A stretch of 64,000 nucleotides of DNA from Prorocentrum cordatum (taxonomy: Eukaryota). Below are positions 1 through 64,000 of this stretch, one piece after another. Positions within the stretch are counted from its first letter, which is position 1. Each line of letters opens with the position of its first letter. The DNA lies in NCBI GenBank assembly GCA_963575745.1, contig CAUYUJ010000226.1, positions 434,001-498,000 of the forward strand, in the 5' to 3' direction. Both the position numbers and the translations under genes were made by a program. The notes under the pieces are model-generated. The model was given only the letters and a program-made list of their open reading frames with translations. It searched no databases and was not told the origin of the DNA.

Positions 1-1
1 C

Positions 2-175
2 ACGTGCATGCGGAACATGCTGATCCTGCGGCCGCCGCCGCGAGAGTTCCTGGAGTGCGGGCCGCCGGCGTCCCTGCGGAAGGCGCTCCTGGAGTTCGAC
101 AAGAGAGCGGTTTTGTCCAGGGCGGAGGCGAAGCAGCTCGCGGCAGAGCTGGGCTTCGTGCCGCCTTCCGCCTGA
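2..175 (+). CDS. possible terminal exon of an upstream gene (unknown product)
   Basis: Frame 2 reads TCMRNMLILRPPPREFLECGPPASLRKALLEFDKRAVLSRAEAKQLAAELGFVPPSA* with GC3-rich codons and TGA at 173-175. No family recognised. Confidence 0.35.
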   Translation, partial: TCMRNMLILRPPPREFLECGPPASLRKALLEFDKRAVLSRAEAKQLAAELGFVPPSA

Positions 176-879
176 GCGCGGCTGCGCCTCGCTCGAAGCC
201 CGCGGGGTTGTCCCAACGGCTTGGTCTTGCGCGCCAACGGTTCGCGGGGTTGTCCCGACAGCCTGGCCCGCGGGGTTGTCCCAACGGCTGCGCGACGTGA
301 CCAGTAGAGAGCGCGCCTGTCCTGGCCGTGGCGGCGACGGCGCCGAGGAACATCGACATGCGCGCTCATGCAACAGGAAGGGGAGGAGGTGGCGGGGCGC
401 GGAACAAACAGGGGGGCGAGGATGGGGACAACGTAAGGAGTGGAAGGGGGGCCCGCGCCGAGGCGAGAGGAAATATACGCAGAAGAGACAGCCAGGCCGC
501 CTCACCAACCACGAGGACGACGGTGATGGTTTTTTTCCAGATTCGCCCAGAGGATTCTTATGTGGGGTTCTTCCGTCGGAGTGATTGTCGGAGGTCCGCC
601 TGTAGGGACACATTCCCAGCCTAAGGATAGGCCCCTCGAATTCCGAGGGCACCAGCCTCTATCCACCCCTGGGGGGGGGTAACTCGGCCAGTGGGGCCTA
701 GGCCACGCCAGTGGTGACGAACGAGCGGGGGGTAACTCGGCCAGTGGGGCCTAGGCGACGCCAGTGGTGACGAATGAACAACACACACCCACACCCATGG
801 GGAGGTCGGAGGGAGAAGGACTGGCTGTGGGTGTGGGTGCGGGTTGGGTGTGGGTGCTTGGTGTGATCGCTCGCTACAT

Positions 880-1085
880 TCGGGGGAGCGTAAGACCCGG
901 GTTTGCCGGGACTCGGGTTCGCCATCGTTTTTTGACGACCGCGCCTCGGATTTTGAAGAGGAGGAGTTTCGTGGGATGTCTGCAGCGGGAGGCCTCGTCA
1001 AAATGCAGGCTCGGCCTCGTCATTTTTTTGACGACCTCGTCGGGGATTTCCGAGTCCCCCGTACCCGGGTCTTACGTCTCCCCGA
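880..1085. mobile_element. MITE family A (TCGGGG-ended)
   Basis: Inverted ends tcgggggagcgtaagacccggg ... cccgggtcttacgtctccccga. A second copy lies at 6413-6799. Confidence 0.7.
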
Positions 1086-1237
1086 TAGATGGGGGAGATG
1101 GATCGGCGAAGCGACGCTCCTCCGTGGGCCTCGGCGCCGGCCTGCAGAGGTCCAGGGGCCCTGCCCCCTCCGCCTCGAGCCGTGGCGGAGCGTCCCGGCC
1201 TGCCCGCAGGCCCACCAAACGGTGCCCTAAGAACCTT

Positions 1238-1409
1238 TCGGGGGTGGACAGAACCCCCAACAGTGACACGTCGACTAGTGAATTGTCCGTTTTCGGTTCT
1301 CGAGAGGGCGCCGTGGCCGTTATTTTCCAGGCCTGCGCCCGCCAGGTTTGGGCCTCAGGTCGTTTTCACTAAACCACGTTTCACTAAAGGGAGGTCTGTC
1401 CATCCCCGA
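1238..1409. mobile_element. MITE family B (TCGGGG-ended)
   Basis: TIR tcgggggtggacaga ... tctgtccatccccga, flanked by an acctt direct repeat. Close copy at 32361-32532; partial copies near 49330-49390 and 49650-49760. Confidence 0.75.
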
Positions 1410-1498
1410 ACCTTCGGGTGGTCTGCACGAAGTGTTCTCAGAACGCCTCTGGCTGAGGCCGTCTTGTTTTGACACATCGGGCCTGTGCTCTCAGAGCA

Positions 1499-1984
<486 letters not shown>

Positions 1985-2360
1985 ATACAGGCGGGGCAGA
2001 CCCCCCCGGGGGGGGAGGATGGAGGGGGGGGGGTTGGGGCCACACAACACAACACAGAAACAACCGCAACCATATAGATTGCAATCGCGTTCATCCGCCT
2101 TCCCCCCTCTTCCTCCCTCTCCTCCTCGTCATCTTCGTCCCCCTCCTCCTCCCCGTCCTCCTCGCCCTCGTCATCATCCTCCTCCCCTTCCTCCTTGCCC
2201 TCTTCCTCCTCATCCTCCGCCTTCTTCTTCGTCTTCCACCTCCTGGTCGTCTTCTTCCTCGTCCTCCTCCTCCCCCTCGTCGTCGTCGTCGTCCTCCTAC
2301 TCCCGATCCTCCTCGTCCCCCCCGCCATCCTCTTCATTCTTATCATGTGTGCCACGACGG

Positions 2361-4570
<2,210 letters not shown>

Positions 4571-4629
4571 ACTGCTACACCTCCATTAGTATGTCGAGTA
4601 CCACAACTCATACCCAGACTACAGATACC

Positions 4630-5965
4630 TCAGGGATTCTTAAGGGTTCCATGAGGATTCTTAGGGATCCCCTTCGGAATGTTGAAGGAATCCCAAATGA
4701 TACCTTAGGGGGTGTTAAGCAGTCCCCAAGCATACCTAGGGGATCTTGAGGATTCCATAAGGATACTTCAGAGGTTCTTCAGGATTCCCTAAGGCTACCG
4801 TGAGGATTCTTCAAGATTCACTCTGGAATCTAAGGAGTTCCCTGAGGATCCCCAAAGGATTCCTCAGGGATGCTTAAGGCTTCCCAGAGGATGCCCTACG
4901 GATTCTTTTTGGATTCCCTGGAAGATTCTGAAGGACTCCTTAAGGATTCCTAAGGGACTCTTAAGGATTCCTTGGGTGCCCGAAGGATTCCTTGAGGTTG
5001 CCCTATGGATTCTTGAGGATTCCTGAGGGATTCTCAAGGATTCCCGAATGTTTCCGACAGATTCCCTGAGGATTCCTTAAGGATTCCCTAAGGATTCTCC
5101 AGGATTCCCTGAGGATTCCTTGGGGATTCCTTCCGGATCCCCAAAGGATTCTTAAGGTTTCCCTGAGGGTTCCTTCAGGATTCCTAATGATTCTTAAGGA
5201 TTCCCTAAGGAGTCCCTAGGGCTTCTTAAGGATGCCCTGAGGATTCCTTAGGGATTCTGAAGGATGCCCTAGGGGTTCTTAAGGATTCCCGAGGGATTCA
5301 TTACGGATTCTGAAGGATTCCCGGAGGATTCCCGGAGGATTCCCGGAGGATCCCTTAGGGATTCTTGATGATTCCTTAAGGATTCCGTAAGGATTCCGTC
5401 AGGACTCCCAGAAGGTTTCCTTAAGGATTCTTAAGGATTCCCTAGGGACTCCTTAGGGAATCTCAAGGATTCCTTAGGGATTCGTGAGGATTTCTTGAGG
5501 ATTCTGAAGGATCCCCGAGGGATTCCCTAAGGATTCTTAAGAATTCCTTAGGGAGTCTGAAGGATTCCTTCGGAATTCCTTTTGGGATTTTGAAGGATTC
5601 CTTCGGGATTCTTAAGGCTTCATCAGGGATGCTTAAGGAGTCCCTAGGGATTCCCCAGCGAGTCTTAAGGATTCCCTAGGGGTTCTGAAAGATTATTTGG
5701 GGTTTCTGGAGGATTCCCGGAGGACTTCGCATGGATTCTGAAGGATTCCTGAAGGATGCCCAAGGGATGCTTAAGGATTCGCTAAGGAGCCCCTAGGGAT
5801 TCTGAAGGATTCCCTCAGGAGTCCTTAGGGATTCTGAAGGATTCCTCTAGGAGTCCCTCGGGATTCTGAAGGATTCCCTCAGGACCCCCTACGGATTTTA
5901 AAGGATTTTTAAAGATTCCCTAAGGATTCCCTAGGATTCCCTAGGGTTTCCCTAAGGATTCCCGG
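4630..5965. repeat. degenerate ~10-11 bp tandem satellite (ggattccttaa-like)
   Basis: Recurrent ggattc/taagg/cct units throughout. Confidence 0.85.
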
Positions 5966-6103
5966 ATGTTGTGTTGTGTTGTTCGCCCCCCCCCCCCCAC
6001 CCCCCCCTTCGGACTGACCGGGGGGGCAGTGCCGGCCTTCTCCACTGTGGTGGAACCGGCGGATCCGCTCCCGCACCCCAGGGGGGCCATGCCGGCCTTA
6101 ACC

Positions 6104-6104
<1 letters not shown>

Positions 6105-6193
<89 letters not shown>

Positions 6194-6200
6194 TGTTGTT
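6105..6200. repeat. (GTT)n microsatellite
   Basis: Direct reading. Confidence 0.95.
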
Positions 6201-6412
6201 GTGTTTCGAACACGTTTTGGGGGTTCTGAGAACAGTCGTGGTAGGCCTCTTGGGACTGCCAGGACGGTTGGCCCCTGCTCGACCGCTGCCCCCCGCGCGT
6301 TCTCCTCCCCCTTCCGCGCGCGGTCTTGCGCGCGGCTCGTTCTCGGATCGGTGCCGCGGCCCCGCCACCTGGCGGCCGGCGCCGCTCTCAGCGCGCTGCG
6401 CGCGCCAGGGAC

Positions 6413-6799
6413 TCGGGGAAACGTAAGACTCGAGTACAGTCGGGGCCCTGAAGAAGGAAGCCTTTTCGTTGGGGAGGGGCTCGGTGTGCCTTGCTTGTTC
6501 TGCAGTGTGCCTTCGGTTCTCCTGAGGTTTCCCATGGGGAATCGAAGTTCAACTTACGGGAGAAAGGGGCCTCGTTCCTTATCTAGGGGTCCTTAGGTCA
6601 ACGCCCCGACTGTAAGCCGGAACTCGGGTCAGCCGACGTTTTTTTGACGAGCGGGCCCTGAATTTTGACTGTCCAGTTTTCGCGGGATGTTTGCAGCGGG
6701 AGCTCGCGTCAGATTTCAGATCGGGTCCCGTCATTTTCTTTGTTGACGGCCCCGTCAGGCCAACCCGAGTCCCCCGTACCCGAGTCTAACGTTTCCCCG
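6413..6799. mobile_element. MITE family A copy with a nested MITE
   Basis: Ends tcggggaaacgtaagactcgag ... cccgagtctaacgtttccccga match 880-1085. Interrupted by 6435-6614. Confidence 0.7.
6435..6614. mobile_element. MITE family C (TA-flanked, Tc1/mariner-like ends)
   Basis: tacagtcggggc ... gccccgactgta, 180 bp. Second copy at 39665-39844. Confidence 0.8.
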
Positions 6800-7656
6800 A
6801 CACGGGGTGGGGGGTCCAGCGCCGACCCTAGAACTCCGCGCGGACCTCCGAGGAATTGGGCTCGTCCTTCACACGTTTGTCGCTCAGGCATCGTCGCGTC
6901 TCCTGCATCTCCCGGCAGGGAAAGTCAGCTTCATGACAATGCGCAGATACACGTTGAAGTAAGATGTACCTTTCGATACGCATCAAACGCTCTCAGCGTT
7001 ACCATTGACGACGAATACAAGCCATAGCATTGATTAACTTCGTTTGGCAGTGATGGCTTGCGGGTGTCCAAAGACAGCTCCGAGAAACTATGTTTGTGTG
7101 CAGTTTGCTGTCCCTCCAGACGGACAAGCCCGTCTGAGACGGGCACGCCCGTCTGGGGAGGTCCATCTGCAGACCGAGGCTGTTGCGCCGGAGCCCCGCG
7201 CCGCCACTCCCTGCGCAGGCGGCAGCTCGTGTGCACGAGGGCTCTTGCTCCGTCGTGCCGTGGCGAAGGGCTGGTGCCGACCGTTCGCCGCGGCTCTGCC
7301 CTCGCCCTCGCTGTCCTGCCGTGCTCCCTGGACCTGCAGCCTCCGCGGCGCTCGAGCCCTTGCGGTCGACTGGCTCGCTCCTGCTGCGGCGCGCACGCGG
7401 CACTACCGCGCCCAATCTTCCGCCCGCCCCCCCGCCGCCCCCCCGCCGCCCGCCCGGCCCTCCCCCCGCCCTCAGGTTCCGCCCGCCCCCCCCGCCGCCC
7501 CCGTCGCCTTTCACTTTTCCTGTCAGGTCAACGCTGCCATCTCCCAGCAGACGACGGAGCACGCAGAGGAGCCGCGGGGAGGGAGGCCAGGAGCGGTGGG
7601 GCGGAGGAGGTCCCGGCCGAAAACAGCCACCGCCTGGCGGGCCGCAGGGCCTCGCC

Positions 7657-7952
7657 AGGAGGGAGGAGGAGGAGGAGGAGGAGGAGGAGGAGGAGGAGGA
7701 GGAGGAGGAGGAGGAGGAGGAGGAGGAGGAGGAGAAGCGGAGGAGGAGGCGGAGGAGGAGGCGGAGGCGGAGGCGGAGGCGGAGGCGGAGGCGGAGGCGG
7801 AGGCGGAGGCGGAGGCGGAGGCGGAGGCGGAGGCGGAGGCGGAGGCGGAGGCGGAGGCGGAGGCGGAGGCGGAGGCGGAGGAGGAGGAGGAGGAGGAGGA
7901 GGCGGAGGAGGAGGAGGAGGAGGAGGAGGAGCAGGAGGGGGAGGAGGAGGAA
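7657..7952. repeat. (GGA)n/(GGAGGC)n simple repeat
   Basis: Direct reading. Confidence 0.95.
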
Positions 7953-10900
7953 GGAAGAGCGGAGGGCAACAGGCGGAGGAGTGCCTGGTCCAGTGCCCCA
8001 GGCGGCAGCAGGGTCGCGGGTAGAGCCAGCTTGCGGCAGCCACGGGTTCCAAGCCACCGCTGCAAGGATGGAGGAGGGATCACATGGGATCACGAGGACG
8101 CATCCACGATGCTGAAATAGACCGTCGCCTCCCCACACATCCTCACTCGCCCCTGATAAGTTCTGCACGCGGCAGAGTGTGAGCAGGACGAACTGGTGCG
8201 CATAGAGCGCGGACGCCCTCCACGCATGGTGCCTCCTCTCCTTCTCCGGCAGCCTCCTCTCATCCTTCGCCTCCTCCATCTCAGGGGGCGTCGCAGAGGC
8301 GGTGAGGCCTAGGGGCGGGTGGGTGTCGTGGCCGGGGCCGCAGAAACCTTCTTCTCCTCGAGGAACAGACATGGACATAAACATGAGCTTTCGAAGGTCT
8401 GCGCAGGCCGCCGACTGCTAATTTGTTTATGCTCTTGTCTGCTCCTCTATATATCGCTCGTGTTGGGACGGACTGACGGTCGGTACCGCCGAGCCTGAAG
8501 GGGGACGACGACCACGACGGCGGCGTCGGCGGCGACGACGACGCTGCCGTGGGGCAGAGTCCTCGGAGGTGTTTCGAGGGGCCTCTTCGGAGCGCGCGCT
8601 TCGGAGCGCTACTCGCAGATTGCCTACCCGAAAACGTTCGAAAATCACATGTTCGCTTCGGCATGGTGGATCGCAGATCTCCCGCGGCGATCCAGGCCAT
8701 TTGCGAGCAGTTACTTTGCGAGTACTTAGTGGAATGCGCTTGTCCAGTTGTGTTTGTCTTTGTTGTTATGCTTCTCCTGTCCATGGTTTTCATACGCGGT
8801 TACGTAGCTTTCAGCTTACTACTGTTCGTATTAGTACGACTACTACGGTTACTCTTGTTATGTATCGTACCACCATTTGTATCATCATTAGTATGCCAGA
8901 ATTCAAGATCGTGTGCATATGTGCAATGCCATTCGCATGCGTAGAATTCCAGGACGCCCCTTGGCCCCCGCCGCCTCGTCCGCGCGCGCTTCGGGCCACG
9001 ACGCGCGAGCGTCCCCCCCCCTTCCCCCTTCTGGCCCCCCTCTCAGCTGGCCCGGTGCCGCTGGGCCCGCTGCTCCTAAGCGGTTGCTGGTGTCCCGTCC
9101 TCCCCCCCCTCTTCCCCCTCCTCCTCCTCCTCCTCCTCCTCGCCCTCCTCCTCCTCGTCCTCCTCGTCGTCCTCCTCGTCCTCCTCTTCGTCGTCCTCCT
9201 CCTCCTCCTCCTCCTCCTCCTCCTCCTCCTCCTCCTCCTCCTCCTCCTCCTCTCGTGTGTACGACGACGGGTCGCCTTGAGCGCCGCCCAGGAGCGGGAC
9301 CGCGCCGTGGAACAGCGGGACGCGGTGGCGGCTGAGGTCCTTGAGCTGCAGAGGCCCCCCCCCACCCCCTTGCGGCTGCTCCCGCTCCTCCCCACCCCTC
9401 CTCCAGAGGGGGGGATGGGGAGGTGAGGGGGAGGGGGAGGGGGAGGAGGAGAAGGAGGAGGAGGTGGAGGAGGAGGAGGAGGAGAGGGAGGAGGAGGAGG
9501 AGGAGGAGGAGGAGGAGGAGGAGGAGGAGGAGGAGGAGGAATAGGAGGAGGAGGAGGAGGAGGAGGAGGAGGAGGAGGGGGGGTGAGGGGAGGGGGAGAA
9601 GGGAGGAGGAGGAGGAGGAGGAGGAGGAGGAGGAGGTCGGGAGGAGGTCGAGGAGGAGGAGGAGGAGGAGGAGGAGGAGGAGGAGGAGGGGAAAGAGGGG
9701 AGATGCGGGGGTAGTAACGGTTGGAGAAGGAAGGGAGGGGTCGAAGCAGTAGTAGACACCAGAGGTTGGAGAGGAAGGGCGAAGCGGAGAAGGTGGAGGA
9801 CTAGGAGGAGAGCCAGGAGGAGGAGGAGGGGGAGGAGGAGGAGGAGGACTAGGAGCATGTTGACGAGGTGGAGCAGGCGGCGAAGAGAAGGAGCAGGGGA
9901 ATGGGGGGTTCGGGAGAAAGGGTATTGGGCGAGTGGAGGAGGAAAAGGACGAGGACGAGGACGAGGAGGGGCATGAGAAGGAAGAGAAGGAAGGTAAAGA
10001 AGAGTGAGGATTGGAGGGAGGATCAAGTGAGCGAGTGAGCGAGCGAGAGAGAGAGAGAGAGCTAACATCTAACGTAAGAAAATAAGAGAGAGAGGCAGAG
10101 ATACACAGATATAGAGGGAGACGGTACCATACATACAGAGAAAGATGGCACGGGGGAGGGCAGGTGGCGGGGGTTTTCGCATTGAAGTGTAGCAGCGCCG
10201 CGCCCAGAGAGTCTTCGGATACAGAAGTCTTTCGCAGCCAGCTCTTCATTCGGGAACGGTGCGTCTTGTGCTCTGATTTGTCGGCGTTTTTGTTCCGACG
10301 AGCCTTCGGCCTTGGAGGCGGATGGGGCTCCCGCCTTAGGAGCAGCCCCCCTGGCCGCCGCCGGCAGGTTCCCGCTGGCCCTCTCCTGCTGCCTCTGCGA
10401 GGGCCCCGTGCGCGCCTCCTGCTGCCTCTCCTGCTGCCTCTTGCTTCTGCTGCCTCTCCTGCTGCCTCTTCTCCTCCTGCTTCTCCTGCTGCCTCTTGCG
10501 TCCGTGCCTCCTTGGTCTGCCCCTGGCTGCTTTCGGTGGCCCGCCGCGCTCGACCGAGATCCCACACGCGCGTCCGAGGGGCTGCGTCCTGGTCGCGCCT
10601 CGCTGCTCTCAGCTCGGCCTGTCTATGCGCAGCTGCTTCGACTCCCCTCGACGCCGCCGTGGCCCCGGAGGGGGAGGGAGTCGGCTCCTCGCTGCCTCCG
10701 CAGCAGCCCCCCATTGGCCACGCCGCGCCTCTCTGCTCTCGGCTTGGCCTGCCTGCGCGGATGCTTCGACTTGCCAACGTGGCGATCGTGTTCGCAAATT
10801 CGCATCGTGCCGCCTGCCCCGGACTTTGCCTCTCGCTGCCAGACCGTTGTCGCGCGGCCGCAACCGAAAAAGATGCTTCGACTCCCCTCGACGCCATGGC

Positions 10901-11480
10901 CCCAGAGGAGGGGGGGGCGGCTCCTCGCTGCCTCCGCAGCAGCCCCCCGCGGGCCACGCCGCAGCCCCGGCGGCTCGGGCGCTCCCGCCCCCAGACCCCG
11001 GCCGCGGCCCGCGCCCCTCGCCCCTGAGCTCGGGAGCCTCGAGAGGCGGGGTCGGTGCAAGCGGCTGTCGGCCAGAACTCAGAGGAGGAAAAGGTACCCA
11101 TACCGCTACCCTCCGCCCGTTTTCCCCTCTTTGGGCCTCTTCGGAGGCCCCCGTCGCCACCGCTGGATTCTTTTCGAAATGTTGGTCAGAACTCTCCCCG
11201 GGAGAGGTCCAGGGGGTAGCGGTGTCAGTACCTTCTGGTTTCTCCAAGAGCGCCAGATCTTGCAGTATCCTGCAGAGCCTCAGGGCTGCACTGACCCAGT
11301 CTGGCGCGCAGTATTCTGCAGGATCGTGTCAGATCTTGCCAGGTTCTCGATCTGTCTTGAGGTGGTCTGGGGGGCCTCTTGAGCCGTCTTTGGCCATCTC
11401 GGTGTCATCTTGCCTGCCTTAAAAGCCATGCAAAGCCTGATTGACCTGGGTTTGCACTGACCTTCTGTCCGTAGATCTCG

Positions 11481-11547
11481 ATGAGCGGCCCAGCCCAGGC
11501 CTCGGCGCGCCCGTTGCGGATCATCGTCCACGGGGGGGCTTGGAGCA
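11481..11547 (+). CDS. ASRGL1: asparaginase exon 1
   Basis: [22 protein letters not shown]. The 3' junction is ambiguous and non-canonical. Confidence 0.8.
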
Positions 11548-14500
11548 TGCCTCGGGGAAGAAATAGCGGCTCACGCATAAGCTGTTGACCTGCCGCTTAT
11601 TCTGTTTATTTGGTGAGTGGGCCACATTTGGCATATTGCGCTGGCGGCGTGCAGCGTAGCGTGCGCATACGTATGCAGCAGCCTGGCATCGCTCGGACGT
11701 GTGCTTGTTTTTCTCGACGACGACCACCGAGGAGCATCCTGCATCATCGAGCAACCAAAAAAACACACGCACGAAACCGAACAGTGCACGGGGAATGGAC
11801 GTCCGAGCGACGGCCAGGCAGTCAGCAGCCTGCGTTAGTTTTCCTCCTATATAGTGGAAGCATGATGGGTTAATGTTTGGGCAGCTTTCTGCCCCACTTC
11901 ACTTCCACTTTCGACGGCCCGAGCGGATGTCTCGGATCTGCGTGGGCCCACCGCCCCTGTAGCGGTGCCTTGGGCGCCGCCCCTGGCGCGCTCCGCGCGC
12001 CAGGTCGGGGGGGTCCCAGCGCTGGTCTACACGCCGGTCGTTGAAAGTCGGTATTTTGGGACTCCCAGGTCCCAATCTTCTTCAAGCGCCTTCCCACTTC
12101 AAGAGTCGATCTGATTATGCTGTGCGTTGGTATTCTCTGGGAGGGCCTGAATCCAATCTACTTTATCCGCCTTCCTACTTCATGTGTTTACCTACTTCTT
12201 CCGACCGGCGCGTAAGAAATCCGCACGGATCTCCGAAAGTTGTATGCTTGTGCAGTTGGTTCTTCCCCCGATCCCGGACGAGCTGAAGGCCCCGAACCTC
12301 GCCGCCTGCAACGCCGCGGCTGACGCTGGTTGGGCAGTGCTGGCGCAGGGCGGCAGTGCCGTCGATGCCGTGGAGGCCGCCGTGCGTTGCCTGGAGGACG
12401 ACCCGTCCTGCGACGCCGGCAGGGGTTCCTGGCTGACTGCCGGCGGCGATGTGGAGTTGGACGCCATGATCATGGACGGGGGTACGCCTCTCCAGGCGGG
12501 CGGGGTGGCCGCCGTGTGCGTGGCGCACCCGGTGAGCCTGGCGCGCAAGGCTCGCGTGTTGCTGGAAGTGCCCCTGGCCCGAGGTGCCCCCCAGGATTCC
12601 CGAGGAGGCCCCCACGGCCTCCAGGGCACCCCTCACGAGGCCCAGCGGGTCCCAGGGGTTCGAGATTTGGGCGGGAAGCTGGGGGCACCTGACGGCAAGG
12701 GGCGCATGTAGCCCCCCCTGAATCAGAGCGTGAACTACCTACCCCGCTTTCGCTTCCAGGCAAAACCCAGTCATACCACGCGCCTCCTCGTCAAGCGGCC
12801 TGACCAGTACATGCCGCAGTTTGGCATCGTTTGGTATCTCTTGAAAGCGAGGGTGGTCCAAAGCGAGGTAGGTTTGTTGTCCCCCCCCTGCAAAGGTGAT
12901 GGAGCAGAGCGAGCACGTGCTTCTGGTCGGCGAGGGGGCCATGGCCTTCCCGGGCGGCGAGAAGCGTGCATGGCCGCTGCCTCTGGGCAGGCCCATCCTG
13001 GTCCCAGGAGCGGTGCATAATGCCCTCCTCCTCATCCTCATCCTCGCGTCCTCCTCCTCCTCTTCGTCTTCGTCCTCCTCCTCCTCCTCCTTCTCCTCCT
13101 CCTCCTCCTCCTCTTCCTCCTCCTCCTCCTTCTCCTCCTCCTGGCTTAGCCCAGGAGGGCGCACGCCTCGCCCATGGGCCCCGGACAGGCCTGGCCACGG
13201 GCGTCGGGGCTCAAGGTACGGGGGTCCATGCCCACGGGGGTCCGTCATAGCGCCGCATCGTGCAGGATCCCAGGGATCCGACGTCGTGATTCTTTCAATA
13301 CAGGGTCCCTGGAAGTCTCGACCCATTCCCCAGCACAGGTTTTTCATCCTGAGTCGTTCTTTGACGGTCCCGAGGCCCGGCGAGGGCCATGCAGGGCCAG
13401 GGGTTCATGGACACAGGCTTGCGCGCAGGACCCCGTGCAGGATCTTGCAGGATCCTGCGGGGCCCGACTGGCCTGGGCCTGCATGGGCCCGGGCCAGCAG
13501 ACCCCCGAGGGCGGCTGCCATGGACACCTCTCGTCGCCCTGCCTTCGGCGACCAGCACGGCGTCCCGCGCGCCACCAGGGAGGAGCTGGTGACGCCGGCG
13601 GCCCTGGAGGAGTGGCGGCGCTACGGGGAGTACGACGGCGCCGTGCGCGGGATCTTCCGGGCCCGGCCGCAGGACCCGGCGGGCCCCGCGCGGCGCGGCC
13701 ACGACACGGTGGGCGCGGTGGCGCTGGACGCGGCGGGGCGCCTCGCCTGCGCGACGAGCACGGGGGGCGTCTCCCTGAAGCTCGCGGGGCGGGTCGGCGA
13801 CAGCCCGATCGTGGGCGCGGGAGGCCCTCCCCAGAGCTGCCAGGAGGGGACGAGACACACAGACACAGTTCATCGTCGATTCCCAGGAAAACATGGGAAA
13901 ATATGGGATGTGGGGGGGAAGACAACAAACAACCCAAGAAGTATATCAACATATAGGGGGACATTTTCTTATTTGTGTGTATTTATTTGTGTGTCCTGGG
14001 GCCCCTTTGAGCTGGGCCTCGCAGGTGGGGTGCGAGCAGAGATGGGGCTGGAGGCTCGCGCCGCGTCGCCGACGTGGCTCCAAGGGGGGGCCAGTGTTGT
14101 TCTCCACGCCGACGTCGCCGAGGCGTCGACGACACATCGTTGGTGCATCGACGACGCGGCACGATCCTTCGGCCCCCACTGCCTACGCTGACCCCATGTG
14201 GGAGGCCTCTGCTACACCGTAGGCGATGCTTAAGAAAACTCAAGTTTTCGGCCAGGGTCTCGATGTTTCTTCACGTTTCAATGTGAATCCTAAGATTTCA
14301 ATGGAAATGTTGGGTTTTTTATCCAAGTTCTGAGACTATGAATTTCTTAACCCATGATTTCTAAAGCATTTCGCAGGGTGTACTCTGACCCCATGTGGGA
14401 GGCCTCTGCTAGAGTGGATTGATTTTCACTCATCGGCTGGTGGGGGACCGAGCCGGAGAAGTCAAGGTAATAGCAGGTACATCCGGGCATAACTTCAGGG

Positions 14501-15508
14501 ACATCCGGACCAGTCTAGGTAGATCGAGGCACATCCACAGACCTCCAGGGACGTCTGGAGCAGGTCGTGGCCTCGCCAGCGCGAGTCGGGCGGCGGCAGC
14601 AGGTGTGTTTTGAGCCCCTTTAGCGAGGCTACTGCGACAACGAGGTGGGCGGCTGCTCCGCCACCGGGCACTCAGGAGGGAAAGAAACACACAGACACAA
14701 GTAATCGTCGATCCCCCGGAAAATCTGCGAAAGTATGGGAAGTGGGGGGAAGACAAAAACCCAGAACATCTGGTAAAATATGGGGAATATCTTTGTTTGT
14801 GTGTATTTATTTGTGTGTGTTCTGGGGCCCCTTTAGGCACGGCGAGGCGATCCTGAAGGTGGCCCTGTGCCGCCACGCCACGTGGCTCCTGGAGGGCGGG
14901 CTCGCCCCCGACGCCGCGGCCGAGGCGGCGCTGGAGCACATGCGGAGGAGCGAGGGCCCAGGGGGCGGAGCGGGGGAACGGCGAGCACGGAGGCGCGTGC
15001 GGGGAGCGAGGGGGGGTCGTCGTCGTCGCCGAACGACGGGAGTGGCAGTGCGCCGTGCTCAGCACAACTGGCGCCCTCATCATCCAGAAGCCCTTATAAT
15101 GAGGACGATCGAGGTCGTTTCAAAGCAGTCCCAGGGGACTGCTTTGAACGCTAGGCAACGTTCAAAGCAGTCCCCTGGGACTGCTTTGAACGATGCGGAT
15201 GTCTGGCCAGAAGAGCGCAGGGAGGAACAGGAGGAGGAGGAGGAGAAGGTGGAGAGGGCTGTTGCAAGGTGCGCCGATGGCTCCTGTCCGTCGCCACGCT
15301 GTACCCAGGGGGGGAAGAGGTGGAGGAGAAGGAGGAGGGGGAGGGGTTCGAGGAAGGATCGGCGAGGTTTTCTCATCAGTTTCGGCCTCTGGAGGCCCAG
15401 CGGGACAACAAAGCCGCAGTTGCGGCGATCCTGAGTAATTCTTTCAAAATCGAAGATTCCCCTCTGCCCCTCTGCCTTCAGGGTTGTTTGCATATGTATA
15501 TATATATG

Positions 15509-15556
<48 letters not shown>

Positions 15557-15662
15557 CATGTATGTATGTATGTATGTATGTATGTATTGTATATATATAT
15601 ATATACATATATATATGTATATTTATACATATAAATATGTGTATATATATAGATTGTTGTTG

Positions 15663-15707
<45 letters not shown>

Positions 15708-18700
15708 TGTACTTGTCGTCTCCGTCGCCGCCGTCGTCGCCGTCCGTCCAGGGCCCCCCCCCGCTTCGAGTAGCGGTCACGGGGGGGCATCCTGGAGGGG
15801 CGCGTTCTGTCTCCCTCCCTGGGTTCTGGGGCGCCCCCCCCCCGCCGCGGGAAGCGGTCACGGGGGGGCGTTTTGGCGGGCGCGTTCTGACCACCTCCCC
15901 TGGGCCCTGGGGCACCCCCCTCCGCCGCGAGGAAGCGGTCACGGGGGGGGCGCCCTGGAAAGGTGAGCTCTCGACCCCTCCCCGATCCTCCTCACCGCAT
16001 TCTCCCTCCCGCCCTCCTCCTCCAGCGCTGTTCGGCTCAAGCAGCGCCGTTCGGCTCAAACCAGCGCCGGCGTCGGCAGTGGCACGGGCTCGCGCCTGCG
16101 CAGGATGGACAGATAATTACACGTATTGGCAAATATGTGCGAAACGGCGGCCCTGGAGGAAGCAGAGAAACATAGGGCCGCAGTTGCGGAGCCTCCATGA
16201 GGCAAAGACGGCGATGGGGCAGCTCGTGGATGGTGGGGCGACCGCGGTGGCGGACGGGGCGGCGAGGATGGCCGCAGTGGTGGATGGCAAGGCGGAGATT
16301 GGCGCAGTGGCGCATGGCAAAGGGATGGATGGGGAAACGGCGACGGAGTTGACCGCAGTCGCGGATGGGAGTGCGGCGGCGGAGGTTGGCAATGCGGAGA
16401 GGAGGGTGGCGGCGGAACTCATGGCGCCAGTGGAAGTTGGGAGGGCCGCGCCAGCGGCGGAGGAGAGGGCGCAGGCAACGCGAGCAGGACCGCTGGAGCG
16501 GATGGGAAGACGGCCGCGGGAGCGGTTGGGAAGGCAGCCGCTGGGGCGGATGGGAAGGCGGCCGCGAAAACCAATGGCAAGGCGCAGTTGCGCACGTCCA
16601 AGGAGAGGGCGCCCCCGCAGGGCGAGCGGCAGACGACGCGAAGGGCAAGGGGAAAACCGCAGTGGCGCATGTCCCAGGTCGAGGAGGTGCCGCAGCTGCG
16701 GACGCAAACCGCCCTGGGGTGTACACGTTGGAGTACTTCCAAACCTACGCTTTGCGCTGACATGGCAACTATAAGCAGCACAACGCGGCCTTGAAGTACT
16801 ACCGCGAAGAGTACGAAAACCCAGCTGACCCCTTCAACAGCCGATTTCCTGTTTTTGACCCCGCAGTTGTGGAGGCGATTTCGCGCATTATCAAGCGCAA
16901 AGGGCGCGGAGGGGCGCAGGACAACAGGGACTGGGAGTGGGGCCGCGCAGAACTGGCCCCGTGGTCTTGGCTGCAGCTGGTCGCGCAGATGGATGCGGCC
17001 GCAATGGAACTCGTCGTGCGCGGCCCTGACAACGACCGCAGTCGCGGATTAGTCAGGTGCGAGATTCGGCCGTGCCCTGGCAGTTACGACCACAATAGGC
17101 ACGCCAAAGGGGTGGACAGAGGAGAAGCGCAGGCAGTCCGCTTGCCCGCGTGGGATTTCGTTCTCACCCGCGACGACGGCTCAGGCATTCGCGTTCACCC
17201 GGAATGGTCCAGTCCGAAGTTCAGCCTGCGCGAGGTTGAGCCTCACTGGGGGCCCGTGCAGCCCCCGGGGGCGGGCCCCGGCAAGAGCGAGGGGCGCGGC
17301 ACGTACGCGTACTACAAGAGATTGCACGCCGTGCCAATATCGGGGCGGTTCGACGCAACCAAAGGAGCTGGGCTACAACCGAGGTGGGAGAGGGCTTGAA
17401 ACCGCAGTTGCGGAAACCGATCACGTGACACCGCGATCCTTTCACTCACTTCGCGCGTCGTCGTCCGCAGTTGCGGTGCCCCCGCTCGCACCCCGCGTGC
17501 GCCCGCCCGCAGTTGCGGCGCCCGCTCGAGTGAACTCCGCAGGCGGTTCGTCCGCGCATCACGCCCTTTGAGTCAGTCAGCAATTATCTGGGCTTGTCCG
17601 CAGCTGCGGCGCGCGGCTTCTCGCGCGAAGAGTCACGTAGAAAAACTCAACGGCTCATCTTGTCTTGCTCTTGTCGTCGCCTAATTAATTGTCTCTTCTG
17701 GATTCCCCTTCGTCAATGTTAGGCCCGTTGGTCCCACTTTGTCGTCTTCTATCTCTCCTCGATTCTCCTTCGTCGCCCCCCTCCTCCTCGTCCTTCCCAG
17801 TCCTGTCCTACCACGCTTGCGATCTTGAGGCCGCCCTCGGTGTCCTCGTTCCCTCCGTCGTTTTCCTCGCTGTCCTCTTCGTAATTGCCAATCCTGGCCT
17901 TCGCGCCCGTCGCCCTCTTCCTCATTCGCCGCAGCCGTGTCCGAGCATCTGTTGGGGGGGCGCGCTTCTCGCGGCGGCATGCCGCAGTTGGAGGCCACGC
18001 ATGAGGAGATGCTGGCGGCGCTGAGGGGCCGCCTGCAAACGCGCTCTGCAAGGGGGGGGAACCGCAGTAGCGAATCCCCCCAGCGAGGCCACACAGCGGA
18101 GGAGGAGCAAGCCGCAGTAGCGGATCCCACCCCGCGGCGCAGCCTAGCCGCAGTAGCGGTTCCCCCGAGCGAGCGCCGCGCGAGGCGACTTCGGCGTCGA
18201 GTTGCAGCAGGGATCGGCGGCGGCCGCCGCCGACGGGCGCAAGTTCCTCCGCGGCGCAGCCGCGCGAGCGGTCTCGGAGTGCCCCGAGGCGCAGGGAGGC
18301 GCAGTTGCGCCGCGCGCACGGAGCTCCCACTGGGATGACCGTGGGGGCTCCTAAGTGGATAGGGGGGTTAAATGTGGATGCCAAGGTGGGTTATATCTGG
18401 CCCAACCTGGCTTATAAGTGGGTTACAAGTGCCCTACGTAGCTTAGGGGGTTAACGATCTGGGCTAGGTGGGCTCCGCCCACTTAGCCGAGTTATCGACC
18501 CCTCCCAAGCTACTTAGGGCCCGTGTAACCCACTTATAAGCCAGGTTGGGCCAGATATAACCCACCTTGGCATCCACTTCTAACCCCCCTATCCACTTAG
18601 GAACCCCCACGGCCATCCCAGCAGAGCGCAGTTGCGCGCGCGGGACCCGACGCCGCCAGTTGCCAATGCTTCCACCAGGACCGCAGTTGCGCGAATACCT

Positions 18701-21700
18701 ATTAGTCCGTTTGACGCGGCAGGTCCGACCGCAGTTGCGGGAGTACCTCTCTCTTCGTCTTCGCCTGGGCCCGAAGACGAGGCCGCTTCTAAGGAGACGG
18801 CCGCCTCGGCCACTGCCCCCGAGGACAAAGCCCCCGCGGCCACGTCGAAGGCTCGGTTCGCGCAGAAGAGGCCTCGCCCTGTGGCGTCTCCTACGTCGCC
18901 TCCCCTGCAGCTTCCCTCGGAACCGCAGTCGCGGGGCAGCGCGGAACCGCAGTTGCGGGGCTCCGAGGAGCCACCGCGCAAGAAGCAGCGGACCCAGGGC
19001 ATCAGGTGCATGGGGGCAGCGCCCACGTGGAACCAGGGGCTCGCCAGGACAGAGGACGGCCTCCCCGTGCCGTCCACCCCCGCCATGGCTGTGAACGTGC
19101 TGGTCATCACTGCCGCGGCCACCAAGCAAGACGTCTTCGCCGCTGTCGATGTCCAAAAATCGGGAATCTGCATCGTCGCGCGGGACATCGAGGTGCTTCG
19201 GCCTCGGGAGGAACCGCAGTCAGCGGACCCCGCGCCCCTTCATGAGACTTTCCACGGCGCCGTCGTGGACGCCATCACGGCGAAGAACACGACCGCCAGC
19301 AGCGGCGAGCTGTATTGGATGATGGCGGAGCTCTTCGACAAGACTGGCCTCGTTGTGCGGCGCCCGCACTCTGCCGCAGAGGCCGCAGTTGCGGCGTCAG
19401 TCGTTGGGGCCATCCACGCCCTCACGATCGTACGGTTTCGCCTGAAGGGCAACGAGAGGAATCCTGCCGCGGTGCTCGGTTTTTCCGCAGTGACCAGGCA
19501 CGCGCTCCCCCATCCTCTTCAACCGAAAATCACGCAAGCAGAACACACACGTTTGGAGGAGTCTTTCGTGATGGAAGCCGTCGAAACCATCCATGCCCAA
19601 GATGTTCGTTTCCTGTGCGGCCTCTTCGACGTCCCGCCAGAGCAGTTCTCTGACTTCTGCCGCAGTTGCGGTGCGAGCTACAAGAGCCCGGTCGGAGTTC
19701 CGTTCCGCGCATGGCCCGCCCTGTTCGGAGGCATCAGATCTGGCACACGCGGCATGCATCCCTTCTTCATGGCCCCCATTGGCCCGAGCGACGCGCGCAT
19801 TGCAGACTGCCGTACCGACAGCGCAGGGCAGCACGCGGATCATGAGCCTCTCTGACTCCCCTACTGGATTCTTCGCACTGCCGAGTCTCTCATCGCACGG
19901 CGCTGGGTTGCACCTGAGCGCATGCCCAAGTGGCGGGAGGACAGTGACCGCAGTAACGGAATACGGCGACGCCTCGGCCTCCAAGCGCTGCCCCCCATCG
20001 GCAAGGTCGTTCAGAAGATGCTCTACCCCAAGACTTTCCAGGACCACTGGCGGGAAGGCGCCCACCAGAACATCATCTTCCTAGGGCACGGGCGAAGCGG
20101 CCAGAAAGGGAAGCACAACCAGGAGAAACCGCAGAGGTAAGCGGACCCGCAGTTGCGGGCGTTTCTTCCTTGCGCCGTACTTCTTTTTGCACGCGCATGC
20201 CCGTGGCGGACTCGGCGCGCATAGCCGCAGTTGCGGAACGATGTGCTGGGAGGGCCCGCCGTTGCGGCGTCAAAGGCTTGCTGGCTGCTTGAGTGCATGT
20301 GTCGGCGTGGGAAAGACCGCAGTTGCGGCTGGCGTTGGCGGAGGGCCCGCAGTTGCGGCGCGACCTGGCGCAGGGAGAAAGAATGCGTGCCCTTCCTCGG
20401 GCGCAGGGTGCCCATGAGAGCAAAAGGCGCGCAGGGAGGGGGGCGGCGGTGGTAATTAGGGTAACTATGTACTTGTAGTGGTCGTGGTACTGGTGGCGGT
20501 AGTGCTAGTGGTAGTGGTATGGTCGTGGTAGGAGGGTCATTGGTGTGTACTGGTAGTGGTCGTGGTACTGGTGGTGGTAGTGGTAGTGGCACTTGTAGGT
20601 GTAGTCCTAGTAGTACTAGTAGTAGTAGTCTTATTAAAAGTAGAAGAGCTAGTAGTAGTAGTCCTAGTATGTCTGGCCCATTGCTCTTGCTGAGGTCTGA
20701 GGTGAATCGTTTGGTCTCCGAAGTGGTCGGAGGTTAGTCGTTCGGGCCCCTCAGACTGACGGGCCCGGACGACTCACGCCCGACCGAGCATCCGCATCAT
20801 CATCATCACCATCGCCAGCATCACCATCATCATCATCACCACCCACCATCATCATCATCATCACCTCCACCACCAGACCCAGACCAGACCCTGACCAGAC
20901 CAGATTTTGAAACATGCCGCAGAATTTTGGGCTCGGGAAGTCTTTGGGCCCCTCACCCTCAGCCAGTGCCACAGGCGACGCACTTGGGGCAGTTTTCCTC
21001 AGTTGCGGAAGTGTCTGCCGTGGGCGCGGCTCGGTGCAATGAGCGACAGCTTCGGGAAAGGCGAGCAAAACGAAAAGGTGGGAGCCGCAGTGGCGGACGG
21101 ATCGCGGGGGATTTTCCAGAAGGCCACCGCGATTAGGGCGAAATTCAGGGACGGGAGCAAGAAGGTGCGCATCCCCGTGGTCTTGCTGGCCCCGCACCTG
21201 AACAAACGGGGCGGCCACTACCCTCAGCAGGAAAGGGTTCGGGAGTTCGCTGTGGAAATCATCGTGTCTGGGTTTTCGCAAGCGGAAGCCGACCACGAGG
21301 GCGCATGCGTCCAGATGTTTCCGACTCGAGAGCTGATGGAGAAAAAAGCGAAAGATTCTGCGTTCGAGACGTGCACCGAGCACAATGTCAAGAAAGCGAC
21401 AGGGCACCTCGCTGCGTGCTTCGACCGCAGTAGCGGGTCAGACATAGCGTATGGCAAGTTGTAGCATTCCCACTTGTGCCTCGTGTTGCGGGCAATCGCT
21501 GCAGGGGCCCGGCGGCCCATCCCCGCGGGCATGGAGTTAACGGAGGAAGAGCGCGCCAGGCTGCAGCGCGTGCTTGATGAGACTGGCAACACCAATATGG
21601 CCGCAGTGGTGGAATACGACGCTGTGGCCAAGAAGCTCACGCAGGAGGGCATGCTCATGGAAGTGCTCAGCTGGAGAATCATGGTCGAGGAGCCCACTGG

Positions 21701-24700
21701 CGCTTCCCTCATCAGCCAGTCGCTCAATAAGGGGGCGGACTTTGCGATGCGAGCGACTGAGGTTGCAGCGCTCAGCGTCCTGCGCAAGGCTGTTGACGCA
21801 GCGTTCGACGCCGCAGTCGCGGACCAGGTGGCCTTTGAAGGCGTGAGGACGTCAGTGATGCTCGAACTCGATCGTGTCCTTCAGGACCCCGGCTTCATTG
21901 AATTGTTTTCGTTTGTCGTTGGGCTCGGGAGCACGAAAGCGCAGTTCATCCACCTACTGCTCCAGTTCTGCGAGGTGTGCGTGAACTCGAAGAGAAGGGC
22001 TCTTCGGCTCGGTGCCTTTGGGATCGCTGCCGCGCTTCGCGACCACGTTCCGTGGGTCAAAATTGCGATTCTCATGCGATGCTACCGGAACGCGCCTCCG
22101 AAGATGCGCGGGGTGACCACCGCCGTGTGGTGCCCTGATCCAGAACCAGCCTGGGCGAAGAGTGAGACGCTGGACTTCTTGCAGGACATGAACGCCGTTC
22201 TCCGCATGTACTATCGCACGCTGAGCCCCGCCCTCCAGGACATGGGAAAAGGACAAGGCTTTGGAGTTCAAGGCGAATGTCGGCATACTGACCGCGGACA
22301 GCTACGCGCAGTACCTGAAAGGACACCTCGCCGAAGGAGCGACGCGTCATCGAATTTCGACATGCGCTCGTCCGCGCCGGCAGGGATGCGACGGAGCTGC
22401 TGCAGCCGAAGACCCACGCGGAAAAGCTCGCGAAGGCTGTGGGAGAGTTGCCTGTCGGAAACGAAAAGCCCGCTTGGTTTGATTTCAACGCGTTGCCGCC
22501 CGCGGACGCCGACAAGCCCGCAGTTGCGGGAAAGGCAACGGCCTCCAGGGAGGACGAGTTGGAGCCGAGGGTCATTTCCTTTGATCCCAATACGCACTTA
22601 TCCACAAACCAACATGACTGCAGGGACGCTACGGCCACGAGCCTCGGATCCTTCTCATTGCCAATCGACGAATGGAAGTGTTCAGCGGCAGCCCAGGAGT
22701 TAGGGCAGGAGCCTGCTCTTGCAGGCGCAGTCTTGTTGTGTCTTTGGGCGCGCCACAAGTCTGCAGTTGCGGAAGAGAAAGTGGGCGCGCTCCAAGACGC
22801 CGACACGGGCAAGCGCACCGCCCAGGCAACCGCCGCACACAAGGCACACTCCATCGAATTGTGGCCGTGCGCCCCAAAGGCGTCCAAGCTGCTGTCCACG
22901 AGCGCGCGCCCCGAGAGGGTGCCAGTGCAGGTCTGGGTCAAAGGAGGACCATATGCGCCTTCAACCAAGACCTTCTACCTGCTGCCAGAGTTCAAGCCCC
23001 CCTGCGGACAAGACGCCCGCCGAGGTGGCAGACCACGATGTGCGGTTGAGAACGTGGAACTGGGATGTTCAAGAGACAGTGCACCTCTTCTGGGCCGTCA
23101 ACAGAGTCACGCAGCAAGAGCTCCACCAGAGGAACGAGCGTATTGGAAGCGCAGTTGCGCGTGTCAACATGGAGCTCCAGGATGAAGAGCTGGCCGTGTG
23201 CGTTCCAGGACCAAGCGGGCTAGTGGTCGCCGTGAAGCTGCCCGCGCTGGTGAATACTGCGGACATCAGGCCAGGAGAAGAACTCCTTTGGGAGGCGAGG
23301 CCCAAAACCGCACAGAAGAAGAAGGCGGTCGAGGAGACGTGGAGGACGGATGCGAACAAAAGAGCAAAGGGCAAGGCTTCGGGGCAACCGCCGTCGAAGA
23401 AGACGAGGAGTGGCTTCGACGATAAAGGCAAGATGTCGCTCTAAGAAACCGCAGTGGCGGTTGCTCTACGAATTCGTTCCTTGATTCGGTGGTTTTCCGA
23501 AACCGCAGTGGCGGGTGTTCAGGCGCCGCTCGCTGCTGAATCATATCGCTTGCGACCGCAGTGGCGCAGTGCTGCAGTATTGGCTTGTTTGGTTAAGGAG
23601 GCCGTTAAGTGTCGCCGCAGTCGCGGATTGCTGACGTCCACGCACTGAGGTACGACCGAAGCTCTGAGTCCCATGCGGAAAAAAGTGTTGCCTTCAGTGC
23701 TGTCGCGCCTCTTCCGGGGAGCACGTGAGCGCCCTCCTCGCGCCATCTGGGCGCCTCCCTCCGCCCCGCCCCGCCCCCCGCCCCCCTTGCGCGGGAACAG
23801 CGAGCAGCTCATCGGGCCGCGCGGCCGCCCGAAACGCCCCCCCGGGTGCAAACGTTCAAAGCAGTCCCAGGGGACTGCTTTGAACGTTCTCGCAAAGGAG
23901 GGCCTCGGGGGGGCGCGCGCAGACGGAAGGGCGGCGCATGCGCGGATGGGGGCGCGAAAGTCGATGTAGGGTCTCCCCGCAGATTCAGTCCAGGCGCCGT
24001 CTGGCTCAGAGCGCGCCACTCTCGGACGCGACCTTGCTGCCCGCGCGGCCCTGGTTTCCCGCAGTTGCGGTAGGGTCATCCGCAGTAAGCGGACATGGGT
24101 TCTCCGAGCGAATGGAGCCCTGTGAAGGCGCAGATGGCCTTTAGCATCCACGGGGGGCGGCTCCCGCAGACGACCCCCCTCCCAGAGAAGGACGTCAGAG
24201 TGCTCGACGCAGGGCCCCTCGGGCCAATCACGTTCGTGCACGTGAACATGCAGAAGAAATGGTTGCTGAAGGTGTGCGCGAGGGGTAAACCAACGGCAGG
24301 AGCGTTGAAGGCCTCCAAGGTCTAGCAGGACCTCAAGGACACACCGGCGAAACAGGAAGGCGCCGCAGTTGCGGACGAGGAGAGCGACGATGAGAGAGAT
24401 GGCGAAGATGACCCAATGATGGCCTTGGTCAGTGCTTCGGGGGCCACGAAGAGGCAGGCCGCGACTGCGACGCCCACCAAGAAGCAGAGGACGGGAGAGC
24501 GTAGCTCCATAGATTGCCTCGAAGACTTGCTTGCCAAGAGGCGAGGCTGCGGACAGACGCGCGTCCGCTGTGCACTGCGCGCAGATGCCCGCCAGGAGCC
24601 AGTTGAAGTTTCCAGACGACAAGGTCGTTCGCCACGTGCGGGGGGCCAGCTTCAAGCGGCGGACGCTGTGGCTCGACGCTAAAGACCTTGAGCGATTGAT

Positions 24701-27700
24701 TTTGACGATCATGGACGACGTGAGCCTCGACGGGGTGCCCGACATCACGGACGGCGATAAGGGCGAAGCCGCAGTCGCGGACGGCGATAAGGACGAAGCC
24801 GCAGTCGCGGACGAGCCCCCCGTGGCGCAGGGAAGCGGGGCTGGTTGTTACACCGGCGCATGGAACTTCAAAGGCGCTTGGGTGACCACCATCACGCGCG
24901 AGTGCGCCAACCGCGGCAAGACGATCGAGATGGAGGTGAAGAAACTGACCAAGAACAAATGGGGGACAGCGAGGGATGCAAAGGCGTACGACTACGACTG
25001 GGTCAGAATCACGGACGAGCAAAGGAAGCAGGCGGCCCTGGACTACCTCGACGTCGTCGCCCCGTCTCTCCTGCTCTGAGCTCGAAACCGAACTGGCCGC
25101 AGTTGCGGCGACGCCGCAGTTGCGGGGCTGAACGGGGGCGCGGGCACTGAGGCACTGAACGCCGCAGTTGCGGGGTTGCCTTCCGAGGGCCAGAAGTCGC
25201 TTGTCTTTTCGAGGGGTTGGGGTGTTTCACGAGAACACACCCCCGCGTGCATACTGGGTGCACGCAGACGCAGAGCTTCGTAGAGATGCATACAAACCTT
25301 GTGCGCGAGATGAGTGGGGCTTCCGCGCGAGCGGTGTTCAACAAATGTATGTGTCTTTCCCTGCGCCTTTCCTTTCTCCCCTTGCTTCCTTCCCCCTCCT
25401 GCTAATTAATTACCCTTGCCATTTGTTATCCTTTCCCACCCACTCCCGCCCTTCACTGTCATGCCCGCAGCCGCGTGCCAGGCCCGAGCCGCTCGGCACG
25501 CGGACGCCCATGGACGTCCCGGTGGGCCAAACATGGCACGGCCACGAGGACGGCGAGCACTTCGAGGTGGAGTGGCTCTGTTATGACAGCGGGGCGCCAC
25601 CGAGGAAGACTAAGTACGGCACCACGGGGGTCGCGAACATTCTGAGCCGCACTTGCGGCGGTCATTGCCCCAAAAAGATAAAAGGTGCACGCTTGTGCGG
25701 ATTTTCCGTGCACGGCGAAGTGGTCGTTGTCGCAGTGCGGCGACGTAGAGCCGCCTAGTTTTCACCTGCGGCCAACTACGTGGCGGCCAGGCGCAGCTGG
25801 ACCGCCCGCAGTTGCGGCTCCCGCAGCGGCAGCAGCAATTCCAGCACCAGCAGCAATTCCAGCACCAGCACCAGGAGCACCCGCTGCAGCAGCGCCAGCA
25901 CATGCCCCCGCAGCGGCAGCAGCAGGTCAAGATCCTGCGGCAGCGCCCGCAGTACCACCACTTCCCCCTCCAGCAACAGTGCTCCCTCCAGCAGCTTCTG
26001 CACCCGCCGCGGTTGCGGCTCCCGCAGCACCAGGAGCAGCTGCATCGGACACCGCCGCCCCCGCAGGGCCATCAGCTCCTGGCGATCCTGCGCCGAAGTC
26101 AACCGCGCCCGCAGCAGAAGCACCTCCTCCACTGGCAGAACCCGCAGTTGCGGGTGGAGCTCCTGAAGGGGTGGCAGCTGGCACGCAGGCGCCACTTGCA
26201 GCGCGCATGCCACCAGCGCGACCGCTGGAGGAGAGCTGGTCCAAGGCGCAGGTCGCTTTCTTCCCCTGCCCAGACCCGCGGGCAGCAGCCGCAGTGGGGG
26301 CGCCCACTGCCGCGGCCTTGCGCCCGCGGGTCGCGGCGCCACCCCTGGCACCAGAGACAGTAGTACCCCTGGAAGACGGCCCAGAGATGGAGGCCGCAGT
26401 GGCGGCGAGGGTGCCTGACAGAGTTATGGCGCTCATGAGGGAAATCCTGTCGGAGGGTTCCTACATAGGACACGCGGCATTCGTGCCATTTACCTTGCGG
26501 TTCGGGCGTCGACCGTACATGTGGGAAGGCGAAAACCGCAAGGACATCCTTGCCTTCTATGCGCCCTGGGCCTTGGCGACGTGCACTGAGCCATGCGCCG
26601 TCGACGGCGTGGCGTGCGCACTTCACAGGGGATCCCGCAAGACCGCGGAGGCTTGGGCGTGGGGGGCGCAGGACCTGTGGCCAGTAACTCCTGAGCACCC
26701 TCTCCACGAGGTGCGCCACTGGGTGGCCGCAGTTGCGGTGGGTGCGCCGTGCACGGAGGGGGTGGGCCCGTTGAATGAGTTTTACGGGCCTCTAGGCCAG
26801 TGGATCGCTGGTACCATTTGCGATGGAAACTGCGGCGTGGACCTGATGGCCATGATGTTGCAGAAGCCGCTCAATGCCGAGACGCGCAGGTGGCTGCGGG
26901 AAGAACTCTACGAGTTCGGAGTAGCCCGCTGGGGCGTGCCACGGTTGCACGACGTGCTCGCAGTGACGCAGGAACTCGACCTCGAGGCTGTGAACGCGCA
27001 CCGCAGTTGCGGGGGCAGTGGCCCTCCCAGGCCCATCGTCCTGGACGGCGCCGGGGGCGAGGGCAAGCCAACAGAAGCGCTCGGGGGGCCAGGCGCGCCA
27101 AGCCCCCTCCTCATGGAAGCGTTGATATGGCAAACGGGTGTGAAGGGCGACGGGGCGCTGTTGGCCATGGCTGCGTCCATGGCAGAGGCGTCGCAGGAGG
27201 AACAGATCAGGGCGCGCGCACTGGCCCGCGCGCGCCCGAAGCCCGCAGCTGAGCCTGATAAGCGCAAGATATGCCCGCGCACGCTCCGAGACAGGCAGTT
27301 GGTGTGCCAGGCGTTGGAGAAGCACGCCCGCAGTCGCGGTTGGTTGGGCGTTGGCCCTCTGCCACGTAGTTCGCTTGTGTCGTTTTGCGGGCGGTTCGCG
27401 TGGCCGAAGGGCTGGGGGTTGGCCCGCCAGAGGAAGACGGTTGCGCAGTGGTTCTACAGGGGGCGCCAAAAGATGCAAGGACCGCAGTGGGCGCAATTGG
27501 CCAGCGCCGCGGCCGCGGCACGCAAGGCGCGCCGACAAAGGCTCCATGGTTGGAGGCCGCTCTATACGAATGGTGGTCCCACATGAGGTATTCGGTGGAC
27601 TGGAAGCGGCGGCGAAGCGAACCGCAGTCAGGGAAGAGAAGCCCAAAATGCTCGCCAGGTTCTCCCAATCCTTGCTGCTCACCAAGGCGAAGCAACTCGT

Positions 27701-30700
27701 CGCGGAGTACTGCGCGGAGGCCGCGAAGCGGGGGATCAAGCCGAAAGTGCCGCAGTTGCGGGCGCGGTGGTGGACCAAGTGGCGGCGCTCTTACGGACTG
27801 AGCATGAGGAAGCCGAATCGCAAATACAAGATCCCCAAGTGGTTGCTCCAATCGCGCTTCGAGACAATGATCCTGAACGTAGCGCGGGTCCGCGCAGCCG
27901 CGGAGGAGCTTTCGGGGTGCGACCCGCACATCCTGAACTGGGACCAGTCGCCTTTTCACCACAACGAGTCCTCCTCAGCCTCGAAGCCGACCTTGGCTGC
28001 GAAGGGGGGCATTGTTCCGCTCGTGGAGGCGCGCGACGACAGCAAGAGTCGGTGGGCCGCCAGCCTGACGGTGTCCAGCGACGTGGAGGACATCCGCAGT
28101 TGCGGACCTCCGCCCGCGGAGCTGATGTTCAAGGGGGGGGCTGTCGTCGCCGAGGACTTGGCCGCTCGTGCCCGCAGTAGCGGCTTCCCGCAATGGGTGA
28201 GCACGGCGACGTCTGAGAAGGGGTCCTACCGCACAGACGACGTCATATCGTTCCTGCGGCGGCACTTGCGGGCATGGCCCGACGACCCGCAGTTGCGGGG
28301 GAAGTGGAGAACCCTCATGGCCGATGACCACGGCCCGCACAAAGCGGACGCTGTGCGGAGACTCAGCTGGCAGCGCGGCTACGCGTTGATCATTCATGGC
28401 GGAGGGACGACCGCAGTTGCGCAGCCTGTGGACACGGACTTGAACCAGCACGTGAAACGCTTGTACATTGCCCTCGAAACCAAAGCGCTGGTGCAGCAGA
28501 TGGCGTTAGGGAAACACGTGCCGCAGTTGCGGCGTGCCGAGTGCGCGGACTTGATGGTTTCTGTGCTCAGCAATCTGCAGTTGCACGTGAACGCTGCGCA
28601 GGGTTTTCGGAAAGTCGGCATGCGGGCGCCTTTTGACAAGTCTGGCGGTCTGGAGATTTGCCGAGAGGCGGCGCGGCTCTTGGAAGCAGGGGGCCTCCGA
28701 GCGAAAGTGGATGCCGCAGTCGCGGAGGTCAGGGAGGAATGCCGGAAGGGGCGCCTCAAGTGGTCATACAATGACGCGCACCGGCTCATGCACCAGTACG
28801 AGACGCATAAAGCCTCAGATGCCGTGTTGAACGTGCTCGGAGAGGAAGTGCTTGGCCTGGGGCCAGGCCACGAGGAGAGCGACGAGGAGGCGAGGAGGCC
28901 GAGGGAGAGGAGGAGGGCGACGAGGAGGGCGACGAGGCCGACTGGGAGGAGGCTATGGCGGAGCATGGCTGGGGCGATGATGGGTCTCGGGAAAAGCAGG
29001 CACCTATGGGCTGCGTGGTGGTGGGCGCCCATGCGGCCGAGCAGGTGGAAGTGGCGACGTCTCTGGCAGACACGCTTCGCGAGGTGGAAGGTATGCTGCG
29101 CAACGTGGGCATGGAGAAAGTGGCACAACAATGCCGCGCAGAACAACACGAGCAGAAGAAGCGGCTGCGAGAGCTGGCACGGGAGGACGACGACCTCCTA
29201 CGAGCGTTGATTGCCCAGCGAGACCACGACGCCGCAGTTGCGGCGAAACAGAGGCGCCTGGCAACAGAAGCGAACGACAGGACGAAGGCCCTCCACGACA
29301 TCAAGAAACAGATTCGGGAGGCCGAAGTTGTTCTGAGGGAGAAGAAGGAGGCCGCAGTTGCGGTGGAGGCGGCCCTGGCTAACAAGCACGCCCTGGCCCA
29401 GTGGAACCCAGAGGAGTTTAAGGTCAAGAAAAACAGGATGGCTGCTTTGGACCGCTTGGCTCGCGGAAAGGGCGTCCTCTCGGATGAACAGAGGGGGGGG
29501 GGGGGGGAGGGGGCGGTTGGTTCAAAACGAACTGGGGCGAACATGTACAAGGAGCATAAAGAGCAATGGCCGTTGACGTTTGCTGGGTGGCTGCAGCGAG
29601 TCGCCAGCGACGCGGCGTCTGGGAATCGCCCGGCGCTGTTGCAGTTCGTGCACTCGGAGACTGCGAGGACCCTGGGCGGGCAAATGGCTCTGGTGATTCC
29701 CGCCGTAGCCCCTACAAGCCGCAGTTGCGGACCTGGGGGAAAACCATCAGGAGTCAAAATGAATGCGAAAACCGCAGTTGCGGACTCTCGACAGGTCGCG
29801 TCGCTGCGCGCCCTGCGGACGGGTGGCCCCAAGTGCGTTTCAATGTGTGTGGTGATGCGACAAAATTGTTTCCTCGCCCTCCCTCTGCCACTCCCCCGCT
29901 CCCCTTGTCTCCTCGTGCCATCCGACTCCAACGTGTCCTTCTCTCCTCCCATCTCCTGCCATCTAATCCCATCATCCTTCTGGGCGCGTCGGTAGCCACC
30001 GAGGCTCGACGCGGCGCCCGCGCAGCCGCCCGCGGCGACCATGTGGGCGCCTGCGCGTCCGGGATTGGCGTTGCAGGCGGTGCCGCGCGGAGCTCGCTTC
30101 GCTAACGCTGTGCACATCCACGCGGAGGAAAGCGAAGCCGCAGTTGCGGCAGCTGACGAGGAAACCGCAGTTGCGGAAGATGGCGACGACCAAAGGACGC
30201 AAGATGGCGACAGTACCGTCGCGTCCTCGGCTGCCTCCGCTGACGAGGCGGAGCCACAAGGAGATTCGGAGGCCGCAGTTGCGGCAACCAAGGAGCCCCA
30301 CGTGCCGAAAGTGCCGTCGAAGAGGCGGACCTGGAGGCGGGTGCATGTCATCGAGACGAGTCGTGGGTCTGAGAAGGAGAGATCGGTTTACGAGGCTTGG
30401 CAGAAGAAAACGCAAGGCGAAGCGGGGCGCATCGGCTTCTACGCGGCCAACTTCGGACAGAGCGCAGGGAAGCCCGCGCGACGCAGAGACGAGTTCGCGC
30501 AGATCCACGCCAATCCTGCTCAAATTATCGCCCTTTGCGAGTGCGACGACGACTGCTGCAGGGCAATCTCTGGGGGGGGCGACGCGCGCGAGAGCACAAC
30601 CGCAGTTGCGGGCGAGAAGTTCATGAATCGCCCCCGATACAACTACTTGTGCGTCAAGGGCGGGGAGCCTTCGGGGGCCCTCCTCATCGGCCTCAGAGAC

Positions 30701-33700
30701 CGCAGCGGCGGCCAAATTGATCGCGTGGACTTTGCGAGGCTTTTCCACAAGAAGGAGAAGTCGAAGCCGAAGAAGAAGAAATCCGCAGTAGCGGAGGTGG
30801 CTGCGCCAAAATGGCACAACACGTACTCGAGGGCGATGGTTGCGCGTGCCACCCTGGGCGAAGCGTTGCCCCATTTGGGGAAATCCTTCCGCGTCATGGC
30901 GGCGCACGTCCACCGCAATTTGGCCAACCAAGACTGGGGCCCGCAGAAACTCCAGGAATTCTACGAGTGGTTCGCCGAGTACGTCGCGAAGTGGAACGTC
31001 GAAGTCTGCATGGGGGACCTCAACATGTGCATGGTCCAGCTCGTGTCCTGGTGCCGCAGTCGCGGAGTCACGGTGGACGTCGCTGCGTAGACCCCCTGGA
31101 AGACAGCAGGCGGCCAGCCCAGGGCAGACGGTATGGCAACTCTGTTCATCAGTTGCCCTGGGAGATGCGAGCTTCGGCATGGCCTGGGCGCTCTGCACGA
31201 CGGCCCTGGCGGGTTCTTAACAAACTCCCCTGGCGCCTCTTTCCACACCTTCGATTACACGAATGGCCCTGGGAAGATGCTGCAGACTTACTTGCCGAAG
31301 GCTGGGGCCGTCGCAGACAAGCTTCGCGACTTCGCGATGCCATCTAACGCCTCCGAGGCCGCAGTTGCGGATTTCGAACAAACAATGGCGCGCCGTGCAC
31401 GGGGCGAGTGGGTGCCCAACCCCTTCCGAGTCAGGCAGGGCAAGCTGGGCGACGCGATCTGGAACGGCTCCGTCGGCAAGGCGCGAAACGGAGCGCACTT
31501 CCTCATGGTGGCTTTCACCCGCAACACGGGCCGCAGATCACCAGAGAAGCTTGCTGAGAGGAATGACAAGGAAAAGAAGCGGAAGCAAGAGAAAGGCGCT
31601 TGCAAGGGCGGCCAGAAGGGCAGCAACAACGGAGGCGACTCAGACACCGCAATTGCGGGAAAGGGCGGTGAGCCGCCGCTGGCATCTCACCGCCCGGTTT
31701 GGGGGTTTGAGCCTCTAGGTCGTGTTCCGACCCCCTCTTATGCCGCAGTTGCGGTTGGGCCCTCTGGCGCCAGCGGAAGCGGCACGTGGAGGGCGGAGGA
31801 TCCCGCGAGGGAGTGGAGGGCGGGATGGCGCGCTGATGAGTGGTCGAGCTGGGCAGGATGGCGCGCTGATGAGCAGAAGTGGTGGGATGATAATCGCGCC
31901 GCAGTTGCGGACAGTGCCACGGAGGGTTCGCCTCCTAATCGCATGTGGGCGGGCATGCCCGACCAGGCGCAGAACGCGGGCCACGCGGGGCCGTGGAACG
32001 ACCGCGCTCCCTGGACCTACGAAACGACACGTTGGTAATGGCCGCAATTGCGGGCAAGTGCAGCAGAAGGTTTGCGGCCGCAGTTGCGGGCAAGTGCAGC
32101 AGAAGGTTTGTGGCCACAGTTGCGGACAGCGCTTCGTCGAGACAAGTTGGCAACTCATCATCGACGTCATCGCCATCTTCCTCATCGATCGACATCACCA
32201 TCATCATCCTGCAGCTGCTGCCCCTCATGTCGCCTTGCGAGGTAAGCGTTCAAAGCAGTCCCGGGGGACTGCTTTGAAGACTGCCTTGTAGCGTTCAAAG
32301 CAGTCCCAGGGGACTGCTTTGAAACGACCTCTCGTCCTCATTTTAAAGGCTTCTGGATTATCGGGGGTGGGCAGAACCCCCAACAGTGACACGTCGCTTA
32401 GTGAATTGTCCGTTTTCGGTTCTCGAGAGGGCGCCGTGGCCGTCATTTTCCAGGCTTGCAACCGCCAGGTTTGGGCCTCAGGTCGTTTGCACTAAACCAC
32501 GTTTTACTAAAGGGGCGTCTGTCCATCCCCGATTATACCTGCTGGGTACATGATGCAGCAGCAGACAGGTAGGAGAGACAAAGTCACAAGAGCACGAAAT
32601 CAAGGAAGAAGAGCCCCGCGAACGAGGGGGGAGCGAGGAGGGAGCCGAGAGGGCAGAAAGCAGGAGGGCGGCGGGGGCGGAGGAGCGGGGCCCGCTGCCC
32701 GAGCCGGAGGGAGGGGGCGGGAGCAGCGGGGCGCCGGGGCTGCACAAACGCGAGGCGCGGAGCTCCGAGGGGGGGGGAGGCCACCCCACTAAGAGGAGGA
32801 GGAGGAGGAGGAGGAGGAGGAGGAGGAGGAGGAGGAGGAGGAGGAGGAGGAGGAGGAGGAGGAGGAGGATGAGGAGGATGAGGAGGACCCCCTCCCCCTC
32901 CTAGTTGTCGTGGCGGCGGTGGAAGAAAACGGGCCCACCACGAGGCGGGCCGCCACGAGGCGGAGGGAAGGGAACTCCGCAGTACGTCGCTGCCCTCCCT
33001 CCGCCGTCCCCCTCTCGGGGCCTCCTGGCCCTCGGCGCCACCGCTGGAGCCGCCTCGCAAAAGTCTGGTCGGAGCGCCCCCCGGAGCTGGCTGTCGTTGC
33101 CTGCAGCTGTGTCTGGTTTACCAGATCTCAACCTGCCTCAGGCGCCTTCCTGCCTCGAGAACCGGTGTGCTCTCGCTGCGTTTTGGGATTCCCTTGCAGG
33201 GCCTGAACCCCATCTGCCTTGTCCGCCTTCCTGCTTCGTGTCTTTGCCTACAGTGAGCGGCTTGAGTAAGGAACACTTACTTTTCAAAAGGGGCTCGGTC
33301 GTTCCTTAGGCTTGCATGCGCTAGTTGCAGTTCCTCATGCGTTATTTTTTCTTATTTATCGTTCCTTATGCGTTATTCCTTGGGATACAAAAAAAACGAG
33401 GTTTCGTTCCTTAGTTATCGTTCCTTTGGTCAGGCCGATGACTGTACTTCTTCCGACCGGCGCGTGGCGGCGACGGTGCTTCCGAGTCTTCCCCCAGGAA
33501 GTGCGGCGGCGGCCCCGGCGGGGGCGCGACCGGAGGGCTCATTATCGGCGGCTGCAGCGGGTGCGGCCACGCCGTGGGCGTGGCTTGCGATCCCCGTCGG
33601 GTGGTCACCGCTCGGGGCGATCGAAGTGGGTACGGAAAGACTTCCCAGGCGGGGAAATATACATGACCACCGCCTGGAGGATCGATTTCTCGGAGGCCTC

Positions 33701-34306
33701 GACAGGCGGTGGATATGGACACATTCGGGCCCCCGGGGGCCAACATAGATCCATATCCACCGCCCGCTGGGGCACCAGGACGTCGGCACTCAGGCGGTGG
33801 ATGTGGACAAGCCCCCGCCTCGCAAGAATGGGTACAAAAACCGATCACAGCTCCTGTTCGTCTTGAACAGGACTCGCTGTCGGCGTCGCCGCGGACCTGT
33901 GTCCATTTGAGACAGGCCGCCTCCCCAACAGCGGCCGCTGCTGGTTCGGGGCAACGTTCGTTGTTGGGCATTGTGCCCATTGTTTCCGTACTTATTTCGG
34001 GCGTCCAACAAGATTTGTTCAGCCCCCATCGGGGCGCGGCAGGCATCTTGGTCGATGTCATCGCACGCGACCTTTAGGGTGAGGGTCGCAAACCACACTG
34101 CTTGCAAGCCACACCCTGCGGAGTCGCCGATCATCATGCTTGCGAGGGACGGCCGCTTCGGGAAGGCTTTCACGAGCGAGCGCATGGTGTGGGCCTCCAG
34201 GGAGGGCGACGCCGAGGCATCGCCGCGGTGGTCTGGTCACTCGGGGGGGCCGCGGGAGAATAACGATGATGAGCCTCTCACATTTGGACCCAGGGGAGAA
34301 ATATAG
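11481..34306 (+). CDS. ASRGL1: isoaspartyl peptidase / L-asparaginase (ASRGL1/IaaA-like, Ntn hydrolase), 8 exons, whole-gene span
   Basis: Family motifs appear in order: [117 protein letters not shown]. Exons ~11481-11547, 12272-12549, 12896-12949, 13547-13823, 14628-14667, 14837-14947, 33498-33544, 34137-34306. Confidence 0.9.
11552..12271. mobile_element. TIR-bounded insertion forming intron 1
   Basis: tcggggaagaa ... ttcttcccccga, flanked by tgcc/tccc. Confidence 0.55.
11689..11810. mobile_element. MITE family D
   Basis: tcgctcggacgt ... acgtccgagcga. Copies at ~44148-44265 and ~51045-51162. Confidence 0.7.
12272..12549 (+). CDS. ASRGL1: asparaginase exon 2
   Basis: [21 protein letters not shown]...[10 protein letters not shown]...HPVSLARK, ending AAG|GC (GC donor). 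Confidence 0.9.
12896..12949 (+). CDS. ASRGL1: asparaginase exon 3
   Basis: aaag|GTG acceptor; [18 protein letters not shown]. Confidence 0.88.
12950..13540. mobile_element. TIR-bounded insertion forming intron 3
   Basis: gccttc direct repeat at 12944-12949 and 13541-13546. Imperfect ~37 bp inverted ends (cgggcggcgagaagcgtgcatgg / ccatggacacctctcgtcgccct). Confidence 0.7.
13547..13823 (+). CDS. ASRGL1: asparaginase exon 4 (autocleavage site and catalytic Thr)
   Basis: GDQHGVP...[24 protein letters not shown]...[12 protein letters not shown]. Thr codon at 13706-13708. Ends AG|GC. Confidence 0.92.
14215..14380. mobile_element. TA-flanked MITE in intron 4
   Basis: caccgtaggcgatgctt ... aagcatttcgcagggtg. 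Inverted copy at ~49400-49548. Confidence 0.7.
14628..14667 (+). CDS. ASRGL1: asparaginase exon 5
   Basis: gag|GC TAC...; (G)[12 protein letters not shown](G); GC donor at 14668. Confidence 0.88.
14668..14836 (+). mobile_element. introner-like intron 5
   Basis: Nearly the whole 169 bp GC-AG intron is a repeat also found at ~13840-14010. GGCAC direct repeat at both junctions. Confidence 0.65.
14837..14947 (+). CDS. ASRGL1: asparaginase exon 6
   Basis: ttag|[37 protein letters not shown](R); AG|GA donor at 14948. Confidence 0.88.
15080..15192 (+). repeat. left terminal inverted repeat, with two TTCAAAGCAGTCCC-NN-GGGACTGCTTTGAA palindromes
   Basis: tcatccagaagcccttataatgaggacgatcgaggtcgtttcaaagcagtccc... 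matches the reverse complement of 32247-32360, with a few mismatches and indels. Confidence 0.92.
15493..15704. repeat. (TA)n/(TATG)n microsatellite
   Basis: Direct reading. Confidence 0.95.
15772..15960. repeat. three ~80 bp subterminal tandem units (agcggtcacggggggg core)
   Basis: Core at ~15772, 15852 and 15933. Confidence 0.75.
16105..17399 (+). pseudogene. cargo gene A, hypothetical protein
   Basis: Low-complexity N-terminus, then a globular-looking frame [30 protein letters not shown]...[11 protein letters not shown]...SYDHNRH...[17 protein letters not shown]. In-frame TGA at 16758; start uncertain. Confidence 0.65.
17937..20140 (+). pseudogene. cargo gene B, probable degenerate EEP-fold protein
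   Basis: ORFs 18632-19855 and 19922-20140 share a frame across TGA 19853. The 5' part is interrupted by a foldback [13 protein letters not shown] and [10 protein letters not shown] parallel gene F. Confidence 0.55.
18330..18621. mobile_element. 292 bp foldback (near-perfect hairpin) MITE
   Basis: ctgggatgaccgtggggg...ttataagtgggttac / gtaacccacttataa...cccccacggccatcccag, flanked by CA on both sides. Confidence 0.88.
20907..23444 (+). pseudogene. cargo gene C: tentative ParB/Srx-like N-terminal domain, helical middle, SET-like C-terminal motif
   Basis: Frames 20907-21464 and 21474-~22250 join across TAG 21462, with frameshifts near 22250 and 23010. Motifs [19 protein letters not shown] and [19 protein letters not shown]. 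Domain names are pattern-based inference. Confidence 0.55.
23851..23888. promoter_or_regulatory. internal copy of the TIR palindrome (18 bp arms, AG spacer)
   Basis: aacgttcaaagcagtccc-ag-gggactgctttgaacgtt, intergenic between cargo genes C and D. Confidence 0.85.
24095..25079 (+). pseudogene. cargo gene D, hypothetical protein
   Basis: [21 protein letters not shown]... TAG 24323 ...DDPMMAL, then a frameshift to ...[13 protein letters not shown]...WNFKGAWV...[14 protein letters not shown]. Confidence 0.6.
25509..27586 (+). pseudogene. cargo gene E, N-terminal part: Pro/Ala linker plus OTU-like cysteine peptidase domain
   Basis: [17 protein letters not shown] (Cys codon 26831). Runs by frameshift into the transposase frame. 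Confidence 0.6.
27351..29730 (+). pseudogene. pogo-type DDE_1 transposase (DD35D) with C-terminal coiled coil; frameshifted
   Basis: CENP-B-HTH-like [17 protein letters not shown], then ILNWDQSP (D 27942), [21 protein letters not shown] (D 28323) and [19 protein letters not shown] (D 28431). There are 35 residues between the last two Asp. The tail continues in frame 28955-. Confidence 0.85.
30041..32038 (+). pseudogene. cargo gene F, endonuclease/exonuclease/phosphatase (EEP) fold protein
   Basis: FYAANFG, IIALCE, MAAHVH, VCMGDLN and GAH occur in canonical EEP order. Disrupted by TAG at 31088 and a frameshift into 31133-32038. Trp/Gly-rich tail. Confidence 0.7.
32247..32360 (-). repeat. right terminal inverted repeat
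   Basis: ...gggactgctttgaaacgacctctcgtcctcattttaaaggcttctggatta. Palindromes at 32249-32278 and 32294-32323. Confidence 0.92.
32361..32532. mobile_element. MITE family B inserted at the right terminus of the giant element
   Basis: Homologous to 1238-1409; tta direct repeat on both sides. Confidence 0.8.
33498..33544 (+). CDS. ASRGL1: asparaginase exon 7
   Basis: cccccag|G; (R)[15 protein letters not shown]. The phase fits exon 6. Confidence 0.75.
33545..34130. mobile_element. TIR-bounded insertion forming intron 7
   Basis: Flanks tcatta/tcatca. Imperfect ~50 bp inverted ends tcggcggctgc...ggcttgcgatccc / gggtcgcaaacc...gagtcgccga. Confidence 0.7.
34137..34306 (+). CDS. ASRGL1: asparaginase exon 8
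   Basis: [24 protein letters not shown]..., TAG at 34304-34306. The extreme C-terminus is uncertain. Confidence 0.82.
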
Positions 34307-37300
34307 ACCCTGACAATGAGCATGTGCATTTCTTTTCACATCAGTTCACTCCGTAGCAGATGTAAATGGTTGTAAGTGGCGGCGACGACAGCGCAGCAAT
34401 TATCAATGATGTTTATGACGTGAGCTGAAGCAGCACGTGCTAAGTATGATAGATGTTGCAGTCATTGCAACATGTTTATCGCTATGCGCATTCGTATTTG
34501 AACCCCCGACAACTACATGCAATGAGGCAGTATGCACATCACACGCATTGTACTTTCCGTCGGCTGCAGGAGCTTCGTATTATCATCGAGGAGGGGTCAA
34601 AACGCCTCTATTTCATACCGTTGTGTCTTCTCTCCTTAGTTCAGGGCGCGTGATCTCAAACCCACCCCGGCCCTAGTCGTTGACTCAACGACTTCGCTGG
34701 TCGGGATGCTTCTGAGGAGCGTGTTCTGTTTCTGCTCTCGACGGGGTCTAGCTGGGAATACGCTTAGACTCGCTAAGTGCTCCGCACTCAGCGTGTATCC
34801 TGCGTGTATATCGGGGCCGGAAGTTCGAATGCAACTCCTGGGAGGTCGAATTCTGGCCCGAGATCCAGTTCATCCCTGCGCAATCCCGCTTAATCCAGTT
34901 CATCCGGCTCGATGAGGTCAAATCCCGCTTATAATCTGCGGCCTCATTCGGCGCAGCAGCCCCCCGATGGTGCTTCATCCTCCGTAGTCCTTCCGGCGGA
35001 GACCTCCCACAGTCGTTGCTGGGCGTTGCGTAATGGGGGGGTCATACATGGGGGGGTGGCGAGAGCGGTCCGAAACGGTACCCAAACGGTACCTAAACGA
35101 GCCCCCTGGGGCTCCGGAGGGGCCCGAAAGGGGCACGAAAGGGGACCGTTTCTGACCCCCCCATTTGTGACCCCCCCATTAAGCCACGCCCAACGTTGCC
35201 CCCTCACGGGAGGGAGGAGGAGGAGGAGGAGGAGGAGGAGGAGGAGGAGGAGGAGGAGGAGGAGGAGGGGAGGAAGAGGGAGAGGAGGGAGGAGAGGAGA
35301 GGAGGAGGAGGAGGAGGAGGAGGAGGAGGCGGAGGCGGAGGAGGAAGGAGGAGGAGGAGGAGGAGGAGGAGGAGAGGAGAGGAGGATGAGAGAGGAGGAG
35401 GAGGAGGAGGGAGAGGAGAGGAGGAGGAGGAGGAGGAGGAGGAGGAGGAGAGGAGGAGGAGGAGGGAGGAGGAGGGAGGAGGAGGAGGAGGAGGAGGAGG
35501 GAGGAGGAGGAGGCAGATGGGGCCCCTTGGAGCCCCCCCCGTTGGTGCTGGCCCGGCCACGGCGGACACCTCCGCGGGGGGCGGCGCCCCCGCCGCGGCG
35601 CGCAGCGGCATCGAGCCCGCGGACGTGGGGCGGTGAGGCGGGCCGGGCCCGCGGGCGGCGCGCCTCCTCCTCCTCCTCCTCCTTCCTCCTCCCCTCCTCC
35701 CTCCTCCTCCTCCTCCCTCCTCCTCCTCCTCCTCCTCCTCCTCCCTCCTCCTCCTTCCTCCTCCTCCTCCTCCCTTCTCCTCCCCATCGAGCCCGCATCG
35801 AGCCCGCATCGAGCCCGGGCCCGCGGGCGGCGCGCCGCGAGCGGCCGGTCGGCGGGCGGCGCCGGCCCGGGCCCCCCGCGTCGAGGCTCGAGGCTCGAGG
35901 CTTTCGGACGCGCTCGTCATCAGGCGACGCGAAGATCGGGACGAAATCGGATCGGGATAACTCGAAATCTCTGAGAGTCGGCGGGTTTGGAGGATGTATT
36001 GGGCGCCGCGGCCGCTCCAGAGCGTTCCGGAACGCTCTGAGAGCGCTCCGGAACGCTCTGGAGCGATTTATCCCGATCCTAGCCCTGTTTTACCCGCGTG
36101 GAGGTTCGAGGCGCGGGGCTTTCGGACGCGCTCGTCGCTTCTCGGCGGTGCGCTGGCCTGCGCGGCGTCGCTCGGAGGTGCGCAGGCGGTTCCTCGGCGA
36201 CAGGGCCAGCGAGGAGCATCTTGGATGAGCTCTGGCGGGCAGATGCGGGCACGAGGTCGGAAGATGCGCGGGGAAGGGACGTCGGAGCGATGGCAAGGCT
36301 TCGGGATGCCTCGCCGCAGCGGTGCCTCGCCGAGGGCGTTCCGGGGTCGCCCGGGAGCGTCCCGATCGGCCGCTGGAGCCCTGAGGTCTGCGGCCCGAAA
36401 GCGGGGCCCCCTCGCCTAGATGAGCTTTGGTTTTACCATGGTGGTGTTCCAACCTACTTCAGTTTTGACCACCAGAAGGAATCTCAAGCACCAAGCAAGT
36501 ACCGAAGCCGGAGGGTTGTCACGTGTCGGGCCCTGCGACGCGATGCTCGTTCGACACTCCGCTAGCGTGTCGGGGAGACACAATTTCGGTACTTTTACCG
36601 GGTGTTCGTAGGTATTTCAGGGATGTGGTCCTTAATATTGGTGGGAACCGCATAATTCGATGTTGCTATAGCTAGCCACAGATGGTTACGACACACACGT
36701 CATTACATGACCGTTTGAATTCTTTCTGGCATACGTCGAACCATTGCCATTCATTTGTGACAGCGGTACACCATGTGCAATAACGGATATTCATAAGCCC
36801 GATGCCAGTGTATCATCGAATCAGGTGTTATTATGACGTCTGTTTGTTTTTTGTGTGTTATCATCGTTTTGTTTTTTGTGTGTTATCATTGAACATGGTT
36901 TAGATTGAGCACAAACCGAACACCTGAACTACGTTTGTCGTTGAATTCGCCTTCTTATGCTCATTACATGTGAAAAACAAGCGTCTGACATATGTGAGTA
37001 TCCATCCACATACTTTAACATTATATGTGTGATGTTGCTGGGGGTCATGGAGGATATGTTGGATGATTTGTTCTGTCTCACAGCCCTGAACGGGTGTGCG
37101 TCTGAATACACACACATATATATATATATATATATGTACATATGTATATATGTAGATCTACACAACGCGTGCTTCCCAACCGTCTTGTGGTGTTGGGCCC
37201 TTGCTTTGAAGATCTGTTTTTGGTTGTGTGCGGTTGCTTCTTGCGGAACGTATCCGTGCGACCGCTTTTCTGTGGGATCGCGCCCTGGAATCCGGACCGC

Positions 37301-39664
37301 GAGGATGCGAATACGGATATGTTCCCCGCGCGCTAGGGTCAGGGGGTGACACTGCTGCTGCTTGCCACTTTCGGTCTATGGGGGTCCGGATGAAAAACCT
37401 GTACCGGAGGATGGGTCGAGATTGTTGGAGTCGACGTTGTGCAAAGATCATGGCATTGGAGGTCTAAGGATACTGCTACCCTGGCCCCCGTTTTGGGCCT
37501 CCTGGGAGGCCCGCGTCGCCACCGCTAGATTCGTTTGGAATGTCCGTTTGGTCGGAGTGAACCCCAGGAGAAGTCAGCAGAGTGGCATGACGAGATTTTG
37601 TTATGTTCCCCCATCTGGGGCAACGTGATGGGGGATGGGTCCCATCCTCCATCACGTTGGGCCCTGGAAACGGCAGGGCCGTTTTTCACCGTTTCCGAGA
37701 AACGTCCTTTGAAAATGGAAGCGACAAAAAAACGGCGACCAGAAGTTGGTGCTAGAACCGACAAACAAACGCGACGGAATTGGTAACAAAACCGCGTCGG
37801 AACCAGCAACAAAAACGGCAAAACGGAACTGGTAAAAAACGGCTTGTCGTTTCCAGGGTCCACTAAGGGATAGGATAGGCTCAAGGGTCCCGAGGGAAGC
37901 GGGGGTCAGGGGCAGCGTTGGGGGTGATGTGTTCCAGGATCGAGGGTCGATGTGTTCGGCTGTTCTCTTCGCTTTCCGGCGGTCTCCCAGCCTCGGGATG
38001 CTTTCCAGCGGCTCCACGGGAGGGGTCCGCGCACCGATCTTGAGTTGCCGTTGTCCTGAAGGGTGTTGTGGAACGAGCCCGCCCCCTCTCCGTCCAGGAT
38101 CTAACAGACCCTTGCCCGTCTCAACTCGCGCTGCTCCAAGACCCGTTGTCAGGGCCTAGAGGTTGACACCAGCACCGATATCGGCGGTGTGCATCCACTG
38201 GGGGCAGATGATTCTCGTTTCGGTGGTGGGGGTAGGAACTATTCGTGCCACCTGGACCGCCGAAACATGAGCACCAACGCCAGAATCCAAGATCTTCTTC
38301 CCCTGGTGAAGGCACCCCCCCTGTTTTGGTGCTGTCTAGGCCTCCTAGAGATGGGGTTGGAGTAGATGGGGTCGGAGGATCGCGCCGCATCGCCAATGCA
38401 TCGGCGATGCATCGGCGATGCGGCTCAAAGTGGAGCCACGCTGGCGGCGCCGATGCATCGGTCATGCGGCGCGATCCTCCGACCCCACATATTCCGACCC
38501 CATCTACCCAGACATCCGGCCCCAGAGGTCCCGACCACTTCCCCGGGATCGCTTTTCCCTCCCGCGAGTCGTTTCTTGAGGCTCCCCGGGCCCAGCGAGG
38601 GCCCCCGGATGCCGCAAGCTGCCAGAACCTCGCCGCGCTCCAATGTTTTGGGAGCGTCGGATCTCAGGGCAGAAGGCCTCCATGGCGGTGCCCGCCACCC
38701 CTTTGGTTCCAAAGGGGGGGGGAGCTTAGCAGCCCCCCCCCCCTTGCGGCACCTGGGAAGCTCCCCCCCCCCCTCCCCTCCCCCCCTCACGCAGAGGGAG
38801 GGGAGGGCTTGGCTACCCCCCCCCCCTCTCCTTGACCCCCCTCTGCCGGAAGCTACCCCACCCCCCCTGGTTCCAAAGGGGGGGGGGAGCTTAGCAGCCC
38901 CCCCCCCTCCGCGAGAGCGGCGGGGCCCCCTGCGCGAGAGCGGCGGGGGGCGGCGTGCGGCGCCGCGTTGGGCCGCGGGCGGCGGCGGCGTGGGCCGGTG
39001 CCGCCTCGCCCTGGGGGCCGCGGGCGGCGTCGGCAAAGGACCTCCGCGGCTCCTCCTCGCGGGGGCGGCCAAGATCCTCCTCCTCCTCCTCCTCCTCCTC
39101 CTCCTCCTCCTCCTCCTCTTCCTCCTCTGATTCCTCCTCCTCCTCCTCCTCCGCGGATTCCTCCTCCTCCTCCTCCTCCTGGGGGTCGGAGGGAAGAGAA
39201 GCGACGCCAACACCACAAGGGGGCCCACCGAAGCGAGGAGGTCCACACGTCTCCCCGAGCTGGAGGCGGGGGCTGTCTCGAGCGAGGGGGGGGGGACCAC
39301 ACACCACCAGGGAGACCCCCCATTGCCTCCTCGCGGCTGTTCGCCCCGGTGGTGTCGGCGTCGCCTTTCCTTGTTCCTAGCGGGGGCGGCGAAGAGGGGG
39401 GGGATGACTGCTGGGGGGGGGGTGGACATCGTGGAGGAGGAGGAGGAGGAGGAGGAGGAGGAGGACGAGGAGGAGGAGGAGGAGGAGGGGGTGGACATCG
39501 TGGAGGGGGCCGTGATGGTTCCTGAGATCTCCCGGCGCCTCTTCTTGCCTCAGTGCGTCCCCGGACCCCGGCCACGGAGCGCGCCCCCGCCTCTTGGACG
39601 CCCCCCCCCTCTTGGCCGCCCCCGACTGCTCGCGGCGCGGAAGATGTGTCGGAGGAGGACAGGG

Positions 39665-39844
39665 TACAGTCGGGGCCCTGAAGAAGGAACCCTTTTCGTT
39701 CGGGAGGGGCTCCGTGTTCCTTAATTGTTTCGCAGCTTGCCCTGGACTTTCCTTAGGTTTCCCATGCGAAATCGAAGTTCAACTGATGGAAAATAGGGGC
39801 CTCGTTCCTTATTTAGGGTTCCTTAGGTCAAGGCCCCGACTGTA
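39665..39844. mobile_element. MITE family C
   Basis: Copy of 6435-6614. Confidence 0.8.
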
Positions 39845-40592
39845 TACCCGTGCCTCTACCCCTCGCCCGTTTTCCCTCGTCGACCCTTTTGGGAGGCCCC
39901 ATCGCCACCGCCGGATTCGCCTCGAAATTCTTGTCAGAGCGCATCCGGGGAGAGGTCTCGCGGCGACAGCACCCGCAGTGCCAGTGCTGGTTCGTCCGGC
40001 GGCGTGAAGTCACGACGTCTCCACCGCGCAGCATGCTGACGGGAGTCGAAGAAGGACAGATGCTGTCAACATAGATGTTCGGCGCTCCGCGCGGAGCGCC
40101 ACCAGTTTGTGCGGATGCAGTGGTTTCTTCTTCTACGTAGGAGGGGGCGCCAGCATAGATTGCTTGCGAGATCGAGTCGCACGCGCTCAGATCGAAAATG
40201 CCTGAGATTCCTCGCAGGGGGGGGGGCAGGCGACGGCTCTCTCGTGAAGCCAGGGCCCGCCGCGGCCCAGCCTGCGCCGGGCACGGCGCAGAGCATGCGC
40301 GCGCGGAGCGCGCGGGCAGCAGCCCAGAGGTCCGCGCGCAGACCTCCTGCATGGGTCGGCGCTGTCGGCGCGGGAGCTCCTCCTCCTCCTCCTCCTCCTC
40401 CTCCTCCTCCTTCTCCCCCTCCCCCCCTCCTCCTTCCCTCCTCCTCCTCCTCCTCCTCCTCCTCCTCCTCCTCCTCCTCCCCTGGTCCTCCTCCTCCTCC
40501 TCCTCCTCCTCCTCCTCCTCCTCCTCGGGTGCGGCGGCTCGGGGGCGCCGCCAGGGATGTGGGGAGGGGGCGGGGCGGGCCGGGGGGGGCTA

Positions 40593-41610
40593 CAGCCCTT
40601 AAGGCAGGCGTGTCGCCGGGCAAGAGACGCCCCACCATAATAGGTGTACTCGGCCCGTGGGGGTGGGCACATAATTCAAAGATGTTTGTGCCCTTTGTTG
40701 CAGTGTTTCGACAAGTTGTATTCGCTGTCACATTCTCCATCTTCCATTCAATTGCTTTTGCTTTGTTGCATTGTTTCGATAATACTGCATTCAGTGTTGC
40801 AAAGGCGGTTGTCTCTCATCAAGCGATTTGGTCAATCATCAGGCAAACTTATGGTTATCAACCGAAAGTCTCTCCAAGAGCTCGTCTTCGGCGGTGCAGC
40901 ATTTTTCCCATCAGCCAGAGTAGTAGCAGCGCTCTATTTACCAAAGAAGGGGCTTTGCACGTGCGCTCTGATTGTGGTGCCCGAGAACCGGGATACGAAG
41001 TCGGCTCCGCCGTCCTGTGCTCCAGTCAGTGCTCTGGTCACGGGGGCGGGGGGGCGGACATTCAAGGAAAAAGGGGGCACCTGCGGCCAAGCCGCCAGGT
41101 GCCGACGATGTCGCGAAAGAGGGGGCAGTCGTTTCCTCCCTTCTGTGAAGGCCAGATAGTCAGGGTTTAGTAGCCAGGCTCGACATCTTCTGGCAAATAC
41201 AGCTACCATGCTTGAAGCCAGACACAGTGTCAAGAGGAAGCTCACAGAGCGCTTTGCACGTGGTGTTTTGCCTACGTCGGAAACGCAGGTGTCGTTCGTG
41301 TCAACGTCGGCCTGCCCCTCGTCGCGCTGGAGACGGAACGGACCACGGGCGCCTGCAGCCCTTAAGGCAGGCGCGTCCCCGGGCAAGAGACGCCCCATCA
41401 TAATGGGTGCACTCGGCCCGTGGGGGGGGGGCACATAATTCAAAGATGTTTGTGCCCTTGTTGCAGTGTTTCGACAAGTTGTATTCGCTGTCACATTTTC
41501 CAGCTTCCATTCACTTGCTTGTGCTTTGTTGCATCGTTTCGATAATATTGTATTCAGTGTTGCAAAGACGGTTGTCTCTCATCAAGCGATTTGGTCAATC
41601 ATCAGGCAAA
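40593..41610. repeat. pair of ~255 bp direct repeats (40593-40848 and 41356-41610)
   Basis: cagcccttaaggcaggcg ... ggtcaatcatcaggcaaa occurs twice. Confidence 0.85.
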
Positions 41611-42239
41611 TTTCTAAGATAACCAAGCCATTTCAATAGTCTGGGGACGACTTAGTTTTTCCATTTTTGATTTTTTTGGGGGGGGACTTTGAGGGTATAT
41701 TTAGTTTGTCGTCCAAACTCCGCCTGTGCGGGGGGGCGCGTCCGACCTAGACGGAGTGGAGGAGACGGGGGGAGGCGGATCGCCATGGGGGGGGGGCTGC
41801 GCTCTGAGGGCAGCGAGCGGCGGCGCCGGCTGTGAGCGGCGGCAGAGGCCATGCCGCCAGCCGTCGGGCCCGTGCGTCGTCAGCACAAAGCTTGCGCGGA
41901 TGGATGGAGGGAGGGAGGGAGGGGGGGGGAGGGAGTGGGGGGAGGGGGGAGGGGGGAGGGGGAGGGAGGGAGAGAGGAGAGGGAGGGAAGGAGGGAGGGA
42001 GGAGAGGGGGGAGGGCGGAGGGCAAGGTAGGTGCGCTCGCGTCATATCTGTCATCCTACCCCTCCCTCCCATCCCATGGCGCAGATCCCCTCTCTACTCG
42101 CACAGTCGGATGTCGAGCAGGGCAATGATCCCGAAAGGGTACGCGATGCATTGTAGAGCACGGCGTGGCATGGCGTAGAAGAGCACCGCAAAGCGCAGCA
42201 TCAACCTAGCATTGCATTGCATGCCGTGGCATGGCACGG

Positions 42240-42635
42240 GAAATGACGCCAGCATTGCAGCGGGAACGCGAGTCGAAACGAGCGGAAGCGCGGAAATGAG
42301 GCCAGCGCTGCAGCGGGAGCGCGATTCGGAACGAGCGGAAGCACGGAAATGAGGCCAGCGCTTCAGCGGGAGCACGATTCGGAACGAGCGGGGCCCGAAA
42401 ATGAGGCCGGCGCCCCAGCGAGAGCAGCATTTGGAAACAACATGCAGGCGAAAACACATTTCCGGGGAGGCCAGCGCTGCAGCGGGAGCACGATTCGGAA
42501 CGAGCGGAAACACGGATATGAGGCCAACGCTGCAGCGGGAACACGATTCGGAAGGAACGGGGCCCGAAAATGAGGCCGGCGCCTCAGCGAGAGCAGCATT
42601 TTAAAACAAATGCAGGCGAAAACCCAACTCCGGGG
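42240..42635. repeat. compound minisatellite (gcagcgggagcacgattcggaacgagcgg...gaaatgaggcc units)
   Basis: About five to six related units. Confidence 0.8.
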
Positions 42636-45600
42636 AAACCCGTGCGTTAAAAAAACCGTACGCGGGGAGGGGTCCGACACTTTCAAACCGTCAACAGGGG
42701 AACAGGGAGAGTAGTATTCATATTGAGTAATTGTGGATGGGGGGGGGGAGGGGAAGGGGGAGGGGGGGAGGCGGGGAGGGGGGATCCTGCGGAAAAACTT
42801 GTCCTGAGGTTTCTCATCGTGCTCGGGCCCCCGGGGACCCCCCCACGGGCCCGTTGTCAGAGAACGATTCAGAATAAATAGAGAGAGAGAGAGAGAGAGA
42901 GAAAGAAACAGAAAGAGAGAGAGAGAGAGAGCTTGTCCTGGGGGAAGGCAGGCCCCCAGGGTCCAGGTCCTGTCCCCCTCAGGACCCCTGTCCCCCCAAA
43001 TGTTCAGTGGAGGAGTGGGAGGAGGTGGAGGCGGGCGAGGCGGGCGGACCAGGGGCCGGCTCGGGAGGAGGTGGCCAAGGGCCGGTGGCGGGGTGGCCCC
43101 CGCGGAGGTCGCTGGAGAAGAAGCAGGCGGAGCACCGGTCGCTGTCCGAGGCCGGGCGGCGCGTCGCGCGCCCACCGCCGCCCCCCTCCTTTGGCGCGCC
43201 AGCGTCTTGGTGCCCGGGGGGGGGGATTCACCTCCTCCTCCATTATCCTCCTCCGCCGCCTCCTCCTCCCTCCTCCTCCTCCGAGGTCCTCCTCCTCCTC
43301 CTCCTCCTCCTCCTCCTCCTCCCCCTCCTCCTCCTCCTCCTCCTCCTCCTCCTCCTCCTCCTCCTCCTCCTTCCCGTTCCTTTCGTCTTCCCGTGCCTCC
43401 CTCTGGTCCTCCTCCTTCATTTCTCCTCCTTCCCCGCCTCCTCCTCCTCCCTCCTCCTCCTCCTCCGCCGCCTCCTGATCCTCCTTCCCAGCCTGCTTCC
43501 TGTCGTCCTTCGTCCGTTGTCTCCTCCCCTGTCCTCCTTTGAGGCCGCCTCTGGATCCCCTTGCGAGAACGGGCGTGACCAGGGGAAGGGAGGAAGGGGG
43601 ACGGCGGCCGTTCACGTCACGATCCGCGACGGCGCCGTCTGGGACCGCTTAGAAATGGCTGGTCCCACACGGCGCCGGCGCGAATCGTGACGTGACCAGG
43701 AGGCCAGGGGGGGCGAGGAGGGGGGGGGGCGGTCATGGGCGTTGTCGCGAATAATGAAAAAATCCGTGTCCTCCGCTTCTTCCTCCTGCTGGCGCGGCTG
43801 GCTTTGGTGCTCGCACGAGCACAGCCATCCCACCCTGGAGCACTAGCCCCGTGGGATCAAACTGATTCTGCGTGGAAGAAGTAGAGGGGGAACCGCAAAG
43901 GCGGGGGAGCCCCAGGGGGGTGGAGTAGCTATTTCAGGCTATGTCCCCTGGGGAAGGGAGGACAGCGACGCAACGACGACGACGACGGAGGCTGCAGGTT
44001 GGAGGGTGGAAGCTTGTTGGCACAGGTTGGCCGAACGTTGAAGGCGAAGGGTGGCAAGCGCGAGAGGTGGCAGCTGGGCGGCCGGAGGCGCGATCCTTGG
44101 ACCCCATCTACTCGGACCCTATCTAGGAGGCCTCTAGATCCTTGGTATCGCTCGGACGTCTGCACTTTTTCTCGGCGGGGATGATTCTGATGCATCCTGG
44201 ATCATCCGGCGAAAAAAAAACACGCACGAAACCGAGCAAAAACACAGGGAATGGACGTCCGAGCGATGGCCAGGTTCAGGCAGGGGGGGGGGGGGCGGGG
44301 ACAGCGCTCCCAGCGGCCAAAGATGTGGTAGTCCTCCCCCGCGGCTGCGGCGGCCGCGGGGCTGCGGCGCTTCGGCCGGGGCTGCCCGCCGCTTCGGCAG
44401 CGCCGCCGACCGCGAGAGCCGGGTCTCCCCACAGGTCAGAAGGTGGGGCTCCCCGGGGAAGTCGGGAGGGAGAGCGCGCATCAACGTCAGCGGCACCGTC
44501 ACGGGTACTCACGAAAGGGGAACTTTGGAGATGTGCCGAACGTTGCCCTTTTAGGGTCCCTTCCTGGCATTGCTTTTCCGTCGCCCTGCCGCCGCCCATG
44601 GGGGTCCCTCGCTGCCCGCATCGCGCATCGCCTCGCTGGCGGCGTCCTGCGCGGCGGCCCCGGCTCCTGCAGAGCCCTCTCCCTGCCGGCCGCCTGATGA
44701 GGAGGAGGAGGAGGAGGAGGAGGAGGAGGAGGAGGAGGAGGCGCCGTGGCCGGCAGCCCTGTCGCCCAGCAGCTCCGCCCCCTCGCCTGCCCGGCAGCCC
44801 TGGCCCCCGGCAGCCCTGCTGGGCGCCTCGACGTGGCCCCTGCCGCGCACCTCGGCGTGCTGCGCCCCCTCCGCAGCTGGCGCTCTGCAGCTCGGCGGGC
44901 CCTCTGGCAGCCTCTGCTCGCTCTGCGGCCCTCGGCAGCGCCGCCGGCAGATCTGCAGCCCGGCTCTCGGCACCTCAGCGATGACAGTGTTGCAGCATGT
45001 TGCTGCGGCGAGCTGGTCGCTGGCCCAGCCCCTGCGGGCGCTTGGGCCTTCCAGTAATTATTCCGCGGGCACCGCGCCTGCAGCTAAAGCCTGTCAGCCA
45101 CGGCCTTCTGACGAACACCTGGATGCCGCCCGCTTCCGTGGGCTCGCTCGCCTCTCCTCCTCCCGTACTGGTTCGTCTTGTTCTACGCTTTCTGCGCCTG
45201 CAGCCTCTGCATCAGCCCCTTTGGTGTGGCCGTGATGCCGCTCCGCGTCCACTGCTGGGCTGCCTCAGCACAGGCTGGCCGCACCAGCCACTCGTGACGA
45301 AGGTCTTCGCGCAGTGAGGGCCTCCATCGGTCTCCCGCCCTTCGCGACCGCTCTCTGGTCCTCTCCGCCTTTCGTGCAGCTGGACAATTTGTGCGTGCCC
45401 GTACCCTGCCGACTAGAGCGCGCGTGCGACGGAACATGTGTGCTCCCTTCACTTCTGTCCAGCAGCGACACGTTGATGGCAGTAACACGCTGCTGGTTTC
45501 TCCACGGCGGGGTGTCATTGACACCGCTCTTGCTCCCAAAAAACGGCCCCATTCCACTGCGGCGGCCCGTGAGAGCTCTTTCATACCCCGCTTCATCCTC

Positions 45601-47089
45601 TTCCTCCCTCCTCCTCCTCCTCCTCCTCCTCCTCCTCCTCCTCCTCCTCCTCCCCGTCCTCCTCCCCGTCTTCTTCCGCCTCCTCCTTCTCTCCTCTCCT
45701 CCTCCCTCCTCCTCCTCCTCCTCCTCCTCTTCCTCCTCACCCTCTTATTCCTCCTCCTCCTCCTCCGCCTCCTCCTCCTCCTCCTCCTCCTCCTCCTCCT
45801 CCCTGCTCCCTCCTCCTCCTCGTTGGTCCTCCTCTCTTCTCCTCTTTCTGGTGGTTGGTGACTGTCGGCACTTGTGTCTTCAGACGCTGCCACGTCCCCC
45901 CCCGCCCATCCCCCCCCCAGAGCGTTCGCCCCTGGGGGGGGGGCCAGGCGTACCTCCATATGGGGCCACGAAGCGTGTGAGGAGTGTGCCAAAAGTGGGG
46001 AGGGTGGCGGCATGCGGGCGCAGCCACCGAGGCCTTCGGTGGAGCTCCCCGTGGGCCCACGAAACGTGTAAGGGGTGTGCCAAAGTGAGAGGGGGTGACG
46101 GGAGGAGGGAGAAGGGGGAGGAGGGAGGAGGAGGGAGGAGGGGAGGGGGGGGGAGAGAGGATGGAGGAGGAGTAGGAGTGAGGAGGAGGAGGGAGGAGGA
46201 TGAGGAGGAGGGAGGAGGAGTAGGAGGAGGGAGGAGAGGGGAGGAGAGGGGAGGAGGGGGGGGTGGAGGAGGAGAGGAGGCGTAAGGAGGAGGAGGAGGC
46301 AGGAGGAGGAGGAGGATGATTAGGAGGAGGAGGAGGGGAGGAGGAGGAGGCGGAGGAGGAGGAGGAGGAGATGGATGAGGGAGGAGAGGAGGAGGAGGGA
46401 GGAGGAGGAGGAGGAGGAGGAGGAGGAGGAGACGGAGGAGAGGGGAGGAGAGGAGCGACGCAGGGACCGTCTTTTCAGAGCGAGGACCCACCACCACAGG
46501 ACGGTCTGGGACAATGGGGTTACAACAATATCACCCGTCTACTTTCCCTCCATCAGGTCTGACAGCAAGAGTGTCTTGCTTCTGAAGTGTTTCCGCCCGG
46601 ACTGGTACGCGTGCCGCCTGTCGCGCGAGCCTACTGCGTCCAGCGCGTCAGTGTCTTCTCGCGTCATGGGCAGGACACCAGTCCTGCCAGCTCCAGAACG
46701 CTCCCGGGGCGTTCTGGAACGCGCTGAGAAGGCCGCGGCGCCCGAGGCATCCTCCAGGACCGCCAGGTCTCAGAGATTCCCGATTCACCCTCGCCCGAGC
46801 TCCCCCTCGTCCTGGCCTCGCCGTGAGGGAGGAGGCCGAGGAGAGCTGCATCCCCAGGGCCGTCGTGCCCCTGAGCCCCCCCCTCTCCCCCCCGGGGAGG
46901 AGAGGGGAGGGGAGGGGAGGGGAGTGGAGGGGAGGGGAGACCCACACCTCTGGAGGCGAGGCCAGGCGCCGCGCGTGCGACCGCCCTCGGCGCCAGGTCG
47001 TGGACTCCTGCGAGATCCGCATCGCCGCCATCCGGTCGGCGCCCCGCCGCGGGGCCGTCCCAGGAGCAGTGTCGCTCCACCGACCCTCA

Positions 47090-47260
47090 CCACCCACCAA
47101 ACCACCCCAACCCAACCCGAAGGCCCAAATTTATCCTCGATTTCCAGGGGGGGGGGGTCGGGGAACATTGAAAAAACACATGGAATCCGTACCCCCCCCG
47201 ACCCGAAATTCGGATCAAATTCGGGTCTTCGGGTTGGGTTGGGGTGGTCTGGCAGGTAGT
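47090..47260. mobile_element. MITE family E
   Basis: accaccccaacccaacccgaag ... cttcgggttgggttggggtggt. Inverted copy at ~47652-47815 and another at ~50930-51228. Confidence 0.75.
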
Positions 47261-48043
47261 CAGACCCCATGTCCCCATCCGCACCCCCTCTGGAGGGGCA
47301 GAAAACGAGAGGCCATGGTCAAGACCGAACGCGGAAGCGTCGTGTCGCGGCCTTGGAGCTTCCCTGCCCCCGAGACGGCCAAGGAGGCCCTTGAGATCGC
47401 CCTTGACGGCCCAAGGCGCCCCCGCGAGGACACAACTCGGCCCAGGAGGGCCCCACGGCGGCCCAAAAGAGGCCTCCGAGACGGCCGAGGAAAGCCGCCC
47501 CCGAAGAGCCCCACACGGCCTCCAGGAAGCTTCCACGAGGCCCCGGACGATCCGCTCGTGGAGCGCCCTCGCGGGACGGCGACGGCCGACGGGGGCCACG
47601 GCCGAGGTCGGCATCGACCAGGATCCTTCAACATCTTGGTCCTTGGCCTGACTACCTACCAGACCACCCCAACCCAACCCGAAGACCCGAATTTCGGGTT
47701 GGGGGGGGGGATGAGCTCCACACGTATTTTTGTCGATGTTCCCCGACCCCCCCCCCCACTGGAAACGGAGGGCAGATTGAGGCCTTCGGGTTGGGTTGGG
47801 GTGGTTTGGTAGGTGGCCTTGGCCCCCGCCGGTCTTGGCCGCCGTCGATCCGCTCGTGGAGCGCCCCCGCGGGTCGTGGCGCTGGCCGACAGGGGGCCAC
47901 GGCCGAGGGCGGCATCGACGAGAGCTCCCGGTCGGCGTCTCGGGCCGTGGGGCCCCCAGGGGCTTCCTGCCTCGACCCGGGCAGACCCCCGGCAGCTCGG
48001 CGCCCCACCCTCGGGGACCTCCAGCGGACGCCGGGGGAGGGGA

Positions 48044-48074
<31 letters not shown>

Positions 48075-50546
48075 AGGAGGAGGAGGAGGAGGAGGGGGAG
48101 GAGAGGAGGAGGAGGAGTAGGAGGAGGAGGGAGGAGGAGGGAGGAGGAGGGAGAGGAGGAGGAGGAGGAGGAGGAAGGAGGAGGATGAGGAGGAGGAGGA
48201 GATTAGGAGGAGCAGGAGGGGGGAGGATAAGGAGAGGAGGAGGAGGGGAGGACGAGGATGAGGAGGAGGAGGAGGAGGGAGGGAGAGGCAGGAGGAGGAT
48301 GATGTGAGGAGGAGGAGGAGGAGATGAAGGAGGAGGAGGAGGAGGAGGAGAGGGGGTGGTCCTGGGCGCGTTCCCCTCGGGACCCGTTCCCTGCGTGCCG
48401 GGTCCTGGGCGCTCGGGCTGGCTGTGAGAGTGGCGGGGCGGGAGGGGCTCCTACGGGCCGGTGCGGTGGGCGGAGGGAGGGGGGGAGGGGGGAGCAGGAG
48501 GGATGAAGGGAGGCGGGAGGAGGGGGGAGGGAAGGAGCGGGAGGGAGCGCGAGGAAGAAGAGGGGAAGAGGAACAGGAGGGAGCGCGAGGAGAGAAGGGG
48601 GCGGGGGAGGCGTAGGAGGGAACGTTGGGGCTCGTGCGCAGCGCAACCGCGTGGGGCATCCAGCCACGCGCAGAGGGGGTGGGGGGAGGGGGGAAGCTTT
48701 TTGAGCAGGGCCGAGGGTCAGAGAGCGCCTTCGTCTGCCCTGGAGGGCACCCCCAAGAAGGGACGCCAAGGTGTGGTTAAGCGCCTGGCGGGTCAAGCCG
48801 ACCAAGATGTACAACATCCAACCACTCGCGTATGCCCAAAATGTTTTGGCTTGGCGCCTGGTGTGGTGCATCAGTTTCAGCTTGACCGAACAAGTTGGTT
48901 GCGCCCCTTGACGTCCGTGTTGGGGTGTTCTGCAGGCCTGACCCCCCAGACGTACTCAAAGGGCTTCTTAGGGGCACCCTTCCTTTCCCAGTGGATCAAA
49001 GGGGCGTGGATTAGTGACGGGTCCAGCTTCCATGGAAAATCGCGGATGTTTGCCGCCGGAGGAGGCGGCACCGGCCGCATTTGGGGGAGGACGCCTGCCC
49101 AGTCCATGGATTTGGCGACCGTGCTCCAAATCCATGGATCGCTAATCCATGTTTGCGCGCCCCCGAAAGAGGGGGGTGATGTTCGGTATGAACTCATGGG
49201 AGCCTTGTGTACCCTCCTGATTCCGTATCTAGCGACGATTGGCGTCTGGGAGTCGGTGAGATTGCGCCGATTTAGAGTCGGCCAATGGTTGCGCGCTCCC
49301 GATCTCGGAGCTTGATAGATCTCCTACCCTGACACGTCGATTAGCGAATTGGCCGTTCTCGGTTCGCGAGAGGGCGTCGCGGCCGTCATTCTTGCGGGTA
49401 AGAAATCATGGGTTAAGAAACTCATAGTCTCAGAACTTGAATAAAAACCAAAAAAAAAACCATACAAATCTTAGGATTTACATTGAAACATTAAGAATAA
49501 TCGAGACTCTGGCCGAAATTTAAGTTTTCTTAAGCATCGCCTAAGGTGGATCAAGCTCCGACACGGAAGTCTCGCGCGCGACGGCGCGAGGCGCGGCGAG
49601 GCCGCTCGCCCCGCGCCCCGAGCCTCGCCCCCCTTATCGCCCTCTCTCGTGTTCGGTTCGCGAGAGGGCGTCGCGGTCGTCGTTTTTGCGGGTCCAGGTC
49701 CGTCGGTTTCGGTCCGGGGCCGTTTTCACCAAAGGGAGGTTTACTAAAGGGGGGTTTGGCCACCGCGGAAGGTCGGGCGTGTCACTCTACAGCAGGAGTA
49801 TGGAGGAAGAGTCCAAGGGTAGTCTGGGGGCGATTTGTTTTGAGTAGTTCTTGGTTTTTGTTACCATGTTATCCTATGTTTTGATTCTGCCTCCAAGATC
49901 CGCCTGTAGGGGGAGACGTGCCCGACCGAAACCGAGACCGACAGAGGCACGGGGGGTGAATGGACGTCCGACGGCGATGGCGAGGGCCTCGCCTCTTGCA
50001 AGAGAGGGGGGGCGACGGGCGACGGGCGACGCGCGGCCTCGCCTCGGCGGGCGACGAGATTCGAAGGCGTGCGGCGCGGCGCGGCGGGGGCCGGTTCGGC
50101 CCGTGCCGTGCGCCGGTCGGCGAGGTCGAAGTTCGAGAAGCAGCTCAACCGCGTGGGGAGCAAGCAGCGGACCTCGGGAGGAGGAGGAGGAGGAGGAGGA
50201 GGAGGAGGAGGAGGAGGAGGAGGGGGAGGGGGAGGAGGACAAGCTAGGTGCGCTCGCGTCATATCTGACGTCCTACCCCTCCCCCCCATCCCTTACCATG
50301 GCACTGATTTTCTCTATCCGCGGACGCGTGTCGTCGCGGACCTGTGGCTCCGCGCGCGCGTGCGTAGTGGGTGGTGGTGCGCGTGCGTGCGCGCGTGCGT
50401 GTGTGCGTGTGGGGTTGTGGTGGTGGTGGTGGTGGTGGTGGTGGTGGTGGTGGTGGTGGTGATGGTGGTGGTGGTGGTGCTGGTGGTGGTGGTGCTGGTG
50501 GTGGTGGTGTTGGTACTGGTGCTGGTGCTGGTGCTGGTTGTGGTGG

Positions 50547-50646
50547 NNNNNNNNNNNNNNNNNNNNNNNNNNNNNNNNNNNNNNNNNNNNNNNNNNNNNN
50601 NNNNNNNNNNNNNNNNNNNNNNNNNNNNNNNNNNNNNNNNNNNNNN
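50547..50646. other. assembly gap (100 N)
   Basis: Run of n. Confidence 1.
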
Positions 50647-52308
50647 CTCAGAAGGCTCGGAAGTCCCCAGGCCTCCTGAGAATAATTATTATGGTTATTC
50701 TTATTCTTCTTATTACTATCATCATCTAATTATTATTATTATTTGTATTATTATTTTCATTTTATTGTTATTATTATTATTATTCGTACTAAGTACCCTA
50801 AGCATTCCCCGGAGACACAGAGAGCCTTTCAGAAGGATCGAGGGCGTCAGAGAAGTCCCGCCGCCTTCTGAGAAGGCCTGCTCCTTCTCACTTCCCCCCC
50901 TCGCTCGCCGCCGAGAAGGCAGAGGTCACTACCCACCACACCACCCCAGCGCACAACCCGAAGGCCCCAGGTTGTCCTCCATTCCCAGTGGGGGCGCGTC
51001 CCGGAACATTGAAAAATGCACAGGTGGAGCCCGTACCTCGGCATCGTTCGGACGCATGCCTTTTTTTCTCGGCCAGGACCATCGACGAGAGTCTTTGACC
51101 ATCTTGCGACAAACATGCACGCACGAAGCCGTACCACGCACGGGGAATGGACGTCCGAGCGACGGCAAGGTACGCCCCCCAGGCCAAAATCTGGGACTTC
51201 GGGCTGGGTTGGGGTGGTCTGGGTGGCAGCCAAGCGGGGGCGGGCCTCCTCAGAAGGCTCAGACAGCCTCCCTGGCCTTCTGAGAAGCCTCTGGGAAGCC
51301 CCGCGCGCGGCGCCTGCCGAGAAGGCATGCCCCTTCGCACGTCTCCCCCGGGGCTTGCCGCCAAAATGCCGTGGCCGAAGAAGGGCAACTGCATAAACTG
51401 TCGCTTCCGAAAGTCCGCGCGGGTCTCTTGGATCTTTCCTGGACCCCCCCCCGTGGCGGCGCCTCCGGCGCCGCCCCCAACGCGCTCCGCGCGCCCGGGA
51501 GGGGGATCCAGCGCCGAGATTTCCTGGCTGATCATCAGCCAGGAAATCTGCGCGCCTGGGGGGTTGTCGCAGAGCCCCGCTGGAAAGGTGACAAGTCAAA
51601 CCGATCTGCTGCCCAGCTCGTCGTCGTCGTCGCCGCCGTCCAGGCCCCAGGGCCTCAGGGCCGCAGCGCCGCAGCCCAGACGAGACATGGTTTTTTCCTG
51701 CCGCTCCTCTACAGTCAACCCGCATAGTGAGGATGGACAACCTTCCCAAAGGTATCCTTGCATCCTTGCCTCCTCGGTCCATCCCTCGCCGCTTTCGCTG
51801 GCCGCGCCCCGCTCGAAAAGCTTCGAAATGGGCGTCCAAGGCCCGTGCATCCTCATCGCGCATCCTTATTGTACTGGTTGACTGTTTGCCCGATGTGCTG
51901 CTGCAGTCGTCCGGTGTGCCCTCTGCCGGTGCAGTCTCCGGGTGCTCCTCCCGCGCGGCAGCGAGGGGAGTGAGGTCCTATGTTTATTTCCGAGCGGTGC
52001 CGGGGGGGCAGAGCCGGAGGGAGGCCGTGCCGGAGAGGACGGGGCAGAACCCTTTTTATGCGGGCGGTGAGCGGGCCGCGGAGCCGGGAGGGAGCGGGAG
52101 AGGGGGGGAGGGGATTGAGATGAAGTCGGGCTTGTCCTTCCGCGGGGGGGGATGTACCACAGATAGTAAAAACATAGTCGGTGGACGATTTTTAGAGTAC
52201 TTTCAATATTTGTTTGATTATTGCAAAGGCTTGACGGCCGGTGCCGCCGACCCTGAAGAGGACCACGACGTCGGCGACGAAGTGGGCGGAGACGGAGGCC
52301 GTGGAAGA

Positions 52309-52900
52309 TGAGGAGGAGGAGGAGGAGGCGAGGAGGAGGGGAGGAGGAGGAGGAGGAGGAGGAGGAGAGGAGGAGGAGGAGGAGGAGAACGAGGAGGAGG
52401 AGGAGGAGAGGAGGAGGAGGAGGAGAGGAGGAGGAGGAGGAGGAGGAGGAGGAGGAGAAGAGGGAGGCGGAGGAGAAGGAGGAGGAGGAGAAGGAGGAGG
52501 AGGAGGAGGAAAAGGAGGAAAGGAGGAAAAGGAGGAAAAAGGAGGAGGAGGAGGAGGAGGAGAGGAGGAGGAGGAGAGGAGGGGGAGGAGGAGAAGGAGG
52601 AGAAGGCGAGAGAGGCAGTAGCGTGGAGGTGGAGGTTGGGTAGGAGGGGAGGAGGAGGGGGGGAGGAAAGAGGAGATGGAGGAGGAAGAAAAGGAGGAGG
52701 AGGAGGAGGAGGAGAAGGAGGAGGAGGAGCAGGAGCAGGAAGAGGAGCAGGAGGAGGAGAAGGAGGAGGAGGAGCAGGAGGAGGAGGAGAGGAGGACAGG
52801 AGAGGAGGGAGGCAGAGGAGGAGGAGGAGGAGGAGGAGGAGGAGGATGAGAGGAGGAGGAGGAGGAGGAAGGGGGGAGGAGGAGGGGCGGAAGGAGGAGG
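52309..52900. repeat. (GGA)n purine-rich simple repeat; similar tracts at 9110-9690, 35210-35775, 45600-46450 and 48035-48350
   Basis: Direct reading. Confidence 0.95.
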
Positions 52901-52918
52901 AGAGTATCTGACCCCCCC

Positions 52919-52960
<42 letters not shown>

Positions 52961-53041
52961 GGCCCCCCCCGCACCGGGGGAGGGATCAAAGGGAAGGGGC
53001 TTCCCTTTGACGTGGTTGCGACGTGGGTCGATTGCACTGCA

Positions 53042-53075
<34 letters not shown>

Positions 53076-54685
53076 ACGGCACTGCCCCTCACACACGCCG
53101 ACAGGGTCGGTGGATTTCTCTACTGTTTCTCATTTCTCGTCCCAAATCCGCCTGTAGGAGGACACGCCCGACCTGAGATGGAGAGGAGAAGGTGCCTCGA
53201 GGGAGCGCTGGGCGCGTGGATTCGCGGCGGGTCCCGTGTCCATGCCAAGTCGGCGCTCTCCGTCGCCAGATGAGGCGGCCTCGCCCATGGTGGGTACTTT
53301 CTCCGATCCGTGGATCTGGCGCCCACGCGCTGGATGCATGGATGCCTAATCCATGTTTGGGTGGGTACTTCCCCCGATCCGAAGATCTGGCGCCCACGCG
53401 CTGGATCCATGGGTGGCGCGTGCCCGAGTATGGATCGACCATTGACGTTCGATGCGGGGCCCTTGCTGCTTCCCCCCGCCCTGGGCGCCAGGGGCAGCAG
53501 GGCACGGGCAAAGGGGCGCTGCCCCAGAAGGCACCATGATTCTATCCATGCCGCTGCCCCTGGCCACTTGCGGGTTCGGGGCGTGAACAGGGTCACAAAT
53601 AAAATGTCGATCGCCGATCCGCCTCAACAGTACACACAGACACCCTCCAATGGACTGACTGTGCCTGGGCCTCCTGGGAGGGTGGCGGTGTGTAAATCAA
53701 CCCTGAGAACCAGCGATGTTATACACCGCCACCCTCCCTGAAGGCACATGCAGCGTTCGTCGGCGGCTGTCCGTGTATGTGTATATATATATATATACAT
53801 ATATAGGTGTACATGGATGCGGTCGTGGTGTACAGTGGAGACCCATGCCAAGAAACACCCTGCTTGCCTCCAGGTAGCCCTGGTTTACTTGGATCTCAGC
53901 GGCTTTGCCGTGGGAAGCGTGGCGCCCCTGTGCCCGACGTCGGTGGACGTCCTGGGGTCTCAGGCTTGGGCCTCCTGTGGACCGGCCTCCGCTGCAGCCT
54001 CCTGGATGCCCCTGCAGTCGAGGCGCTGGAGTCAGGACCACGCTGGGCTCAGGCGTGGGGGAGGAGGAGGCGGAGGAGGAGGAGGAGGAGGAGGAGGAGG
54101 AGGAGAAGGAGGAAGAGGAGGAGGAGGAGGAGGAGGAAGAGGAGGAGGAGGAGGAGAGGAGGAGGAGGACCGCGACGTGGGGCTTCGATCTTCCAGGCGC
54201 TCCTCGGGCCCTGGGCTGGGGTCACCCCTCCGAGGCGGAGGCCCGCCGTTGCCCCAAGAGGCGCCCCGTCCGCTCCCTGCCGCGCGGCAGGCTTGCCGGC
54301 AGCGCAGGGGCGCTGCCCTTTTGCCTCGTCGCGGCGGCCGGGTGTGCCTCGAGGTGCTGGCCAGCCCGCGCCCCTGGAGAGATCCCGGGGAGTGAGAGGA
54401 GAGAGGGAGAGAAGGAGAGAGAGAGAGATAGAGAGAGAGAGGGGAAAAAACAAGAAAGAAGAAGAAGAAGAAGAAAGCGACAGAGACAGAGAGAGAGAGA
54501 GAGACACGAAGCGAGAGGGGAACCAACACAACTATAGAGGGAGAGATAGAGGTCAAGAGGGGGAGAGAGAGAGAGAGAGAAGGAGAACGGGAGGAAGTCC
54601 AAGTGCGAAATAGGAAAGGCGTGGCATATATCCATGAACTGTATAAACACATTTACACGTACATAGAGAGATAGAGAGAGATAGA

Positions 54686-54717
<32 letters not shown>

Positions 54718-55584
54718 ACGCGAGGGCGAGAGAGGGAGGGATAGCGAGAGAGAGCGAGAGAGCGAGAGATAGAGAGGGGGGAGAGCGAGAGCGAGAGAGC
54801 GAAATAGCCAGAGCGAGAGAGAGAGAGAGAGAATGTGAGAGAGAGAGAGAGAGAAAAGGGGATGGGGGCAGAGAGAGAGAGGGAGAGAGAGCGATAGAAC
54901 AAGAGTCAGCAAGGAACATGGCTCTCACCCGCATGATCGCCAGACGGGTGGAAGCTGGTATTGGCAGGCACGGCGGTCGGCAGAGCGGCCCCCCCGAGAT
55001 GGGAGCGCGAGGCCTGCAGCGACGGCATCCGCGCGCACAAGAGACAGATCTCGGCGGGGCGGGGCTGCTTGCAGAGGGGGCGGTGGAGCGGGAGGTGGAG
55101 AGGGAGGACGAGGAGCAGGCGCAGGAGCAGGAGCAGGAGCAGAAGGAGGACGAGGGGAAGGGGGAGGGGGAGGGGGATGAGGCGGGAAGCGGGAGAGAAG
55201 GAGAACTGAGGGAAGGCGGAGGAGGAGAAGACGGAGGAGGAGGCGGAGGAGGAGGAGGCGGAGGAGGGGGAGGAGGAGGAGGAGCAGGAGAAGGCTTTCT
55301 CGGAAAGGCCACGGGACTTCTGAGAAGTTTTCGCGCCTCTTGAGAAGTTCTCTGTGTCTTCGGGGAAGGCCTCGGAGAACCTCGCAGAAAGGCATGGGGG
55401 GGCCTCCGAGCATTCCGACGAGGCCCGCCCATGCTCGCTTCCCCCGGGGGCCCGCCGCCGATCCCCCGGCAACCCGAGGCGCACTGGGCGTGGATCAACA
55501 TCTGGCCCCTATAGAGGCTCGCTTCTCCGTGTCCATGGCGCCTCGGCCTCGCGGCGCCCCTTCTAGGAGCGTCCAAGACGCACC

Positions 55585-55591
55585 GCACGCA

Positions 55592-55674
<83 letters not shown>

Positions 55675-55677
55675 GCA

Positions 55678-55708
<31 letters not shown>

Positions 55709-55733
55709 GCACCCACACACACACACACACACA

Positions 55734-55772
<39 letters not shown>

Positions 55773-55900
55773 GCACACGCACACGCACACGCACACGCAC
55801 ACGCACACGCACACGCACACGCACACGCACACGCACACGCACACGCACACAGACACACACACACACACGCACACACACGTATGCATATATATATATATAC
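55585..55900. repeat. (CA)n/(GCAC)n microsatellite
   Basis: Direct reading. Confidence 0.95.
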
Positions 55901-58188
55901 ACACGTTGCACGTGTGTGCTCAGGCTCATACCAAAAATGAGAGGTCGTTTGGAGCAGGAAGACACCATGACGGCGGGATCGGAGATGGAGAAGGGGAAGC
56001 TGGCGCGGCGGCGCCAGGGCGTGCCTAAGAGAAGGGGGAGAGGCAGGAGGTGAACGCAGAAGAATGTAAGATCGAGGAGGAGCCCCCCCAAAGGATTGGG
56101 GATCGAGCAGGATGATCGACGAGGGCAATCGCGGGGTCGCACTCGAGCGCAAGCGGGGTTGCCACACCTTGCGATCTGTGTACCACGGGCCCCCAGGAAG
56201 CCTCAGGAGGCCCGACCAGGATGCCAGAAAATATCCCAGGAGGCCCCAGGAGGGGTCGTTCGGGAGGATGTCCATGGAGGCCTCAGGAGGCCCGACCAGG
56301 AGGCCGCAAGAGGCTCCAGGAGGCCGAAGGAGAGTATGTTTGGGCTCGAAGTTGTGAGGATGTCCATGGAGGCCGCAAGAGGCTCCAGGAGGCCCGACCA
56401 GGAGACCGCAGGCCCAAGGACGCCCCAGGAGGCGCCAGGAGGCCCCCAGGAGGCGCCAGGAGGCCCCCAGGAGGCTCCGAGGCGGGGTCTGGGGTACCAG
56501 AAGGTACGTCGGGGCTCGATTTTCGGAGGATGTCTCACGCGAAACCGCCATTCTTTGAGCACTGGGGTCGAAATCCTGCAAATTACATTGTGTTTTTGGA
56601 CCCTGACGTCACGATCTGTGTGAGGGGTGCCACCGATTTTCAGAAGTTCGAGCATGTTCCTAGCGAAACGGCCAGAAAAGCGGTTCGGCGCGGCCTTCAA
56701 TTAATCGCCTCTGAGCGCTACTCCGTCGGAGAGGTGCGTGTGAGAATATGTGTATATATCATATATCATATCAATAAATACCGCCCCCCCCTTCCACGGG
56801 TGCCACACCTCCCCGCCAAATCTCGGGGACCACTCCCCCGGGCGTTCGGGGGAGCCTCCACAGCGCTCCAGGAGGGCCCAAGACGACTCCCAGGAAGGCC
56901 CAGAATGCGAAAGGATTGTCCAAGACGTTCCCAAACAGCCCAAGTCAGCTTTCCGACGGCTCCCGAGGCTCCCAGGTAACCTCCAAGAGACCCCAAGAGA
57001 GGTCCGAGAGTCGTCCTGGGACGGCCTGAGCAGGCCAAAATCGTAGGTGTTCATTGTTGTTTCAAATGTTTTTGGCTTCTCGCGTTTTCGAGCTTCCAAT
57101 GGTCCAAGAGCGCCGAAGAGGCTCCAAAGACCGCCCCAAGACCACCCGAGAGACCCTCAGGACAGCCCCAAGGCGGGCCAAGAAGACTCCAAGACTGCCG
57201 AAGAGGCGCCCAGGACAGTCTCTGACCACTCTAGAGCAGGCCCAAGATGGGCCCAAGAGCGGGAGCAGGAGGCTTCCAGAGACCTCCGAGAGGCCTCCGG
57301 GACCCCCCAGAGGCCTCCAACACACCCCCGATCCTTGAGAGGCTACAAAAAAACCCGACGAGGCTGCAAGAACAGCCCAAGAGAGCTGCGAGAGCCGTCC
57401 CGAGAGAGCCCAAAGAGGGTCAAATCGTTGATTTCCACTGGTTTTTCTATTGTTTTTCGCCGTCTCACGTTTCCTCGAAGACCGACGATTTTTTAGAAAA
57501 ACAAGGAATTCCCAGAATTCCTTTTTCTCTTCAAAACTCCTACTCGGGGGTCCTACACATCCCCTGAGCTGGCCGGTACCGCACCTCCCTGACCCGCAGG
57601 GAGACCCCAAGACGCCGAAGGACGGCCCTTCACGACCCCAAGGAGCCCCCAGAACGTAAAGAACGGCCCAACACGCTCCCGCGCAGTCCGAGACACCCTT
57701 CCGACGGCTCTCCAGGCTTCCAGGAGGCCTCCAGAACCCCCAGGGGGTCCGGAAGATCCCACACCCATTGCGAAAATTAGCCTGGCGAAGGACCCAACCA
57801 TATGCAGTTGAGAGTACCGCAATTGTGAATATCTTCTTCGGTGGCGCTCCCTATGGGGCCACGAGCCGTATGAGGGGTGTGCCGAAATGCGTGGCAGTGT
57901 ACACAACACGAACGAAGACGATAGTCCGAATATGAAAGCTTGAGCGCGTGCGAGTCGGATCGCGAGCGAGTCTGATTATGAATGAATCTGCGCGCGATTG
58001 ATTCTATTCGCATGAATGCGTGCATGGATACGCCCAGTGTAAATGTATGTATACGACTGTGAACAGTTTGGGTCTGCGTGACTCTCGGTACTCGTGACTC
58101 TGAGCGTCGCCTCTGCAGGGGGCTTCCCTGGGAACCCCGACGGCAGCGCCCGCGCGCCGCGACGCCCATGTCGGCACGCCACACACCT

Positions 58189-60033
58189 GGTGTGCGGGAC
58201 GCATGCGGACGGCAGCACTGGGGCCTTCGGTGGAGCTCCCTGTGGGGCCACGAAACGTGTGAGGGGTGTGCCGAAATGGGTGTGCGGGACGCATGCGGAC
58301 GGCAGCCTGGGGCCTTCGGTGGAGCTCCCTGGGGCCACGAAACGTGTGAGGGGTGTGCCGAAATGGGTGTGCGGGACGCATGCGGACGGCAGCCATGGGG
58401 CCTTCGGTGGAGCTCCCTATGGGGCCACGAAACGTGTGAGGGGTGTGCCGAAATGGGTGTGCGGGACGCATGCGGACGGCAGCACTGGGGCCTTCGGTGG
58501 AGCTCCCTGTGGGGCCACGAAACGTGTGAGGGGTGTGCCGAAATGGGTGTGCGGGACGCATGCGGACGGCAGCCATGGGGCCTTCGGTGGAGCTCCCTAT
58601 GGGGCCACGAAACGTGTGAGGGGTGTGCCGAAATGGGTGTGCGGGACGCATGCGGACGGCAGCACTGGGGCCTTCGGTGGAGCTCCCTATGGGGCCACGA
58701 AACTTGTGAGGGGTGTGCCGAAATGGGTGTGCGGGACGCATGCGGACGGCAGCACTGGGGCCTTCGGTGGAGCTCCCTGTGGGGCCACGAAACGTGTGAG
58801 GGGTGTGCCGAAATGGGTGTGCGGACGCATGCGGACGGCAGCCATGGGGCCTTCGGCGGAGCTCCCTATGGGGCCAGCGAAAGCGTGTGAGGGGTGTATG
58901 GCCGAATGGGTGTGCGGACGCATAGCGCGACGTCAGCACTGTGGGGCCTTCGGTGGAGACTCCCTGTGGGGCCGCCACTGAAACGTGTGAAGGGTGTGCC
59001 GACATGGGTGTCGCGGGACGCATGGGCTGATGGCAGGCCCATGGGGCCTTCGGTGGAGCTCCCTATGGGGCCACGAAACGTGTGAAGGGTGTGCCAGAAT
59101 GGGGGGTGGAACGCATGCGGACGGCAGCCACTGGGGCCTTCGGTGGAGCTCCCTATGGGGCCACGAAACGTGTGAGGGGTGTGCCGAAATGGGTATGCGG
59201 GACGCATGCGGACGGCAGCACTGGGGCCTTCGGTGGAGCTCCCTGTGGGGCCACGAAACGTGTGAGGGGTGTGCCGAAATGGGTGTGCGGGACGCATGCG
59301 GCCGGCAGCACTGGGGCCTTCGGTGGAGCTCCCTGTGGGGCCACGAAACGTGTGAGGGGTGTGCCGAAATGGGTGTGCGGGACGCATGCGGACGGCAGCA
59401 CTGGGGCCTTCGGTGGAGCTCCCTGTGGGGCCACGAAACGTGTGAGGGGTGTGCCGAAATGGGTGTGCGGGACGCATGCGGACGGCAGCCATGGGGCCTT
59501 CGGTGGAGCTCCCTATGGGGCCACGAAACGTGTGAGGGGTGTGCCGAAATGGGTGTGCGGGACGCATGCGGACGGCAGCACTGGGGCCTTCGGTGGAGCT
59601 CCCTATGGGGCCTGTCCGACGTGTGTGGGGCCTGGTGGAGCCACGAAACGTGTGAGGGGTGTGCCGAAATGGGTGTGCGGGACGCATGCGGACGGCAGCC
59701 ATGGGGCCTTCGGTGGAGCTCCCTATGGGGCCACGAAACGTGTGAGGGGTGTGCCGAAATGGGTGTGCGGGACGCATGCGGACGGCAGCACTGGGGCCTT
59801 CGGTGGAGCTCCCTGTGGGGCCACGAAACGTGTGAGGGGTGTGCCGAAATGGGTGTGCGGGACGCATGCGGACGGCAGCCATGGGGCCTTCGGTGGAGCT
59901 CCCTATGGGGCCACGAAACGTGTGAGGGGTGTGCCGAAATGGGTGTAGGGGACGCATGCGGGCGGCAGCCCTCGGGCCTTCGGTGGAGCTCCCTATGGGG
60001 CCACGAAACGTGTGAGGGGTGTGCCGAAGTGGG
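58189..60033. repeat. 90 bp tandem minisatellite, about 20 copies
   Basis: Unit gggtgtgcgggacgcatgcggacggcagc(ac/ca)tggggccttcggtggagctccct(g/a)tggggccacgaaacgtgtgaggggtgtgccgaaat. Dispersed monomers at ~45955-46082 and ~57835-57890. Confidence 0.95.
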
Positions 60034-60067
60034 TGATGACGATGACGATGACGACGATGACAATGAC

Positions 60068-60102
<35 letters not shown>

Positions 60103-60103
60103 C

Positions 60104-60136
<33 letters not shown>

Positions 60137-60429
60137 GATGATGATGATGATGGTGATGATGATGGGAGGAGGGAGGAGGGGGAGGAGAGAGGAGGAGAAG
60201 GAGGTGGGACGCGGGGCGCTGTCTCTTCAAAACGAGGACCCAACACCACAGGATGGTTGGGAAAAATACGAGCCGTAAGAGTTTCGCCCCCTGCCGCCGG
60301 TCCTCTCTCTGCCAGAATGGGATGTATCAGACTCGCGTCGGTGCGTCCCGGCGCTGCCTTAACGCATCTGGGAATATCGTGCGGGGGCCGATATGGATCG
60401 TCAGCGCATATCGAGACGTCGGCGCTCTC

Positions 60430-63075
60430 CTAATGATCGACGACGCCTACGGCGAATCACCGCCGCCCCCTGCCTTTTTGGAAACGCCTATGTGGCCGAA
60501 CGTTGTGGCCAGAGGCTTGCCAAGCTATCGGACCATGTGTTCCCCGAATCGGTTTGGAAAGCCTTCGGGGAACACGGTGGGGGAGGCTGGGCCGACTTGG
60601 GACTTTTTTGGGGTGCTCCAGGGCCGTCTTGGAGGCCACCTTGAGCGTCTTGGAGGCCTCTTGGGCCGTCTTTTAGGGCCTCTTGGGGCCGTCTTGGGGG
60701 CCTCTTGGGCCGTTTTGGGGCCATACTGGATGCCTCTTGGGCGATCTTTGGGGGCTGTTGTGCCGTCTCGGGCCGCCGGAAGGCCGAAAAAAACAAATGC
60801 CACAATCCTTCAAAAACTCATGGGAAATCAATGATTTGGGCCTTTTCGGGCCTTCCTGGACGCCCTTTTGGAGGCGTCTTGGGCCGTCTTGGGCCATCTT
60901 AGGGCCATCTTCGGCCGTCTTGGTGGGCCCATGGCCCGTCTAATGCCATCGGAAGCCGTTTGGGGGGCCTCTGGGCCGACTTGGGGCCCTCTTGGAACGC
61001 TCCAGGGCCATCTTGGAGGCCATCCTGGGCGTCTTAAAGGCCTCTTGGGCCGTCTTTGGGGGCCTCTTGGGGCCTTCTTGGGGGCCTCTTGGGCCGTCAT
61101 GGGGCCATCTTGGAGGCCTCTTGGGTGCTGTTGGGGCGATGTTGGGGACCTCTTGGGCCGTCTTGGGCCGTCGGAGAGCTGAAAAGAAGAACATGCCAAA
61201 ATCCTTGAAAAACCTAAGGAAAATCAATGATTTTAACCTATTCGGGCCTTCCTGGAGGGCGTCTTGGAGGGCTCTTGGGCCGTCTTGGAGGCCTTTTGCG
61301 GGCCTTTTGGGCCGTCTTAGACCATCTTGAGGCCATCTTGGGCCGTCTTGGGTGCATCTTGGAGCCATCTTACCCGTCTTGGAGGCCATCTTGGCCGTCT
61401 TGGAAGCATCTTGGAGGCCATCTTGGGCCATCTTGGCCGTCTTGGAGGCCATCTTGGGCCAAGTTGGGGCAACAAAGGCATTGACAGATGGATTTTCGGA
61501 AACTTGCGGGTGGCCGGCGGGACGGGCCGAAGCCCACTGGGGAGTTCTTTTAGAAAAAGAACCAAAACCAAAACCTGAAACATCCAGCACGCCGTGCACC
61601 CCTGTGGCAAGACCACAGGGGGCGGCGGATCGAAGACGCCTACGGCGAATCACCGCCGCCCCCTGCCTTTTTGGAAGCGCCTATGTGGCCGAACGTTGAG
61701 GCCAGACCTGCCAAGCTATCGGACCACGTGTTCCCCGAATCGGTTTGGAAAGCCTTCGGGGAACACGTGGGCATCTTGAAGGTCATCTTGGCCGTCTTGG
61801 AGGCCTCTTGGGCAAGCTTTGGGCGATCTTTGGGGCTTTTTGGGCCGTCTCGGGCCAGCTTCGAGCCAACTTCGGCCATCTTAGTGGGTTCCTGGCACGT
61901 CTGAAGCCGTCGGAAGCCGTTTGGGGGGCCTCTATGGGCCGACTTGGGGCCCGCTTGGAATGCTCCAGGGCCGTCTTGGAGGCCATCTTGGGCGTCTTGG
62001 AGGCCATCTTGGGCGTGTTGGAGGCCTCTTGGGCCCTCTTGGGGCCCTCTAGGGGCCATCTTGGAGGCCACTTGGGCCATCAGGGGGCTCTCTTGGGGGC
62101 CTCTTGGGCGATCTTGGGGGCTTCTTGGGCCGTCTTGAGCCGTCGGAGAGCCGAAAAGGCGCAAATGCCAAAATCCTTCAAAAACCAAGGGAAAATCAAT
62201 GATTTTGGCCTCTTCGGACTCTCCTGGAGGACCTCTTGGAGGCCTCTTGGGCCGTCTGGGAGGCCTCTGGGGGGCCTCTTGGGCCGTCTTGGGCCGTCTT
62301 GGACTCTCTTGGGCCGTTTTGGAGGCCGTCTTGGACCATCTCGGGCGGACTTGGAGGCCATCTTGGGCCATCTTCGCGATTTTTTGAGGATGTCCCGAGC
62401 GAAACGGCCGTTTTTGGGCATTGACAGACGGATTTTGGGAAATTCGCGGGTGGCCGGCGGGACGGGCCGAAGCCCATTGGGAGAGTTCTTTTAAAAAGAA
62501 CCAAAACCAAAACCTGAATCATCCAGCACGCCGTGCACCCCTGCAAGCAGGGGGCGGCGACTGGTGGCCTTCGGCCCATCCCGCCACCGTGTCTGGGTTG
62601 TGGGTCTGAGGCCTCTTGTAGACGTGTTGGCGGTGTCGCAGGGAGCCTCTCGGGGGCCTCTTGCAGGTGGTTTCGGCGCCTCTCGGGTGCCTCTTAAGGC
62701 CTCGTGGGGTATCTTTTGGGCTTCTCGGAGGCCTCTCTGGCGCGTCTTAGACACCTCTTGGGGCCTCTTGGGGCCTCCTGGGGGCTCCTTGGGGCTTCTC
62801 GGAGCGCTTCTTGGGCCATCTTGGAGCCGTCTCGGGCCGTATTGGGGCCCTCTTGGAGGCGTCTTGGGCTGTCTTTGGACGATCTTGGGAGCTTCTTGAG
62901 CCATCTAAGAGCGTTGGAAAGCAGAAAATGCGAGAATCCCAAACTCCTTCAGAAACATTTTGTATATATCGACGATATTGGCTTCTTGGGGCTCTCTCGC
63001 GGGGCCTCTTGTAGCGCTCTTGGAGCCTCTTGGGGCCCTCTTGGGCCGTCTTGGAACCATCTTCGGGCGCCTTGG
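60430..63075. repeat. composite ~1 kb repeats built on a ~10-11 bp tcttgggccg/tcttggaggcc satellite
   Basis: 60440-60580 recurs at 61635-61770, and 61475-61605 recurs at 62415-62543. The opposite orientation of the same satellite lies at ~56170-57750. Confidence 0.85.
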
Positions 63076-63533
63076 AGCACTCATGGCCACTGCAATACGA
63101 ATGTGGCGTAGTTTGTGAGGGTTATGGCCATGAGGACGCGGCTATTGCATGCTTTGCGGGGTTTGTTGCCTCTTGGACGCAAGAATTGAGCATTTGACAA
63201 AGGTTTGTGGCCTTGGGCACGCGAAGCTTGATTGATTTACAGAGGATTCTGGCTTCGGGGACGCGACTGTTTAGCAATTTGCAGGGGGTTGTGGCCTCGG
63301 GGACGCGACCACTGAGCAATTTACAGGGGATTCTGGCTTCGGGGACGCGACTGGGGTGATTTACAAGGGTTTGCTGTTTCAGGGAGGCGTATATTTTGAA
63401 ATTTATAAGGGTTTCTTATTTCGGGGGCGCAAGAATTGTAGAATCTGCCAGGGAGAATGACCTCGGGGACGCGAACTGCATCGGGGGCGCAAGAATTTAC
63501 TAGTTCTTCACGCTTCGCGTATCCCCTGCAGCC

Positions 63534-64000
63534 ATGTACAAGGCCTGGTTGGGCTTCGTGGACTTGGAGCGCCGCGGAGAGACGCCCGCCAAGCGCATCA
63601 CCAGACACCAAGTGGACTTGGGTGGAGTATTATGTGCCCTTTGGTCGGCCTACACAAAAGGCATCTGGATCCCTGGGTCCAAGGATCCCAAGTCAGACAC
63701 GAAGCTGCACACGGACGCAAACATCAACAAGTTCTTGGGTGACTGGAAGCACTGTGGATACGATGCCTACGCGATGGCCAAGAAGTAAAACTTCCGCATC
63801 GACTGGGCAACGGTGCGGGCCGAATACATGCGCCACACCAGGACCGACGGCACGGGCAAGGGCAACCACCAACAGAACAGCTGGTACGACCGGGCAAGGA
63901 GCTCCTGGGACGCCTGGGACAACTGGCAGAGTGGCTGGAGCTCTGGCTGGCACGACGACCAGTGGCAGTCAGGAGGCAAGCGTGGTGGCGGCAGGCCAGA
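63534..64000 (+). pseudogene. coding-like frame with internal stop and Trp/Gly-rich tail, probably from a mobile element
   Basis: MYKAWLGFVDL...AMAKK*NFRIDWATVRAEYMR...WDAWDNWQSGW, continuing to the window end. Confidence 0.4.

What the first reader, a model, noticed from the sequence alone, without database searches (positions are those of the whole stretch)
11548..34136. Three host introns are TIR-bounded insertions lacking an AG acceptor at the predicted junction
Seen: introns 1 (11552-12271), 3 (12950-13540) and 7 (33545-34130) have diverged inverted ends and 4-6 bp direct repeats. Precise removal restores family-consistent text (HGGAWSIPD, GAMAFGDQ, GGLIML), but no AG lies at those junctions. 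Introns 2, 4, 5 and 6 are ordinary GC-AG or GA-AG. The exons show no stops even though the insertions look old. Known: introners occur in dinoflagellates, and non-canonical inverted-repeat introns occur in Amoebophrya and euglenids. Inference: structure-guided non-canonical splicing may coexist with spliceosomal introns in one gene. Alternatives are shifted splice sites or a dead gene copy.
Basis: partly seen in the sequence, partly recalled or inferred. Interest (0 to 1): 0.75.

Follow-up and report, generated by a model that had tools for sequence, protein, structure and literature searches.

The report
Hairpin introns lacking usual splice signals
In a dinoflagellate gene for an asparaginase-type enzyme, three of the seven introns look like old transposon insertions with paired ends and no normal splice signals, yet transcripts cut out at least two of them exactly, a kind of splicing so far described in parasitic relatives and in Euglena.

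Summary
The window carries an 8-exon isoaspartyl peptidase/L-asparaginase gene (PF01112), 11481-34306 on the + strand. Introns 2, 4, 5 and 6 are GC-AG or GA-AG. Introns 1 (724 nt), 3 (597 nt) and 7 (592 nt) have 26-30 nt imperfect terminal inverted repeats and junction direct repeats. The exact repeats are 2, 6 and 2 nt. None of their 13 possible cut registers gives G[T/C/A]..AG.

Contigs from three public runs hold the joints 11546>12271 and 12943>13541. One run is poly-A RNA on record; two behave like transcriptomes. Two raw RNA reads also show the intron 1 joint. The exon pieces listed for two of the runs have no mismatches. The nearby AG sites are not used. Intron 7 is supported only by gap-free alignment to homologues.

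Best reading (0.7): these are transposon-derived, hairpin-ended non-canonical introns of the Amoebophrya introner type, removed from RNA, in a free-living core dinoflagellate. The mechanism is not shown. Canonical introns 4 and 5 also fold into terminal helices, so "structure-guided" remains inference. The main rival is an identical insertion-free gene copy as the mRNA source. No genomic reads were available to test it.

The scan noted one similar odd-ended intron elsewhere in this genome (e1-7627401).

The parts
11481..34306 (+). Isoaspartyl peptidase/L-asparaginase gene (Asparaginase_2), 8 exons, 347 codons
   Evidence: Exon 2 matches PF01112 positions 18-106 (E 3.7e-24) and exon 4 positions 124-216 (E 2.1e-22). 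The spliced ORF is 64% identical to P0002 and 61% to P0003. tblastn mapped the exons.
11549..12272 (+). Intron 1, 724 nt, non-canonical. The register can shift 2 nt left; possible ends are AT..CG, TG..GA, GC..AT. Its interior is a composite of repeats.
   Evidence: RNA joint 11546>12271 (both=2) in 1 contig each of X1, X5 and X19, plus 2 raw reads of X23. Registers. Interior pieces are 67-77% like 44143-44283, 51040-51514 and 33028-33251, with a 21-nt stretch (12193-12213) identical to 33445-33465.
11554..11579 (+). Intron 1, 5' inverted-repeat arm (pairs with 12243-12268)
   Evidence: 26 nt, 77% complementary. In the full-length MFE: 25 terminal pairs, mean probability 0.79.
12243..12268 (+). 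Intron 1, 3' inverted-repeat arm
   Evidence: Read by eye, this end resembles the 3' end of intron 6 (...TCTTCCCCC), which there carries a normal AG acceptor (the MAFFT alignment did not place these ends together).
12550..12895 (+). Intron 2, 346 nt, GC-AG, junction repeat AAGG, no terminal helix
   Evidence: RNA joint 12546>12893 (both=4) in X1, X5 and X19.
12950..13546 (+). Intron 3, 597 nt, non-canonical. The register can shift up to 6 nt left (12944-13540). It holds a (TCC)n microsatellite.
   Evidence: RNA joint 12943>13541 (both=6) in X1 and X5 (side 51) and X19 (side 19). All 7 registers lack G[TCA]..AG.
12944..12949 (+). Intron 3 direct repeat GCCTTC, copy 1 (copy 2 is at 13541-13546); looks like a target-site duplication
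   Evidence: Exact 6 of 6; equals the 'both=6' of the RNA joint.
12952..12981 (+). Intron 3, 5' inverted-repeat arm (pairs with 13510-13539)
   Evidence: 30 nt, 80%. Duplex -61.2 kcal/mol, 0 of 300 shuffles as good. 31 terminal pairs, mean probability 0.91.
13510..13539 (+). Intron 3, 3' inverted-repeat arm
13824..14627 (+). Intron 4, 804 nt, GC-AG, junction repeat GAGGC. Its first ~185 nt are a copy of the intron 5 element; a further nested insertion sits at 14215-14380.
   Evidence: RNA joint 13820>14625 (both=5) in 3 runs. 13841-14008 is 79% like 14673-14834.
14668..14836 (+). Intron 5, 169 nt, GC-AG, junction repeat GGCAC; a canonical introner-type element with inverted ends
   Evidence: RNA joint 14666>14836 (both=5) in 3 runs. 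43 terminal pairs in the MFE, mean probability 0.75.
14948..33497 (+). Intron 6, 18,550 nt, GA-AG, junction repeat AGGA. It is filled with a large element that carries long ORFs and a 45-copy strand-specific motif.
   Evidence: Contig pieces of X1, X5 and X19 leave the genome at 14949. The junction fits MRRKC in homologues. The acceptor was not seen in RNA.
33546..34137 (+). Intron 7, 592 nt, inferred non-canonical. The register can shift 2 nt left; possible ends are AT..TC, TC..CA, CG..AT.
   Evidence: Homology only: GGLI|MLARDG aligns gap-free with 6 of 6 homologues. X5 record 15 runs 241 nt past exon 6, which fits E7+E8 but would also fit a retained intron.
33541..33567 (+). Intron 7, 5' inverted-repeat arm (pairs with 34108-34134)
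   Evidence: 27 nt, 74%. Duplex -49.2 kcal/mol, 0 of 300 shuffles as good. 46 terminal pairs, mean probability 0.47.
34108..34134 (+). Intron 7, 3' inverted-repeat arm

Best explanation
Introns 1, 3 and 7 are descendants of non-autonomous DNA-transposon (MITE-like) insertions into coding sequence. Each has terminal inverted repeats and a remnant target-site duplication. They are removed from the pre-mRNA as 'element plus one repeat copy', although they have no G[T/C/A]..AG ends. This makes them non-canonical introner-type introns of the kind described in Amoebophrya. Here they sit in a free-living, GC-rich core dinoflagellate, side by side with ordinary GC-AG and GA-AG introns that are themselves introner-derived.

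Shown: the anatomy of all three, exact removal of I1 and I3 in transcripts, and the absence of AG.

Inferred: that removal happens on RNA of this very locus, that I7 behaves like I1 and I3, and that the terminal helix brings the two junctions together so that cutting and joining happen in the few unpaired nucleotides at its base. The enzyme is unknown. It could be a spliceosome with relaxed end recognition or a separate machinery as proposed for Euglena. I lean slightly towards a tolerant spliceosome helped by the helix.
For: RNA joints for I1 and I3 appear in three contig runs, and for I1 also in raw reads.

Record arithmetic shows seamless joins. In X1 record 2, E2 occupies positions 165-440 and E4 positions 492-771; the 51 letters between equal E3. 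In X5 record 15 (1183 nt), E1 with 88 nt of 5'UTR, E2, E4 and E6 are listed with 0 other letters, and the gaps between them (51 and 42 letters) equal E3 and E5.

X23 reads over the exons have the first mate on the - strand, which fits a + strand RNA.

The I1-unique bin 11554-11680 has depth 0.05 / 0 / 0.85 in X1 / X5 / X19, against 21.9 / 14.9 / 5.67 in the exon 1 bin. The intron is therefore almost absent from RNA.

An unspliced I4/E5 contig (X1 record 5, 14404-14654, 0 mismatches) shows that a copy with this locus's intron 4 sequence is transcribed.

Terminal inverted repeats and helices. Junction repeats at all 7 introns. I4 and I5 belong to one element family.

The repeat remnants of I1 (4 of 6) and I7 (6 of 7) are degenerate while the exons match the mRNA at 0 mismatches. 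That is hard to fit with a dead copy.

Precedent: Amoebophrya non-canonical introns with 8-20 nt inverted repeats and 3-5 nt direct repeats over the junctions (PMC7789003, passages read).
Against: No genomic reads of the organism were served. An identical insertion-free copy or allele as the mRNA source is therefore not excluded.

No read or contig was shown that bridges an exon/I1 or exon/I3 boundary unspliced, so transcription of the insertion-bearing copy is not directly shown. The output lists only part of the pieces; 787 are not shown.

I7 was not tested on RNA.

The helix is not specific to the odd introns: canonical I4 (35 pairs) and I5 (43 pairs) also close their ends.

The offsets between helix base and cut differ among the three introns (5'+3' sums of 6, 9 and 8 nt, my reading). 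A fixed-geometry RNA enzyme would not give that. Removal of 'element plus one repeat' is also what DNA-level repeat-mediated deletion gives.

I3's repeat is perfect, so I3 could be young.

X1 and X5 are not on record as RNA.
Confidence: 0.7

Rival explanations
1. This copy is a dead or silent gene hit by three MITE insertions in its exons. The mRNA comes from an identical insertion-free paralogue or allele elsewhere in the very large, duplicate-rich genome.
For: Precise removal of 'element plus one repeat copy' is exactly what comparison with an uninterrupted copy would show. No DNA run was available. The I1-unique bin 11554-11680 has almost no RNA depth; for I3, the microsatellite part was skipped by the repeat filter and the other bins are covered only by mismatched repeat copies, so I3 says little either way. 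This fits a silent copy as well as efficient splicing. The I3 repeat is perfect, so that insertion could be recent.
Against: The exon pieces listed for X5 record 15 (1183 nt), including 88 nt of 5'UTR, show 0 mismatches. Yet two of the three repeat pairs are degenerate (4 of 6, 6 of 7) and the inverted repeats are 74-80%. A copy old enough for that decay should differ from its paralogue. The expressed copy shares I2, I4 and I5 with this locus. X19, which has 2 mismatches in the E1 piece and 1 in the E4 piece and so may be another strain, shows the same joints. Another odd-ended, exactly joined intron was noted in this genome (e1-7627401, not checked here).
Confidence: 0.15
2. The insertions are removed at the DNA level in some or all transcribing nuclei. 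This would be precise excision or repeat-mediated deletion favoured by the hairpin, as with bacterial transposon precise excision or ciliate IES removal.
For: Deletion between short direct repeats flanking an inverted repeat removes 'element plus one repeat' whatever the repeat length. That matches the differing offsets of the three introns.
Against: No such process is known in dinoflagellates (my knowledge; not searched). Only 2 nt of exact repeat remain at I1 and I7, which is poor substrate for repeat-mediated deletion. The assembly holds the insertions.
Confidence: 0.05
3. The joints are artefacts: reverse-transcriptase template switching between the direct repeats across a stable hairpin, or an assembly artefact of the contigs.
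For: Short direct repeats with non-canonical ends across a strong hairpin are the classic signature of template switching (recalled from the literature, not read here).
Against: The joined form is the only form seen. The I1-unique bin has 0-0.85 depth against 5.7-21.9 in exon 1, whereas artefacts are usually a minority. The same joints appear in three runs of different studies, and for I1 in raw reads. The product is an intact, family-consistent ORF.
Confidence: 0.03
4. Intron 7 alone is an ordinary intron with shifted sites, for example donor GC at 33568 and acceptor AG at 34122-23. This would add about 13 residues to the protein.
For: A phase-0 GC donor and the AG at 34122-23 exist in frame (my reading).
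Against: 6 of 6 homologues have no insertion there, and GGLI|MLARDG aligns gap-free. I7 has the same inverted-repeat and direct-repeat anatomy as the two RNA-verified introns.
Confidence: 0.1

Closest known systems
Non-canonical introns / introner elements of Amoebophrya A25 and A120 (Farhat et al. 2021, PMC7789003; passages read)
   Same: RNA-supported introns without GT-AG or any consensus dinucleotides. Complementary 5' and 3' ends form a hairpin that joins the exon borders. Short direct repeats overlap the junctions. They have a MITE-like look and coexist with canonical introns.
   Different: The host here is a free-living, GC-rich core dinoflagellate with huge TE-filled introns, not a compact parasite genome. 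The inverted repeats are longer and imperfect (26-30 nt at 74-80%, against 8-20 nt). The exact direct repeats are 2, 6 and 2 nt, against 3-5. The introns are 592-724 nt. Family membership of the elements and the U1 snRNA status of the host could not be tested.
Introner-like elements of Symbiodinium and Polarella (Roy et al., bioRxiv 10.1101/2020.10.14.339549; parts 1-2 of 4 read)
   Same: DNA-transposon-derived introns with terminal inverted repeats and 3-8 nt target-site duplications. Introns 2, 4, 5 and 6 of this gene fit that picture (junction repeats AAGG, GAGGC, GGCAC, AGGA), and I4 and I5 share one element family.
   Different: All classes described there recruit a GH 5' site and an AG 3' site from the element or the duplication. 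Introns 1, 3 and 7 have neither in any register.
Nonconventional introns of euglenids (review PMC11282704, passages; Nomura et al. 2025, PMC12501133, abstract and introduction)
   Same: [quoted passage not shown]
   Different: The genetically defined Euglena signature 5'-N3CDG...CH'GN5-6|R is not met by I1 or I3. I7 is only near it (N3-CGG...CCG-N8|G, my reading of the sequence). The helices here are far longer than the 3-nt CAG/CTG pairing. The lineages are unrelated.
Identically repeated intron boundary (IRIB) of dinoflagellate introns (Mendez et al. 2015, PMC5032977; passages)
   Same: 2-9 nt repeated at both intron borders and kept once in the mRNA. All 7 introns here show this (2-6 nt).
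   Different: [quoted passage not shown] The repeats AT, GCCTTC and AT here allow none.
'Introner elements' counted in the Prorocentrum cordatum genome paper (Dougan et al. 2023, PMC10666404; passages and supplementary note)
   Same: Introns with 8-20 nt inverted repeats and 3-5 nt direct repeats within 30 nt of each end, found in 2.4% of annotated introns of a 59.7% G+C free-living dinoflagellate.
   Different: Their introns came from gene models built with mappers changed to accept GC and GA donors. In the passages read, no intron without an AG acceptor is reported.

Membership tests
Amoebophrya-type introner elements (non-canonical introns with IR + DR) | Intron supported by RNA whose ends are not GT-AG (here also not GC-AG or GA-AG) | tested here: met
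   I1 and I3: joints in X1, X5 and X19, and for I1 in X23. None of the 10 registers is canonical. I7: sequence and homology only.
Amoebophrya-type introner elements (non-canonical introns with IR + DR) | Inverted repeat between the 5' and 3' ends of the same intron (8-20 nt in the paper), able to form a hairpin | tested here: met
   26, 30 and 27 nt arms at 77, 80 and 74%. The duplex beats the shuffles in 295, 300 and 300 of 300. The helix is present in the full-length MFE.
Amoebophrya-type introner elements (non-canonical introns with IR + DR) | Direct repeat of 3-5 nt overlapping the exon/intron boundaries | tested here: inconclusive
   Exact repeats are 2 (I1), 6 (I3) and 2 (I7) nt. Extended they are 4 of 6 and 6 of 7.
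Amoebophrya-type introner elements (non-canonical introns with IR + DR) | Repeated families of such introns across the genome | not testable with these tools
   No whole genome is held. In the window, I7 has no other copy, I3 has only weak pieces, and the I1 interior has relatives.
Dinoflagellate introner-like elements (Roy et al.) | TIR plus target-site duplication flanking the intron | tested here: met
Dinoflagellate introner-like elements (Roy et al.) | 5' GH and 3' AG splice sites recruited from the element or the duplication | tested here: not met
   Not met by I1, I3 or I7 in any of 13 registers. Met by I2, I4, I5 and I6.
Euglenid nonconventional introns | Signature 5'-N3CDG ... CH'GN5-6|R(exon) (PMC12501133 abstract) | tested here: not met
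   Read off the sequence. I1: CGG sits at +5 to +7 at best, and CCG abuts the exon. I3: a register with CGG at +4 exists, but it has no CCG partner and the exon then starts with T. I7: N3-CGG...CCG-N8|G, so the spacer is 8, not 5-6.
Euglenid nonconventional introns | Excised as circular, non-lariat RNA after the conventional introns | not testable with these tools
   Needs RNase R treatment or outward-primer RT-PCR.
U12-type AT-AC introns | 5' RTATCCTY consensus and AT-AC (or GT-AG) ends | tested here: not met
   The registers starting with AT read ATGCCTCG (I1) and ATCGGCGG (I7), and end in CG and TC. The consensus is as quoted in PMC5032977.
Asparaginase_2 (PF01112) isoaspartyl peptidase/L-asparaginase | Match to the Pfam profile above the gathering score, with contiguous profile coverage across exons | tested here: met
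   E2: 85.9 bits, profile 18-106. E4: 80.1 bits, profile 124-216. Cut-off is 27. The 17 profile positions between them fit the 18-residue E3. The conserved [10 protein letters not shown] stretch holding the family's Thr nucleophile is present (the role of that Thr is recalled).

The most novel reading that the evidence does not exclude
Free-living core dinoflagellates have a second route of intron removal that does not need AG. It takes hairpin-ended transposon insertions out of coding exons exactly, working alongside the GC/GA-AG spliceosomal route within single transcripts. If so, the trait is not a peculiarity of the parasite Amoebophrya with its missing U1. It is either old in dinoflagellates or arises easily. 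Exonic MITE insertions would be tolerated and become introns without ever acquiring splice sites. Current dinoflagellate gene models, built with G[TCA]-AG priors, would systematically miss or mis-cut such introns.
Probability: 0.55. Interest if true: 0.75.

Novelty: new member of a known kind. Interest (0 to 1): 0.6.

Why it matters
How transposon insertions become introns is an open question. In the known dinoflagellate introners the element or its target duplication supplies GH and AG. Here two RNA-verified introns have neither.

If removal is at the RNA level, it gives a tractable case: one small, conserved enzyme gene with three odd and four ordinary introns. It can be used to ask what defines the cut sites, whether the hairpin is needed, and whether the spliceosome does the work. 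The organism can be grown in axenic culture.

It also bears on annotation. Pipelines for dinoflagellate genomes accept only GT/GC/GA-AG (PMC10666404 methods passage). They would break or mis-translate genes such as this one.

Tried and rejected
- Whole-genome search for other copies of the three elements or of the gene: no genome is held.
- Same-species proteins from transcripts: the exon 4 search among longer proteins gave at best 67% identity, so no junction evidence came from there.
- Two exact-pattern scans of metagenome contigs, with exon 4 and exon 8 stretches, aimed at cDNA or insertion-free DNA and the I7 joint: 0 hits each.
- Other genes in the window that could show more such introns: Pfam found nothing real in 150 ORFs (one sub-threshold mucin-like match). 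These 150 came from 194 ORFs of at least 70 aa lying outside 11300-34400 and passing an entropy filter, out of 562 ORFs in the whole window; 44 were not scanned.
- Pfam on 11 long ORFs inside intron 6: 0 families. No autonomous partner transposon was identified.
- Rfam: 0 matches at gathering score in the whole window. Only a chance-level miRNA-like match at E 0.58 in 11500-15000. My guess that the highly expressed repeat in intron 2 is 5S-derived got no support.
- Shifted canonical sites for I1 and I3: rejected by the RNA joints.
- U12-type and the Euglena splicing code: not met (see the membership rows).
- RT template switching: rejected on depth.
- A common cut geometry relative to the helix, or a common dinucleotide pair across the three introns: none exists.
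- Earlier notes of the scan, by sequence and by place near this window: nothing.
- Literature: four searches found no report of AG-less IR/DR introns in a core dinoflagellate. The Current Biology version of Roy et al. and the supplementary tables of PMC10666404 were not seen and may bear on this.
Full report
**What is there**

The window is GC-rich; most 2-kb bins are 0.55-0.68 G+C. Earlier notes of this scan call the genome dinoflagellate. One unchecked note names Prorocentrum cordatum. The published 59.7% G+C of that species is compatible (PMC10666404 passage). I did not test the name.

Between 11481 and 34306 on the + strand lies one gene of the Asparaginase_2 family. Exon 2 matches PF01112 positions 18-106 and exon 4 positions 124-216, both far above the cut-off. 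The best relatives in the protein collection are 67% and 62% identical to exon 4 (P0002, P0003).

tblastn with four homologues, together with reading the sequence, gave eight exons. Joined by coordinates in a script, they form a 347-codon ORF with only its terminal stop. It is 64% identical to P0002 and 61% to P0003. All seven junctions align without a gap to the homologues that cover them: 6 of 6, and 5 for intron 1.

**The introns**

- Introns 2, 4 and 5 are GC-AG and intron 6 is GA-AG.
- Every intron has a short repeat across its two borders: AT, AAGG, GCCTTC, GAGGC, GGCAC, AGGA, AT. This is the 'identically repeated intron boundary' known from dinoflagellates (PMC5032977 passages). It is expected if introns arise from transposons with target-site duplications (Roy et al. 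preprint).
- For introns 2, 4, 5 and 6 one register inside the repeat is G[C/A]..AG.
- For introns 1, 3 and 7 none of the 3+7+3 registers is.
- The nearest upstream AGs are 17, 37 and 14 nt from the 3' junction: 12254-55, 13508-09 and 34122-23.

**Inverted ends**

The three odd introns carry imperfect terminal inverted repeats that start 0-8 nt from the junctions:
- I1: 26 nt, 77%
- I3: 30 nt, 80%
- I7: 27 nt, 74%

I computed duplex energies between the first and last 45 nt plus 8 nt of exon:
- I1: -36.2 kcal/mol, 5 of 300 shuffles as good
- I3: -61.2, 0 of 300
- I7: -49.2, 0 of 300
- I2, I4 and I6 are weaker than their shuffles, and I5 is intermediate (14 of 300).

Against 1000 random pairs of genomic stretches, I3 is beyond the 1st percentile and I7 lies between the 1st and 5th. 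I1 is unremarkable by energy; what makes it notable is that the pairing sits at the ends.

In full-length folds the terminal helix is in the minimum-energy structure for I1 (25 pairs), I3 (31) and I7 (46). It is also there for canonical I4 (35) and I5 (43), but not for I2. I4 and I5 share one element family at 79% identity. The helix therefore marks transposon origin in five of the six introns folded. It does not by itself separate the odd from the ordinary ones.

**RNA**

The run search found 20 runs that hold 0.16-0.28 of the sampled words of 11450-15000. No run holds half or more, so no genomic run was served. The exons make up about 0.23 of that stretch.

I laid four runs on 11300-15100: X1, X5, X19 (poly-A RNA on record) and X23 (raw RNA reads).

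| Joint | Intron | Ambiguity ('both') | Seen in |
|---|---|---|---|
| 11546>12271 | I1 | 2 | One contig each in X1, X5, X19; 2 reads of X23 with different starts |
| 12943>13541 | I3 | 6 | X1, X5, X19 (side only 19 in X19) |
| 12546>12893 | I2 | 4 | X1, X5, X19 |
| 13820>14625 | I4 | 5 | X1, X5, X19 |
| 14666>14836 | I5 | 5 | X1, X5, X19 |

Record positions show that nothing lies between the joined parts. In X1 record 2, E2 is at 165-440 and E4 at 492-771, leaving 51 letters, which is E3. In X5 record 15 (1183 nt), E1 with 88 nt of 5'UTR, E2, E4 and E6 are listed with 0 other letters, and the gaps of 51 and 42 letters equal E3 and E5.

All three contig runs leave the genome at 14949, the intron 6 donor. 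X23 reads on the exons have the first mate on the - strand, as expected for a + strand RNA in most stranded libraries.

The I1-unique bin 11554-11680 has depth 0.05 / 0 / 0.85 in X1 / X5 / X19, against 21.9 / 14.9 / 5.67 in the exon 1 bin. For I3 the microsatellite part was skipped by the tool's repeat filter, and other bins are covered by mismatched copies of repeats. Its zero bins therefore say less.

One X1 contig (14404-14654, 0 mismatches) runs unspliced from intron 4 into exon 5.

**What this settles**

Transcripts do not use the nearby AG sites, the gene is expressed, and the joined form is exactly the one that homology predicts. Non-canonical and GC-AG junctions occur in the same contig.

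**What stays open**

1. Intron 7 lay outside the stretch laid, because the tool takes 20 kb at most in one call and the gene spans 22.8 kb. The 241 nt of X5 record 15 beyond exon 6 fit E7+E8, but would also fit a retained intron. A canonical alternative (GC at 33568, AG at 34122-23) would insert about 13 residues where 6 of 6 homologues have none.
2. Without genomic reads I cannot exclude that the mRNA comes from an identical copy without the insertions. I rate this at 0.15. The exons and UTR match at 0 mismatches, while the repeat remnants of I1 and I7 and all three inverted repeats have decayed, which a young insertion would not show. A run with a few exon mismatches (X19) has the same joints.
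3. The mechanism is unknown. No dinucleotide pair is common to the three introns. The offsets between helix base and cut sum to 6, 9 and 8 nt. What is removed is always 'element plus one repeat copy'. That is what selection would keep under any mechanism, but it is also what DNA-level deletion between repeats gives (0.05).
4. Template switching by reverse transcriptase has the same signature. It is unlikely as the only source of the joined form (0.03), given the near absence of I1 from RNA and the intact conserved ORF.

**Comparison with what is known**

- The closest description is the non-canonical introns / introner elements of Amoebophrya A25 and A120. These have 8-20 nt inverted repeats, 3-5 nt direct repeats over the borders, no consensus ends and RNA-seq support (PMC7789003 passages).
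- The introner-like elements of Symbiodinium and Polarella all recruit GH and AG. Introns 2, 4, 5 and 6 fit them; introns 1, 3 and 7 do not.
- Euglenid nonconventional introns work alike in outline (review PMC11282704). Their defined code, N3CDG...CH'GN5-6|R (PMC12501133 abstract), is not met by I1 and I3 and only approached by I7.
- The genome paper of P. cordatum counted inverted-repeat/direct-repeat 'introner elements' in 2.4% of annotated introns. Its gene models came from tools set to GT/GC/GA donors, and I saw no AG-less intron reported in the passages read.
- A 2024 review lists boundaries other than GT/GC/GA-AG only for Amoebophrya (PMC11453091 passage).
- Four full-text searches found no report of such introns in a core dinoflagellate.
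- The scan itself noted one similar case in this genome (e1-7627401). I did not check it.

**Verdict**

It is a new member of a known kind (Amoebophrya-type introner introns) in a new and experimentally more accessible host. Interest 0.6.

Noticed in passing
window 15415-32088 (+), inside intron 6: The 10-mer CGCAGTTGCG, mostly as CCGCAGTTGCGG, occurs 45 times, all on the + strand, against 0.12 expected from shuffles. It lies in all three frames of long open ORFs, read as PQLR, AAVA or RSCG. These ORFs (up to 688 aa) have no Pfam family. It may be the same phenomenon as the hairpin array noted earlier in this genome (e1-7630127), but that was not compared.
   Followed up: partly
window 12723-12873, inside intron 2: A ~150-nt stretch has RNA contig depth of about 10,000 in X1 (435-544 in X5 and X19), against about 11 for the exons. 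It has sharp loose ends at 12723 and 12873 and 4-10 mismatches per listed piece, so it is a copy of a very highly expressed repeat or small RNA encoded elsewhere. There is no Rfam match.
   Followed up: partly
window 11962-12012, inside intron 1: A short GC-rich palindrome (10-bp arms 11982-11991/11995-12004, perfect, 3-nt loop) is the core of another very abundant RNA repeat. Depth is about 10,000 in X1, and loose ends appear on both sides in all four runs.
   Followed up: no
window 14184-14411, inside intron 4: A 166-nt insertion (14215-14380) has a 148-nt part that is 85% like 49401-49548 on the other strand. It is flanked by an unusually long 31-nt direct repeat (14184-14214 / 14381-14411, 97%).
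   Followed up: no
window 13841-14008 and 14673-14834: Canonical introns 4 and 5 hold copies of one introner-type element (79% identical) with an ACACACAGACAC / GTGTGTG inverted repeat. Intron 5 is essentially just this element (169 nt).
   Followed up: partly
window 33028-33497 and 11967-12272: The 3' part of intron 6 is homologous to the 3' part of intron 1. Both end in ...TCTTCCCCC (my reading; MAFFT did not align the ends). In intron 6 this is followed by AG|G, a normal acceptor. In intron 1 it is followed by G|AT. One repeat family thus sits at a canonical and at a non-canonical 3' junction.
   Followed up: partly
window 14404-14654: In run X1 only, an unspliced contig across the intron 4/exon 5 border has about the same depth (10.1) as the spliced mRNA contig (11.1). 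This suggests strong retention of intron 4 in that sample.
   Followed up: no

What the first reader, a model, noticed from the sequence alone, without database searches (positions are those of the whole stretch)
15080..32360. 17.3 kb cargo-carrying pogo-type DNA transposon hidden in a host intron
Seen: matching ~113 bp TIRs, a DD35D transposase, and five further co-oriented, apparently intronless genes, all between asparaginase exons 6 and 7. Known: pogo/Tc1-mariner elements are normally a few kb with a single transposase gene and duplicate TA. Inference: this is a giant multi-gene transposon whose cargo (OTU-like peptidase, EEP nuclease plus paralogue, ParB-like and SET-like domains, two unknowns) could be a dedicated DNA-organising or anti-silencing kit. 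I do not recognise this architecture as a described family. This copy is decaying.
Basis: partly seen in the sequence, partly recalled or inferred. Interest (0 to 1): 0.92.

Follow-up and report, generated by a model that had tools for sequence, protein, structure and literature searches.

The report
Giant multi-gene transposon with RNA-hairpin tags
This is a decayed copy of a 13-17 kb, multi-gene relative of mariner-type jumping genes that is widespread in marine dinoflagellate-like DNA, and every gene it carries is studded on the sense strand with one small conserved stem-loop found nowhere else in the surrounding DNA.

Summary

Eighty metagenome loci encoding 33-53%-identical transposases keep the same genes in the same order and orientation: B, then E, then a protease-like/transposase fusion, then an EEP-like nuclease. 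D is optional. One 13.2 kb contig holds an element with ends built the same way. So the extra genes are conserved family genes, not picked-up passengers.

The "OTU" ORF is the N-terminus of the transposase gene. The "EEP plus paralogue" is one gene split by a nonsense codon. At least five of the six genes are broken here. OTU, ParB and SET assignments got no support from HMM or profile searches. The downstream asparaginase exon was not found.

CCGCAGTNGCGG occurs 71 times (at most 1 mismatch) on the + strand, only inside the element. In the 80 loci it occurs 564 times on the gene strand against 4 on the other.

Stem covariation shows it is a stem-loop. Clades carry their own variants, and copies cluster just after stop codons. 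I read it as an RNA tag on the element's mRNAs; its function is unknown. I found no description of it in print.

The parts
15083..15192 (+). Left terminal inverted repeat, with two palindromic units (cores at 15121-15146 and 15163-15188)
32247..32358 (-). Right terminal inverted repeat, with two palindromic units (cores at 32251-32276 and 32296-32321)
15653..17399 (+). Gene B. The conserved C-terminal domain lies at 16713-17399. The upstream low-complexity ORF A (15653-16774), in another frame, is possibly its N-terminus. Function unknown.
   Evidence: tblastn/blastp to L038:1246-3102, L058:1091-2443 and L071
18328..18621 (.). Nested 294-nt foldback (121-nt arms, 93% complementary), absent from other copies
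   Evidence: I1; read laying joint 18327->18622 in 3 of 4 runs
18716..20128 (+). Gene C. Function unknown and distribution narrow. It is interrupted by an in-frame TGA at 19853-19855.
   Evidence: 16 representatives at E<=1e-3, best P0099 at 57%; the tblastn alignment runs through the stop
21096..23444 (+). Gene D (about 800 aa in relatives; N-terminal LGVHPxNRGG motif). It is broken by a TAG at 21462-21464 (a Ser in relatives) and by two frameshifts.
23853..23888 (.). Internal copy of the TIR palindrome
   Evidence: (I10, 36 nt, 100%)
24098..25079 (+). Gene E (about 330 aa in relatives, two domains, no known fold). It is broken by one frameshift near 24465-24515.
25685..29749 (+). Domain order: Pro/Ala-rich N-terminus, Cys-protease-like DGNCG region, DDD catalytic core (about 27654-28832), coiled coil, conserved C-terminal domain. 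It is broken by at least three frame changes (near 27412-27475, 27603-27645 and 28883-28943).
30041..32038 (+). The TAG at 31088-31090 replaces the Trp of AW(Y/F)PWK.
15414..32125 (+). Array of sense-strand stem-loops CCGC-AGUN-GCGG. There are 39 exact copies and 71 with <=1 mismatch. Core GCNGTNGCG occurs 73 times on + against 3 on - inside the element. Clusters follow the gene ends at 17402-17518, 20147-20358, 23449-23697, 25097-25173, 29719-29783 and 32042-32125.

Best explanation
Region 15083-32358 is one dead copy of a giant cut-and-paste DNA transposon. It belongs to a previously unnamed, multi-gene lineage of the Tc1/mariner (ITm) superfamily that lives in dinoflagellate-type genomes.

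The family has ends made of arrays of 26-34 nt palindromes. It has a conserved co-oriented gene set. The first two genes, B and E, have unknown function. The third encodes a long protein with a Cys-protease-like N-terminal part, a DD35/37D mariner-fold catalytic core, a coiled coil and a conserved C-terminal domain. The fourth encodes an EEP-like nuclease. Some lineages add D and C.

Shown: the ends, the fold, the conserved gene order, multiple diverged and internally deleted copies, and the decay of this copy. Inferred: that the transposase moves the whole unit by cutting at the palindrome-bearing ends.

All genes of the family also carry dozens of copies of one small stem-loop on the coding strand. 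It has a 4-9 bp stem and an N-G-U-N loop closed by C-G. Copies sit in coding sequence in all three frames, in the UTRs, and in clusters starting 1-60 nt after stop codons.

I read these stem-loops as cis-acting RNA elements on the element's mature mRNAs. I propose they are read by a protein whose specificity co-evolves with the clade (candidates: E or B). I propose they set the fate of these mRNAs, for example 3'-end definition, stability or translation, or marking them as the element's own. The structure and its strand specificity are shown.
For: Element identity
- TIRs. The same palindrome-array architecture is found at both ends of L058, which holds an element of about 13 kb, and at the start of L038. 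Their transposases are about 40% identical to the window's.
- AlphaFold model of the core: pLDDT 83, pTM 0.78.
- Foldseek top 5 hits are Mos1 (best E 1.1e-4), followed by Sleeping Beauty and SETMAR.
- Conserved acidic residues and motifs across 21 and 45 aligned sequences.

Family and synteny
- 60 protein relatives; 108 metagenome matches, of which 80 loci were kept.
- Every homologous ORF lies on the transposase strand: E 15 of 15, F 43 of 43, GH 101 of 101 pieces, IJ 10 of 10, D 2 of 2.
- Order D-E-F-GH-IJ in L035, D-E-F-GH-IJ in L023, and B-E-FGH-IJ in L058.
- Copies at 85-99% likeness in 4 of 4 runs laid. The deletion joint 25179->30132 recurs in all four.

Stem-loop
- 39 exact 12-mers, all on +, all inside the element; 0 expected in 100 shuffles.
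- 32 further copies with one mismatch, all inside.
- In 80 loci (390,902 nt): 564 on the gene strand against 4 on the other. For the core, 1056 against 40.
- Clade-specific variants.
- Compensatory same-pair double changes: 40 Watson-Crick on + against 1 on - in 55 main-clade sources, 23 in the GGUG clade, and 18 in L063/64.
- In the CAGCUGU clade the four flanking positions pair in 82-91% of copies, against 22-31% when shuffled.
- On 80 aligned copies: 83.5% of cells paired against 61.9 +/- 1.4 in shuffles, and covariation 0.545 against 0.154 (0 of 500 shuffles reach either). Slid controls reach at most 0.123.
- A copy lies within 30 nt after the stop for 31% of 116 ORF ends, against 8% for random positions. 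In the window it follows the ends of B, C, D, E, FGH and IJ.
- Density is the same in coding sequence (1 per 365 nt) and non-coding sequence (1 per 388 nt). Frame use is 561 AVA: 180: 86.
- 0 copies in 1,105 nt of intron gaps, where 3.0 are expected.

Host type
- Spliced-leader relics upstream of element genes on the sense strand in 8 of 9 matches, including an exact copy plus a truncated copy in L043.
- A GC...AG|G intron in L035.
Against: - No transposase Pfam family reaches significance.
- No empty site or excision product was seen. The target duplication is ambiguous: TA on the right and TC on the left, or a perfect AT/AT if the ends are set two bases further in.
- No own genome is held. 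Copy number, ends and flanks of other copies therefore could not be counted.
- All runs laid were DNA-type contigs and no RNA holder was available. No transcript was seen here.
- The sense RNA and the non-template DNA strand have the same sequence, and all genes point one way. The data therefore cannot separate RNA from single-stranded DNA, or transcription direction from replication direction.
- The intron count is weak: Poisson P for 0 when 3.0 are expected is about 0.05 by my arithmetic, and the introns are AT-rich.
- Many hairpin sites are orthologous between closely related loci, so counts across loci are not all independent events.
Confidence: 0.6

Rival explanations
1. The stem-loops act as single-stranded DNA, not RNA. 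They would form hairpins on the non-template strand during transcription, or on one strand of a replication or transposition intermediate. A protein such as the EEP-like nuclease, a primase-like factor or the transposase would then read them.
For: The structure with a strand-specific loop fits ssDNA as well as RNA. The ends of the element are themselves arrays of hairpin-forming palindromes. The element encodes a conserved EEP-like nuclease of unknown target. Spacing of about one copy per 200-400 nt runs along the whole element.
Against: Copies cluster just after stop codons and next to start codons, which tracks the mRNA map rather than the DNA map. There are none in the intron gaps, though that count is weak. 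Among single stem changes, G-U-compatible ones are frequent: 70 wobble against 94 mismatch. No replication gene was recognised.
Confidence: 0.2
2. The 12-mers are double-stranded DNA binding sites for the transposase or another element protein. Their role would be to compact or synapse a very long element, or to act as polar roadblocks. This would be like subterminal repeats or internal enhancers of other transposons.
For: Long Tc1/mariner-type elements would need help to bring their ends together (established knowledge, recalled). The motif is element-specific and clade-specific.
Against: Compensatory changes that keep base pairing, and freely varying paired outer stems, are not expected of a duplex-read site. 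A duplex site gives no reason for 1056 against 40 strand bias. The motif is not in the TIRs themselves.
Confidence: 0.08
3. The 17.3 kb is not one unit but a pile-up: a small transposon with unrelated neighbouring or nested genes that happen to lie between two repeats.
For: There is at least one nested insertion, at 18328-18621. There is an internal copy of the end palindrome at 23853-23888. Gene C has a narrow distribution and is absent from the 80 loci.
Against: Gene order and orientation are kept in loci with 33-53% identical transposases. L058 holds B, E, FGH and IJ between its two palindrome arrays. Every gene of the window, C included, carries the same stem-loop, and the flanks do not.
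Confidence: 0.04
4. It is an integrated virus-like element (Polinton/Maverick-like or other) rather than a transposon.
For: Its size of 13-17 kb, its TIRs, its many genes of unknown function, and the many dispersed stem-loops recall the packaging signals of some RNA viruses (recalled).
Against: No capsid, polymerase, packaging ATPase or rve integrase was found by Pfam in 14 window ORFs, 7 L035 ORFs and 8 relatives. There were 0 relatives of the transposase in IMG/VR. The dinoflagellate Polinton-like elements described in PMC12166617 carry pPolB, MCP and rve integrase (passages read).
Confidence: 0.05

Closest known systems
Tc1/mariner (ITm) transposons: Mos1, Sleeping Beauty, SETMAR/Hsmar1
   Different: 13-17 kb with 4-6 genes instead of about 1.3-2.4 kb with one gene. 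The transposase is 950-1500 aa, with a protease-like N-terminus and a long conserved C-terminal extension. The TIRs are arrays of palindromes. No Pfam transposase model reaches threshold. It has a sense-strand stem-loop array.
Ciliate TBE1 and Tec elements (multi-ORF relatives of Tc1/IS630 in alveolates; recalled, not tested here)
   Same: Alveolate hosts. A Tc1-like DDE transposase travels with further ORFs between inverted repeats.
   Different: They are about 4-5 kb with three ORFs of other kinds. No homology of the accessory genes was tested here. No stem-loop array is known to me for them.
Ginger1 DNA transposons (PMC2836005; abstract and passages read)
   Same: A DDE transposase fused to an OTU or Ulp1 cysteine-protease domain; TIRs of 40-270 bp.
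   Different: In Ginger1 the protease is C-terminal to a Gypsy-integrase-like core (YPYY, H2C2, GPY/F). The target duplication is CCGG or CCGT, the ends begin TGTNR, and the size is 2.6-7 kb with a single gene. Here the protease-like part is N-terminal, the core is mariner-like, and the flanks are not CCGG.
Protein-read mRNA stem-loops: histone 3' stem-loop/SLBP, iron-responsive element, Roquin decay element (recalled)
   Same: A short stem with a conserved small loop and a stem of free sequence. They lie in UTRs, in some cases in several copies, and on the sense strand only.
   Different: None of the 4227 Rfam families reaches its gathering score on the element. Here there are dozens of copies per element, also inside coding sequence. 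They are private to one transposon family and have clade-specific loop and stem variants.
Dispersed packaging-signal hairpins of ssRNA viruses and bacterial uptake sequences (recalled)
   Same: There are many copies of a short motif spread over coding and non-coding sequence. Inside genes they are written into tolerated reading frames (here 561 of 827 coding copies fall in the Ala-Val-Ala frame).
   Different: This is a DNA transposon with no capsid gene recognised. Uptake sequences are not structured and occur on both strands.
Giant eukaryotic transposons: Starships, Mavericks/Polintons, Teratorn (recalled; search listings)
   Same: Size class, and several genes moved as one unit.
   Different: They use other mobilisation enzymes: a tyrosine recombinase, an rve integrase with a polymerase, or piggyBac. 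Only a weak language-model lead links D to DUF3723, a Starship accessory family by my recall (score 0.89, 131 shared features). It is unsupported by HMM.

Membership tests
Tc1/mariner (ITm) superfamily | RNase-H-like DDE/D catalytic domain of the Tc1/mariner type | tested here: met
Tc1/mariner (ITm) superfamily | Conserved acidic triad with about 34-37 residues between the 2nd and 3rd member | tested here: met
   D136, D263/D264 and D299/D301 of the query are invariant or nearly so in 21 and 45 sequences. The spacing is 35 or 37, depending on which Asp is catalytic. Which residue is catalytic was assigned by analogy, not measured.
Tc1/mariner (ITm) superfamily | TA target-site duplication | tested here: inconclusive
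   The right flank is TA and the left flank is TC. Alternatively both are a perfect AT if the ends are set two bases further in. Only this one copy has both flanks.
Tc1/mariner (ITm) superfamily | Significant match to a Pfam transposase model (DDE_1, DDE_3, Transposase_1) | tested here: not met
   DDE_1 E 0.14 in the window. DDE_3 E 0.074 and DDE_1 E 0.14 in 1 of 8 relatives scanned.
Tc1/mariner (ITm) superfamily | Compact single-gene element (about 1.3-2.4 kb; recalled) | tested here: not met
   17.3 kb here. L058 is about 13 kb with 4 genes, and L035 has 5 genes.
pogo/Tigger group | DDE_1 core with CENP-B-type N-terminal HTH domains | tested here: not met
   No HTH_Tnp_Tc5, CENP-B_N or HTH_psq hit in the window ORFs or in 8 full-length relatives at E<=1. 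The solved structures that matched are mariner or Tc1.
Ginger1 | Gypsy-integrase-like core with a C-terminal OTU/Ulp1 domain, CCGG/CCGT duplication and TGTNR ends (PMC2836005) | tested here: not met
   Integrase folds score below mariner folds. The protease-like part is N-terminal. The flanks and ends differ.
Polinton/Maverick | Protein-primed polymerase, capsid proteins, packaging ATPase, rve integrase | tested here: not met
   No such Pfam family in 14 window ORFs, 7 L035 ORFs or 8 relatives. There were 0 relatives in IMG/VR. Remote folds of B, C and D were not tested.
   D181 and C184 (the DG[DN]C motif) and a His are invariant in 19 sequences. There is no Pfam hit and no PDB hit by profile.
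Exonuclease-endonuclease-phosphatase (EEP) fold (genes I+J) | Conserved N...E...(D/N)...GDxN...D...(S)DH motifs; Pfam PF03372 | tested here: inconclusive
   Motifs GNxGxxxGNWG, PAQIIxLxE, VHxH, LMGDFNM, DSCGIF and GSHYP are present in 11 sequences. The language-model neighbours include Exo_endo_phos clusters at 0.87-0.89, below the tool's 0.9 line. There is no Pfam hit and no PDB hit by profile.
   None of 25 members hits either family at E<=1. There were 0 PDB hits by profile. Only short motif resemblances exist (LGVHPxNRGG; GxELxxE). The fold was not predicted.
Any curated RNA family (Rfam 15) | Score at or above the family's gathering threshold | tested here: not met
   There were 36 sub-threshold rows. 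The higher-scoring ones (miRNA-precursor models) fall on the TIR palindromes or the TA-rich repeat. No row is an IRE or histone stem-loop model.

The most novel reading that the evidence does not exclude
The family carries a private post-transcriptional code. An element-encoded protein (E or B) would recognise a clade-specific stem-loop written dozens of times into every mRNA of the element. Through it the element would control its own transcripts in a host that regulates genes mostly after transcription. Possible effects are protecting them, defining their 3' ends, driving their translation, or gathering them for cDNA recycling into the genome. Reader and tag would co-evolve so that related elements in one genome do not cross-talk.
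Probability: 0.3. Interest if true: 0.92.

Novelty: new variant of a known kind. Interest (0 to 1): 0.86.

Why it matters
DNA transposons of the Tc1/mariner kind are the textbook example of minimal, single-gene mobile elements. A widespread lineage that moves 13-17 kb, with a fixed set of four to six genes that all lack family assignments, would widen what this superfamily can do. It would also add a new class of giant elements in dinoflagellates, whose huge genomes are poorly annotated.

The sense-strand stem-loop array is the more surprising part. It is a structured motif, supported by covariation, that is specific to one mobile-element family. It is written through coding and non-coding sequence and changes in concert between clades. 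I know of no comparable tag on the mRNAs of a DNA transposon.

The motif gives a simple sequence handle for finding these elements. It also gives a directly testable question: what reads it, and what does it do to RNA or DNA.

Tried and rejected
Searches and scans that gave nothing
- Own-genome search: no genome is held.
- Earlier findings of this scan: nothing by place, sequence or words.
- The look-up of sequencing runs: no RNA holder listed.
- Read laying gave only DNA-type contigs. No joint across the whole element (an empty site) was among the rows shown, and many rows were not shown.
- IMG/VR: 0 relatives of the transposase.
- A scan of IMG/VR for two 12-mers 5-35 nt apart gave 30 contigs. 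Each has only 2-7 core hits on both strands together. In 29 of 30 the spacing is a fixed 9 nt, and there is no strand bias. I rejected these as unrelated.
- Profiles against PDB sequences gave nothing relevant for the transposase (best E 0.097, unrelated), IJ, D or F.
- D: the DUF3723 lead from the language model (0.89) is not backed by HMM.

Literature
- The motif strings gave only primers and cloning sites.
- Keyword searches for such an element or hairpin in dinoflagellates found nothing fitting.

Ideas dropped
- 12-nt in-frame insertions or micro-introns: the motif sits at aligned, conserved protein positions.
- Stop-codon reassignment for the in-frame TAGs: relatives have Trp or Ser at those positions.
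- A purely linear motif without structure: I held this after and dropped it.
- A self-complementary duplex between copies: positions 5-8 do not stay complementary.
- IRE identity: no IRE model among the Rfam rows.

Not found
- The spliced-leader 3' part is not in the window's element.
- No downstream asparaginase exon was found.


Full report
**The ends**

The repeat finder pairs 15111-15153 with 32289-32331 (43 nt, 95%) and 15153-15192 with 32247-32286 (40 nt, 90%). Read directly, the two ends match from ATCCAGAAGCC inwards for about 110 nt, with a 2-nt indel.

Each end carries two copies of a 26-34 nt perfect or near-perfect palindrome with a CAAAG...CTTTG core. A fifth copy lies inside the element at 23853-23888.

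The flanks read ...CATC|ATCCAG on the left and CTGGAT|TATC... on the right. That gives TA on one side and TC on the other, or a perfect AT/AT if the element starts two bases further in. The target duplication is therefore not settled.

**The transposase**

Pfam finds nothing at E<=0.1 in 14 long + strand frames. On the core it gives only DDE_1 at E 0.14. Of 8 full-length relatives, 1 gives DDE_3 at E 0.074 and DDE_1 at E 0.14.

The protein nevertheless has 60 relatives at 38-89% identity in the large protein collection, none with a Pfam domain on record. The alignments show conserved [11 protein letters not shown], (M/L)ADDxxPHK and [13 protein letters not shown] motifs. There are 35 or 37 residues between the last two acidic positions.

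It is therefore a mariner-fold DDD enzyme. The label 'pogo' is not specifically supported.

**One gene, not three**

Relatives are 950-1500 aa proteins.

In the window the pieces lie in different frames: 26318-27412, 27475-27603, 27645-28880 and 28943-29749.

In many loci F and GH are separated at exactly the same point. In L035 the separating sequence is an AT-rich segment of about 156 nt, read as GC...AG|G. This looks like an intron, not decay.

The Cys-loop DG(D/N)C and a His are invariant. However, no OTU model or solved OTU structure is hit by sequence profile.

**The other genes travel with it**

The metagenome scan gave 108 relatives, and 80 loci were kept. They are 33-53% identical and have GC content of 44-64%.

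tblastn and blastp of the window's and L035's ORFs against these loci show conserved order and orientation:
- E upstream of the transposase in 15 loci.
- IJ downstream in 9 loci.
- D upstream of E in L035 and L023.
- B first in L038, L058 and L071.
- Every homologous ORF lies on the transposase strand.

L035 has five intact genes.

L058 (13,172 nt) has palindrome arrays at both ends, built on the same CAAAG...CCCC(T/A)GGG...CTTTG plan. Between them lie B, E, the fused F-GH (1380 aa) and IJ.

C has 16 representatives at E<=1e-3, the best at 57% identity, and is absent from the 80 loci. D has 38 relatives.

None of these proteins has a Pfam family.
- IJ has EEP-like motifs and Exo_endo_phos neighbours in the language-model atlas at 0.87-0.89.
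- D gave only a weak DUF3723 lead.
- E's model (pLDDT 79) has no convincing fold match.

**It is a repeat family, and this copy is dead**

Contigs of 4 of 4 runs cover all parts at 85-99% likeness. The internal deletion joint 25179->30132 recurs in all four runs. A second joint, 16193->19715, occurs in two runs.

Breaks in this copy:
- IJ has TAG where relatives have the Trp of AW(Y/F)PWK.
- D has TAG for a Ser, plus two frameshifts.
- C is read through a TGA.
- E has one frameshift.
- The transposase gene has at least three frame changes.
- A 294-nt foldback at 18328-18621 is missing from other copies.

**The host**

Two Asparaginase_2 blocks lie upstream on the same strand. No further asparaginase piece was found downstream in 32360-39000. 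An intronic position is therefore plausible but not shown.

**The new observation: a 12-mer private to the element**

CCGCAGTTGCGG occurs 39 times in the 64 kb window. All copies are on the + strand and all lie between 15414 and 32089. Shuffles expect 0.00. With one mismatch there are 32 more, again all inside the element. Position 8 is free.

The core GCNGTNGCG occurs 73 times on + and 3 times on - inside the element. In the other 47 kb it occurs 7 times on + and 8 times on -.

In the 80 loci, CCGCAGTNGCGG is found 564 times on the gene strand and 4 times on the other. 59 of 80 loci have two or more copies. The core counts are 1056 against 40, and nothing is conserved outside the 12 nt.

Loci without this motif have variants of their own, equally one-stranded:
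- CCGCGGTGGCGG in nine loci.
- CAGCTGTNGCGR in four loci.
- CCGCGGTTGCGG in L013.
- A longer GCAYCC-led form in L063 and L064.

**It is a stem-loop**

*Main clade.* Double changes that hit both partners of one pair and restore Watson-Crick pairing number 40 on the gene strand and 1 on the other. The nine GGUG-clade loci have 23 of them (CCACGGTGGTGG occurs 16 times). L063/64 have 18.

*CAGCTGT clade.* The four positions on either side of the motif are complementary in 82-91% of 78 copies, against 22-31% after shuffling partners.

*Formal test on 80 aligned copies (62 distinct).* The structure (((((((.((....))))))))) gives 83.5% paired cells against 61.9 +/- 1.4 in shuffles. The covariation score is 0.545 against 0.154 (0 of 500 shuffles reach either). 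Slid controls reach at most 0.123. Four of the pairs show all four Watson-Crick types.

*Caveat and energies.* Many sites are orthologous between close loci, so these are not all independent events. The variety of stems within single elements is nonetheless plain. The hairpins fold at -6 to -11 kcal/mol, and either strand folds equally well. What is strand-specific is therefore the loop, N-G-U-N closed by C-G.

**Where the stem-loops sit**

Density is the same in homologous ORFs (1 per 365 nt) and elsewhere (1 per 388 nt). Inside ORFs all three frames are used: 561 copies read Ala-Val-Ala, 180 Arg-Ser-Cys/Arg-Gly and 86 Pro-Gln-Leu-Arg. This explains the AAVA, PQLR and RSCG peptides seen throughout the translations, including those of relatives.

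Of 116 ORF ends, 31% have a copy within 30 nt after the stop, against 8% for random positions. In many loci the 12-mer starts directly after the transposase stop codon, in clades with different variants.

In the window, copies or clusters follow every gene end:

| Gene end | First copy or cluster |
|---|---|
| B (stop 17397-17399) | 17402 |
| C (alignment ends 20128) | 20147 and following |
| D (stop 23442-23444) | 23449 and following |
| E (stop 25077-25079) | 25097 and following |
| Transposase (alignment ends 29749) | 29772 |
| IJ (stop 32036-32038) | 32042, 32078, 32114 |

By my count, 18 core hits fall in the 300 nt after these six ends. The remaining 55 fall in the rest of the element.

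The intron-like gaps between F and GH hold 0 copies in 1,105 nt, where 3.0 are expected. No Rfam family reaches its threshold.

**Host type**

I recalled the 15-nt 3' part of the dinoflagellate spliced leader and searched for it with up to 2 mismatches. It matches 9 times in the 80 loci, 8 of them on the gene strand upstream of element genes. By my arithmetic fewer than one match is expected by chance.

L043 has an exact copy followed by a truncated second copy and then a stem-loop. Together with the GC...AG|G intron, this points to dinoflagellate hosts, and to element mRNAs that are trans-spliced and sometimes recycled into DNA. The window's element has no such relic.

**Reading**

The element is a giant multi-gene member of the Tc1/mariner superfamily. 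The evidence for this is strong.

The stem-loops are a selected structure on the sense strand. Their link to stop codons and UTRs, their absence from the intron gaps and their tolerance of G-U pairs favour an RNA role. Since the variants change in concert between clades, I infer a co-evolving protein reader.

Single-stranded DNA roles cannot be excluded, because all genes point one way and no RNA data were available. The purpose is inferred, not shown. It could be 3'-end definition, stability or translation, or marking the mRNAs as the element's own.

**Prior description**

My searches found no prior description. The motif strings returned only primers. Keyword searches found nothing fitting.

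Ginger1, the known DDE-plus-OTU transposon, differs in every defining feature that I could compare. The dinoflagellate Polinton-like elements carry other genes.

Noticed in passing
window 18328-18621: A 294-nt foldback with 121-nt arms (93% complementary) sits between B and C. Contigs in 3 of 4 runs join 18327 to 18622 without it. It looks like a nested MITE-like insertion specific to this copy.
   Followed up: partly
window 14300-14933, 20006-20639 and 32052-32685: Summed contig depth here is hundreds of times that of the rest of the stretch (about 1,000-44,000 against tens to hundreds). So the DNA just outside both ends of the element, and the GTA/GGT-rich low-complexity tract between C and D, belong to very high-copy repeats. 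GTA/TAC microsatellites also occur in L013, L015 and L016.
   Followed up: partly
window 15485-15746: A TA/TATG-rich simple repeat lies just inside the left end. It gives many spurious inverted repeats and sub-threshold miRNA-like Rfam hits.
   Followed up: no
L043:470-530; also L079:202, L031:668 and 2958, L013:223, L019:1318, L062:1756: Relics of the dinoflagellate spliced leader lie upstream of element genes on the sense strand. In L043 a near-full copy is followed by a truncated second copy. This suggests that parts of these elements have passed through mRNA and back into DNA.
   Followed up: partly
L035:7783-7938 and the matching gaps in L004, L010, L014, L019, L023 and L055: An intron at one conserved position of the transposase gene, between the Cys-loop region and the following SDYL helix. 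It is AT-rich (GC 0.13-0.55) and often carries TAATTAATTAATTAG-like runs. The window's copy and several fused ORFs lack it.
   Followed up: partly
L081-L110 (IMG/VR contigs): Thirty viral contigs carry two copies of the same 12-mer. In 29 of them the copies are exactly 9 nt apart. They have few other copies and no strand bias. This is probably a conserved coding motif of a phage gene, unrelated to the element.
   Followed up: partly
window 25179 -> 30132: A recurrent internal deletion, with GGTT or GGTTT at the joint, removes the whole transposase gene. It is seen in contigs of all four runs at depths of 48-354. This indicates an abundant non-autonomous derivative shared between samples.
   Followed up: no
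window 1-6000: Composition differs sharply from the rest of the window: GC 0.43-0.45 at 2001-6000, and GC skew -0.66 at 2001-4000. Not examined.
   Followed up: no

What the first reader, a model, noticed from the sequence alone, without database searches (positions are those of the whole stretch)
15414..32125. Element-wide, strand-polarised 12-mer CCGCAGT(T)GCGG written through coding and non-coding DNA
Seen: roughly 80-90 copies by eye including 1-2 mismatch variants, about one per 200 bp (e.g. 17402, 18947, 20225, 25097, 27750, 28287, 30138, 31743). I saw essentially none in the other ~47 kb. Position 8 varies (T most often, also C/A/G). The site is nearly palindromic (CCGCA-GT-TGCGG), yet copies read CCGCAGT on the + strand. 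Within the transposase alone it appears in all three frames (PQLR, RSCG, TAVA), once just before the catalytic QPVD, so it is not a peptide repeat. Known analogues of frame-independent over-represented words are cyanobacterial HIP1, DNA uptake sequences, Chi and parS. Inference: it is a self-marking binding site for an element-encoded protein, or the footprint of a site-generating repair or methylation process.
Basis: partly seen in the sequence, partly recalled or inferred. Interest (0 to 1): 0.93.

Follow-up and report, generated by a model that had tools for sequence, protein, structure and literature searches.

The report
Sense-strand hairpin word tagging a transposon
A 17-kb jumping gene from a marine-type eukaryote, and all its relatives examined, carry dozens of copies of one tiny hairpin-forming 12-letter word on the coding strand only, kept by selection, which looks like a previously undescribed self-tag read by an unknown factor.

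Summary
CCGCAGTNGCGG occurs 58 times exactly (80 with up to 1 mismatch), always on the + strand and only between 15414 and 32125. Shuffles predict 0.07 copies.

The field fills a 17.3-kb element with terminal inverted repeats (15082-32358). Its transposase folds like mariner Mos1 (Z 10.8) but matches no Pfam family.

All 58 metagenome loci that encode relatives of this transposase (37-53% identity) carry the same word on the sense strand: 629 copies against 4, window included.
- Sites are kept by purifying selection: 72 of 104 aligned sites are intact, against 11 expected.
- The two arms covary: 35 compensatory double changes, against about 7 expected.
- In several lineages the stem extends into free flanking sequence.
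- Loop letters are fixed by clade.
- Copies are five-fold enriched in the 30 nt after stop codons and depleted in presumed promoter spacers.

Best reading: a hairpin, CCGC-RGUN-GCGG, read in single-stranded form, probably in the element's own transcripts, by a co-evolving factor. What it does is unknown. My five literature searches found no earlier description.

The parts
15082..32358 (+). Whole element, about 17.28 kb. It is a decayed copy of a multi-gene DNA transposon and all recognisable genes lie on the + strand.
   Evidence: Bounded by inverted repeats. The word field lies wholly inside it. The gene order (gene 3, gene 4, Cys-rich region, transposase, EEP-like gene) is shared with loci L021, L005, L020, L033 and L040. 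Frameshifts split several genes.
15082..15192 (+). Left terminal inverted repeat. It holds two palindromic units of 32-36 nt.
   Evidence: 15082-15192 aligns with 32358-32247 over 114 columns at 88.6%; families I4, I11 and D12; the pair of units folds at -71 kcal/mol, z -12.
32247..32358 (-). Right terminal inverted repeat
15414..32125 (+). Field of the word CCGCAGTNGCGG: 58 exact copies and 22 one-mismatch copies, all on the + strand
   Evidence: coordinates are listed there
17402..17518 (+). Three exact copies (17402, 17465, 17507), starting 3 nt after the stop codon of ORF 16761-17399
23449..23514 (+). Two copies (23449, 23503), starting 5 nt after the stop codon of the last gene-3 fragment (ORF 22704-23444)
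25097..25173 (+). Three copies (25097, 25114, 25162), starting 18 nt after the stop codon of gene 4 (ORF 24513-25079)
   Evidence: the neighbouring copies can also pair with each other (-21.7 kcal/mol).
32040..32125 (+). A 36-bp tandem repeat (2.4 units) between the last stop codon (32038) and the right inverted repeat. Each unit carries the word or a one-off variant (32042, 32078, 32114).
   Evidence: It is the counterpart of the 15-bp-period array of more than 50 copies at the 3' end of L026.
27144..29995 (+). Transposase gene, split by a frameshift into ORFs 27144-29210 and 28811-29995. The core motifs are NWDQSP, MADDH and [10 protein letters not shown].
   Evidence: 50 homologues. Alignment A1. 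Model mean pLDDT 60. Foldseek hit to Mos1 at E 9.8e-4. VIA-align to the Mos1 catalytic domain at Z 10.8, rmsd 3.5, 184 residues aligned. No Pfam hit.
25682..27586 (+). Upstream ORF with a conserved Cys/His-rich region ending in a DG(N/D)CG motif. In many relatives it is fused to the transposase in a single ORF.
   Evidence: Found next to the transposase in 36 loci. Alignment A3 gives the invariant columns C, C, D, C, H, D, G, C. Fused ORFs of 1474-1543 aa occur in L020 and L026. No Pfam or PDB sequence match. The resemblance to OTU proteases is recalled and was not tested.
29996..32038 (+). Last gene, split into ORFs 29996-31090 and 31091-32038. It is probably an endonuclease/exonuclease/phosphatase-like (EEP-like) protein.
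   Evidence: Homologues in L021, L040, L033, L043 and L020. Alignment A2 shows the invariant H..H...D.N of an LMGDFNM block. The Atlas points to Exo_endo_phos clusters at 0.87-0.89, which is a lead only. No Pfam or PDB sequence match.
20895..23444 (+). Gene 3, split into four ORF fragments. Its family of about 800-aa proteins has no known function.
   Evidence: Matches L021:1463-4051 and L005:2-2179. 38 database homologues, none of them named. No Pfam hit among 23 members.
24089..25079 (+). Gene 4 (ORF fragments 24089-24322 and 24513-25079), function unknown
   Evidence: Matches L009, and through L021:4770-5921 also L010, L005, L055 and L001
16761..19855 (+). Two ORFs (16761-17399 and 18584-19855) with no counterpart in the 58 loci. 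They may be lineage-specific genes or cargo, and they also carry the word.
23851..23886 (.). Internal copy of the terminal palindromic unit, between gene 3 and gene 4
   Evidence: family D12; pair I10, 36 nt, 100% complementary
18330..18621 (.). Nested insertion with 121-nt inverted-repeat arms. It is absent from sister copies.
   Evidence: pair I1, 93%; joint 18327 to 18622 seen in runs X1 and X3.

Best explanation
What it is. The 12-mer is the core of a small hairpin. Four G:C pairs (CCGC with GCGG) close a four-letter loop R-G-T/U-N, and in several lineages one or two further pairs of free sequence extend the stem. It is written only on the coding strand of a 17.3-kb DNA transposon with terminal inverted repeats. 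That transposon belongs to a large, unannotated family with a mariner-like transposase.

How it most likely works. The hairpin is read in single-stranded form, most probably in the element's own sense transcripts. The word would then act as a tag on all the element's RNAs. Copies are scattered through every reading frame, one or more sit directly behind most stop codons, and arrays sit at the 3' end. The likely purpose is control of RNA fate (3'-end definition, protection from decay or silencing, export) or selective capture of the element's RNA.

Shown here:
- the excess and the strand polarity;
- confinement to the element;
- presence in every relative examined;
- purifying selection;
- base-pair covariation;
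- clade-specific loops;
- the position bias.

Inferred:
- that the folded molecule is RNA and not single-stranded DNA;
- the function itself.
For: Excess and polarity.
- 58 copies on + and 0 on -, against 0.07 expected.
- Pooled with the 58 related loci: 629 on +, 4 on -.

Family-wide presence.
- 55 of 58 loci carry the A-form. The other 3 carry the G-form, CCGCGGTNGCGG.
- Peptide footprints in 150 representatives of the transposase family: AVA 312 against 76 expected; RS[CRSG]G 81 against 6.5.
- Gene-3 family: AVA 204 against 25 expected, present in 38 of 38 proteins.

Selection.
- 72 of 104 aligned sites are intact in a partner element that is 70-97% identical overall, against 11 expected.
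- Identity at motif bases is 0.69-1.0 across the 17 pairs (0.87 or more in 15 of them). It is 0.60-0.99 in the 12+12 flanking bases, and lower than the motif value in every pair.

Hairpin.
- Among 145 + strand sites with two stem mismatches, 50 have both mismatches at paired positions and 35 of those are Watson-Crick compensated. About 7 are expected. On the - strand control the figure is 1 of 55.
- The pair flanking the word (positions 0 and 13) is Watson-Crick in 263 of 549 sites, against 148 expected (z 11.9). Within single elements: L020 21 of 28 against 8.5; L009 13 of 15 against 6; L001 10 of 14 against 4.
- The count of structure pairs gives a covariation score of 0.178, against 0.114 +/- 0.009 in shuffles (0 of 500 reach it) and 0.057-0.109 for slid partners.
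- Stem transitions that keep a G-T/U wobble on the + strand number 82. Those that give a C-A mismatch number 30. Sister-copy differences show no background excess of C>T over G>A (table 1).
- A single word folds at -6.1 to -6.3 kcal/mol with 0.82-0.94 occupancy.

A co-evolving reader.
- A clade of 7 loci with 100/100 support has AGTC at nearly every site.
- L020 has AGTG in 25 of 28 sites. L009 and L016 together have AGTT in 26 of 28. L018, L019 and L044 have G at loop position 1.
- The labels need 8 changes on the tree, against 14 when shuffled (0 of 200 shuffles are as low).

RNA rather than DNA (68 genes in 49 non-redundant loci).
- Density is 11.3 per kb in the 30 nt after stop codons, then 6.1 and 4.6 per kb in the next two bins. 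It is 2.2 per kb inside ORFs.
- It is only about 1 per kb at 90-300 nt upstream of first ATGs, where coding constraint is absent.
- In the window, four gene ends are followed by a copy within 3-18 nt.
- All genes and all words share one strand.
Against: - No RNA data could be obtained, so sense transcription, transcript ends and folding are untested (one search listed no RNA holder).
- Every gene lies on the same strand as the word, so polarity relative to transcription cannot be separated from polarity relative to the element.
- The window's own copy shows no stem extension beyond the 12-mer (16 of 60 against 13.3 expected). The same holds for L034.
- Tandem arrays near one end resemble the subterminal protein-binding repeats of DNA transposons.
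- The pentamer GCAGT also occurs in the terminal palindromes.
- Covariation of a near-palindrome could in principle also come from a symmetric dimer on duplex DNA or from cruciform extrusion.
- G-T wobble is tolerated in DNA hairpins too.
- No element protein has a recognisable RNA-binding domain. None has any Pfam, PHROGs or NCBIfam match at all.
- The stop-proximal enrichment rests on stop-to-stop ORFs, not on mapped transcripts, and many of the genes counted are homologous to one another.
Confidence: 0.5

Rival explanations
1. A double-stranded DNA binding site. An element-encoded DNA-binding protein (the N-terminal part of the transposase or an accessory protein) binds the asymmetric 12-bp word all along the element. 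It could compact the 17-kb DNA and bring its ends together, or shield it from chromatin silencing.
For: The word is confined to the element. It is 12 bp long and nearly palindromic. Tandem arrays lie next to the right end in the window (32040-32125) and in L026 (more than 50 copies at a 15-bp period), much like subterminal repeats of DNA transposons. GCAGT is shared with the terminal palindromes. Clade-specific letters fit a co-evolving protein.
Against: A coating site would be cheapest to place in non-coding spacers, yet the spacers 90-300 nt upstream of ATGs are depleted (about 1 per kb against 2.2 per kb in ORFs). There is no reason for a peak directly after stop codons. The flanking pair covaries with free sequence. 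The excess of G-T wobble is specific to the + strand. Orientation is the same at both ends, not inverted as for end-binding sites.
Confidence: 0.22
2. A single-stranded DNA hairpin. It would be used during replication or transposition of the element, for example as a nicking, priming or loading site for the EEP-like nuclease or another element enzyme on one strand.
For: Hairpin covariation and strict strand polarity. The element encodes a probable EEP-type nuclease. DNA hairpins also tolerate G-T.
Against: The transposase is of the cut-and-paste mariner type, and I know of no single-stranded intermediate for that type (recalled). No HUH or Rep-like gene was found, but no ORF matched any family at all, so this is weak evidence. 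The gene-structure bias (after stop codons, not in spacers) has no obvious meaning at the DNA level.
Confidence: 0.1
3. A neutral by-product of a sequence-writing process with no function of its own. Candidates are short-patch templated conversion, spread of a 12-bp palindromic mini-insert, or a repair or methylation footprint.
For: Some elements have a uniform variant (L026 53 of 56 AGTC, L020 25 of 28 AGTG), which looks like homogenisation. At 12 bp the word would keep the reading frame if inserted. The window's dead copy seems to lose sites at roughly the neutral rate: 58 of about 95 remain intact while its inverted repeats are 88.6% identical.
Against: 5 of 6 sites in the transposase core lie in ungapped columns opposite other residues in homologues, so they are substitutions and not insertions. 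Orthologous sites persist between elements that are only 70-80% identical. Compensatory stem changes and free-sequence flank pairs need selection on pairing. The position bias around stop codons also needs selection. The host DNA beside the element has none.
Confidence: 0.08
4. A signal read by host machinery rather than by the element, for example a host RNA-binding protein or an editing or processing enzyme that prefers small G:C-closed tetraloops. The element would exploit it or be targeted through it.
For: None of the element's proteins is recognisably nucleic-acid binding apart from the transposase. Loop variants could track different hosts just as well as different elements.
Against: The 47 kb of flanking host sequence has no copy on either strand. 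A general host signal should occur in host genes. If the site were a target of host defence it should be selected against, not conserved.
Confidence: 0.1

Closest known systems
Dispersed packaging signals of single-stranded RNA viruses and of hepatitis B virus pregenomic RNA. I saw only the starts of the abstracts in the search listing: PMC6281560, PMC7612645 (loop motif RGAG) and PMC5431903.
   Same: Many short stem-loops share a loop motif. They are spread over coding and non-coding sequence of one strand and are read by a cognate protein. The loop here also begins with R-G.
   Different: Here the carrier is a chromosomal DNA transposon with a mariner-like transposase. No capsid gene is recognisable. 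The stem sequence is itself nearly invariant. Copies are concentrated behind stop codons. Packaging is pure speculation.
Polar, over-represented chromosomal words of bacteria: Chi, KOPS, DNA uptake sequences, and the palindromic HIP1 of cyanobacteria (recalled; one search returned only general papers on strand bias)
   Same: A short word occurs far above expectation, in all reading frames, with strong strand polarity (except HIP1), and is kept by selection.
   Different: Those words are read on duplex DNA, or by a translocating motor, across whole chromosomes. They occur about once per 1-5 kb and show no internal base-pair covariation. This word belongs to one mobile element of a eukaryote, is 5-20 times denser, and behaves as a hairpin.
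The 'hairpin rule' of Mimiviridae transcripts: polyadenylation at hairpin-forming palindromes that end each viral transcript (PMC4402537; abstract start seen in the listing)
   Same: A hairpin stands directly downstream of most genes. In relatives, 23 of 68 genes have a copy that starts within 30 nt of the stop codon. In the window four gene ends do.
   Different: As I recall, the viral hairpins have no shared sequence, are A+T-rich and lie only between genes. Here one conserved G+C-rich word also fills the coding regions.
Subterminal protein-binding repeats of DNA transposons, such as the 12-bp TnpA motif of En/Spm (recalled)
   Same: A 12-bp word specific to one element. Tandem copies lie near an end.
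   Different: Those motifs are restricted to the subterminal few hundred bp and occur in both orientations. This word runs through the whole element in one orientation.
Tc1/mariner (IS630-Tc1-mariner) transposons, for the element as a whole
   Same: The catalytic domain folds like Mos1, SETMAR and Sleeping Beauty (Z 9.8-10.8). The element has terminal inverted repeats.
   Different: The element is 17 kb long with at least five conserved genes. There is no sequence-profile match. No TA duplication is visible. In many relatives the transposase is fused to a long N-terminal Cys-rich region and a C-terminal helical region.

Membership tests
Tc1/mariner (IS630-Tc1-mariner) superfamily of DNA transposons | RNase H-like catalytic domain with a conserved acidic triad | tested here: met
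   VIA-align to the Mos1 catalytic domain: Z 10.8, rmsd 3.5, 184 of 200 residues. SETMAR scores 10.5 and Sleeping Beauty 9.8, while retroviral integrases score 8.2 or less. Foldseek hit to Mos1 at E 9.8e-4. Among the 13 sequences of A1, D262, D263, D298 and D300 are invariant and D135 is nearly invariant. The model is only moderate (mean pLDDT 60).
Tc1/mariner (IS630-Tc1-mariner) superfamily of DNA transposons | Sequence-profile membership (Pfam transposase or DDE families) | tested here: not met
   No Pfam family at E up to 10 for the window protein. None for 13 family members at E up to 0.01. The PDB profile search returned only chance hits.
Tc1/mariner (IS630-Tc1-mariner) superfamily of DNA transposons | TA target-site duplication flanking the inverted repeats | tested here: inconclusive
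   The flanks read ...CTCATC|ATCCAGAAG... and ...CTTCTGGAT|TATCGG.... No clear TA or other duplication is visible. The copy is old (inverted repeats 88.6% identical).
Tc1/mariner (IS630-Tc1-mariner) superfamily of DNA transposons | Terminal inverted repeats | tested here: met
   A 114-column alignment at 88.6% between 15082-15192 and 32358-32247
Dispersed RNA packaging signals | Multiple stem-loops with a shared loop motif on one strand, in coding and non-coding sequence | tested here: met
   Loop RGTN and stem covariation. Density is 2.2 per kb in ORFs and 2.9 per kb outside them. 629 copies on +, 4 on -.
Dispersed RNA packaging signals | A cognate coat protein and an encapsidated single-stranded genome | not testable with these tools
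   No ORF matches any family. The fold of gene 3 could not be predicted. No RNA data.
Polar chromosomal words (Chi, KOPS, uptake sequences) | Frame-independent over-representation with strand polarity | tested here: met
Polar chromosomal words (Chi, KOPS, uptake sequences) | Recognition as a fixed duplex word, without need for internal pairing | tested here: not met
   Compensatory changes keep the pairing: 35 observed against about 7 expected. Free-sequence flank pairs extend the stem.
Giant-virus 'hairpin rule' 3'-end signals | A hairpin directly after genes, and only in intergenic sequence | tested here: not met
   Enrichment after stop codons is present (11.3 per kb in the first 30 nt). 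But 428 of 629 copies lie inside long ORFs.
Subterminal transposase or TnpA binding repeats | Restricted to subterminal regions, in both orientations | tested here: not met
   Copies run from 15414 to 32125 with a median spacing of a few hundred bp, all on one strand.
Known RNA families (Rfam 15) | A match at gathering score | tested here: not met
   0 matches in 14500-33000 on both strands. A 12-nt hairpin is below what such models can detect.

The most novel reading that the evidence does not exclude
A large, so far unannotated family of eukaryotic DNA transposons barcodes all of its transcripts with a lineage-specific RNA hairpin, read by one of its own dark proteins. This would be a self/non-self tag of the kind RNA viruses use for selective genome packaging. 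It would let the element's RNAs be captured, protected from host surveillance or even packaged, so a cut-and-paste transposon would have an RNA-recognition layer that has not been described for this class.
Probability: 0.3. Interest if true: 0.92.

Novelty: categorically new. Interest (0 to 1): 0.86.

Why it matters
Short words kept by selection in all reading frames and on one strand are known from bacterial chromosomes, and dispersed hairpin signals are known from RNA viruses. I know of no such feature in a eukaryotic DNA transposon (recalled), and five literature searches found none.

- The feature is large. There are 58-95 sites in this one copy and 629 in the pooled set of the window element and 58 related loci. 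The transposase family has 2650 representative clusters at E up to 0.001 in a 1.84-billion-protein library, and none of those seen carried a name.
- It gives a concrete, testable handle on five or more conserved proteins of unknown function: one of them should read a defined 12-nt hairpin.
- If the tag acts on RNA, it would show how long intronless transposon messages can mark themselves in a host nucleus.
- The matched pairs of loop variant and element lineage are natural specificity-swap experiments.
- Practically, the word is a sharp sequence probe for finding and delimiting members of this family in protist genomes and metagenomes.

Tried and rejected
Searches that returned nothing.
- Family searches: Pfam on 18 window ORFs, on 6 at E up to 10, on 14 intact ORFs of relatives, and on the members of A5 and A1; PHROGs and NCBIfam. 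No credible family came from any of them.
- PDB sequence-profile searches with A1-A4: no hit, or chance hits only.
- The Atlas gave only weak leads: DUF3723 at 0.84 for gene 3 and Exo_endo_phos at 0.87-0.89 for the last gene.
- IMG/VR: no relative of the transposase.
- Rfam: no match.
- This scan's earlier findings: nothing on this genome or this sequence.
- Whole genome: none is held, so the word was not mapped genome-wide.
- Literature: exact-string search for six forms of the word returned only primers and unrelated text. Topic searches found no description.

RNA evidence.
- No RNA holder was listed. Only contigs could be laid, and they say nothing about expression.
- None of the 58 loci ends in a poly(A) tail.

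Other dead ends.
- Prokaryote scan for two copies 3-33 nt apart: 120 loci. By context they are tandem repeats and chance pairs in a 596-Gb collection, without transposase relatives. This is not evidence of a link.
- Target-site duplication: none convincing.
- End palindromes or inverted repeats in relatives: none found (L055, L035, L021, L033, L036).
Its fold remains unknown.

Ideas rejected.
- Peptide repeat: all three frames are used.
- A longer dispersed repeat: the flanks are not conserved.
- An in-frame 12-bp insertion: 5 of 6 core sites lie in ungapped columns.
- Splice-acceptor reading of CCGCAG: relatives have uninterrupted ORFs of up to 1543 aa.
- Regular spacing: gaps are broad, the coefficient of variation is 0.77 in the window, and there is only an excess of pairs closer than 50 nt.
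- Longer stems at stop-proximal copies than inside ORFs: only slightly (71% against 57% with at least one extra pair).
- Structural-variant breakpoints close to word copies: probably because alignments end at the conserved word. Not used as evidence.

Full report
CCGCAGTNGCGG occurs 58 times in the window. Every copy is on the + strand and lies between 15414 and 32089. In 100 dinucleotide-preserving shuffles the mean was 0.07 and the maximum 1.
- With one mismatch allowed there are 80 + strand copies, all inside the element, against 6 on the - strand.
- With two mismatches there are 99 inside and 10 in the remaining ~47 kb. The original element therefore carried about 95 sites, one per ~180 bp.
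- Position 8 is T in 39 copies, C in 10, A in 5 and G in 4. The ten bases on either side are not conserved, so the unit is the bare 12-mer.
- The only other over-represented words inside the element are microsatellites.
- The window looks eukaryotic: 58-68% G+C in most of it, many microsatellites and satellites, and one N gap. No whole genome is held.

**2. What carries the word.**
- The field fills a 17.28-kb element bounded by inverted repeats: 15082-15192 against 32358-32247, 114 columns, 88.6% identity.
- Each end holds two copies of a 32-36-nt palindrome. A fifth copy lies inside at 23851.
- All long ORFs with relatives lie on the + strand.
- The ORF 27144-29210 carries the motifs NWDQSP, MADDH and [10 protein letters not shown]. 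It has 50 unnamed database homologues and no Pfam match even at E 10.
- A model built from 13 sequences (mean pLDDT 60) is closest to the mariner Mos1 transposase: Foldseek E 9.8e-4; VIA-align Z 10.8, rmsd 3.5, 184 residues. SETMAR scores 10.5, Sleeping Beauty 9.8 and retroviral integrases 8.2 or less.
- Among viral models the best hits are annotated transposases of Tetraselmis virus 1 and a Tupanvirus.
By sequence the family is undescribed, and it is large: 2650 representatives at E up to 0.001 and 589 at E up to 1e-30.
- This copy is decayed. The transposase, gene 3 and the last gene are split by frameshifts, and a nested inverted-repeat insertion sits at 18330-18621.

**3. The word is a property of the whole family.**
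- A metagenome scan with the transposase alignment returned 58 loci at 37-53% protein identity, each oriented with the transposase on +.
- 55 of the 58 carry the exact word. In those 58 loci only 2 exact copies lie on the - strand.
- The other three (L018, L044, L051) and L019 carry CCGCGGTNGCGG instead.
- Pooled with the window there are 629 copies on + and 4 on -.
- Gene order is shared: gene 3, gene 4, Cys-rich region, transposase, last gene. Relatives have intact ORFs of up to 1543 aa.
- In two loci with long flanks the word stops abruptly. L055 has none in its first 2752 nt, and L035 none after 4338 of 7087 nt.
- The peptide footprints of the word are strongly enriched. In 150 family representatives AVA occurs 312 times against 76 expected and RS[CRSG]G 81 times against 6.5. 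In all 38 gene-3 homologues together AVA occurs 204 times against 25 expected.
- No relative was found in IMG/VR.

**4. Selection, not mutation.**
- I compared 17 pairs of related loci that are 70-97% identical. Of 104 aligned sites, 72 are intact in the partner, against 11 expected from the background identity.
- Identity at motif bases is 0.69-1.0. It is 0.87 or more in 15 of the 17 pairs; the exceptions are L044/L055 at 0.69 and L014/L019 at 0.77. The adjacent 24 bases are 0.60-0.99 identical, and lower than the motif in every pair.
- Caveat: local alignments may be anchored by the word.
- Inside the transposase core, 5 of 6 sites of the window copy lie in ungapped columns opposite different residues in homologues. 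For example TTAVAQPVD stands opposite TTPVAQPVD. The sites therefore arose by substitution and not by insertion of a 12-bp unit.
- All three frames are used: AVA 269, RSxG 116, PQxR 43.
- Sister copies in public runs have the canonical word where the window copy has decayed (27630/27631).

**5. It behaves as a hairpin on the + strand.**
- The arms CCGC and GCGG can pair around the loop AGTN. A single word folds at about -6 kcal/mol with 0.82-0.94 occupancy.
- Among + strand sites with an intact loop and two stem mismatches, 50 of 145 have both changes at paired positions (14% expected). Of those 50, 35 restore a Watson-Crick pair, against about 7 expected. On the - strand the figure is 1 of 55.
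- The position pair just outside the word is complementary in 263 of 549 distinct sites, against 148 expected. The next pair out is complementary in 197, against 138.
- Within single elements, whose sites are not homologous to one another, the extra pair is strong in some and absent in others. L020 has 21 of 28 against 8.5, L009 13 of 15 against 6, and L001 10 of 14 against 4. The window has 16 of 60 against 13.3, and L034 shows none.
- On a random sample of 150 sites the covariation score is 0.178. Shuffles give 0.114 +/- 0.009 (0 of 500 reach it) and slid partners give 0.057-0.109.
- Stem transitions that leave a G-T/U wobble on the + strand outnumber those that leave a C-A mismatch by 82 to 30. 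Differences among sister copies show no background excess of C>T over G>A.
- Because the T-form is self-complementary through G-U pairs, neighbouring copies can also pair with each other.

**6. The loop is lineage-specific.**
- On a transposase tree of 35 rows, a clade of seven loci with 100/100 support has AGTC at almost every site.
- L009 and L016 have AGTT, L020 has AGTG in 25 of 28 sites, and L018 and L019 have G at loop position 1. Other lineages are mixed.
- The labels need 8 changes on the tree, against a shuffled mean of 14 (0 of 200 shuffles are as low).
- A letter that is free in some lineages and fixed at dozens of dispersed sites in others points to a trans-acting reader whose specificity differs between lineages.

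**7. Position relative to genes.**
- I used 49 non-redundant loci (68 long ORFs with a downstream stop codon).
- Site density is 11.3 per kb in the first 30 nt after the stop codon (23 sites), 6.1 in the next 30 nt and 4.6 in the next. After that it falls to about 2 per kb.
- Inside ORFs it is 2.2 per kb. At 90-300 nt upstream of first ATGs it is about 1 per kb, 13 sites in 13.4 kb.
- In the window, copies start 3, 5, 18 and 4 nt after the stop codons at 17399, 23444, 25079 and 32038.
- Tandem copies lie between the last gene and the right end: 32040-32125 in the window, and more than 50 copies at a 15-bp period in L026.
- A site meant to coat the DNA would be cheapest to place in spacers. The opposite pattern favours a role in transcripts.
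- Caveats: the ORFs are stop-to-stop calls, many of the genes are homologous to one another, and no transcript data exist.

**8. Interpretation.**
- Firm conclusion: this is a selected, strand-specific hairpin element that is family-wide and has clade-specific loops.
- Most likely reading (about 0.5): it is read in the sense RNA by a co-evolving factor that is probably encoded by the element. It would act as a tag affecting RNA 3'-end definition, stability, export or capture.
- Rivals: a duplex-DNA binding site for an element protein (0.22), a single-stranded DNA site used in replication or transposition (0.10), a host-read signal (0.10), and a neutral writing process (0.08).
- I could not test expression. 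No RNA holder was listed. The fold of gene 3 could not be predicted either.

**9. Comparison with what is known.**
- Dispersed packaging signals of RNA viruses and of hepatitis B virus share the logic of many stem-loops with one loop motif (abstract starts seen). They belong to encapsidated RNA genomes.
- Chi, KOPS and uptake sequences share the frame-independent polar excess (recalled). They are duplex words without pairing covariation.
- The Mimiviridae 'hairpin rule' places a hairpin after each gene (PMC4402537, abstract start seen). As I recall, it has no shared sequence and no copies in coding regions.
- Subterminal transposase-binding repeats are local and occur in both orientations (recalled).
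- None of these fits on the features tested here.
- Exact-string and topic searches of the literature found no description. Supplements were not searched.
- Rfam has no match.

**10. Verdict.** The feature appears new.

Noticed in passing
window 25179 / 30132: Contigs of all four runs laid (X1, X3, X11, X2) join 25179 to 30132 with GGTT (in some X3 contigs GGTTT) in between. This is a widespread deletion derivative that lacks the Cys-rich region and the transposase. Both breakpoints lie 6 nt from a word copy (25162-25173 and 30138-30149).
   Followed up: partly
window 16193, 29371, 30286, 31898, 32076: Several other joints between sister copies end within 1-8 nt of a word copy. This may mean recombination at the word, or only that alignments stop at the conserved word.
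   Followed up: no
window 18330-18621: A 292-bp insertion with 121-nt inverted arms (93% complementary) is skipped in contigs of X1 and X3. It looks like a nested miniature element inside this copy.
   Followed up: partly
window 14600-15081 and 32359-32700: The DNA on both sides of the element is itself high-copy. Depth there is about 100 times that of the interior in all four runs. The stretch 32361-32532 recurs at 1238-1409 (93.6%) and, more distantly, at 49648-49762. Contigs join 32533 (X2) or 32511 (X11) back to 14672. The element therefore sits inside another repeat.
   Followed up: partly
window 23851-23886: An internal copy of the terminal palindromic unit lies between gene 3 and gene 4. 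The element may be a composite of two modules.
   Followed up: no
L026 6471-7251 (also L058): An array of more than 50 units of 15 bp (CCGCAGTCGCGG plus AAC) runs to the contig end, about 300 nt downstream of the last ORF after an A+T-rich stretch.
   Followed up: partly
L098 836-1097, L137 232-449; also L083, L085, L086, L117, L166, L173: Several MAG loci carry tandem arrays with a 41-43-bp period. Each unit holds the same hairpin core CCGCAGTTGCGG with extended arms such as TTCCCGC/GCGGGAA. L083, L085, L086, L098, L117 and L137 are titled Bacteroidetes-type. L085, L086, L098 and L117 are A+T-rich. The titles of L166 and L173 were not shown. I saw no link to the eukaryotic element. It may be coincidence or a separate hairpin repeat family.
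   Followed up: no
window 15492-15704, 2361-4578, 4745-5962, 58189-60035, 60621-62900: The window is very rich in simple repeats: an AT/ATGT microsatellite just inside the element's left end, a 2.2-kb (CTA)n tract, arrays of 11-bp units, and a 90-bp satellite. L036 and L035 are flanked by similar 11-nt arrays (CAAGTGAGTCC).
   Followed up: no
window 25092-25130, 30131-30183: The T-form of the word is self-complementary through two G-U pairs. Neighbouring copies are therefore predicted to pair with each other into stems of 12-13 bp (-20 to -22 kcal/mol) instead of forming two small hairpins.
   Followed up: partly
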